64,000 nt of DNA, from contig CAVPIW010000007.1 of assembly GCA_963705105.1 (NCBI GenBank), positions 160,001-224,000 on the forward strand, given 5' to 3'. This document shows, piece after piece, positions 1 to 64,000 of the stretch (the first letter of the stretch is position 1; each line of letters starts with the position of its first letter). The translations under genes were made by a program, and so were the position numbers. The stretch is from an uncultured Nitrospiraceae bacterium. Its GTDB lineage: Bacteria; Nitrospirota; Thermodesulfovibrionia; Thermodesulfovibrionales; Dissulfurispiraceae. A model generated the notes under the pieces. The model worked only from the letters and a program-made list of their open reading frames with translations. It was not told where the DNA came from and searched no databases.

Positions 1-192
1 CAAAGGGTGGTCTGGTGACCGATAAGGTATCTTAGCGGAAAGGCTTTTCACCACATCAGCCTTCCCGTCGGTGCCTTTGTTGTCCCGTTTTTGTCTTTGC
101 CTGCTGTCTATTGTCTACTGTATTCTGTCTACTATTTATTGTGAAGCGGCGCATACGCCCCGCCTTTCCGCAGGGCTTACGCAACGATACGA
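1..192 (-). repeat. Fold-back repeat element, core type 1 (cut by window edge)
   Basis: Reverse complement reads ATCGTTGCG..GGAAAGGCGGGGCGTATGCGCC..GGGAAGGCTGATGTGGTGAAAAGCCTTTCCGCTAAGATACCTTATCG, matching the copies at 43434 and 62536. Confidence 0.9.
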
Positions 193-566
193 TTATATAA
201 GCTGTATATCTTCCACGCGACCATCCCGCCTGTCAGGTTATAGACGCCGGCGTATCCTTTCTTTTTCAGTCCGTACGCTATGAAGGGCGAGCGATGGCCG
301 GTCATGCAGATGACAACGATAGTTTTTTCATTTCGGGCCTGCAGGGCCTCCGCAAGCCCCTCACCAAGAGGGATATTCAGTGCCCCGGGTAAGTGAAACC
401 AATTGTATTCAGAGGGTGTGCGCACGTCGAGCAAGAGGACATCCTGACGGTTTCCGCCCGAAATTTCCCCGACACGCCAGGGCAGGAGCGGCTTCACACC
501 GAGGAGCGCCCAGAGCAGGTCCCATGTTATCAGGATGACAAGGAGGGAAAGCAGGACCTTTTTCAT
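177..566 (-). CDS. Rhodanese-like domain protein with N-terminal membrane anchor
   Basis: LLDVRTPSEY..HLPGALNIPL, CMTGHRS loop, NLTGGMVAW; start placed at MKKVLL. Confidence 0.85.
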   Translation of the reverse strand: MKKVLLSLLVILITWDLLWALLGVKPLLPWRVGEISGGNRQDVLLLDVRTPSEYNWFHLPGALNIPLGEGLAEALQARNEKTIVVICMTGHRSPFIAYGLKKKGYAGVYNLTGGMVAWKIYSLYNRIVA

Positions 567-956
567 ATTTAATAATATCACTATTGGCCGAAACAACACT
601 TTCCTATCACCTGACACTGACTTTTTGTCAGCACCTGACGTTAATGTCAATGTTCAGTGTTAATTCCTATCGGTGATTTCAAGAAAGCGATTGATATTAA
701 ATGGGACATCGACGTTAAGCAAAGTTAATCCCCTAAGGGGCATCCCCCTTTCCCTGCGTCATTTCACGCACAGCCTGCGTGAATTCAAGCACTCTTTCCG
801 CCTGTCCGGCTTCTCCCCGGCGTCACGACGCCTCACGGCGGAGGGCGATTAAACATATATTTATCAACGTATTAACATCTACTTTTCGGTGTTCGCGCTG
901 TGGCGCCCGACGGCATGAAAATCGGTTTGGGGCACCTCTAAAAATGACGCATTTGT

Positions 957-972
957 TGGCACTGTTCTTGAT
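957..972 (+). promoter_or_regulatory. Possible sigma54 -24/-12 promoter
   Basis: TGGCAC-N5-TTGA upstream of 1062; the -12 element deviates from TTGC. Confidence 0.3.
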
Positions 973-1061
973 CATAAGTAATAAGGATAAATACGGGTCG
1001 ACCATAAGAACCTCCTTAACGGCTGTTTCTCCCCATAGCGGGAGGAGGGATTTCCCAGACC

Positions 1062-3542
1062 ATGCTGCTCGACTATCTCGGTCAGGAACACGCTGAAAAC
1101 CTCAGGACGGAAGTGAGCGAGCTTGTATTCCCTGCCGGCTCTGTCATCGTAAGCCGTGATGCGCCTGATCAATCGGTCTATGTCATACAGTCAGGCCAGG
1201 CGGAAGTCCGGTATTTCGGTGATGAAGGGGAGATCATTCCCTCCGTCAGGCTCGGCCCGAATGCGTTTTACGGCCGCACATGCCTCCTTCGGGAGCATTT
1301 CGAATCGTCCGAACTCGTAGCCGTCACGAATGTCGCCGTCAACGTCTACCCTGAAAATGTCTGCAAAACGGCTATGCAGGAGTCCGAGAGCTTCCGGTCC
1401 CAGCTCTTCTCCCAGCTTTCACGGTATGTCCGGCACCTGAGATCACAGACGCGCTATCTCCTGCGCCGCTCCCAGGCGCTCAATCGGTTTCTCTCATCAG
1501 ACCGGAAGGCGGGCCCCCTTGTAGCATTTTCCCGGCGGATGCGCGCCGTAGAACAGAAGATCCCCCTTCTTGCCCGTAATGCCCGGCCTCTCCTGATCAG
1601 CGGCGAACCGGGCACGGGCAAGTTCTTCCTCGCAAAGAAGGTCTGTGAAGCAGCCGGCGATCATCAGGTTCCCTTCATGTCGATCGACTGCGCAAATACC
1701 GGCAGCGACATCCATTCCACGCTCTTCGGGTCCGTCTCCTTCGAGTCCGATCTCCCTGACGGCGCCGACGGCGCCATTCATCTCACTCTCGGCGGCTACC
1801 TGGTCCTCCGTCATATCGACGCCCTCGATATGCAGACCCAGGAACACCTCTTCGCCTTTCTCAATTACCAGGAGAGCACACCCCTCCCTCAGGAGAGGAA
1901 AGTGCGGATCATCGCCACCACACAGAAGGACCTCGGTGCCCTATCCGAGGCGGGGAACTATTATCAACCCCTCGCCGCACTGATGATGCGCAACGAACTG
2001 CGGATGCCCGCGCTTATCGAGCGGAGGTCCGACATTCTTCCCCTTGCCCGCCACTTCCTGTCGGAGAGGAGGGGCGAAAGTCTCCGCGACCGCCTGACTC
2101 CCGAGGCAGAAGCCGTCCTCTTTTCTCACCGCTACCGTCATAAAAACGTCTCCGAACTGCGCGATATGATCTCCATGGCCGACTTCCTTTCCGACGGGAC
2201 GTCCATCCGTCCCAAGCACCTTTCGACAGGCCCGTCATACCAGAACGGCCTCACGGAATATGATATGACGCGGTTCGGGTGGGTCCGGTGGCTCCTGAAA
2301 CCCCAAACCCTCGCTGCGATGCGGTCTGGCGTGCTCGCCACATTCCTGTTGATCCTGGGCTTTTCGTTCCTGACCCCCGCGTCCTCCGCGGGCCGCACTG
2401 CCAACAGCCTGATCTGGAGCTTCTGGGAGCCCGTCCTCGTCTTCTCTTTTCTCTTCTTTGGAAGGCTCTGGTGCACGATCTGTCCGCTCGCGACAGTTGC
2501 AGGGTTTTTCCAGCGTCACCTATCATTGGGACGGCCGGTACCGGCCTGGATGAAGAAATACGGCATCTTCTTCGGATCCCTCGGCCTCGTCGCGATCATC
2601 GCGAGTGAGCACGTCTTTCACATGACCAAAGCACCCTTCAACTCGGGCATCCTGCTGCTCGTCCTCTTTGCCGGAGCTATCCTCTTTGCAGTTATCTATC
2701 ACAGGCAGGTCTGGTGCCGGTTTCTCTGCCCCCTCGGCCTCTGGGGCGGTGCCTTTGCGCCCATGTCGATCCTCCAGCTCCGGGCCAATCCGTCTGTCTG
2801 TTCAACACGATGCACGACGCAGGAATGCTCAAAGGGGGACGGAAAGAGACCGGGCTGCCCGACGCTTCATCATCCGCTCTATTCGAGCGATTGCCACAAC
2901 TGCAAGATGTGCTTCGATTGCCTGTCCCTCTGCCCTCACGGCTCGCCGAAGGTTTATGCAAGGCCGCCGTTGGAAGCGCTCTGGGGACTGAGCGGATTAA
3001 AGGGCATCCTCGTGCCCTTCGTGCTCTCGCTCTTCTTCTTCTCTCTCATCATGCTCGCCTCCTGGCACCTGGGTTGGCTCACCACCCCGGCAGGCGTCGG
3101 CGCCTCCGTCATAGCCACGATGATCGCATCCTTCGGCTTCAGCAGGCTGCTGCCGGACATGCTCGCGTCGGAAGTCGAGCGCGATCCGTCCATCATTCTC
3201 CGTATCGCTTCAGCATACCTTGTGCTGGCATGGGGACCGCTCCTTGCCTACCAGATCGAGAATGTCCCCATACTGCCGGGACTCGTGATCCATGCATCCC
3301 AGGGTGTATCGTGGAGCAGTCATTTTCCGTCGGCCGGGGTGAGTTTCATCGCAGTCATCCAGGCTCTGGTGATACTGTTGTCCGCATCCCTCTCGGCGCT
3401 CTGTTTCCTGAAGATCCATGCACACGTTGAACAGGCAGGGGCGTTTCTGACAAGGTCCTCGTGGAGGCTCCTCGGCATTCTTTTCTTCGGTTATCTCATT
3501 GCGGCACTGGCCATCGTGATGCTGCGCGATTTCAGCGCCTGA
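1062..3542 (+). CDS. cNMP-binding / sigma54-activator-like AAA+ / 4Fe-4S polyferredoxin membrane fusion protein
   Basis: N-terminal cNMP-like domain; GEPGTGK Walker A; CTICP and CRFLCP motifs; CHNCKMCFDCLSLCP; many TM helices. Confidence 0.85.
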   Translation: MLLDYLGQEHAENLRTEVSELVFPAGSVIVSRDAPDQSVYVIQSGQAEVRYFGDEGEIIPSVRLGPNAFYGRTCLLREHFESSELVAVTNVAVNVYPENVCKTAMQESESFRSQLFSQLSRYVRHLRSQTRYLLRRSQALNRFLSSDRKAGPLVAFSRRMRAVEQKIPLLARNARPLLISGEPGTGKFFLAKKVCEAAGDHQVPFMSIDCANTGSDIHSTLFGSVSFESDLPDGADGAIHLTLGGYLVLRHIDALDMQTQEHLFAFLNYQESTPLPQERKVRIIATTQKDLGALSEAGNYYQPLAALMMRNELRMPALIERRSDILPLARHFLSERRGESLRDRLTPEAEAVLFSHRYRHKNVSELRDMISMADFLSDGTSIRPKHLSTGPSYQNGLTEYDMTRFGWVRWLLKPQTLAAMRSGVLATFLLILGFSFLTPASSAGRTANSLIWSFWEPVLVFSFLFFGRLWCTICPLATVAGFFQRHLSLGRPVPAWMKKYGIFFGSLGLVAIIASEHVFHMTKAPFNSGILLLVLFAGAILFAVIYHRQVWCRFLCPLGLWGGAFAPMSILQLRANPSVCSTRCTTQECSKGDGKRPGCPTLHHPLYSSDCHNCKMCFDCLSLCPHGSPKVYARPPLEALWGLSGLKGILVPFVLSLFFFSLIMLASWHLGWLTTPAGVGASVIATMIASFGFSRLLPDMLASEVERDPSIILRIASAYLVLAWGPLLAYQIENVPILPGLVIHASQGVSWSSHFPSAGVSFIAVIQALVILLSASLSALCFLKIHAHVEQAGAFLTRSSWRLLGILFFGYLIAALAIVMLRDFSA

Positions 3543-3545
3543 GTC

Positions 3546-4028
3546 TCAGTACCCCGAATGTCTCTCCCAGTGCTTTTCCTTCTCCCACTTCCGCCAGTTC
3601 TTTTTCAGGTGCCCGTAAGGGATATGCCTGTGCGGGGGAGCATGACGATAATCATAGTGAACGGAGTTTACCACGGTGACCGGCACCCTGGCCGGCGCCA
3701 CGTACCGCCACGGGCCGTTGTAGTAACTCGCCCTGTACCAGTAGTTCCGGTGCGGACGGTACCAGTAGCCTCCATGGAAAAAAACCGAGATGTCGGCGGT
3801 GGGCACTGCGTAGACATATGTCCCCGGGATGACGACAACGGGCGGAGGAGTATTTATAACGTAGGGAGGAGGGGCGGGAACAGCATAGGCCTGGGCAACG
3901 ACGGGCCCGTTGATGCCTATGCTCAGGTTGAAGGAGGAATGGCCTCCGTAGGCATTATGAGGCGTGGTTAAGGCGAAACCCGATAGTATGAAAAGGCAGC
4001 ATGTGGTTACCAGAAGTGTCTTTCTCAT
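3546..4028 (-). CDS. Secreted Pro/Tyr/Trp-rich hypothetical protein
   Basis: GGAGG RBS, signal peptide, PPP tracts, aromatic-rich FHGGYWYR..YNGPW. Confidence 0.75.
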   Translation of the reverse strand: MRKTLLVTTCCLFILSGFALTTPHNAYGGHSSFNLSIGINGPVVAQAYAVPAPPPYVINTPPPVVVIPGTYVYAVPTADISVFFHGGYWYRPHRNYWYRASYYNGPWRYVAPARVPVTVVNSVHYDYRHAPPHRHIPYGHLKKNWRKWEKEKHWERHSGY

Positions 4029-4437
4029 GGTGACAACCTCCCTCTGATGACATTTCCCTTGGGGGAGCAAAAGATATACCATAGATCCCAATACCTGAAT
4101 TTCATGAATATTTCAGATAATTACGCTCGCAGCGGGAGGCCGGACTATCTATGCGATGCCTCAATTTACGTTCTCATTTCAGGATGTTTTCCCTTTTTCA
4201 GTCATTCAGGATCGTCACCCGGGGCGCCGCCGCTTCCGAACCTTTTCCCGAAGCCTCCTCTTTTTTCTGTGCCCTAATGTGGTCACCCCCGCATGAATTT
4301 CCATACATTAGGGGTTGCCTCTCATTCATGTATATGTCCATTGCCCTACCCATATGATTTATTGGTATAATTGACCGTGATAACCGTTGTGTTCAGCGCC
4401 GCAGGATCATATTCCGCGGAGAGAGGGAGCATGAAAC

Positions 4438-6927
4438 GTGGCTGAAGATTCGGCGCCTGCCGACCTTCGTTCGCCGGAAATCGGCTCAGACCGGGATGCA
4501 CTGAGGCCTGATGACCGCGAAGAAGCGATTTACGCCGAAAAAGTCAGACTGCTCTATTCCCATGCCTTTCCGAGCACCGTGGCGACACTGATCAATGCCC
4601 TGCTTCTCTGCTTCGTTCAGTGGAACGTCGTCTCCCATGCGGTCATTACGGGATGGCTCGGTTACATGATTTGTGCAATGATCTTCCGGTCTGCGATGAC
4701 ATTACGTTACCGCAGGGACACGGGACGGACATGGAAGAATGCCCGGGGTTGGGGAAGGCTGTATATTGCGGGAACAGCAGCCCTGGGATTGGGATGGGGG
4801 GCTGCCGGCATCCTTTTCACCCCGGCAACCTCTGTGCCTCATCAGTTTTTTACCACCTTCCTCCTTTCCGGTCTTGCCGCCGGCGCCCTGGCGGTGCTGT
4901 CTTCCGTTTATATCGCCTATGTATCGTACCTCATCCCGACGGTTGCCCCCGTCACCCTTGTGTTCCTGCAATATGGAGATGCGCTCCACACTGTTGCCGG
5001 GGGCATGATGGTTTTATTCGTGCTGTTCCTCCTGAGGGCCGGACGGACACACCACGGATTCGTCGACTCATCTCTGAGGCTCGGACTCGAAAAGGACGAT
5101 CTCGTCCGCAGGGTGGCCAGTGAAAAGGAACAGGTCGAAGCTCTCAATGAGCACCTCCGGCATGAAGTGGCCGAGCGTATCCAGGCCCAACGGGCGCTGC
5201 AGTTCAGGGTGGACTTCGAATCCCTGCTCACGACCATCTCGACGGGGTTCATCAACCTTCCCCCTCAGCGCATTGATGAGGGCATACGGGATGCCCTCGG
5301 GCAGATCGGCTTGTTCGCAGGCGTCGACCGCAGCTATGTCATTTTGATCGACCGCGAGATGAGATTCGCGAACAAGACCCACGAATGGTGCGCCGAGGGC
5401 ATCGATTCGGCCTACGAACAGTTCCGGGGGCTTGAAACCGGGGCATTCCCCTGGTGGATGGAGAAGTTGCGACGCTTCGAGACCATTCACGTGCCGAGGG
5501 TCGAAGACCTTCCCCCGGATGCGGAGGCGGAGAAACGTATCCTCAGGTCAGCCTCGGTTCAATCCGTTATCGTCGTTCCGCTCGTGTCGGGCAACTCGCT
5601 GATGGGATTCGCCGGATTCACCACGATCCGCGCAGAGAAGACGTGGGACAACGAAGCGATGACACTGCTCAGAATTTTCAGCGAGATGCTGGTCAACGCC
5701 ATTGACCGGAAACAGACCTATGAAGAACTCGACAGTGCCCGTGAGGCGGCTGAAGCAGCAGCGAGGACAAAAGCCCAGTTCCTGGCGAATATGAGCCACG
5801 AGATCAGGACCCCCATGCACGGCGTCCTCGGCACCCTGTCGCTCCTGCGTTCGACGCGCCTGGAACCCTCGCAGGAAAGCTATGTCACCCTGGCGCACAA
5901 CTCGGCGGAGATGCTCCTCGGGATCATCGACGACATCCTCGATTTCTCAAAGATAGAAGCGGGCAGGATGGTCATAGAGCATGCCGGGTTTGATCCCCGC
6001 AGCCTTGTCGAGGATTGTATCGCCATGTTTACCGATAAGGCCCGCGAGAAAGGACTCGCTCTCACCTCCTCCGTCGACACTGATGTGCCTCACGCTCTCA
6101 TGGGCGATGCCCTGCGCATTCGCCAGGTATTGATCAACCTGGTCGGAAATGCCCTGAAATTCACGGAAAAGGGCGGGGTGCTCGTCAGTGTGGAAAGAAA
6201 TGAGGGAAGAGACGGGAAGACCTGCCTGCGATTCGAAGTACGCGATACCGGGATCGGGATCCCCTCTGACATGCAAAGACATCTATTTGATCCCTTTACC
6301 CAGGCCGACAGCTCGACGACGCGCAGATTCGGGGGCACCGGCCTCGGACTCTCCATTTCGAGGCAGCTTGTGGAACTGATGGGCGGCACAATCGGATTGA
6401 CGAGCGTACCCGGCGAGGGGTCCCGGTTCTGGTTCTTTCTCTGCTTTGATCCCTGTCTGCCCGATCCGGCCGGACAAACTGCACAGAACCTGATCGGAGG
6501 CCGTAAAATGGAGGAAATGTCTTTCCAGGGATTCTTTGCCCTCGTCGTTGAGGACAACAACGTCAATCGCGAACTCACCCGTGAGATACTCGCCTTCCTC
6601 GGGCTCAATGCTGACGTGGTCGAAAACGGCAAGGCAGCCGTCATGTCACTGAAAGAACGGGATTATGACATCGTTCTGATGGATTGCCAGATGCCGGAGA
6701 TGGACGGGTATGAAGCGACCCGCGTTATCCGAGAGCATGAGAGGAACTCCGGCAGGGTTCCGTCAGTCATCGTTGCACTGACGGCCAATGCGCTCGATGG
6801 AGATCAGAGGCGCTGCCTTGAGGCGGGAATGAATGACTACCTTGCAAAGCCCTTCGGGATCGCAGACATGAGGAAGGTCCTGTCCCGGTGGCTGCGGCCT
6901 GCAGAGGGGTCAGCCCTTGAATATTGA
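4438..6927 (+). CDS. Hybrid sensor histidine kinase / response regulator (TM-GAF-HisKA-HATPase-REC)
   Basis: FLANMSHEIRTP H-box, NLVGNALKFT, GGTGLGL, LMDCQMPEMDG. Confidence 0.95.
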   Translation: MAEDSAPADLRSPEIGSDRDALRPDDREEAIYAEKVRLLYSHAFPSTVATLINALLLCFVQWNVVSHAVITGWLGYMICAMIFRSAMTLRYRRDTGRTWKNARGWGRLYIAGTAALGLGWGAAGILFTPATSVPHQFFTTFLLSGLAAGALAVLSSVYIAYVSYLIPTVAPVTLVFLQYGDALHTVAGGMMVLFVLFLLRAGRTHHGFVDSSLRLGLEKDDLVRRVASEKEQVEALNEHLRHEVAERIQAQRALQFRVDFESLLTTISTGFINLPPQRIDEGIRDALGQIGLFAGVDRSYVILIDREMRFANKTHEWCAEGIDSAYEQFRGLETGAFPWWMEKLRRFETIHVPRVEDLPPDAEAEKRILRSASVQSVIVVPLVSGNSLMGFAGFTTIRAEKTWDNEAMTLLRIFSEMLVNAIDRKQTYEELDSAREAAEAAARTKAQFLANMSHEIRTPMHGVLGTLSLLRSTRLEPSQESYVTLAHNSAEMLLGIIDDILDFSKIEAGRMVIEHAGFDPRSLVEDCIAMFTDKAREKGLALTSSVDTDVPHALMGDALRIRQVLINLVGNALKFTEKGGVLVSVERNEGRDGKTCLRFEVRDTGIGIPSDMQRHLFDPFTQADSSTTRRFGGTGLGLSISRQLVELMGGTIGLTSVPGEGSRFWFFLCFDPCLPDPAGQTAQNLIGGRKMEEMSFQGFFALVVEDNNVNRELTREILAFLGLNADVVENGKAAVMSLKERDYDIVLMDCQMPEMDGYEATRVIREHERNSGRVPSVIVALTANALDGDQRRCLEAGMNDYLAKPFGIADMRKVLSRWLRPAEGSALEY

Positions 6928-7006
6928 CAGAAGAGGAACGCGGGGGCAGGAAGCAATGTCAGGGTTCAAGGGCTGGCCCCATGTGTTTTCGCGGTGCGAA
7001 TGTGCT

Positions 7007-7402
7007 TCAGTTCTTCGGCGGCGGCATACCGGGGTCCCTGACCTGGGCGCGGATGGTCAGTGTGACCTTCGGTCTCTCCGGGTCATTGCTCGTGACTTCT
7101 ACGGTCTTCTGGACCATGCCCTTCATCCCCTTCGTGTTTACCCTGGCGGTGAATCTTCCCCGTTCCCCCGGCTTGAGACGGCTCGAACTGGCCATCACGG
7201 CGGTGCAGCCTCAGGACGGCTTTAACGGTCCGATCTCGAGGTCTTCTGTTCCCCCGTTCTCGAATTCGAAGATGTGTTCGACATTGCCCTGCGCAACAAC
7301 ACCGAAATCGTGCGTTTCAGCGTCAAACCGGATGGAAGGCTGCGCAAACGCGAGCGATGGGAACAGGATCATAATCAGAATGATGACGTTCTTCACTGCC
7401 AT
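7007..7402 (-). CDS. DUF1573-domain secreted protein with in-frame TGA (probable selenocysteine) at 7211-7213
   Basis: ORFs 7211..7402 and 7007..7198 are one frame: HDFG..FEFENGG..LKPS-TGA-GCT..LKPGE..VTSNDP; the family motif is SCGCT. Confidence 0.85.
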
Positions 7403-7426
7403 AATCTGCCTCCTCCAGCGGGAATA

Positions 7427-7479
7427 ATTTTACAGTTGCCTGAAAAGGCGGGGCAAAGCGCCTCAAAGCCCTGGTGAAG
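7427..7479 (-). repeat. Isolated right end of fold-back repeat element
   Basis: Reverse complement CTTCACCAGGGCTTTGAGGCGCTTTGCCCCGCCTTTTCAGGCAACTGT. Confidence 0.8.
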
Positions 7480-7481
7480 TC

Positions 7482-8669
7482 TCACTCAAAATCTGCATAA
7501 ATCTCGCCGAGATTGATGCCGGCCAACACGTTTTTTGCATAGCGGTTCCGTATCGAAAGCTTCGCTTCCATTAGCTCAAGACTCTGGTTGCCGTGCCGGA
7601 TCGCCGCTGACGCCTCGATGAAGGCAGCCAGGTCGTCGGCGGCCTTGACAAGCTGACCGTCGCGGGGATCGAAAACATCCTGATTGTATTTCGCGCTGAT
7701 CTCGTCGCTGGTCGTCGTGATCCGATCTTTGCCGACGGCGACGACGCTTTCGAATTCGTCCTCCGTGAAGAGCCTGATCTCCCGGTGCCATTCTTCCGGG
7801 ACGAGTCTGTAGACCTCCTTTTCCATCTCCTCCCGCTCATATGCCTTGATGAGATCTTTCAGGCCCTCAACGGACCTCTTCACGGGCGAGATGATGTCCC
7901 TCGTCAGCACCTCCGGCAGGTCATGGAAAAGACCCGTGAAATAGTTGTTCCTCAATCGCCTGCCGCACGCCCCGATCTCCCTCGAAAAGAAATACATGAG
8001 GAGAGCCACGAACAGGGAGTGACCGAGGACCGACGTCCTGGGCCTCCGGTGAAAGGTGGCCCACCGAATCTGGAATCTCAACTGTCCGCAGAGATCGATG
8101 AACTCACCGGCAGGGCGCTGACCGGCAAGGTGCGCAATGCCCTTCAGGTCCCCGTACTCGCCGAGTTTGTCACTGAGACGCCGCCTGATCGACTGTATCT
8201 CATAGCCTTCCGGGTTGGCCCGCTCGACGATGTCAAACTCCCACCGCGTGGCGGAGAAATGGGCCGCGCCGAGGATTCTCCTGTTGATCGTCCCCGTTTC
8301 GCGGGAAAAGTAGTCATGGAATTTTTCGCAGAATTCCCTGCCAAGGGGTGAAATAAACGGTTCAAGCTCGCGGTAGACCCACTCGTTCAGGCGGCGGTAC
8401 TGGTCGGGATGCTCCTTGATCTTGTAAAAGATGGGTGGTTTCAGGTCAGTGAGCACAATGCGCTGGAGCAATTCGAAGAGTCCACCCTCGATGATCTCGA
8501 TCCAGTCGAATCCCGCCGTCTCCTCTTCGTGTTTCCCGAGGAAATAGGCGATGACCATCTTGTGGGCCTGCTTATCGAGCTCGGCCAGCTCCATGGGCCG
8601 GACCTTGTCGTTCCAGCGCTGTATGTAGGCTGCATCAAAGATTCTCAGAAGAAGAGACTTTCGTATCAT
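7482..8669 (-). CDS. HD-domain phosphohydrolase (tandem YfbR-like domains)
   Basis: IQRWND..QAH in the first domain; SVLGHS..LFHDLPE..KAADDL in the second. Confidence 0.85.
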   Translation of the reverse strand: MIRKSLLLRIFDAAYIQRWNDKVRPMELAELDKQAHKMVIAYFLGKHEEETAGFDWIEIIEGGLFELLQRIVLTDLKPPIFYKIKEHPDQYRRLNEWVYRELEPFISPLGREFCEKFHDYFSRETGTINRRILGAAHFSATRWEFDIVERANPEGYEIQSIRRRLSDKLGEYGDLKGIAHLAGQRPAGEFIDLCGQLRFQIRWATFHRRPRTSVLGHSLFVALLMYFFSREIGACGRRLRNNYFTGLFHDLPEVLTRDIISPVKRSVEGLKDLIKAYEREEMEKEVYRLVPEEWHREIRLFTEDEFESVVAVGKDRITTTSDEISAKYNQDVFDPRDGQLVKAADDLAAFIEASAAIRHGNQSLELMEAKLSIRNRYAKNVLAGINLGEIYADFE

Positions 8670-8713
8670 TGAGACCCGACAATCCTTTGCCTGGTATCTA
8701 CTGCCAAATGTTT

Positions 8714-8925
8714 ACACTGTAGTCACACAAAGGCGGGGAGAAGCGCCCCAAATCCTTGCTGAAGGCGACGATGAGCATTGGCAGATTCGTGTTTTAGGAT
8801 TCCGCTCTCTGTGTCATCGGCCATTAGCCTATAATTCTTCTTGCCTTTGGATACAGGTGTCGCCGCAGCAAGGTTTTCGGCGCATAGACCCCGCCTTTTC
8901 CGGAACGCGTATGCGACGATAAGGT
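8714..8925 (-). repeat. Fold-back repeat element, core type 2
   Basis: Colinear with 49437-49649; same terminal inverted repeats. Confidence 0.85.
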
Positions 8926-8953
8926 TTACTGTCTAATGAATTGTCCGGGATGG

Positions 8954-10489
8954 TCAGAGCGGGATGACCGACACCTTGTTCTTGCCCGTCTTCTTTGACT
9001 GGTACAGCGCCCTGTCCGCCGCGTCAAGGAGGTGCTCCTTCGTTGCCGCCTGATTGGCGGGATCAAGCGTCGAGACGCCGATGCTTATGGTGATCCTGAT
9101 GCTGTCATTCTCAAGGGTGATTGCCGTCGCTTCGATCTTCTTCCTCAGGCGTTCGGCGAAGACGGCCCCCGATTTCAGGTCCGTCTCCGGCAGGAGGACG
9201 AGGAACTCCTCCCCGCCGAACCGGGCGGCGGTATCGCAGGACCGGATCGAATCCCTGATGCACCGTGCAATGGACCGGAGAACCACATCCCCCTGGACAT
9301 GGCCGAAGGTGTCGTTCACTTTCTTGAAATCATCGACATCGACGAGGGCGATCGACAGGGGGTGGCGGTAACGGCGCGATTTTTCGAACTCCTTCATGAG
9401 GATTTCTGCAAGGAACCTGCGGTTATATAGCCCGGTGAGACTGTCGACGAAGGCCAGGTCCCTCAATTGCCTGTTCATGTCCTTCAGCTCCTGGGCCAGG
9501 TCCTCGGCCCTTTTCTTTTCCTCCATGAGCTCGAGCACGATCTGCTCATAGGAGAGGTTCATCTTGCTCAGCTCCTCGTTCGCCTCCTGGAGAAGCTGTG
9601 AGTATGTCTTTATCTGCTCGGAGCTGAGTTCATAGGCGGACAGCAGTTCCGACGTCTTGATCGCAGCTTCGTCGACGAATGAATCCACATCGATCGTGCC
9701 GGTGCCGATTCTCTTCCCCGCGAGATCACGGAGTTCCCGCATCTTGCCGGAACCTTTCTTTCCGTGATAAATGGCGGAGACGTAGTCGGCGATTTCGAGG
9801 ATCCCGACAATATCGGCGATGGTCCTGGGAGCCCCACCATCAACGTGGTGGTGTGCGATGGGCAGGCATATGCTATCAGGGATCCCCCATCTCCGGAGCA
9901 CCTCATACCCGATTTCCTGATGATCGAACCCGAAAACGGAACGCTCGAGGGCGCATTCATCCGAATCGGAGAGATTGCTTTCATAGTGAACGGTCAGGTA
10001 ATCGTCGGGCCGGCTCATGAACATGACGACCTTACCGATGTCCGCCAGGAGGGCGCATATGTAGACATCGTCCGACCACCTGCGGAGGAGCCTCCCGAGG
10101 ATATTGGCGGCAACTGCCCGGGTAAGGGCGTTCTTCCAGAAGAGATCATAATCGAACCCATCCTTGCTGCTGCCCCGGAAACTGCTCGCTATGACGAAGG
10201 ACAGGGCGATATTCCTGATGGCGTTGACACCGAGGATATTGATGGCCCTGCTGATGCTGTCGACGGTCTGCGTCGATCCGAAGACGGGGGAGTTGGCGAT
10301 GCTCAGGATCTTGATCGTGAGTGCCGGATCGGAAGCGATGATCTCTTCGAGCTCCGAAAAAGAGAGGTTCTCCTCTTTCGTCTTCTTCATGATCCTGATG
10401 GCGATGACAGGCGGTGTGGGTAACTTTGCATTCCCTTTGAGCAGCTGATCGAGTGAACTCTTCTTCGGATCTTTCGTTTCTGACAACAT
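8954..10489 (-). CDS. HDOD + GGDEF diguanylate cyclase
   Basis: LPTPP..DPALT..ANSP HDOD; DSLTGLYNRR, RFGGEEF, RSCD I-site; start at MLSETK after AAGGGG. Confidence 0.93.
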   Translation of the reverse strand: MLSETKDPKKSSLDQLLKGNAKLPTPPVIAIRIMKKTKEENLSFSELEEIIASDPALTIKILSIANSPVFGSTQTVDSISRAINILGVNAIRNIALSFVIASSFRGSSKDGFDYDLFWKNALTRAVAANILGRLLRRWSDDVYICALLADIGKVVMFMSRPDDYLTVHYESNLSDSDECALERSVFGFDHQEIGYEVLRRWGIPDSICLPIAHHHVDGGAPRTIADIVGILEIADYVSAIYHGKKGSGKMRELRDLAGKRIGTGTIDVDSFVDEAAIKTSELLSAYELSSEQIKTYSQLLQEANEELSKMNLSYEQIVLELMEEKKRAEDLAQELKDMNRQLRDLAFVDSLTGLYNRRFLAEILMKEFEKSRRYRHPLSIALVDVDDFKKVNDTFGHVQGDVVLRSIARCIRDSIRSCDTAARFGGEEFLVLLPETDLKSGAVFAERLRKKIEATAITLENDSIRITISIGVSTLDPANQAATKEHLLDAADRALYQSKKTGKNKVSVIPL

Positions 10490-10693
10490 GTGACTCCCCT
10501 TCGGCATAATGGTTACGGATTGGGAATTTTCACCTGCGGTGTACCGCACTATTCTATCTTTATCTTATCGGCAAATGGAAGCTTTTCTTGCGCCCCGGGG
10601 CATCCGTCTCTTTGCAGAAGGGGTGCCTTTTGCTGTACAATGGTCGGCGGACGATCATGCTGATTTCATAGATGTTTTTCAATTCCCGGAGCG

Positions 10694-10987
10694 ATGATGA
10701 AACGACAATATGAGTTCCTGAAAGACTTGAGCCAAAACTTCTCCGGCGAGGCCCGCCTGTACCGGGTCGATCCGCCTGCGGAATACCTCGAAAGCGAGGA
10801 GCAGTCCCGCCTCACTCCTTACGTCGTCGCCTCGGCGACGCTTGTGCCCATGCACGGTCCCCAGGTGTTCATTTTTCCTGCCGATGAAAAGGGAGACCTC
10901 CTCGAATGGGGAGAGATCGGCGGGAGGAAAGGGACCCTCGATATCGATCTCGTCATGCGCGAATGGACGGAAACGACTGAAGGATAA
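10694..10987 (+). CDS. Hypothetical protein
   Basis: 97-aa ORF in an intergenic gap with GGAG upstream. Confidence 0.65.
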   Translation: MMKRQYEFLKDLSQNFSGEARLYRVDPPAEYLESEEQSRLTPYVVASATLVPMHGPQVFIFPADEKGDLLEWGEIGGRKGTLDIDLVMREWTETTEG

Positions 10988-10993
10988 CGACAG

Positions 10994-12862
10994 TCATGCA
11001 ATGCTTTTCATAAAGAGAGGACCGTAGCTCTTCCGCTCGATCCTCTCATCGCAGATGACCACCCTCCCCCGGTCGTCCGACGACCTGATGAGCCGTCCGA
11101 AGCCCTGCCTGAACTTGAGGACCGCCTTCGGGAGCGAATACTCGAGAAACGGGTTGCCGCCCCGATTCGCAATCTCCTCCGTCCTGGCCATCACGATCGG
11201 CTCCGTCGGCACCTCAAAGGGGAGCTTTGTGATGATCAGGCACCTGAGCGAGTCTCCTTTCACGTCGATGCCTTCCCAGAACGAATCGAGGCCGAAGAGG
11301 ACGGCATCCCTCGTCTCGCGCATTATGTCGAGCATCATGCGGTTGGGGAGTTCACCCTGGATCATCGGGTTCCGCCCGAGCGTCCTCAAGGGGCCGGCAA
11401 TCAGCATCCACGTCCTCTGCATGCTGTCGCGGGATGTGAAGAGAACGAGTATCCCGCCGTCCCCCTTTTGAGCCTCTTTGATGATGACCTGTCCCAGTTG
11501 CTCCGCGCCCCGGGGATCGTTCAGATCGATGCCGCTCCTGACGGAAACCTCTACCTGACTGGAAACGTCAAAGGGCGACGGCACTGCCACCGCTTCAGCG
11601 TCGGTGATGCCGAGGACGTCCCGGATCAGGCGAAAATCACCTGAGACCGATAGGGTGGCGGACGTGAATATGACCGCATTGTGGCTGCCGAGGATCGAGT
11701 GTTGAATAAGTTCACGGGGATAGACGGGTGACATCCTGAGGGTGATCCTGTCATTGTCCGTTTCGATCCAACGCACAAACCCTGAGACCTCCTTCGGCAC
11801 TGTCTCGAGGGCGTCGGCGCAGGCGGAGAGCTTCTGCATCGCCCCCGCGAGCTCGATCTCGTCATCCTCTTTGAATAGTCCCGTGACGGACGCCCTCACA
11901 TCGGTGATGAATGATCTCATGGACTGAGCGAGATGCATCATGATGTCTCCCGATCTCATGTCACCCCGGATCGCTGTCCTGTGTCTGAACTCGTTTTTCG
12001 CCGAAATCCAGAGGAGGGCCGCCTCGGACCGGAGCGCCTCGATGCGCTGAAAAAAATGGGGCGACTGGGCGAGGAGTCCCCGGTAATGACCCCTTGCATC
12101 GGTCCTGAGAAGCCTGTTCATGACCTTCTCGAGGTACCTGCTCGTGAGCGTAATGCCGGCGACGTCCGTGACGGCATGATCGAGGGTGTGCCCCTCGTCG
12201 ACAATGAGCACCTCCGTGTCGGGAAGCAGCTTCGAGTCGCCGGGGAGCAACGCATTTATGCCGAGCAGGGCGTGATTGGTGACGATGATCTGTGCGTCAT
12301 GCCACCTTTTTCTCGCCCTGTAATAGAAGCATTCCCTGTAGAATGAGCAGGCATTGGCCAGACAGGCGTCGGCGTCGGAGGAGACATCCTCCCAGAGACG
12401 CGACGGCCCCGCGAAATCCTCGCGGTCCCCGCTCTCTGACGCCGAAGCCCATTGGGTGAGCCTCTTCAGCTCTTCCGTCGCGCCGTTGTCCGTCCCTTGC
12501 AGCCCCCGGAGCCTCCTCAGGCAGATGTAATTGCTTCTGCCCTTCGCGATGGCATACGTGAAAGGATGGATACCGGCGAGGAGGCGGAGGTCTTTCGAGA
12601 CGAGCTGTTCCTGCAGGTTTTTCGTCCTCGTCGAGACGAGACTCTTTTTGCCGGACAGAATGACCGGAATGAGATAGGCAAAGGTCTTGCCCGTGCCTGT
12701 CCCCGCTTCCGCGAGAAGAGTCCCGCCCTCCCCGACAATGCGGGCGCAGGCATCCATCATCTGCACCTGGCCGGCCCTGACCTCAAAGTCCCGGAGAACT
12801 CCCGCGACACCGCGCTCAAGGAATTCACGGGACATTGTGGACAGTGGATTATCCGCCTCCAC
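10994..12862 (-). CDS. DinG/YoaA-family ATP-dependent DNA helicase (Fe-S)
   Basis: EAGTGTGKT, KGRSNYIC, DEGH, SATL, FWEGID, QGFGRLIR. Confidence 0.93.
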   Translation of the reverse strand: MEADNPLSTMSREFLERGVAGVLRDFEVRAGQVQMMDACARIVGEGGTLLAEAGTGTGKTFAYLIPVILSGKKSLVSTRTKNLQEQLVSKDLRLLAGIHPFTYAIAKGRSNYICLRRLRGLQGTDNGATEELKRLTQWASASESGDREDFAGPSRLWEDVSSDADACLANACSFYRECFYYRARKRWHDAQIIVTNHALLGINALLPGDSKLLPDTEVLIVDEGHTLDHAVTDVAGITLTSRYLEKVMNRLLRTDARGHYRGLLAQSPHFFQRIEALRSEAALLWISAKNEFRHRTAIRGDMRSGDIMMHLAQSMRSFITDVRASVTGLFKEDDEIELAGAMQKLSACADALETVPKEVSGFVRWIETDNDRITLRMSPVYPRELIQHSILGSHNAVIFTSATLSVSGDFRLIRDVLGITDAEAVAVPSPFDVSSQVEVSVRSGIDLNDPRGAEQLGQVIIKEAQKGDGGILVLFTSRDSMQRTWMLIAGPLRTLGRNPMIQGELPNRMMLDIMRETRDAVLFGLDSFWEGIDVKGDSLRCLIITKLPFEVPTEPIVMARTEEIANRGGNPFLEYSLPKAVLKFRQGFGRLIRSSDDRGRVVICDERIERKSYGPLFMKSIA

Positions 12863-12883
12863 CCCGTCTATCCCATGCGCCGG

Positions 12884-13579
12884 TCACGCACAGAAACCGG
12901 ACCTGCATTGATAGCGATGCGACGAGCGGACGATCTCCGTCAGCCACCTGCTTCGTTCTTCGGACAGCCCGTAGAGCCCGATCTCCTGCTCAAGCTGTTC
13001 CGGATAGCCGTAGCCCCCCAGAAATCCGTTGACGCGCGCCGCGGCCGTCGAGTTCACCAGGTCTCTGAATATGGTGTACATGGACCTTAATTCACCCATG
13101 AACTCGGGAAACCTCTGAAGGGCGTGTTTCTGGTGATACTCCTCGGCAAGGAAGAACCTTTCGTAGGTGACAATCTCCGTCGTGATGCTCCGGCCGAGCC
13201 GCGATTCCTCCCTCTCCTTCAGCTCCCGTGCGAGAGTCTCCTGCTCACCGCTGTGACAGAAAACGATATGGGCGTATTGACGGGACCAGGAACGCCGGAA
13301 AGGATCATGGCAGGACCAGAAGGCATCGAGAAGAGACTTGTAGGTCACCGTCGCGGGATCGAAATCGATCTGGACTGTTTCGGCATGGTCGCCCAGGCTG
13401 TGATAGGTCGGGTACGCCGTCGAACCGCCGGCATATCCGACGCGGGTCCTCACGACACCCGCCCTGCTCCCGAACTGGGAGTCCGGTCCCCAGAATCAGC
13501 CGAGGGCGAACGTCGCCGTCTCGATGCGCAGGGGCACCTGACTGTCGATAGGGGGGATGTTGGATCTGATAGGCATCAT
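12884..13579 (-). CDS. msrA: Peptide methionine sulfoxide reductase A, selenocysteine form
   Basis: ETATFALG-TGA(13496-13498)-FWGPD..TRVGYAGG..DHAE..AEEYHQK; TGA replaces the Cys of GCFWG. Confidence 0.92.
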
Positions 13580-13610
13580 CCGATAGATCCATTGTACCAT
13601 CATTGGTGTC

Positions 13611-13657
13611 CAAAATAACGCGACACGAGGATAGGGCATGATTTCTTCGCATAATAA
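13611..13657 (+). repeat. About 50-bp dispersed motif B (CAAAATAA..ACGAGGATAGGGCATGATTTCTTCGCA)
   Basis: Also at 23772, 44816 and 60967-61016 (reverse). Confidence 0.85.
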
Positions 13658-13856
13658 ACCCTCATCACCGCAATGAGATCTCAGGAAAGACGGGGCGAAT
13701 GCGCCGAAAAGCATCGGTGCTGCGAAACCTCTGCCTTCCCGTACAGACCATTGCAAACCAACGATCGAACAAGATTAACCTTTTACGGACACTCACACTG
13801 ACACTGACACTGTTTTTCGGAGCGTTTTGCACCGTCTTTTCGTGCAAGGCAACCGT
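13658..13856 (+). repeat. Fold-back repeat element, core type 3
   Basis: Colinear with 44875-45069; ends GAAAGACGGGGCGAATGCGCC / GAGCGTTTTGCACCGTCTTTTCGTGCAA. Confidence 0.85.
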
Positions 13857-13960
13857 GAATTATGCTTCAGAAACCACACCCTATCCTCGTTTTCAAAGTC
13901 CGGCTGCACAATATTTTGGACAGGGGTGTTGTACCATACGGCTTCACGCCCTTCCCCTTC

Positions 13961-16900
13961 CTATCGCACCCCCGTCGTGCAGGAGAGATTTTTCGGTTCC
14001 GAGAAGGTGATGACGACGACGCGGTTCTGCTGCGACGGATCGAACTCCCACCGGCATTCCGTCAGCTTCTGACCGTTCCTGCCGGCGGAGAACCTGACCG
14101 TCCTGATGCCCCCTGACGACATCTGGTATGTCGTGTTCTTCTTCTCTCCCGGCATGATGCGGTTCGTCGGCCCGAACTGTTCCGAGTCGATGGCGATGTG
14201 GACCGGGTTCGACGAGGTGTTCTTTATCTCGGCAGAGAGGTTGCGATATCCGGACGTTGTCTGGCTCCCCGACGACTGCTGCGTTCCTCCCTGTGTCGAC
14301 GTGCCTGCTCCTGCCGGGTAGCCCTCGACGCGGCTGTGACCTGCGCCGCCTGAGCCCTGATTCTGCGCCCACGTGGACGGCTGGGAGTCGGCAATGGTGT
14401 ATGTGCCCGCCGGTATCGTCACATTCGGATAGACTCTCCAGTACGCGTTTTTCACCCCGCCCTGCCCCGGCGAGCCCGTTGCCTGCCAGGGGCCGTACGT
14501 TTTTCCGCCGCTTCCCTTGAGCGAAATACTCCCCGGTGACGATGTCCCTGAACCGTTGTTCCAGTGGTAATTCTGGATCATCGTGACGACATGAGACTGG
14601 TTGATGGTAAAGGTCGTCGCTTTCGTCGGCGCATTGTACACGCCGCCTATATTGCCGTTGTCAAAGATGACCCTGCCGCTTTGTGGCGGAGTAGACTCGC
14701 CTGCTCCCGTCCCGTTATCACTCACTGAGGACCCTCCCGCCGTCCCGGACTTTATGAGTGTTATGCCTCTCAGACAGAAGCCGGGGGCGGCGTCACCGTG
14801 GTAATATTTCTTGTCGAAATCGTGCTGCCGGAAGCGGATGCCTGTGACGACGCTTCCTGACGGCAGCGGAAAGACGTTCAGCCATCTCTTGTCTCCGAGA
14901 TGTGAATCCTTCGGAAACTGGTGATCGGCGCCGCTCCCCTCGCTCCTGTTCCATTCGGACGAGTGCACACCGGCCTTGATGTCGAAGACGCGGTCACCTG
15001 TGGTGGTCTGGACGGTGATCGTCGTGACGGTCATGCCCTGTTTCACGTTGTGGGCGTTGTCGAGATTGGAGACAATTGCGATGGAATTGGCCGTCACCGG
15101 TGATGGCAGCGGGACGGCGAGGCTCATCCTCTTCTCGTGAGTCGCCTTGAGCCTGATCCATGAACCGTCATCAACTTCGATGTCCTTCACCTTCCGGGCC
15201 GATCCCTTCTTGCCGCCATAGGGAGTAAGGTCGACGTGGTAATACGGCGATGACACGGGCGTCCTGATGTCGTCCTTTGTCGGCGTCTGCACCGGCGGCC
15301 TTGTGTCAGCGGGATCCGGCGGCGGCACGACAGGGTCGGCCGGAGGTTGTACGGTGTTCGCCGATGCGATCACCCTTTCCAGGTCCTTCGTCGCGGCGAC
15401 CCGCTTGTCGCTTGACCAATAGGAGAGACTTTCCCTGCACTTTGCAAGGGCTTCTTTATTCCTGCCCTGTTTCGCCAGCGCGGAACACTCGTCCCAGAGC
15501 CTGTCCGCCGTCGCCCTGTTCTGCTGTTCCCTCTTTGTCTGCGCCACCTGTGCTTCCATATCCTTCACAGCGGCCTGACGTTTCTCACTGCTCCAGTGTG
15601 TGAGGCTTTCCCGGCACTTCGACAATGCGCCTTCCAGGTTGTTCTGTTTCGCCAGGCCCGAGCATTGATCCCACAGCTCATCGGCTGTCCTCTTCTTCGC
15701 CTCTTCCTGCTGTCGCTTCGCCTCTTCCTGGGCGACGGTCCGCTCCATGTCTTTGAGTGCGGACGTTCGTTTGTCGTTCGGCCAGAGCTTCACGCTCTCG
15801 TTGCACTTGGCAAGTGCCTCGCTGTTCCTGCCCTGCTTCGCCAGTGCGCTGCACTCGTCCCAGAGCCGGTCCGCAGCGGCCTTTTTCTCTTCGTCCTGCT
15901 TCTTCTTACCCTGCTCCTGGGCGACGAGTTTCTCCAGGTCGCGCACGACTGCCGACCTCTTCTCGTCAGGCATGATGGCCACGCTCTCGCGGCACCTGGC
16001 AAGGGCCTCGCTGTTCCTGCCCTGCTTCGCCAGCGCGCTGCACTCGTCCCAGAGCTTGTCCGCCGATTTTTTAGTTTTATCCTGCTCCTCCTGCTCTTTT
16101 TTAACCTGCTCGTCTTTCAGCTTCTTGTCTTCGGCGAGCTTTTGTGCGAGGACCTGCTCGGTCTCCACCACCGTCTTGTATTTCGCGTTGATGCGCTTCG
16201 CCTGTTCGAGGGCGGTCTTCGCCTCGTCGAACTTCTTCGCCTTGATCTGGTCCTGGGCCTTCGAGACATGGGCGTTGATCTGCTGCAGGTCCGACGACCA
16301 TTTCTGCCCGAGCTTCGGGGCGTCCTCGTTCTTCGGGTCGATCTTCTTGGCGTCATTGAGCAGGGCAATCGCCTCCTCGATCTTCCCGTTTATGTACAGG
16401 CCTTCAGCCTGCTTCACTTTCTCATGGGCGGCCTTCATGTCTCCCTGTTTCTTCGCCTTCGTGTCGGCAATCTGCTTTTCCGCATCCACCACGGGTTGGT
16501 ATTTGGGGTGAATCGCCTTTGCCGCCGCAAGGGCCTTTTCGGCTTCCGCAAGGTTGTCGGCCTTGAGGGCGTCCTTCACTTTCGCCACATCGGTGTCGGC
16601 CTGCTGCTTCTCCCTGGTCCACTTATCGGCAAGGAGCCTCGCTTCGCCGTTTTTCGGGTCTATCTTCGCTGCCTCATTCGCGAGCTGGATACCCTCCTGG
16701 AGTTTCCCCTGGGCGACGGCCTTGTTCGCCTGGTCGAGCTTCTCCGCCGCTGCCTTCACCTTTTCGTTCTTCTTCACCCGTGCGTCGGCGAACTGCTTTT
16801 CGGCGTCGACGACGGGCTGGTATTTGGGATGAAGCTTCTTCGCCTCCGTCAGCTCCCTGGCTGCATCTTCAAGCTTTTCGGCCTGGAGGAACGACTTCAC

Positions 16901-19900
16901 CTTCCCGACGTGGTCGTCCGTCGTCTGCTTCTCGGCGCTCCACTTGTCGGCCAGTTGTTTTGCCTCGGTGTTTTTTGAATCGAGACCCTGGGCCTCCTTC
17001 GCGAGGGCGATGCCTTCCTGGAGCTTCCCCTCGGTGACGAGCTGTTTCGCCTTCTGCAGTTTCTCGTGCGCCTCTTTCGCCTTCTTGCCGCTGTTGATCA
17101 TCTCCTGCGAAATCGAGACAGTCAGGGTCTGGGAACCCGCGCCGAGCTTGATCCCGTCCTTTGTCGCCTCAGCCGTGATCGTGTAGGTCCCCGTGTTGCT
17201 GCACTGGACCCTCAATTCGGAACCGCCGCCCGGCATCCCGCAGCTTCCCGAGGGGTCCACCGTCCAGTTATAGTTGACGCCCTCGACGGCAGGTGTCACC
17301 GACGCCTTGAAGAAGATCGCTTCATGAACGGCGAACTGCGTCGGTTTTACCTGCACCATGCCGCAGTCCTTCGCGTGGCCCAACTGGGTGTCGCACTTCC
17401 ATATCTGCGGAGGGGTGCCGAGGTATTTCGGCTCCGAGACGGTCACGGTGTAACCAAGCGGCGTAATCGTCACCTGTTGCTTGCCCAGTTCATCGCCGCC
17501 GTCGACGGCCTTTGCCGTCACCGTCGCCGTGATCGGCTTCGTGTCCTTCGGCTTGATCGTCGCCTTGCTCCCGGTGCCGGTGTGATATCCCGGGATGTCC
17601 CAGAAGAGCGAGACCATGCTCTCTCCCATGGGCGGCTTCGTGACGGCGCTCAGGAAAAGCTCCTTCCCGAGATAGGCCTCTTTGGGCGTATAGGTGATGA
17701 TAACCTCAGGGTTTACCGCCTCGACGGTGATCTGCTCCGACTCCCCAACGGTGGCGAAGCGGCCCTCGATCTCCTTGAGCACCTGCACCCAGACCTTCGC
17801 CGGCCCGGGACGGGAAAAGCGGGCGCTGTTGCGCATCTGAGAACCGCCCGTCTGCTCGAAGGTCGGGGTCTTCGGATCGCCGAAGGCCAGTTCGGGATGG
17901 GGCTGCCACTGGTACTTGAAGCTGCCGCCCGCATTGTTCTTGCCCGACATGACATTGGCGATAAACTTCGCCGTGCCGCCCACGGGAATCGTGTCTTCCT
18001 TGGGCGACTCCTTCTCCAGCTTGACGATGATCGCCTGCACCTGGATAGTCACGGTATCGGAGGCCGAGTTTCCGTCCTGGTCCGTCACCGACACCGACAC
18101 GGAGCCGCCGCCCGCCGTCCTGGTTTTGACGAACTTCGCGTTGGCGTCTTTCGCGTCTTCCGCGGCGCCGCCCCAGGTCCACTTATTGCCGCCCGAACCA
18201 CCCGTCGTCTCGGCATAGAGCGTCACGATATCGCCGAACTCGGCGGGGTTCTTCGACGGCTTGATCTTCACCTTCAGGGGATCGGTGTGCTTCCGGTTCT
18301 CGTTCTTGCGGTCCTTGTCCGCATCTGCCAGCTCCTTGTCGCTCGGGTCATGGCCGTAGGCGCCCTTGTAGCAGGACTTCACATGATCGGGCGGCCCGCC
18401 GGGAACGGGCGTCCTCCAGCCGCTCAGCCATCCGAAGCAGACGCAGGGCCCGCCCTTCTCCGTCGTGCTCGGCCCGTAGTAGCCGCCGGCGGTCCCGCCG
18501 CAGGCCCTGCAGAGGCAGTTCAGATAATCGGTCCTCTTGTCCGCCTCGGTCTTCGGCGGTGTGCATACCTGCTCCAATGCGGGCTTATCCCTCTCAACGC
18601 ATCCGGCCGGTTCCTTCGCGATGACGGACCGGGTCTGTATCTTCTTTTCCCGCGGGCACTCGCCCCACTCGGAATACTTGTACGTGCAGACAGGCGGCTC
18701 CTTCTTCCCGTCATCCTTCTTTCCGCTATCCGTCTTTGTATCCTCGGGCTTTGTAACGCCTGTGATGTCGTCCCCCGGCCTTGTATCCTCAGGCTTGGCT
18801 CCGTCAATCTTCTTGTCGTCAGGCTTGTCCTTCTTCTTCGTCACATAAACAGTCGCATGGGTCTCGGCCTTCCTCCCCTTCTCATCGGTCACCGTGAAGG
18901 GGACAGTCACCCAGTTCTCGTTGTCCCTGAAGGACGTCTCCGGAAAAGTGACGACCGTCTGGCCCGGCGGCATTCGGACGCCGTTGAAGGACAGACTGCC
19001 GCTGTCCTTCAGGGGAACAGCGGTGACGACAAACGTTATGGTCTGATCGTTCATGATGCTCGCGTTTTCAGGCACGACGGAGACCTGGAGCTTCGGGCTC
19101 AGGTCTGCATCGACCACCTTTACAGGCGCTGTCTCCTTTTCGGCGGACCTGCCGAACTTGTCGCGCACCACCACCTTCAGCCGCACCGTCTGCCCTGCCA
19201 GGCCCCGCGTCGACAGGTTGCTGCAGCGCGTCACCGTGTTGGGACGCCAGAATTTGCCGTCCTCGTCGAACCATTCAAAGGCGAGCCTGTCGCCGGGGTC
19301 TCCCGGCCTCAGGGCGGGGCTCTCGACGCAGACGACGAGGGTCTTGTTGTCCTCGATCTCCTCGGGAACAGGACCGAGCTTTATGACGATGTCTCCCTCA
19401 GGCCCGACAGTGAGGGATTTTGCGGCCTTGCCTTCCCTCAGGATCTGCCCGTAGGTCGGGCTGCCGGGCGTGTTCCCGATGTCCAGGACGAGGAGCGTCA
19501 CGTCGATCCTGTCTCCTTCCCTGTATTTCCGGGGATCGAGCTTGACGGACTGAACCGTTTCGCTGCTGACCCAGGGAGCGCCGCCGTTTGTGACGACGGT
19601 CCACTGGTATTTCATCCTGCCGCTGTCGACCTTCCTGATGACATCGGACTTCAGGGTCACCGGGTCTTCACCAGACAGAACCGTAATCTCGGCGGGCAGG
19701 ATGCGGACCGTCAGTTCGTCCTTGTCACTGTCGGAAACGGTGACGGGCAGATGGAACTCTTCGGTATACCCCATGCTTGTCCTGGCCTTGACGCCGATAG
19801 TCACCTTTTTTCCCTTTCTGCCCAGGCCCGAAAACTGGTACGTGCTCCCGGTGAATTTTATGTTCCTCTTGCCGTCCTCGGACCAGGCGTATTCGAGGAG

Positions 19901-22900
19901 CTTCTCCCCCTCCGGCAGGCCGCCCTCCGGTTCGACAGCAACGTCGAGGACATCTTTTTCCTGGACAGTCGTCGTCTTGACGATGAATTTCAGCCTTATC
20001 TTCGGGCATTTGTCGGCAGGCAGCACCGTGACCTTCTTGTCCATGACCGCTTCTTTCGCTGCGTCCTTTGAGATTCTCGCCTTGAGGCGGAGGGTGTTGC
20101 CGCCGCTGTACTTCGGCGTCCATGTCGCCTCGTTCTTGTCCGACTTGGACGTCTCCTCGCCGTATTCGAGGATCGACCACTCGGCGACGCAGTCGTCGCA
20201 GGGCCTGTCGTATTTCGCCTTGAAGGTGGCGGGGGTGCCGATGCAGACCTTTTCAGGTCCCCTGATGTCGGTGATCTTGAGATCCGATCCCTGCCCTCCC
20301 AACGCCGCGAGGGCCTCGTCATACTCTTTCTTGCAACCCTCCGCGATGTACCGGTTCGTCTCCTCGTAGACGGCAAGACAGATGGCCGGTTTTACGAGGG
20401 GCGCAAGCAGCTTTTCCGTTACCTTGTCCCTGCCGACGATCTTCTCCACCTCGGCCTGGCATTTCTTGACGGCCGCCTTGACCCTTCCGTCCAGTTCCTT
20501 CGCCTCCTTCGCCCTGTTCGCGATTGCGGACTTGGAGCAATCGGGGAAGAGGCCCTTGACCCAGACGTACTTCTCTCCCTTGTGGTCCTTCCTCTCCTCG
20601 ACGGCGGGATCATTGGCCTGCCACTTGTCCTTGATCTTGAGGATGGACTCGTTCGCGTTCTTGAGCTGTCCGAAGTTGTCGACGAGGGCCTGCAGCTCCT
20701 TCACATCCTCGAGATAGCTGTCTCCGCCGAAATAGCCGACATTGAAGGTGATCAGGGATTCCCTGCATCCGAGCTCCTTTTCGATCCGGACCACCTCGTG
20801 GAGCTTCTTGCCGCTCCACCAGGCCTGCGCCTTTTCGAGCTGCTCGACGACGCCCTTGAAGTACTCGACAGCCGTGTCGTCGACCTTCTTGCGGTATGTC
20901 TTGAGAAGCTGTTCGCCGTACTTTCCGCCCCTCACGTCCCAGTTGAAGGGGAAGGTGCCCATACGGCCGCTTGAAACGGCGGAGTTGTCGAGCATCTCCT
21001 GGTACTGCAGGAGCACGGGGTGGTTCTTGATCTGGGGGATCAGGATCTGGTAGAGACCTGTGCACCTCATGGGCAGCTTCAGGATGGCGTCCCTGCCCGT
21101 AACGGTCATCTCTCCCTCGGAAGGGCATTTGTAGGTGACGCTCGTCAGCTTCCAGCCGGCGCCGGCCTGCTCGAACTTCGCCCCCCGGTACAGCTCGTTG
21201 ACCATGTCCTCATATTTCCACTCCTGCATCTTCCCGACGCTCCACTCTGCGGCGCCGAGGGCCATGCCGTAGAGGCCCTCCGGGATCGCCAGGGGCGGGA
21301 AGATGGTATAGACCACCTCAACCCCCATCCTCAGGTAATTGCCGTGGACGAAGGCCTCCACCGCCCCTCCCACGGGGGTCCGGCGGCGGAAGATCTCGAC
21401 GGAGAGGTTCGTGAAGGACTCGTTCCAGCTCCCGGCCTTCATGACGGCGTCATAGTAGCTCTTCACCTCCGAGGCGAGGTTGAAGGCCTGGAAGGCGGCG
21501 CTCTGGCCGATCTTACCGAGAACCGACTCGTTCAGGGCCTGGTTGATCTTTGCGATCGACTCGATCCGGATGATCGTGGTTTTCCTGACCTCCTCCTTGC
21601 CGCCTTCGACGACAGTCCTCTCCAGCTCGATAATCCCCGTCGAGCGGAGGCTCTCGATGGTTTTGTTGTCCAGGGTGTCGAGGAAATTGTTGATCGCACC
21701 GATGGTCTCCGCTGATTTCTGGTAAGCCCGCATTGCCGCTTCCTGGACCATGGCAAAGACGATCTTCGTCATCTCCGGGTTGTCCGCCGCCTTCTCGATG
21801 AGCTCCTTCAGCCGCTTCTGCTCCGCCGCGGGCAGCTTGAAGGCCTTGCTCTTGAAATACTCCGCAAGCTGGAGCATTACTTCACGGGCCTTGGGCGGGA
21901 AGGGGACCGCCTCCTCACCGCCGCTGAAGGCCTTGAACTCGTTCTCCAGGTCGTCGAGGAGCCTCTTCTTCTCGGCATCCTGCTCGGCCAGTGTCTTCAT
22001 CGACTCGGCCTTCTTGATCCGCGCGTCCAACCCCTCCTCGATGTTGTGCGTGATCACGTCGGTCATGCGCTTCGCGATCGCCTTCAGCGCGCCCTCGGGA
22101 TTGTTCACCCAATCGGGACTGCCCGCAAGGTCGCCTGTCCTCTTCATGATCAGCCAGAGGGCGATCTCGGGGTTGATGCCCTTCATCTGCTTCAGCTCCG
22201 TGATCATGCCGGCGAACTTGACGATGTCCGTGTCGATGGGCTGCGGCTTCGCCCCCGCCGCTTCGAGGATCTTGTCGTGCTCCTTGGCGCTCCTGTCGAG
22301 GTATTTCGACATCTTGATGATCTTCTCGTGGAGGGCGAGGTCGGCATGGACGGCGTCGGTGGTGATGTGCCGGAGGAACTCGAGGCTGATGCCCGGCTCC
22401 ATGTCGTATTTCGGAGTAGGCGTCTTCTTTTCCTGGAGGATGTCGGCGAGCCGGTCCGGTTCTCCCCTGCTCATGGCGATGTTGTTCTTCAGAACGGCGA
22501 ACATAACGGCCTTTTCCGTCGCGTCGGCGTCGTGCTTGACGAGATTGCCGTCGTCGTCGCGCCGGATGATCTGCATCTTGCCGCGCCTGATTGCGTCGAT
22601 TTCGGCCCAATCGGCGCCATAGTCGCCGATATAGACGCTGAGCGTCGCCGCCCGGTGAGCCGTCGAGAGGGCGTCCACAGCGACCATGTCGAGGTTGAAG
22701 ATTTTCCCGATCTCTGCCCCGAAGAGGTCCCGGACGACCTTCGCCTGTTCGGCATCGAGCATGATGACGGTAAAGTCGATATCTCCCTCGAAGCGCATCT
22801 TCTCCATCGGTTCGCTCACCCAGCCGCCCACATCCATCCTCGCCAGGGGCGGGCTGTCGGGATGGTCGCTGTAATACCGTGCGACCACGGCGTCCCAGGC

Positions 22901-23608
22901 CTTAATGACATTGTCCTTTCTCACGGACATGAGCTTCTGTTCCATGCCCCGGTAATTGTCGTTCCAGTACTGCAGGGCAGCGCGGTAGTCGCCGAGCTCC
23001 TTCGCCTTCCTGTTGATGACGTCACCCTTGAAACCGACGAGGTCCCTGACGGAGACCTTACTGTCGCCCATGGCGTTGAAAAAGCCCATCTCGTCGAGGG
23101 CCCCCGCTTTCAGCTGATCGAAGAGGCCCTCGATTTTTCGTATTTTGGCAGGTGGGGGCGGGGAGACGTCGGTCCCCGTCGTTCCCGTCTTTGTTTTTGT
23201 TTTTCGTCCACCCTCCCTGACGACCGACACCGTCAGCCGCTCGGACCAGCGGAGACTCTCGATGGCGGCGCCGACAACGGCCGTGACCTGATCGGCCGAC
23301 GACGCGTCCATCGCCTCCACCACGCAGGAGAGCGTCGCCAGCCCCTCTTCTCGGCAGTTGAGCTGCGGGTCCCAGGTCCACCGGACGGCACTGTCATCAG
23401 GCGCACCGGCGACACTAACCGTGAAGGTCTGCCCTTCCTTGACCGACTCGGGTCCCGTCAGACGGGGATTGCGGGCGTTCGCATCAACGGGAGAGAGAAA
23501 AGAGAAGAGAAATATAACAAAGGGAATGAAAAGAGAGATGCCTCCCGTCAGCCGGACTTTTCCGCATCTGCAACTGTTCCCTGCGCCCTTTCCTTCAAAC
23601 ACTCTCAT
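13961..23608 (-). CDS. Giant (3215 aa) secreted multidomain protein with Ig-like, Cys-rich and TPR-like repeat regions
   Basis: Single long ORF, hydrophobic N-terminal signal ending ANA, internal tandem repeats. Confidence 0.9.
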   Translation of the reverse strand: MRVFEGKGAGNSCRCGKVRLTGGISLFIPFVIFLFSFLSPVDANARNPRLTGPESVKEGQTFTVSVAGAPDDSAVRWTWDPQLNCREEGLATLSCVVEAMDASSADQVTAVVGAAIESLRWSERLTVSVVREGGRKTKTKTGTTGTDVSPPPPAKIRKIEGLFDQLKAGALDEMGFFNAMGDSKVSVRDLVGFKGDVINRKAKELGDYRAALQYWNDNYRGMEQKLMSVRKDNVIKAWDAVVARYYSDHPDSPPLARMDVGGWVSEPMEKMRFEGDIDFTVIMLDAEQAKVVRDLFGAEIGKIFNLDMVAVDALSTAHRAATLSVYIGDYGADWAEIDAIRRGKMQIIRRDDDGNLVKHDADATEKAVMFAVLKNNIAMSRGEPDRLADILQEKKTPTPKYDMEPGISLEFLRHITTDAVHADLALHEKIIKMSKYLDRSAKEHDKILEAAGAKPQPIDTDIVKFAGMITELKQMKGINPEIALWLIMKRTGDLAGSPDWVNNPEGALKAIAKRMTDVITHNIEEGLDARIKKAESMKTLAEQDAEKKRLLDDLENEFKAFSGGEEAVPFPPKAREVMLQLAEYFKSKAFKLPAAEQKRLKELIEKAADNPEMTKIVFAMVQEAAMRAYQKSAETIGAINNFLDTLDNKTIESLRSTGIIELERTVVEGGKEEVRKTTIIRIESIAKINQALNESVLGKIGQSAAFQAFNLASEVKSYYDAVMKAGSWNESFTNLSVEIFRRRTPVGGAVEAFVHGNYLRMGVEVVYTIFPPLAIPEGLYGMALGAAEWSVGKMQEWKYEDMVNELYRGAKFEQAGAGWKLTSVTYKCPSEGEMTVTGRDAILKLPMRCTGLYQILIPQIKNHPVLLQYQEMLDNSAVSSGRMGTFPFNWDVRGGKYGEQLLKTYRKKVDDTAVEYFKGVVEQLEKAQAWWSGKKLHEVVRIEKELGCRESLITFNVGYFGGDSYLEDVKELQALVDNFGQLKNANESILKIKDKWQANDPAVEERKDHKGEKYVWVKGLFPDCSKSAIANRAKEAKELDGRVKAAVKKCQAEVEKIVGRDKVTEKLLAPLVKPAICLAVYEETNRYIAEGCKKEYDEALAALGGQGSDLKITDIRGPEKVCIGTPATFKAKYDRPCDDCVAEWSILEYGEETSKSDKNEATWTPKYSGGNTLRLKARISKDAAKEAVMDKKVTVLPADKCPKIRLKFIVKTTTVQEKDVLDVAVEPEGGLPEGEKLLEYAWSEDGKRNIKFTGSTYQFSGLGRKGKKVTIGVKARTSMGYTEEFHLPVTVSDSDKDELTVRILPAEITVLSGEDPVTLKSDVIRKVDSGRMKYQWTVVTNGGAPWVSSETVQSVKLDPRKYREGDRIDVTLLVLDIGNTPGSPTYGQILREGKAAKSLTVGPEGDIVIKLGPVPEEIEDNKTLVVCVESPALRPGDPGDRLAFEWFDEDGKFWRPNTVTRCSNLSTRGLAGQTVRLKVVVRDKFGRSAEKETAPVKVVDADLSPKLQVSVVPENASIMNDQTITFVVTAVPLKDSGSLSFNGVRMPPGQTVVTFPETSFRDNENWVTVPFTVTDEKGRKAETHATVYVTKKKDKPDDKKIDGAKPEDTRPGDDITGVTKPEDTKTDSGKKDDGKKEPPVCTYKYSEWGECPREKKIQTRSVIAKEPAGCVERDKPALEQVCTPPKTEADKRTDYLNCLCRACGGTAGGYYGPSTTEKGGPCVCFGWLSGWRTPVPGGPPDHVKSCYKGAYGHDPSDKELADADKDRKNENRKHTDPLKVKIKPSKNPAEFGDIVTLYAETTGGSGGNKWTWGGAAEDAKDANAKFVKTRTAGGGSVSVSVTDQDGNSASDTVTIQVQAIIVKLEKESPKEDTIPVGGTAKFIANVMSGKNNAGGSFKYQWQPHPELAFGDPKTPTFEQTGGSQMRNSARFSRPGPAKVWVQVLKEIEGRFATVGESEQITVEAVNPEVIITYTPKEAYLGKELFLSAVTKPPMGESMVSLFWDIPGYHTGTGSKATIKPKDTKPITATVTAKAVDGGDELGKQQVTITPLGYTVTVSEPKYLGTPPQIWKCDTQLGHAKDCGMVQVKPTQFAVHEAIFFKASVTPAVEGVNYNWTVDPSGSCGMPGGGSELRVQCSNTGTYTITAEATKDGIKLGAGSQTLTVSISQEMINSGKKAKEAHEKLQKAKQLVTEGKLQEGIALAKEAQGLDSKNTEAKQLADKWSAEKQTTDDHVGKVKSFLQAEKLEDAARELTEAKKLHPKYQPVVDAEKQFADARVKKNEKVKAAAEKLDQANKAVAQGKLQEGIQLANEAAKIDPKNGEARLLADKWTREKQQADTDVAKVKDALKADNLAEAEKALAAAKAIHPKYQPVVDAEKQIADTKAKKQGDMKAAHEKVKQAEGLYINGKIEEAIALLNDAKKIDPKNEDAPKLGQKWSSDLQQINAHVSKAQDQIKAKKFDEAKTALEQAKRINAKYKTVVETEQVLAQKLAEDKKLKDEQVKKEQEEQDKTKKSADKLWDECSALAKQGRNSEALARCRESVAIMPDEKRSAVVRDLEKLVAQEQGKKKQDEEKKAAADRLWDECSALAKQGRNSEALAKCNESVKLWPNDKRTSALKDMERTVAQEEAKRQQEEAKKRTADELWDQCSGLAKQNNLEGALSKCRESLTHWSSEKRQAAVKDMEAQVAQTKREQQNRATADRLWDECSALAKQGRNKEALAKCRESLSYWSSDKRVAATKDLERVIASANTVQPPADPVVPPPDPADTRPPVQTPTKDDIRTPVSSPYYHVDLTPYGGKKGSARKVKDIEVDDGSWIRLKATHEKRMSLAVPLPSPVTANSIAIVSNLDNAHNVKQGMTVTTITVQTTTGDRVFDIKAGVHSSEWNRSEGSGADHQFPKDSHLGDKRWLNVFPLPSGSVVTGIRFRQHDFDKKYYHGDAAPGFCLRGITLIKSGTAGGSSVSDNGTGAGESTPPQSGRVIFDNGNIGGVYNAPTKATTFTINQSHVVTMIQNYHWNNGSGTSSPGSISLKGSGGKTYGPWQATGSPGQGGVKNAYWRVYPNVTIPAGTYTIADSQPSTWAQNQGSGGAGHSRVEGYPAGAGTSTQGGTQQSSGSQTTSGYRNLSAEIKNTSSNPVHIAIDSEQFGPTNRIMPGEKKNTTYQMSSGGIRTVRFSAGRNGQKLTECRWEFDPSQQNRVVVITFSEPKNLSCTTGVR

Positions 23609-23771
23609 TTTCTATACCCTCCCGGCATGTTTTCGTTGTTGTTTTCAACAGAGTCATGACAAAGACGACGGCGTCTCATTAAGGTATCGGCGATTTATTG
23701 TGAAATATTGACACTATACCGACACTATGAAATATCAAGTATATCCGAAGTAGCTTACGGCGAGGCGTTTT

Positions 23772-23846
23772 CAAAATAATCCGCCACGAGGATAGGGCAT
23801 GATTTCTTCGCACAATAAACCCTTATCACCGCAATGAGATCTCAGG
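23772..23846 (+). repeat. Motif B plus left-end fragment of type 3 element
   Basis: Near-identical to 13611-13685 (..TAAACCCTTATCACCGCAATGAGATCTCAGG). Confidence 0.85.
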
Positions 23847-23855
23847 CCTATCCTC

Positions 23856-23965
23856 GCGCCAAGACGCCAAGGCCGCCAAGAACGGCAAATGCACAAGTGC
23901 ATAAAATCTTCTTTTTAGGATGAAGGTCTGTATCTTTCTTTGCGCTCTTTGCGACTTTGCGTGAG
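23856..23965. repeat. Short MITE-like element with 8-9-mer iterated inverted ends
   Basis: CGCCAAGACGCCAAGGCCGCCAAG ... CTTTGCGCTCTTTGCGACTTTGCGTGAG; half copy at 49656-49686. Confidence 0.65.
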
Positions 23966-24056
23966 ACAATGATATCGTTATCAGCAAGGATTTGGGGCTC
24001 TTCGCCTGCCTTTTCACGAAACGGCAGGGTATAATATCATAATCGAGGACAGGTGA

Positions 24057-24722
24057 ATGATACCGTACAAGGACGATAACCCGACAGAAACGACGCCGTT
24101 CGTGACCGTCGGCATTATCGTCCTGAACTGCCTCATCTATCTCTGGCAGCTCATGACGCCCCAGGATCTGGCTCATTTCGCCTTTTTCTACGGCGCCATA
24201 CCGCACAACATCATCACCTTCCAGGGCGACCAGCCCATCCACCCCGGACTGACCGTCTTCTCTTCTATGTTTCTCCACGGAGGCTTTCTCCACCTTGCAG
24301 GCAACATGCTGTACCTCTGGATATTCGGGAACAACATCGAGGACGCCCTCGGACACGGCAAATTCATTTTTTTCTACCTCTTTTCCGGTGTCGTCGCCGC
24401 ATACAGCCATGCCATCACAGAGACCAATTCGATGATACCGATGATCGGTGCGAGCGGCGCCGTCTCGGGCATTCTCGGCGCGTACCTCGTCCTCTATCCC
24501 CAGGCCCGTGTCTACACGATCCTCTTTTTCTTCATTTTCTGGCAGATCGTGAGGATTCCGGCCGTCGTCGTGATCGGTTTCTGGGTCATCATCCAGCTCA
24601 TCAACGGCATCGTGAGCAAGGGTATGCTCCAGCAGGGCGGCGTGGCCTGGTTCGCCCACCTGGGAGGATTCCTCGCCGGCTTCCTGACGATCAAACTCTG
24701 GCTGGGACACCGGCACCGCTAA
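24057..24722 (+). CDS. Rhomboid-family intramembrane serine protease
   Basis: FLHGGFLHLAGNM, GASGA, AHLGG. Confidence 0.95.
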   Translation: MIPYKDDNPTETTPFVTVGIIVLNCLIYLWQLMTPQDLAHFAFFYGAIPHNIITFQGDQPIHPGLTVFSSMFLHGGFLHLAGNMLYLWIFGNNIEDALGHGKFIFFYLFSGVVAAYSHAITETNSMIPMIGASGAVSGILGAYLVLYPQARVYTILFFFIFWQIVRIPAVVVIGFWVIIQLINGIVSKGMLQQGGVAWFAHLGGFLAGFLTIKLWLGHRHR

Positions 24723-24828
24723 AATTATTAAAATTCTTCAATAAAACGCAATATTTGTCCGTAATCTCCCGTATTCGCCGATATTCAGCCCAATACCATC
24801 TTGCCAGAACAGGTCAATTCAGGGTATA

Positions 24829-24855
24829 TTAGCACTCGACGGAATTGAGTGCTAA
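24829..24855. promoter_or_regulatory. CIRCE element (HrcA operator)
   Basis: Perfect TTAGCACTC-N9-GAGTGCTAA upstream of groES, overlapping TTGCCA-N18-TATATT. Confidence 0.97.
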
Positions 24856-24931
24856 TAAGAATGCACCGGCAGCATCAGTCAGACCCGCCGGGGCTGCCGA
24901 ACACAATAATGAAGAAGGAGGTTCAAGCATC

Positions 24932-25192
24932 ATGATCAGACCGCTTAAGGACAGGGTAGTTATCAAGTATTCCGAAGAGGAGATGGAAAAGACGGCAGGT
25001 GGCCTCTATGTGCCTGACGTGGCGAAGGAAAAACCGCAGAAGGGAACCGTCGAGGCCGTCGGCGGCGAGGTGAAGGAGCTGAAAGTCGGCAATACGGTCC
25101 TCTTTGACAAGTATTCCGGGTCGAAGATCAAGCTCAACGACGTTGAGTATCTCATCATCAAAGAAGAAGACATCTTGGGTGTCATTGAATAA
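24932..25192 (+). CDS. groES: Co-chaperonin GroES
   Basis: IRPLKDRV..KTAGGLYVPDVAKEKPQ; AAGGAGG RBS. Confidence 0.98.
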   Translation: MIRPLKDRVVIKYSEEEMEKTAGGLYVPDVAKEKPQKGTVEAVGGEVKELKVGNTVLFDKYSGSKIKLNDVEYLIIKEEDILGVIE

Positions 25193-25204
25193 GGGAGGAT
25201 AAAT

Positions 25205-26836
25205 ATGGCAGGAAAGCAGCTCATTTTCGACGAAGCAGCAAGACAGGCAATCCTGAGGGGAATTACGGTACTCACCGACGCCGTCAAGGCGACCCTCGGC
25301 CCGAGGGGCAGGAACGTCATCATCGACCGTAAATTCGGCGCCCCGAACATCACGAAAGACGGCGTCACCGTTGCAAAAGAGATCGAGCTCAAAGAGCCCT
25401 ATGAGAACATGGGCGCCCAGCTCCTCCGCGAAGTCGCATCGAAGACCTCCGACGTGGCCGGTGACGGAACCACGACTGCGACAGTGCTCGCCTATGCCGT
25501 TTATAAGGAAGGGATGAAGTACGTCACGGCCGGCGCCAACTCAATCGACATGAAGAGAGGCATCGACAAGGCCGTCGAGGTCGTCGTCGAGGAACTCAAG
25601 AAGATGTCCAAGCCGATCCTCGAGAAGAAGGAAATCGCCCAGGTCGGGACGATCTCCGCGAATAATGACCCCTCCATCGGTGACCTCATCGCAGAGGCGA
25701 TGGACAAGGTGGGGAAAGACGGGGTCATCACCGTTGAAGAGGCGAAGAGCATGGCAACGACCCTCGATGTGGTCGAGGGCATGCAGTTCGACAGGGGATA
25801 CATTTCGCCCTATTTCATCACCGATCCCGACAGGATGGAGTGTATTCTCGACGATGTGTATCTCCTTATCCATGACAAGAAGATATCGAGCATGAAGGAC
25901 CTCCTTCCCATCCTCGAGCAGATCGCAAAAATGGGCAAGCCCCTCCTCATCATCTCCGAGGATGTTGAAGGCGAGGCCCTTGCGACCCTCGTCGTGAACA
26001 AGCTCCGCGGCACCCTCCAGGTCTGCGCGGTGAAAGCACCCGGGTTCGGCGACAGAAGGAAGGCGATGCTTGAGGATGTCGCAATCCTGACGGGCGGCAC
26101 GGTCATCTCCGAGGATCTCGGCCTCAAGCTCGAGAACGTGAAGATCAACGATCTCGGCCGGGCGAGAAAGATCAACATCGACAAGGAGAACACGACCATC
26201 GTCGAGGGCGCCGGAGACCCGTCGAAGATCCAGGGCAGGGTAAAGCAGATCAAGACCCAGGTCGACGAGACGACATCCGACTACGACAGGGAGAAGCTCC
26301 AGGAAAGGCTTGCGAAGCTCGTCGGCGGCGTCGCCGTGATCAATGTCGGCGCTGCGACGGAGTCGGAAATGAAGGAGAAGAAGGCCAGGGTCGAGGACGC
26401 CCTCCATGCCACAAGAGCCGCCGTCGAGGAAGGCATCGTGCCGGGCGGAGGCGTTGCCCTGCTCCGGTGCATCCCGAGCCTCAAAAAGCTCAAGCTTGAG
26501 CACGACCTCCAGATCGGCGTGAACATCATCAAGAAGGCCCTCGAGGAGCCCATCAGGCAGATCATCCAGAACGCGGGCATCGAGAGCGCCATCATCGTCG
26601 AGAAAGTCAAAGACGCCAAGGACGTCAACTTCGGCTACGATGCCTATAAAGAGGATTACGCCGACATGCTGAAGGCGGGCATCATCGATCCGACGAAGGT
26701 GACGAGAACGGCCCTCCAGAATGCCGCGTCCGTCGCGGGTCTCATGCTCACCACAGAGGTGATGATCACCGAGATCCCCGAAGAGGACAAGAAGATGCCC
26801 CCGATGCCGGGCGGCGGCATGGGTGACATGTACTAA
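25205..26836 (+). CDS. groEL: Chaperonin GroEL
   Basis: [20 protein letters not shown]-type tail. Confidence 0.99.
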
Positions 26837-26885
26837 AAAAATCGAAGCGATGACACCGGCCCCGGCGTCATCGCCACGAAAATAC

Positions 26886-26921
26886 AAAAGGCAGCAGGCT
26901 CTCAGGCCTGCTGCCTTTTTT
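26886..26921 (+). terminator. Rho-independent terminator (potentially bidirectional)
   Basis: AAAAGGCAGCAGGC-tctcag-GCCTGCTGCCTTTTTT. Confidence 0.9.
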
Positions 26922-27081
26922 CTATGTGTTACCCGGTCGGCTGCGTTTTCGATTCGTTGCGGCCCAACAGAGAGTCTCCCCGGGGCGCCCCGGCGATCCA
27001 GTCCGCCTCGGGAGAAGTTTCAGTCGCGGAATATCAAACATTGTTGTCCTGCAAGCAACAAGACCCCTCTTCAAATCTTTG

Positions 27082-27399
27082 TCACTCCTTTATGTAAGAA
27101 CAGCAGTAGTCAGTAAGGTACTTAACATTCAATTTGAATACAGATTTTGCGGGCACCTCAAATACCTCTCCGTCTTTAATTGTTTTCCATCCTTCTGAGG
27201 CTGCGACAAACACTTCAAGATCTCCAGAAATTATTTCCATTATTTCTTTTTCATCAGTTTTAAACTCATATTCACCGGGAAACATTATTCCGAGGGTCTT
27301 GCGGGAACCATCCGGAAAAACAACAGAGCGACTGGTAACCTTCCCATCAAAGTAGATGTTTGCTTTCTTAACTATTGTGACATTCCTGAATTCTGACAT
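27082..27399 (-). CDS. ppnP: Pyrimidine/purine nucleoside phosphorylase (DUF1255)
   Basis: [37 protein letters not shown]. Confidence 0.9.
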
Positions 27400-27434
27400 G
27401 AACATCTCCTTTATTAGTCTCATTTTTACACATA

Positions 27435-27628
27435 ATCGGGATAGGGGGAAGCCTCTCGGCTTCGCCCCTCCGACATCACCCGGCATACGGGTCACGTGCA
27501 GCGGCGGTTCGGTTGATTCAGTAGTCCCAAGCTCTTCAGATGGAGGACTTCGTTGTCACGTGCTGACTCGTCCTGAATGTGCCACACCTCATATCCGGTT
27601 CCTGGTTCCTCGCCCTGAGCTTTCGGAC
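27435..27628 (-). ncRNA. Group IIC intron remnant (domain I fragment fused to DV-DVI and 3' end)
   Basis: GAACCGCCG..GACCCGTATG..GGAGGGGCGAAGCCGAGAGGCTTCCCCCTATCCCGAT 3' end; GAGGAAC..ATATGAGG..GGACGAGT..AACGAAGTCCT resembles class C domain I. Confidence 0.82.
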
Positions 27629-28140
27629 TGGCCATCCGCCTTGAATCCTTCGTGGAAAGCGACAGTGCCCTGCGGAATATGCCCCTCGAAAGGCAGAGCA
27701 AAGAAAACCTCCTGCGGCACTCCCTCATACACAAGTCCCGGCAGGTTTTTAAACCCGAATTTCCTGTAGTACTCCGGATGTCCCACGAGACAACATCCTT
27801 GAGCATTCATATCTTTCAGGCGAGACAACCCTTCTTTTATCAGTGCTTTGCCGATGCCCTTCCGCTGGTACTCCGGCAGGACGGAAACAGGTCCAAGTCC
27901 GTACCAGTTCGGCGTGCCGTCCGAAATGGTCACGGGAGAGAAGGCAATATGACCTATCACTCGGCCATCCGTTTCTGCAACCAGCGATACCGTAAGAGCC
28001 CTGGCGGCTCGCAGCGCCTCGATGATGAACTGCTCCGTGTGGTTGCTGATCTCCAGGGTCTTGAACGCTGCGATAGTCACCCCGGTGATCGCACAAACAT
28101 CGTTATGCGTTTCGTTCCTGATAACAATCTTGGGATTCAT
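27589..28140 (-). CDS. GNAT N-acetyltransferase (YhbS-like), copy 1
   Basis: GHIAFSPV..LGPVSVLPEYQRKGIG..GHPEYYRKFGF. Confidence 0.92.
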   Translation of the reverse strand: MNPKIVIRNETHNDVCAITGVTIAAFKTLEISNHTEQFIIEALRAARALTVSLVAETDGRVIGHIAFSPVTISDGTPNWYGLGPVSVLPEYQRKGIGKALIKEGLSRLKDMNAQGCCLVGHPEYYRKFGFKNLPGLVYEGVPQEVFFALPFEGHIPQGTVAFHEGFKADGQSESSGRGTRNRI

Positions 28141-28165
28141 GGGTCTCTTATTCCACTTTCCTGTT

Positions 28166-28245
28166 GGCTGACGGATAGCTAAGCCGCCCGCCGCAGCGTT
28201 TGCCTGAGATAAACGGCGGCTACTCGGGTCGGCTTGAGCGGATTG
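28166..28245 (-). other. attC site, interrupted in R'' by an IS110 end
   Basis: Top strand CAATCCGCTCAAGCCGACCC..GGGCGGCTTAGCTATCCGTCAGCC. Confidence 0.8.
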
Positions 28246-28298
28246 ATACTCATTAAAATAAATAGGGGGTTGTCCCTTTTTCCGCCCCCTGCATTATT

Positions 28299-28327
28299 CC
28301 GGGTCGCCTTGAGTGGCGTGTTAGAGC
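28299..28327 (-). other. attC half-site (R''/L'') of the cytochrome cassette
   Basis: GCTCTAACACGCCACTCAAGGCGACCCGG; complementary to the cassette start TTAGAGC. Confidence 0.7.
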
Positions 28328-28335
28328 CATTTGTG

Positions 28336-28836
28336 TCATTTTGGTATTGTGACATTGTCGTCATCATAGTCACCATTTTCTGCTGTCCTGTGACACGCTG
28401 TACAGTTCCCTCTTGACCCTATCGATTTCCGAGCGAAAACGTTGTCTTTAATTTCATGATGTTTTTGCCTGATATATGGCACCTCAGATATTCTTGTTGG
28501 AACATCGCTACCAATTGAGGCAAGTATTTTTCGCGATCTCTTTGACCCAGTATTTTCAGCACTATTTTGTGTGAGGTATTTGCGTATTTCATCTTTTGTT
28601 TTCTTTTCGAGGGACAAATCCCCACCGGGGTGCGCTCCCGAAACGTCTATTATCTTTTGCCACGATTTTGCCGGCAACAGACCTGGCTGATAAGCGAAAT
28701 GACAAGTCCCGCAATTAGTCTTATATAGTTCGTTTGTTACCTTCGGCAATGCTTTACTTTCTTTATGATCGTCAGCAAAAGCCGTGATACAAGAAAGGAT
28801 TAAACTTGCGAGTACAATTAGATTTCTTAGTTTCAT
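28336..28836 (-). CDS. Dihaem cytochrome c
   Basis: Signal peptide, CGTCH..YQPGLLPAKSW, CTACH. Confidence 0.9.
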   Translation of the reverse strand: MKLRNLIVLASLILSCITAFADDHKESKALPKVTNELYKTNCGTCHFAYQPGLLPAKSWQKIIDVSGAHPGGDLSLEKKTKDEIRKYLTQNSAENTGSKRSRKILASIGSDVPTRISEVPYIRQKHHEIKDNVFARKSIGSRGNCTACHRTAENGDYDDDNVTIPK

Positions 28837-28865
28837 ATCCTATTTCCCTCCTTTAGCAATTTGGT

Positions 28866-28942
28866 GCTCTAATACCGCTTGGGCTCACCGGGCGCCGGAC
28901 CGCAAGGCGGGCTGGCGATCCGCGTACAGCCCTTTGTTCGCC
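28866..28942 (-). other. attC site of the R-M cassette
   Basis: GGCGAACAAAGGGCTGTACGCGGATCGCCAG..GGCGCCCGGTGAGCCC..TTAGAGC; R'' GGCGAAC complements GTTCGCC at 30624-30630. Confidence 0.8.
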
Positions 28943-29862
28943 TATTCAAGTCTCTTCTTGGCTGGCCGGACTCCGCACAGGGCAGGTTCTTCCTTTACGA
29001 GGGTACCGGTTTCCGTGGGCGCTTTCTCAAAGCGTAGTTCCGCTGTCGTGAAAAGGTCAGACGTCTCAGCTTTCAGATACCGGGCCGCCATGCGGCAGTA
29101 TTCCGGATCAATTTCGACTCCAATGCTGTTACGTCCCGTGCGCAGAGCGGCAACCATCGTCGTGCCCGATCCGCAGAACGGATCCAGAACCGTATCCTCA
29201 GTGAAGGAGAACATGCGGACAAGGCGTGTGGCCAGCTCTAGCGGGAAGGGGGCGGGGTGGTGTTTGGTCGAGGCTCCGGTGATAGTCCATATTTGCTGAA
29301 ACCATCGGTCAAAAGCATCTTTTTCAATCCGGCTTGCCTGGCGTTGCTGGTTAGTGGGTTTTCGGTATCCGCCAGGCTTACGCTGCATCAGGATGAATTC
29401 CATGTCGTTCTTGATAATTGCGTTCGGCTCGTAGGGCTTCCCCAAGAACTTTGATCCATTCTCAACCTCGTAGGAGGCGTTTGCAATCTTGTGCCAGATG
29501 ATGGGGTTTAGGTTGTCGAAACCGATCTTTCGGCAGATGACACAAATGTCGGCGTGTAGAGGAAAGACGAGGTGGCGTCCAAAATCGCGGCGCGCGACAC
29601 AAACATCTCCGACCACGCAAACGAGGCGCCCTCCAGGCACGAGAATTCTGTAGATATGGCGCCAAACCTTTTCCAACTCAAACAGAAATGCTTCGTAGTC
29701 CTGAATATGTCCGAGTTGGTCCGGGTTCTCGTTGTACTTTTTCAGATTCCAGTAAGGTGGAGACGTGACGACAAGATGAACCGAGGCATCTTCGAGGTAC
29801 GCAAGTTCCCTCGCATCACCGTTGATCAGCCTGTGAATGGTGGTGTCCATGAGTTCACGCAA
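28942..29862 (-). CDS. Site-specific DNA methyltransferase (N4-C/N6-A, beta class)
   Basis: TSPPY precedes HPAPFP and DPFCGSGTT. Confidence 0.93.
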   Translation of the reverse strand: MRELMDTTIHRLINGDARELAYLEDASVHLVVTSPPYWNLKKYNENPDQLGHIQDYEAFLFELEKVWRHIYRILVPGGRLVCVVGDVCVARRDFGRHLVFPLHADICVICRKIGFDNLNPIIWHKIANASYEVENGSKFLGKPYEPNAIIKNDMEFILMQRKPGGYRKPTNQQRQASRIEKDAFDRWFQQIWTITGASTKHHPAPFPLELATRLVRMFSFTEDTVLDPFCGSGTTMVAALRTGRNSIGVEIDPEYCRMAARYLKAETSDLFTTAELRFEKAPTETGTLVKEEPALCGVRPAKKRLE

Positions 29863-30592
29863 AGGCTGCTAAGTGGGCCGTGAGTGTCTTCGCGAAACGC
29901 TCGACGGAAAGGTCGTCCGCCGGGATCGAGAAGCTTCCCTGAATCCCTTCCTCTGTTGTGGACGAAATGAACGCCGCTGCCGTGTAATGCCGTTCCAGCA
30001 CGAGCTTGCGGCAGAAGATTTCATAGCGCCGCATGTAGGAAGCATCGACAAATTCGGGAAAGACTTTGAAATGCGGCTCCTGCACCTTGACCGAGCGGTT
30101 GGAGGCGACGCAGTCCTCCAGCATGAAGAAGTAGCCGAGGAAAGGCTGGGGGCTGCTAAGGTAGGCACGTTCACGATACGCGGTCCAGAGGTCAAGGGCG
30201 CTTCCGATCGCCTCTTCTGTCCGGTTGTTGAAGTTGTTGCCGAAGGATGGACCCACTTGGGACTTGGCCTCAATCGCGGCAAGAAGCGTCTTTTCGCGCA
30301 CCACGAGCAGGTCCCACTCTTTGGTTGGGCGGAAGAAGCCTGGCAACTCGACGGCTTTCTTCCTGAAGACATACCGTTCCGAAATCCCTACCGCCGTGAT
30401 CAATTCCGTGAAGAGGTCGATGAATCCATCCATCTGCGCGCCGCCGGTGACGGCGCTCCGCAGCCCTTGGTCGGCCTTGCCGGTTTCACGCTGCTTATCG
30501 CGTTGACCCGAACGAGTCTTCCAGTAGTGGGCGACTGCCCTTCCGGTACGCGCCGGCAAATCACGTATTATGTCGTCAGGTTTCATATGCAT
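29855..30592 (-). CDS. PaeR7I/XhoI-family type II restriction endonuclease
   Basis: RSAVTGGAQMDGF, LPGFFRPTKEWD, EAKSQVGPSFGNNFNNRTEEA. Confidence 0.9.
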   Translation of the reverse strand: MHMKPDDIIRDLPARTGRAVAHYWKTRSGQRDKQRETGKADQGLRSAVTGGAQMDGFIDLFTELITAVGISERYVFRKKAVELPGFFRPTKEWDLLVVREKTLLAAIEAKSQVGPSFGNNFNNRTEEAIGSALDLWTAYRERAYLSSPQPFLGYFFMLEDCVASNRSVKVQEPHFKVFPEFVDASYMRRYEIFCRKLVLERHYTAAAFISSTTEEGIQGSFSIPADDLSVERFAKTLTAHLAAFA

Positions 30593-30623
30593 CCTATATC
30601 AGATTCTTCGCGTCTATTCATCA

Positions 30624-30740
30624 GGCGAACGCACAAACTCACGGGGAGGCCGTGCACCGGAGCATAATGTGTGAATACCGGAAACGTGCCTAAACCCAAA
30701 ATCGCGCATAAGTTTCACGCCGATCCCGTGAAGCGCGTTG
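30624..30740 (-). other. attC site (long), interrupted in R'' by IS110
   Basis: Top strand CAACGCGCTTCACGGGATCGGC..GCCTCCCCGTGAGTTTGTGCGTTCGCC. Confidence 0.82.
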
Positions 30741-31210
30741 ATACTCATTAAGACCCCCCCTGAACCATACCCGAAACAGGTATGATTCAGGAACCCTAAA
30801 CTCTTCCCTACAGGAGGCCTTATATGAGATTTTACACGAAGCAGCACAAGTTTTACTGCGGCATCGATCTTCACGCAAAAAGCATGTATCTCTGTATCCT
30901 CTCCCAGGAAGGACAGATCGTGCGTCACCGAAACATCAGAACAGACCCGGGCGTCTTTCTGGAGACGATTGCCCCCTACCGTGAGGACATCGTTGTCGCC
31001 GTGGAGTGTATGTTCACATGGTATTGAATCGCCGACCTCTGCAGTGATAACAATATCCCTTTTGTCCTTGGCCATGCTTTGTACATGAAAGCCATTCACG
31101 GGGGAAAAGCCAAGAATGACAGGATCGATGCCCACAAGATCGCCGTCCTGCTCCGAGGCGGGATGATGCCCATGGCATATGTCTAACCTTGCCAGATGAG
31201 CTCAACGAGA
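30741..31210 (+). pseudogene. IS110-family element remnant (left end and N-terminal DEDD transposase with stops)
   Basis: MRFYTKQHKFYCGIDLHAK..VAVECMFTWY*IADLC..KAKNDRIDAHKIA..AYV*. Confidence 0.9.
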
Positions 31211-31363
31211 ATTAAATAGGGGGTTGGAGCCTGTCTAAAAACTCTCTGCACTGCGGGCCGATCGCCGAAAGGGAACATCATCCTTACGCCCAGGCCGGTA
31301 TTTCTTTACCTCCTTTCACCATCCCGTTATGTCAATAAATAGGCGCTGTCCCTAATAATTATT

Positions 31364-31464
31364 CAAGCTCTTCAGATGGAGGACTTCGTTGTCACGTGCT
31401 GACTCGTCCTGAATGTGCGACACCTCATATCCGGTTCCTGGTTCCTCGCCCTGAGCTTTCGGAC
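31364..31464 (-). ncRNA. Second copy of the group IIC intron fragment (lacks DV-DVI)
   Basis: Near-identical to 27528-27628. Confidence 0.75.
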
Positions 31465-31976
31465 TGGCCATCCGCCTTGAATCCTTCGTGGAAAGCGACA
31501 GTGCCCTGCGGAATATGCCCCTCGAAAGGCAGAGCAAAGAAAACCTCCTGCGGCACTCCCTCATACACAAGTCCCGGCAGGTTTTTAAACCCGAATTTCC
31601 TGTAGTACTCCGGATGTCCCACGAGACAACATCCTTGAGCATTCATATCTTTCAGCCGTGACAGCCCTTCCCGTATCAGTGCTTTGCCGATGCCCTTCCG
31701 CTGGTACTCCGGCAGGACGGAAACAGGTCCAAGTCCGTACCAGTTCGGCGTGCCGTCCGAAATGGTCACGGGAGAGAAAGCAATATGCCCTATCACTCGG
31801 CCATCCATTTCTGCAACCAGCGATACCGTGAGAGCCCTGGCGGCACGCAGCGCCTCGATGATGAACTGCTCCGTGTGGTTGCTGATCTCCAGGGTCTTGA
31901 ACGCTGCGATAGTCACCCCGGTGATCGCGCAAACATCGTTATGCGTTTCGTTCCTGATAACAACCTTGGGATTCAT
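31425..31976 (-). CDS. GNAT N-acetyltransferase, copy 2
   Basis: Three amino-acid differences from 27589..28140. Confidence 0.92.
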   Translation of the reverse strand: MNPKVVIRNETHNDVCAITGVTIAAFKTLEISNHTEQFIIEALRAARALTVSLVAEMDGRVIGHIAFSPVTISDGTPNWYGLGPVSVLPEYQRKGIGKALIREGLSRLKDMNAQGCCLVGHPEYYRKFGFKNLPGLVYEGVPQEVFFALPFEGHIPQGTVAFHEGFKADGQSESSGRGTRNRI

Positions 31977-32001
31977 GGGTCTCTTATTCCTCTTTCCTGC
32001 T

Positions 32002-32076
32002 GGCTAACGCTACGGTTAAGTTGTCGGCAAAGAAGAGAAGCGTATTTGTCGATCCATCTTCAACCGCTTGTCTCCG
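32002..32076 (-). other. attC site of the TA cassette
   Basis: ACAAGCGGTTGAAGATGGATCGACAAA..TTTGCCGACAACTTAACCGTAGCGTTAGCC. Confidence 0.8.
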
Positions 32077-32371
32077 GCTGTCGTTCTTCAGGTTCATCAG
32101 GCAACTGGGCGCTGTGCCATACAGCGATGATCCAGACTGTTTTGTCCTTGACCCTATAGAAAAAACGGTATGGGTTCACAATCACTTCACGAAAGGGGAG
32201 GTCCGGAAACTCAGGGAGAAGTCTTCCTGATTGCGGAAAGTCCTTGAGACGGGAAAGCGTTTTTCCTGATTTCTGGAGAAAGGTCGCAGCAACCGAGGGA
32301 CTGTCCCGGTGCATGTAGGCAATCGCTTCAAAAAACTGACGCCGGCCCGTTGGCGTAAAGAGAATTTTCAA
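32060..32371 (-). CDS. RelE/ParE-family toxin
   Basis: L.DFPQSGR..RE.IV.PYRFFYRV..WIIAVWH. Confidence 0.9.
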   Translation of the reverse strand: MKILFTPTGRRQFFEAIAYMHRDSPSVAATFLQKSGKTLSRLKDFPQSGRLLPEFPDLPFREVIVNPYRFFYRVKDKTVWIIAVWHSAQLPDEPEERQPETSG

Positions 32372-32649
32372 GGTTTTGCAGCCTGAAGAAAGCGGTCCGC
32401 TTCTTTCAACACATCTGCAAGCTCATGACCTATTCCTGCATCTATTTCCTTCTCACCTCGCGCTATCAGCCGCAAAACGTCGATTTCGCGCTGCGAGTTC
32501 TCATAGGCATCCATACTGATCAAGACTGCTGCCGCTCGCCCCCGTTGGGTAATGAAAACCGGTTCTCTGGACGAGGACACGCCTTTGACAACATCGCTGG
32601 CGTTTTGCCTGAGATCAGAGATGGGAATTATTTTTGGAACTCTTGACAT
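32368..32649 (-). CDS. Phd/YefM-family antitoxin
   Basis: IIPISDLRQNAS..PVFITQRGRAAAVL; 4-bp overlap with the toxin. Confidence 0.92.
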   Translation of the reverse strand: MSRVPKIIPISDLRQNASDVVKGVSSSREPVFITQRGRAAAVLISMDAYENSQREIDVLRLIARGEKEIDAGIGHELADVLKEADRFLQAAKP

Positions 32650-32675
32650 AGATTGTACCTCCTATTGTTACTTTA

Positions 32676-32704
32676 AGTGTACTATCAAAGATACCTTACG
32701 TCAA
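32676..32704 (-). promoter_or_regulatory. Sigma70-type promoter of the TA cassette
   Basis: TTGACG-N17-TACACT followed by AGGAGG. Confidence 0.7.
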
Positions 32705-32722
32705 GTTAGTGTTCTTTTTGAG

Positions 32723-32850
32723 GGGCAACGCCCAAGTTCACGGGGAGGCCGTGCACTGGAGCACACAGAGTGAATACGGGAAACGAACCTAAATCTGAAA
32801 TCGCGCGGATTTCACCCATAACGAAAAAAAATAACCCGCTCGCGCAACCG
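32723..32850 (-). other. Two abutting truncated attC right arms
   Basis: 32723-32815 is homologous to attC 30624-30717 and ends GTTGCCC; 32816-32850 ends GGGTTA..CGTTATGG. Confidence 0.65.
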
Positions 32851-33012
32851 AACAAAATTGAAAACGTGCCCTGCTGCTAAAGACTGACGGGCAAAAAGAA
32901 CAGCCTGCGACCGCCAGCATAGCTATGACGCACAGAACTAACGCTACTATGAAATATACTTTTTTGCGTGACCCAATTTTCATGATTCGGCTATTCTTAC
33001 CCAAGGCTAACA

Positions 33013-33603
33013 TTAGATGACATAACGAGCTGGGATGACACCGTGTTTGAACATTTCGTACAGTTCCTGAGTTTCTTCTCTGGTATAAATATTCAACACC
33101 CTGACAATCTCACAGGCGAACTCAACACTGCCCAGTCCACTAGCTGTTATGAGGTTCTTGTCAGTGATTGCCAACTTGTCCACGTACAAATCATCATCTC
33201 TATAATCCGGTAGCATCGCATTCAGGTAACCCTTGGAGTTGCTCGTGTGCCTGTGGCCATGCATCAGTCCAGCCCGTGCAACTTCTAATGTTGCTCCGCA
33301 TATTGCGGCTATAACCGTTCCTTTTGCATGGAACTTATGGAGAAGTTCAATCACATCTTGATGTGGTCCTTGTTCCCACGTTTTTCCACCCGGCATGATG
33401 AAAATAGAAGCTTCATCGAGATGAATAGCATCAAGCATGGTATGAGGGGTGATCTTGTAGCCACCCATTGTGGTTATCGGATTTTCGGCAAATCCAACTG
33501 TTACTACATCAAACTTCCCTGACTTGTTAATCTCGCACAGTGCAAGCGCAGGCTCCCAATCCGCAAGGCCATCGAAAACAAGTAGGTATGCTTTTAATCG
33601 CAT
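33013..33603 (-). CDS. DJ-1/PfpI-family protein
   Basis: FDGLADWE..MPGG..AAICGAT..LITASG. Confidence 0.92.
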   Translation of the reverse strand: MRLKAYLLVFDGLADWEPALALCEINKSGKFDVVTVGFAENPITTMGGYKITPHTMLDAIHLDEASIFIMPGGKTWEQGPHQDVIELLHKFHAKGTVIAAICGATLEVARAGLMHGHRHTSNSKGYLNAMLPDYRDDDLYVDKLAITDKNLITASGLGSVEFACEIVRVLNIYTREETQELYEMFKHGVIPARYVI

Positions 33604-33627
33604 TAGAACTTTACTCCTTTACGAGTC

Positions 33628-33708
33628 ATCTTACGCTGCGCATAACCGGCCCACAACAGCGGCGCGAGGCGCTGCTGTTGTGGGTCCGTGTTCATGCGCT
33701 TATTAGCT
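33628..33708 (-). other. attC site of the first cassette
   Basis: AGCTAATAAGCGCATGAACACGGACCCACAACAGC..GCTGTTGTGGGCCGGTTATGCGCAGCGTAAGAT; R'' matches GTTAGCT at attI. Confidence 0.85.
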
Positions 33709-34478
33709 GGCGCCGGTTCTGTGTCAGTAAAGTCCTGCCCTCGCATCTACGTCGCTTCGGGCCGGGACACCTTCGCAGGCGGGGCATTTACCCCGCCTTT
33801 GACCAAAGGGTAGCTTAGCGCCCCTTTGGAATCCCAGCATAGGGTTCCCCGTGGCAAGCCACGGGGCATAGTTTTTTCGTCAACACAGTTACTCAACGGG
33901 TTCACTCCGTCATGTGTTTCGCCGGACAGCGCGTATCCAACCAACCAGCAAGAAAATCCCGAGGCAACTGCCCGCGACTATCCAGCGGACGTCCGGGACA
34001 ACAAGTTCGCCAGAGACAGGGGTCAGCACGACTTTGAGCGACGCCAGTTTATAGGGCATCACCTTGAGGTATTCAGGATTGGTGACCAGATCAAAAAACG
34101 TCCGCCGCCCCGGATAGCGAACGACAAGAACGCGGTCCCAATTATCCAACTCGGGCTCAAAAACGATCAAATTGGATTTCTTCTGCCCGCTCGAAATCCG
34201 CATCGAGTTACCGCCCACAATCGGATAACCGCCCGACCTAAGCAAAATGGGGACGACGACATCCTCATAGTGGACATTGGCCTCAATTGGCGTCATGGTT
34301 GTTGGCACGCCTGGGAATTGCTTGATCTGCTCGTAGAAACGCATGACATTCAGCATGAATACGGGCCGACCGTCATCGCTCTCGCCCCATGCGCGCAAGC
34401 GAGTAAGAAACTCGTTGCGCTCCTCCCATTCGACCGGCCGGAATATGTCAATGATTTTGAGACACCTGTCGTCCGCAT

Positions 34479-35495
34479 TTAGTGTACTACTTCCTCACTC
34501 TCAGCAGCCGTTTTCGACTTGTTGATCCATGCCGCCTCCGGCAACGCGGGCGGCACAGGGATTCTCTTAACAAAGCGCTCCGGATGTGCCTCAAAGGCAG
34601 CCCGCAGAACCTCAATCCTCGTGTTCCTGACATCTCCGGCACGACCATAGTGGACAACGTCGGGCGTGAGCAGTCCGATGCCGGAGTGACGATGGTCCTT
34701 GTTATACCAAGGGAAGAAGTCTTGGCAGAAGCTCCGGGAGTCCTCAAGGCTGCCGAAGCGTTCCGGGAAGTCCGGCCGATACTTGAGTGTCTTGAACTGG
34801 GCCTCGGAGTAAGGGTTATCGTCACTGGTATAGGGCCTGCTGTGGGTCTTCGTCACCCCCAGGTCAGCCAGAAGCAAGGCGACCGGCTTTGACTTCATGG
34901 AGGAGCCCCGATCTGCGTGAATCGTCAACTGTCCTTTGATGATCTGCTGCTTTGCACAAGTCTCTTTGATGAGCTTCTGGGCCAAGGCAGCCGATTCAGT
35001 TGCCGCCACCATCCAGCCCACAACATAGCGGCTGAAGATATCCAGGATGACATAGAGGTAGAAGTAGGTCCACTTTACGGGACCAAGGAGCTTGGTGATA
35101 TCCCAGGACCACACCTGATTGGGCGCCGTGGCAAGAAGTTCAGGTTTCTGATACACCGGGCGGCTCACCTGGTGTCTCCGTTCCCTGACCTCCTGGTTGT
35201 CTTCCAGAATGCGGTACATGGTCCGGATGGAGCAGTGATAGGCACCTTCATCCAAAAGAGTTGCATACACCTCAGGGGGTGCCTTGTCCACGAATCGTTC
35301 GCTGTGCAGGTGATCCAGGACTGCCTGCCGCTCCTGGACAGATAATGCACGAGGAGGGCTCGGTCGCTTCCGGGGTTCCGCCAAAGGCGCGCTCTTCCTT
35401 GTCAGCTCCCGATAGTACTGACAGCGGGCGATATCGAGCGACGCACAGGCCGCCTTGATACCGACATCAACGGACAGGGTGACGGCGGCCTCCAT
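34479..35495 (-). CDS. IS3 transposase OrfB (DDE)
   Basis: WSWDIT, IHADRGS, NPYSEAQFKTLK. Confidence 0.95.
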   Translation of the reverse strand: MEAAVTLSVDVGIKAACASLDIARCQYYRELTRKSAPLAEPRKRPSPPRALSVQERQAVLDHLHSERFVDKAPPEVYATLLDEGAYHCSIRTMYRILEDNQEVRERRHQVSRPVYQKPELLATAPNQVWSWDITKLLGPVKWTYFYLYVILDIFSRYVVGWMVAATESAALAQKLIKETCAKQQIIKGQLTIHADRGSSMKSKPVALLLADLGVTKTHSRPYTSDDNPYSEAQFKTLKYRPDFPERFGSLEDSRSFCQDFFPWYNKDHRHSGIGLLTPDVVHYGRAGDVRNTRIEVLRAAFEAHPERFVKRIPVPPALPEAAWINKSKTAAESEEVVH

Positions 35496-36004
35496 CAGTC
35501 GTTGCCTCCCTCGTCGGTCCCCTCCAGGGGTGCCCCCAACATCTGGGATACTTTTTTTTGAACGTCAATGATGATCTCGGCTCGTCTCAGGCGATCCCTC
35601 AGCCGCTCATTGTCCCGGCGAAGTTTCTCATTTTCCTCAATGAGTGGATTGCGCACGGTCTCCTTGCGTCCACGTTTCTTGGGGGCAAGTGCAGAGAGCA
35701 CTCCCTGCGCCCTCTGGCGGCGCCAGGTCGTCAGGTTCGACGAATACAGTCCCTCACGACGAAGAAGCGCTCCCAGACTCCCCGGGTCGGTGCACGCATT
35801 GGCCTGCTTCAATATGCGAAGCTTGTACTCAGCAGGAAAGCGCCGCCGGGTGGCCTTGTCTGCTACCTCGGGGTCAGGAGTCGTGCTCGCCGGCACCAAC
35901 GGATATCCGGCTTGTTTCGCCCCCACAGCCTCTCTCTTCAAGTTCTCCGTCTCCATCAAAAGCATCTCCAGTCCCTCGGTTGCTCTCATCTCTTCAGCTA
36001 TCAT
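35495..36004 (-). CDS. IS3 transposase OrfA (HTH)
   Basis: RRRFPAEYKLRIL..LRREGLYSSNLTTWR; A8G slippery run at 35551-35559 with the -1 frame open into OrfB. Confidence 0.9.
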   Translation of the reverse strand: MIAEEMRATEGLEMLLMETENLKREAVGAKQAGYPLVPASTTPDPEVADKATRRRFPAEYKLRILKQANACTDPGSLGALLRREGLYSSNLTTWRRQRAQGVLSALAPKKRGRKETVRNPLIEENEKLRRDNERLRDRLRRAEIIIDVQKKVSQMLGAPLEGTDEGGND

Positions 36005-36264
36005 GTTGTCTATTCCTCCCCGCCCTCTACTCTAATTTACTATAGGGGAGGTGTCTCAGTTATATTGACACAGAGGGGGCACGCTTTTCTCCAGAATGCC
36101 GATATAGCGATCGACCTCCGACCTGGAAAGCGTGCTGGCAGACTGCCAGGCCGAGACACCAAAAAACACTGCAACCAACACAGCACCAAGAACAAACTCA
36201 ACAAGATATCTCTTCATTTCTGATTCTCCTATTTCAGGTTCGTTGCCAGTCATGGATTCGCGCC

Positions 36265-36345
36265 AGCTAACATTATTCTTTAGCTGCCGACTGTATTTTC
36301 TCACAGCATAGCGGAAAAAAGAGGTCGAGTCAATCAGAAAGACGT
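36265..36345 (-). promoter_or_regulatory. attI site 1 with cassette promoter Pc
   Basis: TTGACT-N17-TATGCT (36333-36305), then GCAGCTAAAGAATAAT-GTTAGCT; lies divergent from intI. Confidence 0.8.
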
Positions 36346-36403
36346 GTTTTTGGCTACGTTTTGGGGCTAAAGCAGCCGTCTTATATTACCGAAACGGTAT
36401 ATT

Positions 36404-36847
36404 ATGCAGTCGCCGCATAATAACCAAGATTTGTTATTCGAGGACTTTCAGGACTTCCTCGCTCGAAAACACCATGGCCCTGAAAAGCGACTGCCCTACT
36501 ATCTCCGCTGGGTGAGTCGTTTTCACGAATTCTGTAATCGCAGCAAGATTGACGATAACGCCCCGGACAGCATCGCAGCGTATGTCCATGATCTGGAAAA
36601 ATACCTCGAAGACAGGCAGGTGCAGCAGGCCAAGGAAGCGGTCCGCCTTTTCCGCTACTTCACGGGAGTGCAGAAAACAGTAACAGCCATCCCGCAGGAT
36701 GGGGCTGGGCAAGACTTGTGACAAAATATCGAGGACGAATTCATCAGAGCGCTCCGTCTGCGGCACCGGTCGCACAGGACTGAGCAGAGCTACCTTCATT
36801 GGGTCAGACGGTTCAGCGCGTACCTTGCATTTAAAGAGCCTGAGTTG
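36404..36847 (+). pseudogene. intI: Integron integrase N-terminal remnant
   Basis: PYYLRWVSRF..QVQQAKEAVRLF..DL*QNIEDEFIRALRLRHRSHRTEQSYLHWVRRF; catalytic domain absent. Confidence 0.8.
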
Positions 36848-36944
36848 TCAATAAACAGGTGGGTGTCCCTTTTACCCATCCCCGCGCCGGCGATCAGAAC
36901 GTCAGCTTTGTGCTGCACGCTTTGCACAGGGCGGTCTGAGTGCT

Positions 36945-38480
36945 TCATAGGTATCGGCTCTCCAACCGAGCAAGAAGCTCTTCGGCTTGCTGGGTAATCT
37001 GCTGCCGTTGCTTCGCAGCCATGCGTGCCAGCGACCGGTAGGGCAGGCCCATTCGCGGGTTGGGCTTGAGTCGCGCCTCGTTCACAATCAAGAAGTGCCA
37101 ATACAGGTAATTGAATGGGCAGGCCTTGGGACCGAGCTTGATCTTCGGATCATAGACGCAGCCAGAACAATAGTCCGACATGCGATCAATGTAGGCGCCG
37201 GAAGCCGCATAGGGCTTCGAGCCCAACAAGCCTCCATCGGCGTGCAACGCCATGCCGTGTGTGTTCGGCATTTCGACCCACTCGAAGGCATCGGCATAGA
37301 CGCTGAGGTACCACTCCTCCACTTGAGCGGGCGACACTCCGGTCAGCAGGGCGAAATTGCCGGTGATCATCAGCCGCTGGATGTGGTGCGCGTATGCGTT
37401 GCGGCGGGTGGCCTCGATGACCTCCCGCAGGCACTTCATGTCGGTCTCCCCTGTCCAATAGAAGTCCGGGAGCGGGCGCTCCGCGTTCAAGAAGTTGGTC
37501 TGTGCATAGTCGGGCATCTTCATCCAGTAGACGCCGCGCACATACTCGCGCCAGCCCAGAATCTGCCGAACAAACCCCTCGACTGCTGATAGTGGCGCCG
37601 AGCCCTGGTGGTAGGCAGCCAGTATGGCCTCGCATACCTCTCGGGGACTCAGCAGCCCGATGTTGATATATGGCGACAAGACCGAATGGAACAGGAAATC
37701 CTGCCCTGCTTTCATCGCATCCTGGTAATCCCCGAACTGAGGCAGGAAGTTCGTGATGAAGTGTTGCAGGGCTTTCAGCGCGTCTTCTCGCGTCACGGCC
37801 CAGTCGAAGGACTCCAAATCACCGAAATGATCGGCAAAGCGCTTCCGGACCAGCGTCATCACATCGCGTGTTGTGGCGTCCGGAACGAAGCGACGGCCGG
37901 GTGGCACCGGAAAGCTCCGGGGCAGTTTCTTGCGATTCTCTGCGTCATAGTTCCAACGACCGCCCTCGGGCTTGTCACCCGTCATGAGCCAACCGGTCTT
38001 GCGCCGCATGTGACGGTAAAAGTACTCCAGCCGAAAGCTCCTGCCTCCCTTTGCCCAGTCTGCGAATTCAGCCCGCGAGCAAAGAAACCGATCATCGTCA
38101 CGACACTCAACCGGCGTATCGAATACCTCGCGCCAGGTCTGCATCATTTCCCACACGCGCCACTCCCCCGGGTGCGTGACAACGATACGGTCTGCGTGAT
38201 GACGTGAGAGCGCCCGGCCCAGTTCCCCGGTGAACGAGCCCGAATTGCCTTTGTCGTCAAGTTGGACGTAGTCCATGCACATGCCTTCGGCACGAAGGGA
38301 CTCGGCAAAGTGACGCATCGCCGAGAGCACCAGGACAAGCTTCTGCTTGTGATGCCGCACATACGTGGTTTCGTCGTGCACCTCGGCCATGAACACGACA
38401 TCGCGGGTGTGATCCATGTCGCGCAGTGCGCTGATTGCACGGCAAAGCTGATCGCCCAGAACCAGCCTGAGTGTCTTGAT
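36945..38480 (-). CDS. Cryptochrome/photolyase of the Fe-S (PhrB/CryB-like) type
   Basis: LVLGDQL, HHKQK, RQILGWREY, YAHHIQRLMI, DYCSGC..KACPF; first ATG is at 38417. Confidence 0.9.
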   Translation of the reverse strand: MKTLRLVLGDQLCRAISALRDMDHTRDVVFMAEVHDETTYVRHHKQKLVLVLSAMRHFAESLRAEGMCMDYVQLDDKGNSGSFTGELGRALSRHHADRIVVTHPGEWRVWEMMQTWREVFDTPVECRDDDRFLCSRAEFADWAKGGRSFRLEYFYRHMRRKTGWLMTGDKPEGGRWNYDAENRKKLPRSFPVPPGRRFVPDATTRDVMTLVRKRFADHFGDLESFDWAVTREDALKALQHFITNFLPQFGDYQDAMKAGQDFLFHSVLSPYINIGLLSPREVCEAILAAYHQGSAPLSAVEGFVRQILGWREYVRGVYWMKMPDYAQTNFLNAERPLPDFYWTGETDMKCLREVIEATRRNAYAHHIQRLMITGNFALLTGVSPAQVEEWYLSVYADAFEWVEMPNTHGMALHADGGLLGSKPYAASGAYIDRMSDYCSGCVYDPKIKLGPKACPFNYLYWHFLIVNEARLKPNPRMGLPYRSLARMAAKQRQQITQQAEELLARLESRYL

Positions 38481-38491
38481 AGGGAGCCCTC

Positions 38492-39220
38492 TCAGCCCTT
38501 GGTTCGCAGTGTTGAGCGACCGCCGTCGACACCGATGATCTGGCCCGTGATCCAGTCAGCTTCCGGAGAGAGCAGGAAGGCGGTGATCGCCGCAATATCT
38601 TCGGGGGTGCCCAGCCGCTGCAGCGCATGCAGTTCGGCGATGGACGCCGTCATCTTTACGTTCGACAGGATATCCTTGACTAGCTGCGTGCGCGTAAGTG
38701 AAGGGGCGATGGCATTGACGCGCACTCTTGGTGCGAGCTCACTTGCCAAGGATAGGGTCAGTCCGTTCACAGCCCCCTTTGCCATCCCTATCGACCCATG
38801 GAAGGCAAAGCCCTGCAGGGCCGCTACGCTGGAGAACAGTACTACGGAAGCGATCCCCGTACTCTTCTTGAGCGCCGGTACCGCCGCTTGAATGGCAAGC
38901 GCGGCGCCCATCGCATTGACCCGGAAATCGTTCAAGAAATCGGCTTCGGTGAGGCGTTGGAGACTACGCAGAGTGATGGTACCCACAGCATAGACAAGAC
39001 CATCCAATGGAACTCCGGCATCTTCCGCCACACGGGAAAAGAGGCGCCCATCACTTACGTCCCCCGTCGTGAAGGTGGCCTCAAGCTCAGCCGCAAGGGC
39101 GGACAACTTGTCCTCGCTCCGCCCGACCAGGTGAAGATCGTAGCCACGCGCTCGAAGGATACGGGCCGTGGCTGAACCAATGCCGCCAGAACCGCCATAG
39201 ATTAGGACTTTAGGTGCCAT
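38492..39220 (-). CDS. SDR-family oxidoreductase (atypical)
   Basis: GGSGGIG, HGSIGMAKG in place of YxxxK, RVNAIAP, VDGG. Confidence 0.93.
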   Translation of the reverse strand: MAPKVLIYGGSGGIGSATARILRARGYDLHLVGRSEDKLSALAAELEATFTTGDVSDGRLFSRVAEDAGVPLDGLVYAVGTITLRSLQRLTEADFLNDFRVNAMGAALAIQAAVPALKKSTGIASVVLFSSVAALQGFAFHGSIGMAKGAVNGLTLSLASELAPRVRVNAIAPSLTRTQLVKDILSNVKMTASIAELHALQRLGTPEDIAAITAFLLSPEADWITGQIIGVDGGRSTLRTKG

Positions 39221-39293
39221 GACAACTTCTCCCTTCTTGAAATGAACTCCTGCTGAGTGGTCACGGTTGAACGCTATGAAGAATCAGCAGGCT

Positions 39294-39372
39294 GCCCAAC
39301 ATTATATTTCAGCTGCCGACTGTCTTTTCTTAAATCATAGCGGACAAGCAGGGGTGAGTCAAGCAGAAGGAC
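39294..39372 (-). promoter_or_regulatory. attI-like site 2 with promoter
   Basis: TTGACT-N17-TATGAT (39362-39334), then GCAGCTGAAATATAAT-GTTGGGC; homologous to 36265-36345 up to GTT. Confidence 0.75.
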
Positions 39373-39453
39373 AGGTTTGCATGTCTTCTGAAGTCCGGGT
39401 CCCCAGCAGCGGCGGGTTTTTACCCGCCGCGACTTTCTATGGTATTGTAAGAC

Positions 39454-40506
39454 ATGAGGAAAAACATAAAGCTGCTCATCGCGGGCTTTGTATTTCTCGC
39501 ATCCGCATACGTGGTCGTTCAGCTCTTCGTTCCTCTCCACTTTGACGACCGCCCTGTCGAGGTCCTTATCCCCGAGGGGACCTCCTTCCGGCAGGCCCTC
39601 GACATCCTCATACAGACAGGGCTCATGAGGGACAAAAACGTATTCATCATCCTCGGAAGACTGACGGGAGCGGACAGGAAGATACGGGCCGGGTACTACT
39701 CCTTCCGTGAGAAGATGATGCCCATACAAGTTTACGATCTTCTGAAAAAGGGCAAGATCATCGAATATGACGTCACGATCGTCGAGGGGGACAGCCTGGC
39801 GGAAATCGGCGAAAAGCTCGCCTCCTTCGGCCTCGTTTCCGCCGAAGAATTCAACTCCCTGTCCCGGGACAGGGAATTTCTCCGGTCCCTCTTCGTGGAA
39901 GCGCCGAGCCTCGAGGGGTATCTCTTCCCCCAAACCTACCGCATCCCCAAGGGCGCATTACCTCAAACGATCATGAGGGTCATGGTCCAGAAGCTGAGAG
40001 AAGAGTATAACGAAAAGCTGAAGCAGAGGACGAAAACCATGGGTTGGACCGAACATGAGGCGCTCACCCTCGCCTCGATCATCGAGAAGGAAGCCGTCGT
40101 GGACACCGAGAGGACGATCATCTCCGCGGTCTACCATAACAGGATGAAGAAGGGGATGCCCCTGCAGGCCGATCCCACCGCCGTGTACGGCGTTAAGAGC
40201 TCGAAACAGAAGATCCTGAAGAAGGATCTCCTGAATAAGACGGACTACAACACCTACGTCATCGCGGGACTGCCGCCGGGCCCCATCGCCTCGCCCGGAT
40301 TGAAATCGATCGTGGCCGCCCTCTATCCTGCCAATGTCCCCTACTTCTATTTCGTCTCCAAAAGGGACGGCACCCATCACTTCTCGGAGACCCTGGAGGA
40401 GCATCTCGACGCGATCAGGAGAGTGAAGGCGCAAAAGGAACAGGCGCCGGAGCAGGACGACACCGTCAGCGAGTCGTCTGAGGAAGAACCGCAGAGAAAA
40501 TCATGA
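39454..40506 (+). CDS. mltG: Endolytic transglycosylase MltG
   Basis: LEGYLFPQTY, LASIIEKE, LQADPT, YNTY..GLPPGPIASPG. Confidence 0.96.
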   Translation: MRKNIKLLIAGFVFLASAYVVVQLFVPLHFDDRPVEVLIPEGTSFRQALDILIQTGLMRDKNVFIILGRLTGADRKIRAGYYSFREKMMPIQVYDLLKKGKIIEYDVTIVEGDSLAEIGEKLASFGLVSAEEFNSLSRDREFLRSLFVEAPSLEGYLFPQTYRIPKGALPQTIMRVMVQKLREEYNEKLKQRTKTMGWTEHEALTLASIIEKEAVVDTERTIISAVYHNRMKKGMPLQADPTAVYGVKSSKQKILKKDLLNKTDYNTYVIAGLPPGPIASPGLKSIVAALYPANVPYFYFVSKRDGTHHFSETLEEHLDAIRRVKAQKEQAPEQDDTVSESSEEEPQRKS

Positions 40507-41549
40507 GGCGGCAGACGCGGACGGTATATGTCGGACCGGTGGCCATCGGAGGCAAAAGCCCCATATCGGTCCAGTCGATGACGAAGACGGACACGCGCGA
40601 TGTGGACGCCACGGTCCGTCAGATCAACTCCCTCGCGTCATCGGGCTGCGAGATCGTCCGGCTGGCCGTGCCTGACCGCCAGGCAGCGGAAGCCCTCGGC
40701 GCAATCAGGAGGGCCGTCGCAATCCCCCTCATCGCCGACATCCACTTCGACTGGCAGTTGGCTCTCGAGGCGATCAGGCAGGGCGTCGACGGCCTGAGGA
40801 TCAACCCGGGAAATATCGGGGCGCTCCGGAAGGTGCGGGAGGTCGTCTCGTCCGCCCGGGAGCGGTCTGTCCCCATCCGTATCGGCGTCAACGCCGGCTC
40901 CCTCGAGAAGGACCTGCTCAGGAAATACGCCCATCCCACGGCGCAGGCCCTCGTCGAGAGCGCCGAAAGACACATCCGCATCCTGGAAGACATGAACTTT
41001 GCAGCCATCAAGGTCTCCCTGAAGGCCTCGGGCGTGATGAAGACCGTGGAGGCCTACCGGCTCTTCTCGGAGCGGTATGATTATCCCCTTCATGTGGGTA
41101 TTTCCGAGGCGGGGCCCCCTTTCACGGGGACGATCAAGAGCTCCGTCGGCCTCGGCATACTCCTCTCCGAGGGCATCGGCGACACCGTCCGGGTGTCCCT
41201 CACCGCCTCCCCCGAAGAGGAGGTGCGGGTCGCGTACGAAATACTCAAATCCCTCGGTCTGAGGCAGAGGGGCCCCGACATCATCTCCTGCCCCACCTGC
41301 GGGAGGTGTCAGATCGATCTGCGGCCCCTGGCCGAGCAGGTCGAGGAAGCGCTGAGGTCGATCACGAGGCCTGTCACCGTCGCGGTCATGGGATGCAGAG
41401 TCAACGGCCCCGGTGAAGCGCGGGAGGCCGATTACGGCGTCGCCGGAGGCAGTGGCAAGGCCGTTCTCTTCAAAAAGGGGAAGACCGTCCGCACCGTCAA
41501 AGAGTCGGACCTGCTCCCCGCCCTGCTCGACCTCATAAATGAGCCCTGA
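40503..41549 (+). CDS. ispG: HMBPP synthase IspG
   Basis: VQSMTKT, ADIHF, RINPGN, SCPTCGR, MGC.VNGPGE. Confidence 0.97.
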   Translation: MRRQTRTVYVGPVAIGGKSPISVQSMTKTDTRDVDATVRQINSLASSGCEIVRLAVPDRQAAEALGAIRRAVAIPLIADIHFDWQLALEAIRQGVDGLRINPGNIGALRKVREVVSSARERSVPIRIGVNAGSLEKDLLRKYAHPTAQALVESAERHIRILEDMNFAAIKVSLKASGVMKTVEAYRLFSERYDYPLHVGISEAGPPFTGTIKSSVGLGILLSEGIGDTVRVSLTASPEEEVRVAYEILKSLGLRQRGPDIISCPTCGRCQIDLRPLAEQVEEALRSITRPVTVAVMGCRVNGPGEAREADYGVAGGSGKAVLFKKGKTVRTVKESDLLPALLDLINEP

Positions 41550-41654
41550 CGATACCACTGCCGGCACCCGGAACCGGACCAAAAAACACGCGAAAAACAA
41601 ATTCGCATTGGACTATTAGCATGGCAACCAGACAGATGAACCATCATACGCATT

Positions 41655-41805
41655 GTCATTCCGGCTTGTCCGGAATCCTTCTCATTTTCAGAAGGATTAC
41701 CGACGCCCCCGCATCAAGTGCGCGGTTGCGGCAATGACGGCGTTGCAAGCACTCAAATACCGGGTTAATAATAATACTGGATTCCCGCCTGCGCGGGAAT
41801 GACGG
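41655..41805. repeat. REP/dRS3-like palindrome cluster
   Basis: GTCATTCCGGCTTGTCCGGAATC ... GGCAATGAC ... GATTCCCGCCTGCGCGGGAATGAC. Confidence 0.7.
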
Positions 41806-41898
41806 ACTATTGCTGTGCCGGGCTTTCTTCGAGGTTGTCAACGTGCAGAATAAAATCGTCGCGTCTCTTATTGAAGTTTCCCGGGCCGATACAACACA

Positions 41899-42633
41899 GT
41901 GAATGACGTAACACTCGACAGCATCCGCGACGTCAGGATCTATCAGAGAAAGGACGGCTACCGTTTTTCCGTCGACGCGCTTCTCCTCCACTCCTTTATC
42001 ACCCTGCCGAGGGCCCGCCGTATCGCCGATATCGGCGCAGGTTCGGGCATTATCGGCATCCTCCTGGCCCGCCGGTATCCTGCCGCATCGGTCGCCCTGA
42101 TCGAAATCCAGGATGGCCTTGCAGACCTTGCAGCGCGGAATGTGAGGCTCAACGCGCTGGAAGAGAGGGTATCCGTCGTCGTCATGGACGCGGGCACGCT
42201 CCTTCGCGATCAATCCCCATGCAGCGATTTGCAGCGGGGCGGCTTCGACGTCGTCGTCTGCAATCCTCCCTTCAGAAAACCGGACACGGGACTCCTCAGC
42301 AGGGGCGACGAAAGGGCGATCGCACGGCATGAGCTGAGACTCCCCCTGCCAAGCCTCTTCGGGGCTGCCGCCGCACTCCTGCGGCATCACGGGAGGTTCT
42401 TCATGATCCACCTGCCCGAGCGCCTTGCCGAGATCACGTCGGCCGTGAAAGCCCATAATCTCGAACCGAAAAGAATGCGCTTCGTCCACTCCCATCAGAA
42501 ATCAGAGGCAAAAATGGTCCTGATCGAACTGGTCAGGGGAGGCAGGAGCGGGCTGAAAGTCGAGCCTCCCCTGTTCATTTATGAAGAGGGGATCACGTAT
42601 AGCGACGAGATGCGGGAGATCTGCGGGGAATAA
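41899..42633 (+). CDS. tRNA1(Val) A37 N6-methyltransferase-like protein
   Basis: GYRFSVDALLL, DIGAGSG, CNPPF, IARHE. Confidence 0.9.
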   Translation: MNDVTLDSIRDVRIYQRKDGYRFSVDALLLHSFITLPRARRIADIGAGSGIIGILLARRYPAASVALIEIQDGLADLAARNVRLNALEERVSVVVMDAGTLLRDQSPCSDLQRGGFDVVVCNPPFRKPDTGLLSRGDERAIARHELRLPLPSLFGAAAALLRHHGRFFMIHLPERLAEITSAVKAHNLEPKRMRFVHSHQKSEAKMVLIELVRGGRSGLKVEPPLFIYEEGITYSDEMREICGE

Positions 42634-42829
42634 ACCTTATCGATCACCAGACCACCCTTTGCCGTGTCTATCGATGACAAAAGTCCGCCAGGGAACAGGC
42701 GCTGAACACCCGGAGAAGTCTCATCATCGCATTGGAAAGGCTTTGAGCCATATCTGCTTTCCCGGAGGCAGCGTCGCCTTCAGCAAGGCCTTGAGGCGCC
42801 TCGCCCCGCCTTTTCAGCAACTGAAAGGT
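42634..42829 (+). repeat. Fold-back repeat element, short type 1 form
   Basis: Begins at the internal ACCTTATCG and ends CGCCCCGCCTTTTCAGCAACTGAAAGGT. Confidence 0.9.
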
Positions 42830-42912
42830 AAAGAGAAAAAGCAATGAGACTAAAAAGGGGAGGATGAATGACTCACCCTCCCCTTCGAACGGTCGGAAAG
42901 ATCTGTGTTGCC

Positions 42913-43293
42913 TTAGATCTTCTTCATCTCCACGCCGCAGGTGCATTTGCCGGGGTTCTGGCCGATGGTGTCGCACTTGCACTCGGGGGGACAGGCGCAG
43001 GCATACTTGCCGTTGGTCTTGAAGGCCCTTGCCTTCTCCCAGCCTTCGGCCTTCATGGTCGCCGTGCCTGCCTCGGCCTTGACGACCTTCGCCTTCACCA
43101 TTTCCTTGCCGCAGGTGCATTTGCCGGGGTTCTTTGAAAGACTGTCGCAGGGGCACTTCTCACCGCAATTGCAGGCATAAATCTCATCGCCCGCCTTCAG
43201 GTCCATCTTGCCCCTCGAACCGGCAAACGAGAACGCCACCATCGCCATCGTCAGCACAACGGCGATAACCACCAAAAAAGTCTTCTTCGCCAT
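42913..43293 (-). CDS. Secreted protein with two Cys-rich heavy-metal-binding-like repeats
   Basis: YACxC..C.C...NPGKCTCGxEM twice. Confidence 0.85.
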   Translation of the reverse strand: MAKKTFLVVIAVVLTMAMVAFSFAGSRGKMDLKAGDEIYACNCGEKCPCDSLSKNPGKCTCGKEMVKAKVVKAEAGTATMKAEGWEKARAFKTNGKYACACPPECKCDTIGQNPGKCTCGVEMKKI

Positions 43294-43433
43294 ACATTAC
43301 CTCCCTGATTTATTTACGACATGTTTATTATAATGAACAGGTTATTCCCCTGTCAAACGGGCCTTGCACAGGGGGAGAGGGAGTCAATAAGGGTGCTTGA
43401 CGGGTTGACTTTCGTCCATCCATCAAGTAAGTT

Positions 43434-43801
43434 ACCCTTATCGTGTGCAACACACGCCCGGGAAAGGCGGGGCGTATGCGCCACATAACACTAATTAGTA
43501 GACAGAATACAGTAGACAATAGACGGAAAGCGAAGACAGGAACCAGATGACAAATACATCGACGGGATGGCTGGTGTGGTGAAAAGCCTTTCCTCTAAGA
43601 TACCTTATTCATCCCCAGACCACCCTTTGCCGTGTCTGTCGATACCAAAAGCCCGTCAGGCAACAGGCGCTGAACACCTGGAGATGTCTCATCATCGCAT
43701 TGGAAAGGCTTTGAACCATATCTGCCTTCCCGGAGGAAGTATCGTCGCCTTCAGCAAGGCTTTGAGGCGCTTCGCCCCGCCTTTTCATGCAACGACAGGG
43801 G
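43434..43801 (+). repeat. Fold-back repeat element, full-length type 1
   Basis: ACCCTTATCGTGTGCAA..GGAAAGGCGGGGCGTATGCGCC ... GGCGCTTCGCCCCGCCTTTTCATGCAACGACAGGG. Confidence 0.92.
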
Positions 43802-43810
43802 CACTTTAAT

Positions 43811-44797
43811 ATGTTGACCTATATTGCGAAACGCCTCCTCCTCATGATTCCCCTCATCTTCGGGATCACCCTGATCACCTTCGTCGTCATTCACCTCGCT
43901 CCGGGCGGGCCTGTCGAAGTCGAGACGGAGATGTCCCTCAAGGCGTCGGCCCAGGCGAGGGAAAACCTGAAGAAGCTCTACGGCCTCGACAAGCCTGTCC
44001 ACGAGCAGTACATCGACTGGATTTCCCGCTTCGTCCGCCTCGATTTCGGCGTCTCCTTCGTAGACGGGAAGGCCGTCGTCGCGAAGATCAGGGAACGGAT
44101 ACCCGTCACCCTGACGATCAACCTGCTGTCTCTCCTTCTCATCATGATCATCGCCATCCCCATCGGCGTCATCTCGTCGATCAGGCAATATTCCCTCTTC
44201 GACAAGATAACGACGGTCTTCGTCTTCGTCGGCTTTTCCACGCCCACGTTCTGGCTTGCCCTCCTGCTCATGATCGTCTTCGGCGTCACTCTCGGACTGC
44301 TTCCCATATCAGGCATCCAGAGCATCGACGTCTCGGGCATGACCTTCCCGCAGAGACTGGCCGACTGGGCGGCGCACCTCGTTTTGCCCCTCGGGCTGAG
44401 CGCCTTCGGGGGCATCGCCGGGCTCAGCAGGTACTGCCGGTCGAGCATGCTCGAGGTCATCCGCCAGGACTATATCAGGACGGCCCGTGCCAAGGGCCTT
44501 GCGGAAACGACGGTCGTCATCCGCCATGCCCTGAGAAATGCCCTGATGCCCGTCGTGACCATCCTCGGCCTTGCCGTGCCGGGACTCATCGGCGGCAGCG
44601 TCATCTTCGAAACCATTTTCGCCATTCCCGGCATGGGCCAGCTCTTCTACGCATCGGCCATGTCGAGGGACTACCCGACGATCATGGGCATACTCGTCAT
44701 CGGCGCTGTTCTTACCCTGATCGGCAACCTCATCGCCGATGTATCGTACGCACTGGTCGATCCGAGGATACGCCGCGAGGCCCCCGGAAAAGAGTAG
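43811..44797 (+). CDS. Peptide/nickel ABC transporter permease (DppB/OppB family)
   Basis: [25 protein letters not shown]. Confidence 0.95.
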
Positions 44798-44815
44798 ACA
44801 CCCGACCGATGGTAT

Positions 44816-45069
44816 CAAAAATAATGTGCCACGAGGATAGGGTATGATTTTTTCAAGATCTCGCTGCAACGTCGACCTTATCATTGCATACGCCCGACCT
44901 GAAGGCGGGGTGCATGCGCCGAAAACCTTCGGTACTGCGAAACCTCTGCCTTCCCGTACAGACCATTTCAGGCTGACGATCGAACAAATTAACCTTTTAC
45001 GGACACTCACACTGACACTACACTTTTTTTCAGAGCGCTTCGCTCCGCCTTTTCACACGCAAGAATAAC
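44816..45069 (+). repeat. Motif B plus fold-back element type 3 (44875-45069)
   Basis: Colinear with 13611-13856. Confidence 0.85.
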
Positions 45070-45083
45070 AACCAGGAGGTATC

Positions 45084-45338
45084 ATGAAAAATAACAGGTC
45101 GCTTGTGACAATGCTCGTCGGGGCTCTTCTTATCGCCCTGCTGCTCTGTGGCTGTTCGGGGAACAAGGCCGCCGAGCTCTTCGAGACGGCGAAATTCGAG
45201 GAGCTGCAGAACAACAGGCAGCACGCGATCGAGCTCTATGAGGAGATCGTCAAGAAGTATCCCGAGAGCGACCAGGCGAAAAAAGCCAAAGAGCGGCTCA
45301 CCCAGCTCAAGGGAGACAAGCAGGGCGCAACGCCTTAG
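45084..45338 (+). CDS. Small TPR-like lipoprotein
   Basis: AGGAGG RBS, LCGC lipobox, YEEIVKKYPES. Confidence 0.85.
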   Translation: MKNNRSLVTMLVGALLIALLLCGCSGNKAAELFETAKFEELQNNRQHAIELYEEIVKKYPESDQAKKAKERLTQLKGDKQGATP

Positions 45339-45362
45339 GACTCGGGGGGAGGTCGGCGACAA

Positions 45363-46205
45363 ATGCTGCGCATCATCTGGACACGATTCAGGAGGAACCG
45401 CCTCTCCGTCACGGGGCTCGTCGTCATCGTCCTTCTCGCCTGCATCGCCGTGCTCGCTCCCCTCATCGCCCCCTTCACGCCCACGGAGATCGACGTCTAC
45501 AATGCCCTTTCACCGCCGAACTTCTCCCATCCCTTCGGGACGGACGAGCTGGGCAGGGACGTGCTCTCGCGCATGATCTGGGGAAGCAGGGTTTCCCTCA
45601 GGGTGGGGTTCTTCGCCGTGGGCATCGCCATTCTGACGGGAACATTCGTGGGGTCTCTCGCAGGTTTTTACGGCGGCAGGATCGACGCCCTTCTTATGAG
45701 GTTCGTCGACATCATGCTCGCCTTCCCCACGTTCTTCCTTATCCTTGCCGTCATCGCCATCCTCGAACCGAGCATATCGACGATCATGATCGTCATCGGC
45801 CTGACGGGATGGATGGATGTGGCGCGCCTTGTGAGGGCCGAGTTCCTGACCCTCAAGGAACGGGACTTCGTGGCGGCGGCCCGCGCCGTCGGCGCGACGG
45901 ACAGCCGGATCATCGTGCGGCACATCATGCCCAATGCCCTCTCGCCCGTCTTCGTCGCCGCCACCTTCGGCGTTGCAGGGGCCATCCTGACCGAGTCGGG
46001 CCTCTCCTTTCTCGGCCTCGGCGTCCAGCCGCCCGACCCGAGCTGGGGGAACATCCTGACCTCGGGCAAGGACAACATCATCGTCGCCTGGTGGCTCTCC
46101 CTCTTTCCGGGACTTGCGATCCTCGTGACGGTCCTGAGCTACAACCTCGTCGGCGAGGGGCTGCGGGACGCCCTCGACCCGAGGCTCTGGACGAGCGACT
46201 CCTGA
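45363..46205 (+). CDS. Peptide/nickel ABC transporter permease (DppC/OppC family)
   Basis: HPFGTDELGRD, LSFLGLGVQPP, GEGLRDALDP. Confidence 0.95.
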   Translation: MLRIIWTRFRRNRLSVTGLVVIVLLACIAVLAPLIAPFTPTEIDVYNALSPPNFSHPFGTDELGRDVLSRMIWGSRVSLRVGFFAVGIAILTGTFVGSLAGFYGGRIDALLMRFVDIMLAFPTFFLILAVIAILEPSISTIMIVIGLTGWMDVARLVRAEFLTLKERDFVAAARAVGATDSRIIVRHIMPNALSPVFVAATFGVAGAILTESGLSFLGLGVQPPDPSWGNILTSGKDNIIVAWWLSLFPGLAILVTVLSYNLVGEGLRDALDPRLWTSDS

Positions 46206-46210
46206 CGGTC

Positions 46211-49141
46211 ATGACGGGACTGAACGGGAACGACCAGGGGCATTGCGATGTCTCGCCCTTCAGAGAGCATATCGAGCGCTGCCCCGACCCTGAGAGGGCT
46301 CTGAAAAATATCGAGACCTTCCTCATGACCCACCCGGGCCTGAGGGGACAGTTCGCGGCCCATGCAGGGCAGATCGCCCTGCTCTTCAGCGTGAGTCAGT
46401 TCCTTGCGACCTTCAGCACCAGGAATCCCGAGGTTCTCTTCACGGCCCTGCGAAACCTGAACAGGGTGCAGGGACGCGAGGACTTCCGGGACGAACTGAG
46501 GACATCCCTGGCTTTCTGCAACTCTCTCAGGGACGGCGTCAAGACCGTCCGTCTCTTCAAGAAAAAACACCTCCTCGTCATAACGCTGCGGGACATCCTG
46601 AAAAAGGGGGACCCCCAGGAAACGATGCTCGAACTGTCGGACCTCGCCGATGCCGTCATCGCCGAGTCCCTTCCCTTTGTCGAATCCTTCCTGAGGCAGC
46701 GGTTCGGCACGCCGGTGAACAACGGCGTCGTCATCATCGGTCTCGGAAAGCTGGGCGCGAGGGAGATCAACTACAGCTCGGACATCGACATCATCGTCGT
46801 TTACAGGGACGAGGGAGAAACATCGGGGGTCACGACACCCCAGGGCGCGTCGATGAACAGGATTTCGGCTTTTGAGTATTACGTCAAGGTAACGGAGGAG
46901 CTGAACCGTTTCCTCTCGTCGAATACGGAGGATGGTTTCGCGTACCGCGTGGACCTCCGTCTCAGGCCGCAGGGCCAGAGGGGAAGCCTCGCCATATCCC
47001 TGAGGGGATGCGAGGAGTATTACGAATCGTGGGGGCAGCTCTGGGAGCGGGCGGCGCTGATCAGAAGCCGGCCCGTCGCGGGCGATATACCGCTGGGACG
47101 GGAGTTTCTCGAATCGGTGAGGCCCTTCGTCTACCGAAAGTACCTCGACTTCGACGCCATCGAGGAGATCCGCAGAATGAAAGGTCAGGTCGAAAACCTG
47201 AAACCCGGCACCGTCAGCCTTGACATCAAGAGGGGCTACGGCGGCATCCGCGAGATCGAATTCTTCATCCAGGTGTTTCAGCTGATCTATGGCGGGCGGG
47301 TGCCGCTCCTCAGGGAACGGAGCACCCTCATGGCGCTCCACCGGCTCATGGAAAAGCGGCTGATCGGGCATGACGACTTTCAGCAGATCTTGGTCAATTA
47401 TGTCTACCTCCGCACTCTGGAGCATCGCCTCCAGCAGTTGAACGACGTGCAGACCCATACCCTCCCCACGCAGGCGGCGGACCTGGACATCCTTGGCCGC
47501 AAGATGGGGTTTCCGGGCAGGGAGGAATTTCTGTCAGACCTCGACCGGAGGAGAGGAAAGGTACGGGAGATCTACGACTCGCTGCTCGAGGTCGGCCAGG
47601 GGAAAAAGGCTGCCGGAGAGGGCAAACCCGATGCGGGGACCATCCTGAGCAGTGTCTTCTGGGACATGGAAATGCCGATCGAGCATCTCCTGAAGGAGGA
47701 GCTCTCCAAAGCCGGCGCCAGGGACATCGCCCGGTCGACGCGCTGCCTCATGAAAATCAAGGCGAACATGACGTCCTTTCAGACCATCAGGGGAAGGAGG
47801 CTCCTCGAAAACATCGTCCCGAGATTCGTCGACGATGCGCTGCGCGGGGCCGATCCCGACCTCGCTCTCCTGCAGCTCGTCGACTTCACGTCGATCCTCT
47901 CTTCGAAGGAAGCCTATCTGGAAGCCATCTTCGACAGGGACCAGCTGATTCCCATCCTGAACTTCGTCTTTTCCAACAGCGAGTACCTGTCGAAGATGCT
48001 CATGAGCAGTCCCGAGTACATCGAATCTCTCGTCGAGGGGATCGTCAGGAAGAAGACGGCCCGGGCGATGGCAGGAGAAGCGCAGGTCCTTATCGACCGC
48101 TACGGGGACTCGAAGGCGATCCGCTTTTACCGGAGGATGGAAGAGATGCGGCTGGGCATGCTCTTTCTGGACAGGAAAATCTCCGTCCGGGAGCTTCTCA
48201 GGGCGCTGAGCATGCTCGCCGAGGTGATCCTCGGCGCCCTGCTGTCCGGAGAGGGCCTGCTGAAGTCACCGTCCCCTCCTGCCGCCCTGACAGTCATCGG
48301 CTTCGGGAAACTGGGCGGCCGTGAGATCACCTTCAATTCCGACCTCGACATCACCTTTGTCACCGCCGGCTCTCCGGCGGCATCGGACGTGAAGACAGCG
48401 GAGACCCTCCTCAAGATGCTCATGTCCTATACGAAAGACGGCATCGCCTACCAGGTCGACACCCGGTTGAGACCCGAGGGCAGCAAGGGGCCGCTCGTCA
48501 ATTCCCTTGCCGGAGTTTCGGAGTATTACCTGAAATCGGCCAAGGGCTGGGAAATCCAGGCTCTGCTGAAGGCCCGGACCGTTTTCGGCTCCATGAGCAT
48601 GAGGCGGCTCTTCTCGGAGATGCGGACCGATGTCCTCCTCAGCCGCTCCGCGGAGATCACCTTTGCCGAAATGCAGCACATGCGCGAACGGATCCAGCGG
48701 GAGCTTTCGCGGGAGAGACCGGGACAACAGGGATCGGGGAGTCCGGCAGGAATGCAGGAATCACAGCAGGGAGGCAGTTACGACATCAAGCTCGGTCCCG
48801 GAGGGCTCGGAGAGCTCGAATTCTCGGTCCAGTTCCTGCAGCTGAAGCACTGCCGCGAGCACGCGGACGTGCTCGCCCAGGGCACAATCGACGCTGTCCG
48901 CCGTCTGCACAGGGCGGGCGTTCTCGACGACGGGACGATGCGTGAAATTTCAGAGGTCTATGCATTTTACAGGACGATCGAAACCATCCTGAGACTGCGC
49001 AACGAGACACATCTTAAAGTGGAGAGCAGCGCTTTTCAGAGTCTCCTTCACATCACCGGAATGGATGCCGATCATTTCCTCCGGTACCTCAACGAAAAGA
49101 GACGGTGGACCGGCGACTTCTGGAATTCCCTGTCAGGCTGA
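46211..49141 (+). CDS. glnE: Glutamine synthetase adenylyltransferase
   Basis: Two GKLG.RE..SD.D domains, VDLRLRP, WERAAL, GGIREIEF. Confidence 0.95.
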   Translation: MTGLNGNDQGHCDVSPFREHIERCPDPERALKNIETFLMTHPGLRGQFAAHAGQIALLFSVSQFLATFSTRNPEVLFTALRNLNRVQGREDFRDELRTSLAFCNSLRDGVKTVRLFKKKHLLVITLRDILKKGDPQETMLELSDLADAVIAESLPFVESFLRQRFGTPVNNGVVIIGLGKLGAREINYSSDIDIIVVYRDEGETSGVTTPQGASMNRISAFEYYVKVTEELNRFLSSNTEDGFAYRVDLRLRPQGQRGSLAISLRGCEEYYESWGQLWERAALIRSRPVAGDIPLGREFLESVRPFVYRKYLDFDAIEEIRRMKGQVENLKPGTVSLDIKRGYGGIREIEFFIQVFQLIYGGRVPLLRERSTLMALHRLMEKRLIGHDDFQQILVNYVYLRTLEHRLQQLNDVQTHTLPTQAADLDILGRKMGFPGREEFLSDLDRRRGKVREIYDSLLEVGQGKKAAGEGKPDAGTILSSVFWDMEMPIEHLLKEELSKAGARDIARSTRCLMKIKANMTSFQTIRGRRLLENIVPRFVDDALRGADPDLALLQLVDFTSILSSKEAYLEAIFDRDQLIPILNFVFSNSEYLSKMLMSSPEYIESLVEGIVRKKTARAMAGEAQVLIDRYGDSKAIRFYRRMEEMRLGMLFLDRKISVRELLRALSMLAEVILGALLSGEGLLKSPSPPAALTVIGFGKLGGREITFNSDLDITFVTAGSPAASDVKTAETLLKMLMSYTKDGIAYQVDTRLRPEGSKGPLVNSLAGVSEYYLKSAKGWEIQALLKARTVFGSMSMRRLFSEMRTDVLLSRSAEITFAEMQHMRERIQRELSRERPGQQGSGSPAGMQESQQGGSYDIKLGPGGLGELEFSVQFLQLKHCREHADVLAQGTIDAVRRLHRAGVLDDGTMREISEVYAFYRTIETILRLRNETHLKVESSAFQSLLHITGMDADHFLRYLNEKRRWTGDFWNSLSG

Positions 49142-49159
49142 CCTATTTTGATAACCAGT

Positions 49160-49398
49160 GCGTGCACCTTCCGGAAGGCGGGCCGACGCGTCTCAAATCC
49201 TTGCTGATATCGACGCTGTCTTCGGGAAGGCAGATATGGTTCAAAGCCTTTCCAATGCGATGATGAGACATCTCCAGGTGTTCAGCGCCAGTTGCCTGAC
49301 GGGCACTTGGCATTGATAGACACGGCAAAGTGTGGTCTGGTGATAAACAAGGTATCTTAGAGGAAAGGCTTTTCACCACATCAGCCTTCCCGGTCGGC
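49160..49398 (-). repeat. Fold-back repeat element type 1 (left end missing)
   Basis: Reverse complement matches 43560-43790. Confidence 0.9.
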
Positions 49399-49436
49399 TG
49401 TTCGGGGCCTTCTTCCGACTACTGACGACTGTCTCT

Positions 49437-49649
49437 ACCTTATCGTTGCAATACACTCCCGGAAAGGCGGGGTGTATGTGCCGAAAACCTTGCTGCGGCG
49501 ACACCTGCATCAAGACGAAAGACAAACTATACGCAAATGGTCGATGACACAAAGAGTGGAATCCTGAAACACGAAGATGACAATGATCATCGTCGCCTTC
49601 AGCAAGGCTTTGAGGCTCTTCGCCCCGCCTTTTCATGCAACTGTAGGGT
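49437..49649 (+). repeat. Fold-back repeat element, core type 2
   Basis: ACCTTATCGTTGCAA..GGAAAGGCGGGG..CCTTGCTGCGGCGAC ... GTCGCCTTCAGCAAGG..CGCCCCGCCTTTTCATGCAACTGTAGGGT. Confidence 0.9.
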
Positions 49650-49771
49650 CTATACTTTGCGCTCCTTGCGGCTTTGCGTGCGTGAGTCAAAAATACTGCC
49701 GGGCTCACATCAATGCTAAAATGAAGATATAAGCCGCATGCCCCAAGTATCCGTGCCCGGGAGGTTGAACG

Positions 49772-51709
49772 ATGTCGAACAGACTGAAAGACGCAAGAAG
49801 CCCTTACCTGAGAAAGGCCGCCGATCAGCCCGTTGACTGGCATGAGTGGGGAGACGAGGCCTTCGAGAAGGCCCGCAGGGAGGACAGGCCCATATTCCTT
49901 TCCATCGGGGGCGTCTGGTGCCACTGGTGCCACGTCATGGCCCATGAGAGCTTTGACAACGAGGAGATCGCCGGTATTCTGAATAGTCATTTCGTTCCCG
50001 TCAAGGTCGACCGCGACGAGAGGCCCGACATCGACCGCCGGTACCAGGATGTCGTCCTGAGCATTGCCGGAAGCGGGGGATGGCCCCTCACGGTCTTTCT
50101 CACTCCCGAGGGAAAGGCCTTCTTCGGCGGCACCTATTTCCCTCCTGATGACAAGTGGGGGAAGGCAGGCCTGAAGCAGCTCCTGGGGAAGATCATCGAC
50201 CTGTACAGCCAGAAAAGAGAGGAGATCTTCGGCCTCGCCGAAAACCTCTATCGCCAGAGCCTCTCCTTCTCCTCCCAGGACATGAAATCGGACGTCGACG
50301 AGGGACTCATCGAAAAGGCGGTGGGGAAATGCCTGTCCTCCGTCGATTACGACCACGGGGGTTTCGGGTCGGCGCCGAAGTTCCACCACGCCATGGCATA
50401 CGAATTCCTTCTCAATTACAATTATTTCGCGAAGGATGAGAGGATCGCACGTGCCGTCGGCGTTTCCCTCGACGGCATGGTCCGGGGAGGCATTTACGAC
50501 CACCTTGCCGGCGCCTTCTTCCGCTATTCGACGGACGAGAAGTGGATCGTCCCCCACTTCGAGAAGATGCTCGCCGACAATGCGGAACTGCTGAAGGTAT
50601 ACTCCATCGCCTATCAGGTCACGGGGAACGAGCTCTACCGGTACGCCGCCGAAGGCATCGTCGATTATTACAGGCAGTTCGGCATGGATGACAAGGGCGG
50701 TTTCGCTGCGTCACAGGATGCCGATATCGGCGTCCTTGACGAGGGAGGCTACTATACCTTCAGTCTCAACGAAGTGAAGCCGCTCCTGACGGGCGCGGAA
50801 CTGGAGGTGATGCGCCTCCACCTCGATATCGACGAACAGGGTGAAATGCATCACGATACCTCGAAAAACGTCCTGTACATGCGCCGCAGCGCCGAAGAAG
50901 TCTCCGCGAAGCTGCAGGTGCCCGTCAAAACCGTCGGGGACCTCATCTCTTCGGCGAAGGATAAGCTGAGAAAGTACAGGGAAGAGCGCGAGATGCCTTA
51001 CATCGACAGCACAATCTACACGAACTGGAACAGCCTCATGATCGAGGCTCTCTGCAGGGCCGGCATCGTCTTCGGCACGAGCGAATACCACGATATGGCC
51101 CGGAAAACGGCCGATCTGCTCCTGAGGGAATTCTACAAAGACGGCGCCGTCCTGCACTGTGAGGGCGTCGAGGGACTATCAGAGGATTACATCTTTTTCG
51201 CCAAAGGGCTCCTGGCACTCTTCGAGGTGACCCAGGACGCGACATATCTCGACGTTTCGGTGCGCCTGATCGACAGGGCCATCGAGCTTTTCTGGGATGG
51301 AGACAACTGGGGGTTCTTCGATACAACCAGGAGGGACAGGGGCTACCTGACGATCCCGATCAGGAATATCCAGGACACGCCGAACGAGTCCGTCAACGGC
51401 ATCGCCCCGCTCATTCTCCTCACCGTCGGGACACTGACGGGCGACATGACGTACATCGATTACGCGGGAAAGAACCTGCAGGCATTCTCGCAGCTCACGG
51501 CTGAATACCCCACCGCCACCCACTCCTATTTCGTCAGCCTCCTCGCATACCTCAGGGGCATGTACAAAGTCGAGACGTCGCGCTTCTTCGACGAGGCGCT
51601 CAGGGACTTCAGGCCCTACAAATTCGTCCTGCGGAAAGACGTCCCCGGCGTCGTTGTCTGCGAGAAAGACACCTGCAGGACCTTCGAATCCTATCCTGGC
51701 AAACCTTAG
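49772..51709 (+). CDS. YyaL/SSP411-family thioredoxin-domain protein
   Basis: SPYL..PVDW, WCHWCHVMAHESF, GGWPLT, PHFEKML. Confidence 0.95.
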   Translation: MSNRLKDARSPYLRKAADQPVDWHEWGDEAFEKARREDRPIFLSIGGVWCHWCHVMAHESFDNEEIAGILNSHFVPVKVDRDERPDIDRRYQDVVLSIAGSGGWPLTVFLTPEGKAFFGGTYFPPDDKWGKAGLKQLLGKIIDLYSQKREEIFGLAENLYRQSLSFSSQDMKSDVDEGLIEKAVGKCLSSVDYDHGGFGSAPKFHHAMAYEFLLNYNYFAKDERIARAVGVSLDGMVRGGIYDHLAGAFFRYSTDEKWIVPHFEKMLADNAELLKVYSIAYQVTGNELYRYAAEGIVDYYRQFGMDDKGGFAASQDADIGVLDEGGYYTFSLNEVKPLLTGAELEVMRLHLDIDEQGEMHHDTSKNVLYMRRSAEEVSAKLQVPVKTVGDLISSAKDKLRKYREEREMPYIDSTIYTNWNSLMIEALCRAGIVFGTSEYHDMARKTADLLLREFYKDGAVLHCEGVEGLSEDYIFFAKGLLALFEVTQDATYLDVSVRLIDRAIELFWDGDNWGFFDTTRRDRGYLTIPIRNIQDTPNESVNGIAPLILLTVGTLTGDMTYIDYAGKNLQAFSQLTAEYPTATHSYFVSLLAYLRGMYKVETSRFFDEALRDFRPYKFVLRKDVPGVVVCEKDTCRTFESYPGKP

Positions 51710-52110
51710 TGTTGCATGCTCCGGACATGAAGGCGGGGCGTATGCGCCACCGTGATAGTCAATAAGTCATTGAGTCACTAAGTCATTGAACGACAGTCGA
51801 CAATGGACACAAAACCGCGTGCGTCACGACGGTAAGGCTGATGTGGTGAAAATCCCTTCCGCTAAGATACCTTATCGATCACCAGACAACCCTTTGCCGT
51901 GTCGATCGATGACACAGGACCGTCAGGCAACCGGGGGCTTAACACCTGGAGAGGTCTCATCATCGCATTGGAAAGGCTTTGAATCATATCTGCCTTCCCG
52001 GAGGGCAGACGTTTGGGATGAAATCATGATAAACGAACTTGGAATGATCAATCTCGCAATCAGCGAGGCTTTAAGGCGTTTTGCCCCGCCTTTTCGCGCG
52101 ACTGCAAGGT
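51703..52110 (+). repeat. Fold-back repeat element type 1 with internal insertion
   Basis: ACCTTAGTGTTGCA..GAAGGCGGGGCGTATGCGCC ... GGCGTTTTGCCCCGCCTTTTCGCGCGACTGCAAGGT. Confidence 0.9.
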
Positions 52111-52120
52111 TTACTGTGCC

Positions 52121-53623
52121 GTGAGACTGCTCCTCATCAACTCCAACATGTTCATGCAGCCCTGGCCCGTGATCCCCTACGGCCTGTGCTGCATTGCCGC
52201 CTCGGCGGAGGAGGCCGGCCACGACGTCAGGGTCCTCGACCTGTGCTTCTCCAGGCATCCCGGGAAAGACATCGCGGACGCCGTCGCCGCCTTCAGGCCG
52301 GACGTCATCGGCATCAGCATCCGGAACATCGACAACGCCGTAGGATACAAGACTCGATTCCTCCTCGATGATGTCCGGGAGCGCGTTATCATCCCCTGCA
52401 AAGAGTGCTTCAAGGGACCCATGCTTATCGGCGGCCCCGCCGTCGGCATCAGCGGCCGGGAGATGCTGAGCTTCTTCGACCTGGAATACGCGATACGCGG
52501 CGACGGGGAACAGGCTGTCCTCGAGTTCCTGAGACGAATGGAGAGCGGCGCTCCTCTTGAAGGCATGCCGGGACTGATCGTCCGAAGGGACGGACAGATC
52601 ATCGCCGACAGCGAGCCCCTGAGGGTCGAAAACCTCGATGTCCTGCCCCGTGTCAGCCCTTCCCGTTACGTGGATATCGCCGCATACAGCCGCGTCAACT
52701 CTCCCCTGCAGATCCAGACGAAAAGGGGCTGCGCCCTTCACTGCTCCTACTGCACCTATAACCGCATAGAAGGCGTCCGCTACCGGCTCAGGGACCCCTC
52801 GGCCGTAGCCGATGAAATCGAGCGTCTTGTGAAGGAAACAGGCATCAACAGGATCGAATTCGTGGACAGCACCTTCAACATCCCCCTGCCCCACGCCAAA
52901 GCCGTCCTGAGAGAACTCATCCGAAAAGACCTCCACCTCGATCTGCGCACCATGGGACTGAATCCCGGCGCCGTCGACGAGGAACTGGTGAACCTCATGA
53001 AGCAGGCGGGTTTCCGTGAAGTCGACCTCGGCGTCGACTCCGGGTGCGACGCCATGCTGAGAAACCTGGGCAAGAACTTTCTGAAGGAGGACGTGCTGAA
53101 GGCCGGAAAACTCCTCCGGGAGAAAAACATCCCCGTGAAATGGTTTCTGCTCCTCGGCGCTCCGGGGGAGAACAGGGAGACCATACGCGAGACCTTCGAC
53201 ACCGTCCTGCACGCCGCGTCCCCCTGGGACCTGATCGTCATCGCCGTCGGCATGCGCGTCTACAACGGATCACCCGTCGCCGACCTCGTCCGGCAGGAAG
53301 AGCCGTCGGCGGCGAAGGACGACTTTCTCTATCCCGTGTCTCTTCCCGAAGGGACGACCATCGATCCGGGGGAATTGAAACAAATCGTCAAGACCGAGTC
53401 TTTCAGGCGGGATAATTTCTTTCTTTACAGTGACGACGAAAAGACCCCGCTGCCGGTGCTCGTCGCCGGGACGGCGCTGATGAGGATCTTCACGCCCCGT
53501 CAGCCCCTGTGGCGCCTCTTCATCGTGAAAAGGAAGATCGAGTCATTCACCGGCCTGCGCCGAAGGAAGGAGAGGCAATATTTGAAGCAGATCGGACGGA
53601 GGATAAGGCCATCCCTGCCCTGA
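52121..53623 (+). CDS. Cobalamin-binding radical SAM protein
   Basis: N-terminal B12-binding domain (GISIRNID, GGP, GDGE); TKRGCALHCSYC. Confidence 0.93.
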   Translation: MRLLLINSNMFMQPWPVIPYGLCCIAASAEEAGHDVRVLDLCFSRHPGKDIADAVAAFRPDVIGISIRNIDNAVGYKTRFLLDDVRERVIIPCKECFKGPMLIGGPAVGISGREMLSFFDLEYAIRGDGEQAVLEFLRRMESGAPLEGMPGLIVRRDGQIIADSEPLRVENLDVLPRVSPSRYVDIAAYSRVNSPLQIQTKRGCALHCSYCTYNRIEGVRYRLRDPSAVADEIERLVKETGINRIEFVDSTFNIPLPHAKAVLRELIRKDLHLDLRTMGLNPGAVDEELVNLMKQAGFREVDLGVDSGCDAMLRNLGKNFLKEDVLKAGKLLREKNIPVKWFLLLGAPGENRETIRETFDTVLHAASPWDLIVIAVGMRVYNGSPVADLVRQEEPSAAKDDFLYPVSLPEGTTIDPGELKQIVKTESFRRDNFFLYSDDEKTPLPVLVAGTALMRIFTPRQPLWRLFIVKRKIESFTGLRRRKERQYLKQIGRRIRPSLP

Positions 53624-53762
53624 AATCATACCTTCCTCGGGGGAGCCGACCGCTTTCGTAATGCTTTGTTGGTGATTCGGGAAATAGGGGACAGATCCGA
53701 GCAGCCGGGTCTTTGATATAATAAGCGAACAATAGCTGATGTATTAGGCGGAGGAAAGTCAT

Positions 53763-53990
53763 ATGAAATTCACCCGGATAACCATCGAGCCCGATAAAAT
53801 GGGGGGGGTGCCCTGCATCAGGGGAATGAGGATACCGGTAGCATCGGTTGTAGGAATGGTCGCCGACGGGATGAGCGAGAAGGAGATACTCGGCGCCTAT
53901 CCTGATCTTGAACCTGATGACATTCGTGAAGCTTTGCTCTATGCTGCCGAGGCGGTGAAAGAACGGCAGATTCCTGTCGTTCATGCATGA
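53763..53990 (+). CDS. DUF433-family antitoxin
   Basis: MGGVPCIRGMRIPV..YPDLEPDDIREAL. Confidence 0.92.
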   Translation: MKFTRITIEPDKMGGVPCIRGMRIPVASVVGMVADGMSEKEILGAYPDLEPDDIREALLYAAEAVKERQIPVVHA

Positions 53991-54352
53991 GGTTTCTGGT
54001 TGACAACGCGCTGTCTCCGCTGACAGCAAAAGGATTACGGGATGCCGGCTTCGAAGCCCTTCATGTGAGAGACATCGGCATGCATTCCGCGTCCGATCAG
54101 GTCATTTTCGAATATGCGAGAAAGGCGAATCTGACGATCGTCACGGCTGATACGGATTTCGGCACCTTGCTTGCTCTTTGGCAATACTCCGCACCATCGG
54201 TAATCATTTTCAGAACTTCCGAGAAGCATCCGGCGGACCAGCTCTCTTTGCTCCTGAATCATTCATCCGCAATAGCCGACCTCCTGTCGGCGGGGAGCGT
54301 CGTCGTATTCGAAGACACAAGGATCAGGGTAAGAGCTCTTCCGATTGCCTGA
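53987..54352 (+). CDS. DUF5615 PIN-like toxin
   Basis: MRFLVDNALS..SDQVI..VTADTDFG; ATGA overlap. Confidence 0.92.
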   Translation: MRFLVDNALSPLTAKGLRDAGFEALHVRDIGMHSASDQVIFEYARKANLTIVTADTDFGTLLALWQYSAPSVIIFRTSEKHPADQLSLLLNHSSAIADLLSAGSVVVFEDTRIRVRALPIA

Positions 54353-54804
54353 TAACAGGGACCCGAGGGTGGCTCTGACGCCATCGAGAGCGGACTGGCC
54401 ATTCTTAAAAGAACCGTGAGAGGTGTCTTCTCCCCGGGGATATCCTTGATTTCTTCCACCAAGACGCTGAGACTACTTCTTTGCCACGAAGAAATATGCA
54501 GCCTTCTTCCTGTCTTTTTTTTGACATTTGAAGGTCCTGTGCCATAGGAGATGTTCTTCCGAGAGTCCGCAGCGAATGATGTTCTCTGAATAATGCGTGG
54601 TACTACCGGAAAGAGTCTGCTTACGGAGGATAGCTGACGTGAAGTCACTACCTTGGAAAGAACGAGCCTCATAATGTCGCCAGACATGTCAATATGACAT
54701 AGAAAAGTCAAAATGACATATCATATTGACACTCCCCCTTTTTCTCGCCAATCAGTCTATTTGTAACCCTTTGTATTTAGGTATTATCTTCAGCCCCTTC
54801 CAGC

Positions 54805-54820
54805 TGGCACGGACCTTGTA
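54805..54820 (+). promoter_or_regulatory. Possible sigma54 promoter
   Basis: TGGCAC-N5-TTGT, with GTCA-N3-TGAC palindromes about 100 bp upstream. Confidence 0.35.
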
Positions 54821-54835
54821 CTTCTTTTTCCGCCC

Positions 54836-55253
54836 ATGAAGACAATTCTCATCGTCGAGGATGACCGGTTGACCTGCTTCCTGCTTCAGGAGGCCTTCGC
54901 CCTTTTCTCAAACGACAATAATGTCCTGATTGCCGGAGACGGCGGTGAGGCCCTCGGCATCATGGAAAAGGAGCAGATCGACGTCATACTCACAGACATC
55001 ATGATGCCCGTCATGGACGGCTTCGAGCTGATCGCAGCCGTCAGGGCACAAAACAAGGACATCCCGATCTACGTCATGACGAGCTATAGCCCCTCCCTTA
55101 TGGAGGAAAGGCTGGGGGGGGCAGGACATCACCGGCTTTTTCCCGAAACCCTACGACCCTCAAACGATGATCTCCCTGATCAGCCGGTCCCCTTTGCCGA
55201 AAGACGGCGCACAGAGCAATGGACGGACAACCGAAGAGACACAGGCGCACTAA
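54836..55253 (+). pseudogene. Single-domain response regulator frameshifted in a G8 tract
   Basis: ILIVEDD..LTDIMMPVMDG..MTS; removing one G at 55114-55121 restores ITGFFPKPYDP. Confidence 0.75.
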
Positions 55254-55581
55254 AGGGAACTCCGGTGGCAAGACGGCCGAGCAGCTCTGGCGGGAGGTGC
55301 TGGAGCAGCAGCAGAGCGTCATCGTGCGGCGGATCGTCACGGCCGTCGAAAGCTGCCTCATCGACCTCAATACGGTCCCATCTGAGGAGGAGAGAGAGAA
55401 GATCCGGCGTATCTGCCGCAGGCTCGTCGGATATGACCCGATCAGCCGGGGCGTCAGAGCCTCAGCCCTCGATGTGTGGAACCGTCTATACCGTGATGAA
55501 TACGGCGTAGTGCCGGAGGGTGACGGGCGGGAAAACGTGCAACCACAGACCCGTGGAGACCATGAAGTCATCCAGGAATGA
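55219..55581 (+). CDS. Hypothetical protein
   Basis: 120-aa ORF with host-like codon usage. Confidence 0.55.
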   Translation: MDGQPKRHRRTKGNSGGKTAEQLWREVLEQQQSVIVRRIVTAVESCLIDLNTVPSEEEREKIRRICRRLVGYDPISRGVRASALDVWNRLYRDEYGVVPEGDGRENVQPQTRGDHEVIQE

Positions 55582-55675
55582 CGGCTGATAACCAACAGTG
55601 GCTTTATAGAGAGACTATGCAGATACGATGAACAGTAGAAAAACGTAACTCCACAAGAGAAGGATGAGGTGAACC

Positions 55676-58600
55676 GTGAAAGTGAATGAAAGACCCAGGC
55701 CAGGCGCCACAGGCAGTGGACGTTTTGTATCGATCGGATGTCTCATCGCTTTTTTTCTTCTGATAACATGCCTGCTATCCCCTGAGGTCCCGGCAGGGGT
55801 CAAGATCGTCCCCAGCGGCAACTCTTTGACGGTATTTGCAACCTTTACGGATTGTCGTGAATGCTGTGATGACTTCTGTAGCCCATCCTGTATCATCAGC
55901 TGGTACGGCGGACAAGCCTGGTATAGTGCGGTGAAGTTGGACGGTTCATCCAGCGGGGGCGGGTGCGACTCCGGTGACAGCTATACAGCTACCTGCGGTA
56001 CATTCGTCGCTTCCTGGGACGACATCGTGTACGTAAGGGGAAGGGCCCACGTCTGCAGTGAGTATGAATACGACACGCAATATATAGACTATTTCGACCG
56101 ATGCGAGAATAAACATCCCACCGACTCTGCCGTCAACGTCCTGACCGGCAACCTCTCCCACTCCCCGCAGGTCGGCCCTCTGGCGATCAATTACGACAGC
56201 CTGGGAACGATGAGCCCTCTGGGACGCGGATGGTCCCATGCCTACTCCAGGCGCATCAGGCAGGCACCGTATAACGGACCGACCGTCCTGCTGCAGACCA
56301 GCTGGCGCGACAGGATACGGTTCGAGCGGGGGAGCGACGGGCTCTTCCACTCGGCTTCACCCCGCGACAGATCGGTGCTCACAAAGAACCCCGACCTGAC
56401 CTGGACACGGAGTGAGCCCAACGGCACCGTCTCCACCTACGGCGCCGACGGCTACCTCCGGACGGTCACGGACAGTAACGGCAACGTCACCCGTCTGACC
56501 TACAGCGGCTTCAACCTCAGGACCATCACCGACCCCGTCGGCAGGACCATCCAGATCACCACCAACAGCAGCGGCAGGATTACCGCCGTCAAGGACTATG
56601 CGGGCAACAGCTATACGTTCACCTATACAACGGTCCCGACATACGGAGACCTCCTGACAAGGATCACCGACCCCCTGGGCAACGCATGGATGTTCACCTA
56701 CACGAGCGACGGCAAGATGAGGACCAAGACCGACCCGTCCGGCAGCGCCGTCACTTACACATATACAGCGGGCGGCACTGTTCAGAAGGTCGAAGACCCC
56801 GAGGGAGCATCCATGGAGTTCCGGTATGCCCCGTCTCCCATTTCCTGCGGACCCTCGGGCTCTCCCTGTAACATCGAACCGGAAAGCATCGCCGAAGTGA
56901 CGGCGAAAGACGGCGGCATCTGGAAATACCACTACCGAACGGGCGAACACGTCCCCTATAAGGTCACGGACCCTCAGGGCAATACCAAGACGTATCAATA
57001 CGACGGCAGCGGCAACCTCATCGGCAGCAACGACGACCCGTCAAGCGACGGGACGACCTATACGTACGACACCAACGGCAACATGCTGACCATGACAGAC
57101 GCCATGGGAGCGGTAACACGATACACCTACAACGCTCTGAACAAACCCTTAACCATGACCGATCCCCTCGGCAACGTGACGACGTATACCAATGACGCCA
57201 AGGGGAACATGCTGACCATGACGGACCCAACGGGGAACATAACAACCTATGAATACTACCCGTCAGGGAAAGTGAAAACCGTCCGGAACCCTCTGAATCA
57301 GGTGACGGCCTTTACCTACGACCAGTACAACAACCCGGCGACCGTCACCGACCCCGCCGGGGGGATAACGCGCTTCACCCACGACATCTTGGGCAACATG
57401 CTGACCAGGACGGACCCCATGGGAAACGTCTCGAGATACGAATACAACGCACTCAATCAGGTCGTCCGGATGACCGATGCCCAAGGTCATGTCACAACCT
57501 ACTCCTACGATCCCAAGGGCAACCTCACGACAGCGACGGACGCGAACGGTAACATAACCCGTTATGAATACAACTACCGGGGGCAGACGACGAAGGTCAT
57601 CGATCCCCTGGGAGGAACGACGAACTATACCTATGGAAGCATGGGTTGCACCACCGGTTGCGGGGGAGGAAGCGATAAGCTCACATCGATCACCGATCCC
57701 GCCGGTAATACGACAACATACACCTATGACACCGCCGGCAGACTGATCAAGGAGACCGATCCCGAAGGACATGAGACCCTCTTTACCTACGATCCTGCCG
57801 GGAATGTCGCATCCAAGACCGATGCAAACGGTGTTACAGTTACCTACGCCTATGACCCGGTGAAGCGCCTCACACAGGCGACGTATCCCGACCCGACGCA
57901 AAATGTGAGCTATACCTATAATGCGCCCGGCAAGGTGCTCTCCGTCACCGATCCGTCGGGAACGACGACTTACGCCTATGACAGCATCGGCAGTCCCCTG
58001 AGTGAAACGAAAGCGATCGATGGAGACAACTACACCACAAGTTATTCCTACAACGCCGCAGGAAGCCTGACATCCATAACCTATCCCGGCGGACGAACCA
58101 CGTCGTACAATTACGATCAGGTTGGAAGGATCGCCTCCGTCACGGAGAGCAAGAACGGCACGACCAGAAATGTCATCAGCGGGATCACCTACAATGCAAA
58201 CAGCCTGGTATCGCAGATGACCCATGGCAACGGGATCGTCACCTCCAAAACCTATGATCCCCTGAACGCCTTGAGCAGCCTGCAGATCGGGCCACACAAA
58301 CATCTCACTTATACCCGTGACGCCATCGGCAACATAACGGCAATCACCGATCAGCTTGATCCTGCAAAGACGAAATCCTTCGTCTACGATCCTCTGTATC
58401 GTTTAACACAGGCAATTGGGCCGTGGGAAACACTCCAATACGGCTACGATCCCGTCGGCAACAGGACGACGGAATCGATGAACACTTCAACGACGAGCTA
58501 TGCATACACCGCCAACAAGCTCACATCATCCACGGGATCGAAGACATTTGCCTTTGCGTACGATAACAATGGAAACACCGTCATGGAAAACCAGAGACAG

Positions 58601-59374
58601 TTCGTCTATAATCAGAATCAGAGACTGATCAGGGCGCTGGAAGGAACGACCGTTCTGGGTGAATACGTCTATAACGCAAAAGGTCAGAGGGTAAAGAAGA
58701 CCGCTGGTGGACAGACGACCCTGTATCACTATGACCTGCAGGGTAACCTCATAGCTGAATCAACGGCAGACGGAACGATCAGGACGGAATATGTCTACCT
58801 GAACGGACAGCCCATCGGAAAGATCGAAGGGAACAATCTGTCTTACTATCACACCGACCATCTCGGCACGCCGATGATCATGACCGATACCGCTGGCGCC
58901 AAGGTGTGGGAGGGTGAGTTCCTGCCCTTCGGAGAACCCCTGTCGATCACGGGCACCGAGACGAACAATCTCCGTTTTCCCGGGCAATATCATGATCAAG
59001 AGACAGGGCTTGACCAGAATTGGCACAGGGAGTATAAACCAGAGATAGGAAGGTACATGAGCGTCGACCCGATTCTAACACCTGGAAATCCTTATGTGCC
59101 TTTCATGATGCCTGCTCTTCTTAAGAAACCTGCAATGCTACATGCTTATAATTACGTGGAAAACAACCCTGTTAACAAAAGGGATCCCTTGGGTTTGATG
59201 TCATGCGGTGGGTGTAATTTGAATGATTGTCTAAATGCCTGCACTGCTGGAGGGGTAGCGTTGCGGAATTTCTGCCGCTCATTGCCTGACCCGCGATTGC
59301 GTGCTGGTTGCTGGGCTTTGGAGTTTGTTGGCGAAAATGTATGTAAGGGCTGGTGTTATTGGAACTGCAGGTGA
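55676..59374 (+). CDS. RHS/YD-repeat protein with RHS core and Cys-rich C-terminal payload
   Basis: LGRGWSHAY, many TDPxG..YxYD repeats, TDHLGTP, LRFPGQY, NNPVNKRDPLGL. Confidence 0.95.
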   Translation: MKVNERPRPGATGSGRFVSIGCLIAFFLLITCLLSPEVPAGVKIVPSGNSLTVFATFTDCRECCDDFCSPSCIISWYGGQAWYSAVKLDGSSSGGGCDSGDSYTATCGTFVASWDDIVYVRGRAHVCSEYEYDTQYIDYFDRCENKHPTDSAVNVLTGNLSHSPQVGPLAINYDSLGTMSPLGRGWSHAYSRRIRQAPYNGPTVLLQTSWRDRIRFERGSDGLFHSASPRDRSVLTKNPDLTWTRSEPNGTVSTYGADGYLRTVTDSNGNVTRLTYSGFNLRTITDPVGRTIQITTNSSGRITAVKDYAGNSYTFTYTTVPTYGDLLTRITDPLGNAWMFTYTSDGKMRTKTDPSGSAVTYTYTAGGTVQKVEDPEGASMEFRYAPSPISCGPSGSPCNIEPESIAEVTAKDGGIWKYHYRTGEHVPYKVTDPQGNTKTYQYDGSGNLIGSNDDPSSDGTTYTYDTNGNMLTMTDAMGAVTRYTYNALNKPLTMTDPLGNVTTYTNDAKGNMLTMTDPTGNITTYEYYPSGKVKTVRNPLNQVTAFTYDQYNNPATVTDPAGGITRFTHDILGNMLTRTDPMGNVSRYEYNALNQVVRMTDAQGHVTTYSYDPKGNLTTATDANGNITRYEYNYRGQTTKVIDPLGGTTNYTYGSMGCTTGCGGGSDKLTSITDPAGNTTTYTYDTAGRLIKETDPEGHETLFTYDPAGNVASKTDANGVTVTYAYDPVKRLTQATYPDPTQNVSYTYNAPGKVLSVTDPSGTTTYAYDSIGSPLSETKAIDGDNYTTSYSYNAAGSLTSITYPGGRTTSYNYDQVGRIASVTESKNGTTRNVISGITYNANSLVSQMTHGNGIVTSKTYDPLNALSSLQIGPHKHLTYTRDAIGNITAITDQLDPAKTKSFVYDPLYRLTQAIGPWETLQYGYDPVGNRTTESMNTSTTSYAYTANKLTSSTGSKTFAFAYDNNGNTVMENQRQFVYNQNQRLIRALEGTTVLGEYVYNAKGQRVKKTAGGQTTLYHYDLQGNLIAESTADGTIRTEYVYLNGQPIGKIEGNNLSYYHTDHLGTPMIMTDTAGAKVWEGEFLPFGEPLSITGTETNNLRFPGQYHDQETGLDQNWHREYKPEIGRYMSVDPILTPGNPYVPFMMPALLKKPAMLHAYNYVENNPVNKRDPLGLMSCGGCNLNDCLNACTAGGVALRNFCRSLPDPRLRAGCWALEFVGENVCKGWCYWNCR

Positions 59375-59378
59375 ACCC

Positions 59379-59852
59379 ATGGAAAAAATGAACACGCTAA
59401 TTCGGAATATTATCGCCACGAGAAAACTACACGAGTCTGTTCTTGATGGGAAAACAGTGCTTGTGCGAATCGGAAAGCCGCGGAAAATTTCCGTCACTGA
59501 ATGGGAATGCGCCTTTCATATATCGAATATCGGTATGCATGAAATTCAGTTCGGTCATGGAATAGATGGCGTCCAAGCGCTAATCCAGGCAATTGAAGGC
59601 GCTCGCGTATTTTTGGAAAAAAGTGGGAAAAAATTCATCTGGGAAGGGGCAGAAGAAGGTGAGACCGGCATCCCTCGATACGTACCGATGTTTTATGGCA
59701 AGGACTTTACCGAGCATCTTCATAAAATGATAGATTCTGAAATGGCACGATTTGCGAAAGCGGCCGGAAGGCGATTCGCAGTGAAGGCTCAAAGTGAAAC
59801 ACGTACTGGCAAGGGAGCCCAGAGCAAAAGAAATAGAAAGGGAAAATACTGA
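59379..59852 (+). CDS. DUF6968-like protein, candidate immunity or accessory gene
   Basis: IIATRKL..VRIGKP..WECAFHI..GIDGVQAL; 4 bp after the RHS stop, lower GC. Confidence 0.7.
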   Translation: MEKMNTLIRNIIATRKLHESVLDGKTVLVRIGKPRKISVTEWECAFHISNIGMHEIQFGHGIDGVQALIQAIEGARVFLEKSGKKFIWEGAEEGETGIPRYVPMFYGKDFTEHLHKMIDSEMARFAKAAGRRFAVKAQSETRTGKGAQSKRNRKGKY

Positions 59853-60321
59853 TTACAGAGCTTTTCGCTGTTAAACATTGTCATAGTTGTCATAATGTCA
59901 GGCCTACACGGGCTGTTGCCCAAACGGGTTTTGACGGACCGAGCTAGAATAACTCCTATCCATCACTTTTCCATTAGAATGTCCGGAACGGCAACGATGT
60001 CTGGAATATACAGCGATTACTTCCACAGTCAGAGACCATAGCGCCTTCATAAGGTGCAGTTTCCGCTGCCAATGGGTCGAGGAGAATCGCGACAGTAATA
60101 GCCAGTATACTCGCCTCGATAGTCGACACTATTCACGACAAAAGTTTCAGGAGTAGCAATGAAAATTTTCATTCCAGCCGGACAGACCAAGGTGCGACTT
60201 CGTGGCTGAAGTCGGCGCGCACGGACTGATCGAAAAGCCTTTCAGTTGAGATGAGTGTTTAGCAATGCTGCCGATGCAATACGTGACTACTCCACGCTTT
60301 CTTCTGACCGGCGGCAAGAGA

Positions 60322-60930
60322 TTACGAATCAGGCCGTTCCGTGCTGGGTCTATCCCCTGGTCCGGGCAGGGACTTTTTTGAGCCGCCCCTCGCTTCTCCT
60401 TCAATCAGCGAATCTATGTCATCATAGGCATAAATCGTCAGGGCCCTGTTGTCCGGCAAACCTCCCGTATCCACGGAAGGCCCGTACACACTGTGAACCT
60501 GCCTGCCCAGCAGTCTCAGCAGCATCGTCATCTCCGCCCGGTGATGAGCCGTGTGGGCGATCCTCCTGACCATTATCCAAGCCCTTGTATGCCTGACATC
60601 GAAAAAGGGGACCTCCTGTTCCCACCAGATTTTATCCTTTCCCCTGAGAACAAGCAGCCGCTTTCCGGAATCCTCGGCGTATCGTTTTATGAACTCGAAA
60701 CGCAGCTCCCTTTCGGGCAACGGAGGTGCACCGACATCAATGCCGAACATATTGCAGAACCACTTGTTTTCACTCAAACACTGATGAACCATGTGCTCAA
60801 GAGGGTTCCTGTCTCTCCCAAGGAGCGGATGGGGTCGGATCGGGAGGTCCTCATCACTGAACAGGCTCCAGACGTTCAGGGTCTTGAGCCGCTCGGAGTC
60901 ATAGGTATCAACAAGAAAATCATATTCCAC
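60322..60930 (-). CDS. DinB-family protein
   Basis: HMVHQCLSE..RRIAHTAHHRAE..YGPS. Confidence 0.88.
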   Translation of the reverse strand: MEYDFLVDTYDSERLKTLNVWSLFSDEDLPIRPHPLLGRDRNPLEHMVHQCLSENKWFCNMFGIDVGAPPLPERELRFEFIKRYAEDSGKRLLVLRGKDKIWWEQEVPFFDVRHTRAWIMVRRIAHTAHHRAEMTMLLRLLGRQVHSVYGPSVDTGGLPDNRALTIYAYDDIDSLIEGEARGGSKKSLPGPGDRPSTERPDS

Positions 60931-60966
60931 ACGAATTCTCCTTCCCTTTCCACATGCGCACAGGCA

Positions 60967-61016
60967 GTTTATTTTGCGAAGAAATCATGCCCTCTCCTCG
61001 TATCCGATTATTTTGG
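60967..61016 (-). repeat. Dispersed motif B
   Basis: Reverse complement CCAAAATAATCGGATACGAGGAGAGGGCATGATTTCTTCGCAAAATAAAC. Confidence 0.8.
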
Positions 61017-61054
61017 ACCGCAATGATTCCCTGATAAAGAGGTCTCTCTCCCCC

Positions 61055-61213
61055 CTAATCGCGGCGGTCTTTCCCGGAATTGCCGAAGAGATACTTGCTC
61101 CGCGATATGAGGATGACGACGAGGGCGAAGATGAGGGCTATACCGATAAACTTTGTGAGTTTGAGGACGATGAGAAGGACCAGGATGGCGGCGATGATTA
61201 GGTAGGTCGTCAC
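61055..61213 (-). CDS. 52-aa two-helix membrane microprotein (below the ORF track cutoff)
   Basis: GTG immediately after the atpI-like stop with GAGGG RBS: MTTYLIIAAILVLLIVLKLTKFIGIALIFALVVILISRSKYLFGNSGKDRRD. Confidence 0.65.
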   Translation of the reverse strand: MTTYLIIAAILVLLIVLKLTKFIGIALIFALVVILISRSKYLFGNSGKDRRD

Positions 61214-61573
61214 TCACCCCTCTTGCTTTTTCGAGTAGAGCAGGCCCTCTTTCACAATGATGAAGAAGACGACCGTCAGGCCGATGAGCAGGCCGTAGAC
61301 CTTGATCAGCTTGAGGACGAAGAGGACGACGAGGGCCGCAAAAACAATGAACATCTTGAAGATGCTGATGAAGACCATCTTCCCCTGCGCTCCCTCGGCT
61401 CCCAGCAGGTTCGTGGCGCTCCAGACGATCCCTCTCAGGTTGAGGACAGCGACCAGTCCACCGACGACGATGCTCAGCGCAAACCGCCATTCCTCGACAA
61501 AGAGGGAAACACCGGAGGCTGCTATGATGACGACGGCGGCCTGGACGTTAATGCGGCGGACCATTTCATCCAT
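61214..61573 (-). CDS. ATP synthase subunit I-like membrane protein
   Basis: Four TM helices, GG.V..LN, adjacent to an AtpZ-like gene. Confidence 0.75.
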   Translation of the reverse strand: MDEMVRRINVQAAVVIIAASGVSLFVEEWRFALSIVVGGLVAVLNLRGIVWSATNLLGAEGAQGKMVFISIFKMFIVFAALVVLFVLKLIKVYGLLIGLTVVFFIIVKEGLLYSKKQEG

Positions 61574-61576
61574 CTG

Positions 61577-61861
61577 TCACCGGTCCTCCTTTCCCTGTTT
61601 CTTCGCAACCCTGAAGAGTTCCCTGAAGCCCGCAATGATCCCGAAGATCAGGAAAATGAACGACAGCCAGGGTTTCGTCCCGAAGAGACTGTCAAGGCCG
61701 TAGCCCATGGCGAGACCGGCAAAGGTGCAGAGGACGAGGTGGATGCCGACGGAAAAGGCGTAATAGACATCTTTGTCGAAAATGTTTCCCGAGAGTTGCC
61801 GGAAAAAGGATTTCTTCTCTTCCTTTTCGTCTTTTTTTCTTTCAGTTTTTTCGTCGGTCAA
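61577..61861 (-). CDS. AtpZ/AtpI-family protein
   Basis: GLAMGYGLDSLFGTKPW..FGIIAGFREL. Confidence 0.88.
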   Translation of the reverse strand: MTDEKTERKKDEKEEKKSFFRQLSGNIFDKDVYYAFSVGIHLVLCTFAGLAMGYGLDSLFGTKPWLSFIFLIFGIIAGFRELFRVAKKQGKEDR

Positions 61862-61935
61862 TGGGCACCTCCCCTCTCCTGCCGCCGCATCAAACGGCAG
61901 ACCTTTTGTGATGCGACCCGGTCAAACGACCATGC

Positions 61936-62469
61936 TCACGCCGGGGATTCATTCTCAGATAGTATATATTCCCTGAGCAGCTTTGCAACTTCCCTGTAGA
62001 AAACCGTTCCGGCCGTAGCCTCCAGCCTGTCGCAGAAATCAGGCACCCAGAGGAGGAGGTGTTCATCGAGAAACCTCCTCTGGGGTTCTTCCATGTCATG
62101 CCAGACAAGATAGCTCATAAAGATCAGTTCCGCTGAAATATGGTCGGGTATCAGGTCGAACTCCTCATGAATGACCAGACCGACGGACCTGTAAAACGTC
62201 GCCGCCTCTTCTGCCGCTCTGCCCCTGAATCCCGGTCTGTCTCCGATCGAGTACCGGTAAAACGATTCATAGGGAGGGACGGCAGGATGAGGAAGGCCAA
62301 AGAGAAAGCGAAAGTCGCCGCCGACCTCCTCAACGGTCTCTTCGAACGTGAGCGGCAACATCTCCTTCATCTCGATCAACTCTTCGGCGGTCGGCTCCTT
62401 CATAAAGAGGCCGGCGAAAAGATTGTACAGCTCGTAACGCTCTATATCATCGTTCTCAAAAAGTGCCAC
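61936..62469 (-). CDS. TorD/DmsD-family molybdoenzyme chaperone
   Basis: PPYESFY, PDHISAEL.FM, FLDEHL..W. Confidence 0.9.
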   Translation of the reverse strand: MALFENDDIERYELYNLFAGLFMKEPTAEELIEMKEMLPLTFEETVEEVGGDFRFLFGLPHPAVPPYESFYRYSIGDRPGFRGRAAEEAATFYRSVGLVIHEEFDLIPDHISAELIFMSYLVWHDMEEPQRRFLDEHLLLWVPDFCDRLEATAGTVFYREVAKLLREYILSENESPA

Positions 62470-62474
62470 AATAA

Positions 62475-62883
62475 ACCCAAACGTCGATACCCCCTCGGGA
62501 AAGGCGGGCTGTGTGCACCACGAACAGTGGATAATACCTCATCGTTGCAACACACTCCCCGGGAAGGCGGTGCGTATGCGCCGCTTAACAATAAACAGTA
62601 GACAATAGACAGCAGGCAAAGACAGGAACGAGACGACAAACACACCGACGGGAAGGCTGATGTGGTGAAAAACCTTTCCGCTAAGATACCTTATCGATCA
62701 CCAGACCACCCTTTGCCGTGTCTATCGATGACAAAAGTCCGCCAGGCAACAGAGACTGAACACCTGATATGTCTCACCATCGCATTGGAAAGGCTTTGAA
62801 CCATATCTGCCTTCCCGGAGGCATCATCGCCTTCAGCAAGGCTTTGAGGCGCTACGCCCCGCCTTTCCATGCAAGGACAAGGT
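62475..62883 (+). repeat. Left-end fragment (62475-62520) plus full type 1 element (62536-62883)
   Basis: ACCTCATCGTTGCAA..GGGAAGGCGGTGCGTATGCGCC ... GGCGCTACGCCCCGCCTTTCCATGCAAGGACAAGGT. Confidence 0.92.
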
Positions 62884-62892
62884 TCAGAGACG

Positions 62893-64000
62893 TCAGTCCT
62901 TCAGCGACCGCATGCTCAGATACGCCGCAGCGATCGTCTTCTCTATGTCCTTCGCCGAATGGGCGAGCGAGATGAATCCGGCTTCGAATTGGGAGGGAGC
63001 GAGATTGACACCGCTGTCGAGCATGTTCAGGAAGAACCGGCCGAACTTTGCCGTGTCCGCTTTCTTTGCCGTCTCATAGTCGACAACGTCACCGCCCGTG
63101 AAATATGTGCAGAACATTGTCCCCGCCCGGTAGAACCTCGTCCTGACACCGGCTTTCTTCGCAACATCCCTGAGCCCTTCCTCAAGATGGACCATGCTCC
63201 GTTCGAGCTTCTCGTACACGCCTTTCCCGGAGAGGATCTTCAGCGTCTCGATGCCTGCCGTCATGGCGAGGGGATTGCCTGAAAGGGTGCCGGCCTGATA
63301 CACGGGACCCTCGGGAGCGACAACGGACATGATGTCATTCCTTCCACCGAAGGCGCCGACGGGAAGACCGCCCCCGATCACCTTGCCGAGGCAGGTGAGG
63401 TCCGGCTTTATGCCATAGGCCGCCTGTGCCCCGCCGTGAGAGACCCTGAAGCCTGTCATGACCTCGTCGAAGATGAGGACAATGCCGTATTTCTCCGTCT
63501 CCTTCCTCAGCATTTCGAGGTACCCGGGCCGTGGCAGGACACATCCGATGTTGCCGACGACGGGCTCGACGATGACTGCCGCGATCTCCCCGCCTGACTT
63601 GGCGAGAAGAACCTTGAAGGCCTTTGCATCGTTGAACGGCAGCGTCAGGGTGTTGCGCGCATACGATTTCGGCACGCCCGGGCTGTCGGGAACTCCGAAT
63701 GTCATTGCACCCGACCCCGCCTTCACGAGGAGGCCGTCGGCATGGCCGTGGTAGCAGCCCTCGAACTTGACGATCTTGTCGCGGCCCGTAAAGCCCCGGG
63801 CCACCCTCAGGGCGCTCATCGTCGCCTCCGTCCCCGAGTTGACCATCCGGACCTTTTCGATGGACGGGTAGACCTTCATGATCATTCGGGCAAGCTCGAT
63901 CTCGAGCGGCGTCGGGGCGCCGTAACTCGTCCCCTTCTCGGCGGCCCGCTGCAGGGCTTTGACGACGGAGGGATGAGCATGGCCGAGAATCATGGGCCCC
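62893..64000 (-). CDS. hemL: Glutamate-1-semialdehyde 2,1-aminomutase (5' end outside window)
   Basis: [42 protein letters not shown]. Confidence 0.98.

Follow-up and report, generated by a model that had tools for sequence, protein, structure and literature searches.

Bacterial miniature transposons (MITEs) such as Correia/CREE, ERIC and QMITE are small, multicopy, intergenic elements with terminal repeats borrowed from insertion sequences, a target duplication and a stable stem-loop (PMC4133298, PMC10969869), and their load reaches up to 2% of a bacterial genome (PMC9330008). Correia elements also have an IHF site (PMC10969869). TIMEs, which are derived from Tn3, keep a fixed length of 262 bp across hosts and show conserved core stretches, similar predicted folds and mosaics, but have Tn3 ends and a 5–6-bp duplication and occur mostly as a single copy per genome (PMC4133298). 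Among autonomous elements, the IS1380 family includes ISEcp1 and ISPme1, and its transposition pathway has been described as not known (PMC9330008); ISPa33a has a 4-bp direct repeat and a 16-bp inverted repeat, and ISPsp9 a 5-bp duplication (PMC4133298).

The repeat family reported here resembles bacterial MITEs in its small size, many intergenic copies, borrowed terminal repeats, target duplication and stable stem-loop, and resembles TIMEs in its fixed length, conserved core stretches, predicted folds and mosaics. It differs from known MITEs in its IS1380 ends, a load of up to 3.7%, its arm combinations and nesting, and a class-wide layout with lineage-specific self-complementary arms, and from TIMEs in its hundreds of copies per genome. 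REP/REPIN elements, which go with RAYT, have GC-rich inverted arms about 130 bp apart, as this family does; unlike them, the family has DDE-type termini and a duplication, and no RAYT is flanked by its ends. In the literature searched, no IS1380-ended MITE was described, and IS1380 is named 0 times in a MITE review (PMC10969869); the MITE catalogue behind PMC11602168 may hold these sequences.

In the assembly (hereinafter G000; 4.23 Mb, 19 contigs), a weight matrix of the end core gave 1,008 sites above 18 bits, compared with 0 in a shuffled genome, and 1,070 above 16 bits, compared with 6. Facing end-core pairs at most 500 bp apart numbered 372. BLAST with duplication-bearing copies returned 738 loci covering 155,671 bp (3.7% of G000), which is an upper figure in which shared passenger repeats are counted; the load is about 500–700 loci, up to 3.7% of the genome. 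Copies were 160–410 bp long with a mode at 211–213 bp, and lacked a transposase, the longest ORFs in short copies being below 100 aa. A sequence neighbour at 98% identity or more was found for 32 of 277 copies. Intergenic placing, as claimed in a first-pass annotation, held genome-wide: only 1 of 252 polar copies extended over 60 bp into a called gene, with genes taken from a rough gene caller (3,408 genes, 76% coding). No match to the family was found in the plasmids and viral contigs searched.

The window, that is, the whole 64-kb stretch of DNA analysed, contained 16 end-core matches, and the family with bipartite inverted ends and three interiors that the first-pass annotation had recognised was present at the places it named. 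Five copies were full, with both termini. The 210-bp copy at 8715–8924 (+) was of the main B1-M1-A type, with a decayed left terminus and the 4-bp duplication TTTA on both sides, and the young 211-bp B1-M1-A copy at 49438–49648 (−) had the duplication TCTA and shared 99% identity with one on a different contig. The other three were long copies with the ML core: a 365-bp B1-ML-E copy at 43436–43800 (−), a 406-bp B2-ML-E copy with a lost duplication at 51704–52109 (−), and a 346-bp B1-ML-E copy at 62537–62882 (−). The remaining window copies were nested, truncated or decayed. These included the right-end part of a long copy (ML core, E arm; 1–192, −), cut by the window start and with a decayed right terminus, a truncated copy made of a solo left end and the start of a B arm (7428–7479, +), a decayed long copy with the ML core (49160–49434, +), in whose E arm the copy at 49438 was inserted, and a decayed solo right end (62476–62520, +). 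The sequence at 42635–42828 (−) was a truncated long copy with part of the ML core, the B1 arm and the left terminus; the start assigned to it earlier, at 42634, is an internal look-alike of the right end, with no terminus there.

Three further copies that had been placed at 13658, 23819 and 44875 did carry end cores, but were located inside a second, unrelated repeat family. They were an approximately 195-bp copy with C and D arms nested at a TAAA target (13660–13856, −), a fragment of the same nested junction with the right terminus only (23819–23846, −), and an approximately 193-bp copy with C and D arms adjoining a remnant of the second family (44876–45068, −). The second MITE family was approximately 243 bp long and occupied about 56 sites genome-wide, with ends CAYTGGTGTCCAAAA...TTTTGGACAGGGGTG that resembled those of an IS4-like element in G000 (C12:145379) and with 9-bp duplications; its copy at 13601–13928 (no strand assigned), with IS4-like ends, was flanked by the 9-bp duplication TTGTACCAT. 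The family described here rode as a passenger in this and many other second-family copies, and the nested junction seen at 13601–13928 was common to 22 of 69 second-family matches. A 3,215-aa ORF at 13961–23608 (−) encodes a probable large secreted or surface protein.

The element boundary was set by aligning 380 termini. Both ends carried a 13-bp imperfect inverted repeat, CCTT-N3-GTTGCA, so that the true ends are CCTT...AAGG; the inverted ends proposed at first were confirmed, except that the element starts at CCTT and the leading A belongs to the flank. Among 232 pairs with both termini scored, 110 had 4-bp direct repeats at their flanks, against a mean of 12.4 and at most 20 in shuffles, and repeats of other lengths were shifted echoes only. 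The commonest targets were TTTA (22), TTAA (19), TAAA (12), TGAA (8) and TATA (7). The TA target suggested earlier is thus replaced by a 4-bp duplication at T-W-W-A; because the duplication is 4 bp long, the flanking TAnA corresponds to this target. Retention of the duplication tracked copy age: where a copy had a neighbour at 97% identity or more, the duplication was kept in 33 of 42 cases, and where that identity was below 85%, in 6 of 52. The element is polar, with distinct left and right ends: the left (short) terminus paired with left arms B1, B2 and C in 352 cases versus 10, and the right (long) terminus with right arms A, D and E in 345 versus 14.

Contigs of four public runs were compared with window positions 41500–53500. 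Two of the four (X2 and X5, from two studies) skipped 369 bases at 43434–43802, the shorter side of the joint covering 255 and 124 bases; the missing stretch is, to the base, the 365-bp copy and a single 4-bp duplication. In addition, runs X3 and X5 yielded contigs that lack the block at 44802–45073. Among the 15 joints listed of 107, none was an empty joint of this kind for the copies at 49438 and 51704. Within G000, the joined flanks of 37 of 277 copies matched uninterrupted paralogues; at least ten of these were clean empty sites by eye, the rest being self-overlaps or gapped, and the clean ones lay inside the family itself, other palindromic repeats and the second MITE family. A search for empty sites, proposed in the first-pass annotation as a check on mobility, thus returned both an exact 365+4-bp site for 43436–43800 and paralogous sites. 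Inverted repeats at the termini, a duplicated target, empty sites and copies numbering in the hundreds between genes bear out the suggestion of a MITE-like mobile family; the family is a set of real gene-less miniature transposons and, as MITEs, of an ordinary kind.

The family, which the first-pass annotation could not assign to a named one, has the ends of an IS1380 clade. Of 30 PF13701 loci examined in the class, three carried these ends, and their transposases passed the NCBIfam model NF033539 (IS1380) with 224–241 bits (cut-off 180). Across 124 loci of that clade collected for end comparison, the sequence was CCYNNNAGTTGCATAAA at the left end (109 ends) and CCYNANCGTTGCATAAA at the right end (104 ends); the flanks had T at −4 and A at −1 (T-W-W-A), and a 4-bp duplication was present in 35 of 91 complete copies. 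IS1380 (NF033539, PF13701) and the MITE thus match in one clade in end pair, left/right asymmetry, 4-bp duplication and target, and the traits of IS1380 type found in the family include the 4-bp duplication and an inverted repeat starting with CC. In contrast to IS1380 elements, the family has no transposase, is 160–410 bp long, and contains long inner inverted arms that are missing from the IS right end. Many clade members (e.g., L090 and L142) carry in their left ends a second inverted repeat, located at +55 to +125, that brackets the likely transposase promoter and ribosome site.

Of the 11 genomes checked, most of them fragmented assemblies, two (G247 and G500) contained a clade transposase together with MITEs that have identical ends. 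Both 13-bp termini were common to IS and MITE in G500, and in G247 the left ends agreed at 18 of 18 bases, including the rare GTGGCA variant. The absence of a transposase with these ends from the window, as first noted, extended to the whole G000 assembly, which gave no PF13701 match and no tblastn or blastn match with the IS1380 partners. No close transposase was found in G191, G004, G114, G384, G484, G577, G450 or G422, where only weak matches to other clades were obtained. Among the 13 end pairs more than 500 bp apart in G000, none was an autonomous partner: 11 bracketed ordinary DNA, and the other two held IS3-like and ISL3-like ORFs (family names by sequence reading). The ISL3-like ORF was rejected as a partner; it sits inside the element and has its own ends. 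Judged from the sequences, the repeats are very probably MITEs with the ends and T-W-W-A footprint of this IS1380 clade, likely copied in trans by its DDE transposase. An enzyme of this clade, lost or unassembled in G000, would be the likely mobiliser.

The three interiors that had been distinguished all exist, but they are not the only ones. Seven arm combinations were present among 252 polar copies: B1-A (103), C-A (59), B2-D (41), C-E (17), B2-E (7), C-D (7) and B1-E (4); B1-D and B2-A were not found among them. All larger combination classes carried duplications. In the B1-A subfamily, linkage fell with distance (rho −0.18, 0/1000 permutations), copies differing at 15–33 sites shared identical runs of 85–102 bases, and the four-gamete test gave a rho of 0.135 in the middle, which was significant only in B1-A. 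Linkage decay was weaker in B2-D and in G004 than in B1-A, and no recombination signal was found in the ML core (p 0.31). In addition, copies nested in one another, and 6–7-bp tandem repeats and a GTAG-type REP were also present outside the element. The long ML core resembled sister-MITE interiors of G384 and G004. We infer that recombination between copies, their nesting and the capture of other repeats best account for the interchangeable cores. Copies would recombine with one another, as seen in patches of 85–100 identical bases shared by otherwise different copies, and would insert into one another, giving mixed interiors. The GTAG-type REP, the 6–7-bp tandem repeats and a sister-MITE interior (the ML core) would be captured passengers.

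Among these repeats, the 6-bp tandem repeat that forms the C arm also formed inverted arrays on both sides of a PF05635 four-helix-bundle gene (G000:C9:319934–320251). Since 107 of its 362 matches lay outside the element, it was regarded as captured, and the gene, one of two four-helix-bundle genes viewed to be flanked by the repeat, was rejected as a mobiliser. IS1634-like, ISL3-like and IS3-like elements were found inside MITE copies (G000:C10:241237, C6:856901 and C6:829976; names by sequence reading), and an IS256-like element, also named by sequence reading, was present in 18 near-identical copies.

The family goes beyond a plain MITE in having a class-wide layout of about 212 bp with self-matching, slowly changing inner arms. 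Of the 301 genomes covered in the class, 21 had at least 5 matches to a pattern of end plus arm motif (AA-N4-TT-N5-7-GCGA), and by hand count these belonged to 6 families; a reversed-pattern control never exceeded 3 per genome. A strict pattern was found in G000 and G004 only among 401 genomes, and looser patterns in many more. In 11 picked lineages, full copies were 204–216 bp long, with the motif at +37–39 from one end and +47–50 from the other and the two motifs 126–130 bp apart (120 in G484); longer or motif-less relatives also exist (220–289 bp, 60 bp). A young burst of a 215-bp sister MITE, with copies about 99% identical, was seen in G191 (L236, L238–L249), which had 105 end-plus-motif matches in a 1.9-Mb assembly without a cognate transposase. 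The 18 bases before the motif matched the copy's own other arm at 14.3 of 18 positions, compared with 8.5 for the arms of other lineages (0/20,000 permutations). Across the 11 lineages, 22 of 32 predicted pairs changed on both sides (0/500 shuffles), with the structure derived from the same alignment. The inner arms therefore differ by lineage yet remain self-complementary.

Within G000, the arms changed 3–10 times more slowly than the ends. Private changes per site in B1-A were 0.3–0.6% in arm2, 1.0–1.4% in arm1, 3.5% in the middle and 3.8–5.2% at the invariant terminal bases; this order was repeated in B2-D and was alike for G/C and A/T columns. Selecting copies on their middle alone gave 155 full-length copies among 157, with 9.4% change in the ends, 1.9% in the arms and 6.3% in the middle. 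The resulting divergence profile along the element was W-shaped, and the same shape was obtained in G004 from the best 30 of 40 BLAST copies, a set that leans to the conserved interior. Eight double changes restored arm pairing, compared with 0.7 expected, and on internal branches A-C wobbles outnumbered G-T (17 versus 1, in few columns).

A candidate docking site for an IHF-like protein was recognised in the arms. The binding consensus of IHF is WATCARNNNNTTR, and the protein assists a transposon end (PMC10201428); the MITE arm motif fits this consensus at 5–7 of 9 positions and departs from it in the GATW part. A motif at +37 was common to MITE and IS1380 left ends, and an IHF-like site at +34–42 was present in 12 of 51 non-redundant IS left ends (null mean 2.0, maximum 8). 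G000 contained an ihfA-like gene above the cut-off and an HU gene; no ihfB-like gene was found there. The arm motif would be a predicted binding site, probably for a bending protein of the IHF type, and would have come from the left end of the IS. The offset of the motif between the two ends (+37–39 versus +47–50) would equal one helical turn, and bending would make it easier for the ends of a 212-bp element to meet; such a site is proposed as the reason for the fixed element length. Whole-element lengths of 204, 212–216, 264 and 275 bp may fit helical phasing, but 195 bp and the long classes do not. The C-A class (195 bp, 59 copies) lacked the left motif and had duplications at the usual rate.

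How the arms are maintained bears on the main competing explanation. The arms would stay self-complementary through arm-to-arm copying combined with copy-to-copy conversion, and arm-to-arm conversion has been reported for IS terminal repeats (PMC3004938). Simple edge effects of conversion predict a U-shaped profile, and the observed W-shape counts against them. Alternatively, the ends may derive from IS1380 with the inner arms kept after insertion by selection on a fold-back structure or a host-protein site, making the copies domesticated RNA-processing or chromosome-organising elements. The slow change of the arms relative to the ends in B1-A, in B2-D and in copies picked by their middle, the covarying pairs across lineages, and the change of only 2.6% in the arms of copies with at least 5 terminal mismatches all favour selection, as does the folding of single copies far below shuffles (z −0.7 to −10.5, 12 sampled). 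On the other hand, unpaired arm positions were as fixed as paired ones, so that pairing alone does not explain the pattern, and arm-to-arm copying in any inverted repeat yields "compensatory" changes without selection. Copies showed no strand bias in co-directional gaps (95 versus 81, p 0.33), and gaps between convergent genes had no excess of them (34/250 versus 243/1,787); with genes from the rough caller, these results also spoke against a terminator role. There was no Rfam match. We consider selected arms rather unlikely. An equally doubtful variant is that the arms form a functional module, with a class-wide 204–216-bp design, two phased protein sites and a lineage-specific stem shielded from post-insertion change, in which hundreds of copies have been domesticated as bending or RNA-processing elements or the arms are rewritten by dedicated "core swapping" while the ends decay. 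The self-pairing of arms across lineages, as read from their sequences, may leave room for a fold-back structure role.

The remaining explanations each invoke another mobiliser, and Y1, RT and IS630 genes, among the classes that the first-pass annotation had proposed to check for an ORF bracketed by the same ends, do exist in G000; none was bracketed. A REPIN-type reading, with a Y1 (RAYT/TnpA) transposase moving the elements by way of their GC-rich hairpins, as the earlier REP-like label may suggest, is very improbable. Four Y1 transposases are present and a GTAG-type REP (73 matches in the genome, 42 near an end core) lies inside some copies, but none of the four genes is flanked by these ends, the family has a 4-bp duplication and DDE-type termini, and the REP, which also occurs alone, is a passenger. 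This REP palindrome was seen standing alone and inside 18 polar copies. The four Y1 transposases have other flanking repeats, and one Y1 gene (L004; G000:C7:291273–294602) lies in an integron-cassette-like region and has its 5' end partly duplicated in tandem. A mobile structured RNA, also suggested at first and here taken as copied by a reverse transcriptase, is more improbable still: the fold is stable and rod-like and G000 has one RT gene, but that gene is not bracketed by the ends, the terminal repeats are identical to those of a DNA transposon, the duplication is fixed at 4 bp, neither a tail nor truncation polarity is seen, copies are not biased in strand relative to neighbouring genes, and Rfam gave 0 matches at gathering score in the 64 kb and 0 at E up to 1 in 43300–52300. 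Finally, an IS630-type MITE targeting TA, for which T and A flank both ends, 149 of 232 pairs give a 2-bp match at a one-base shift and one IS630-type gene exists in G000, can be dismissed, since the 4-bp duplication accounts for the 2-bp signal as its inner part, none of the 13 long end pairs contains the gene, and the empty site lacks the element plus 4 bp, a length that refutes it.

As MITEs with IS1380-clade ends, the family provides a defined set of IS1380 substrates in which the ends are minimal, the target is T-W-W-A and length has a natural optimum. The layout shared by 21 genomes with co-varying arms lets the need of short elements for host bending be tested. In addition, the 500–700 recombining copies offer a clear natural example of gene conversion between repeats scattered through a bacterial genome.
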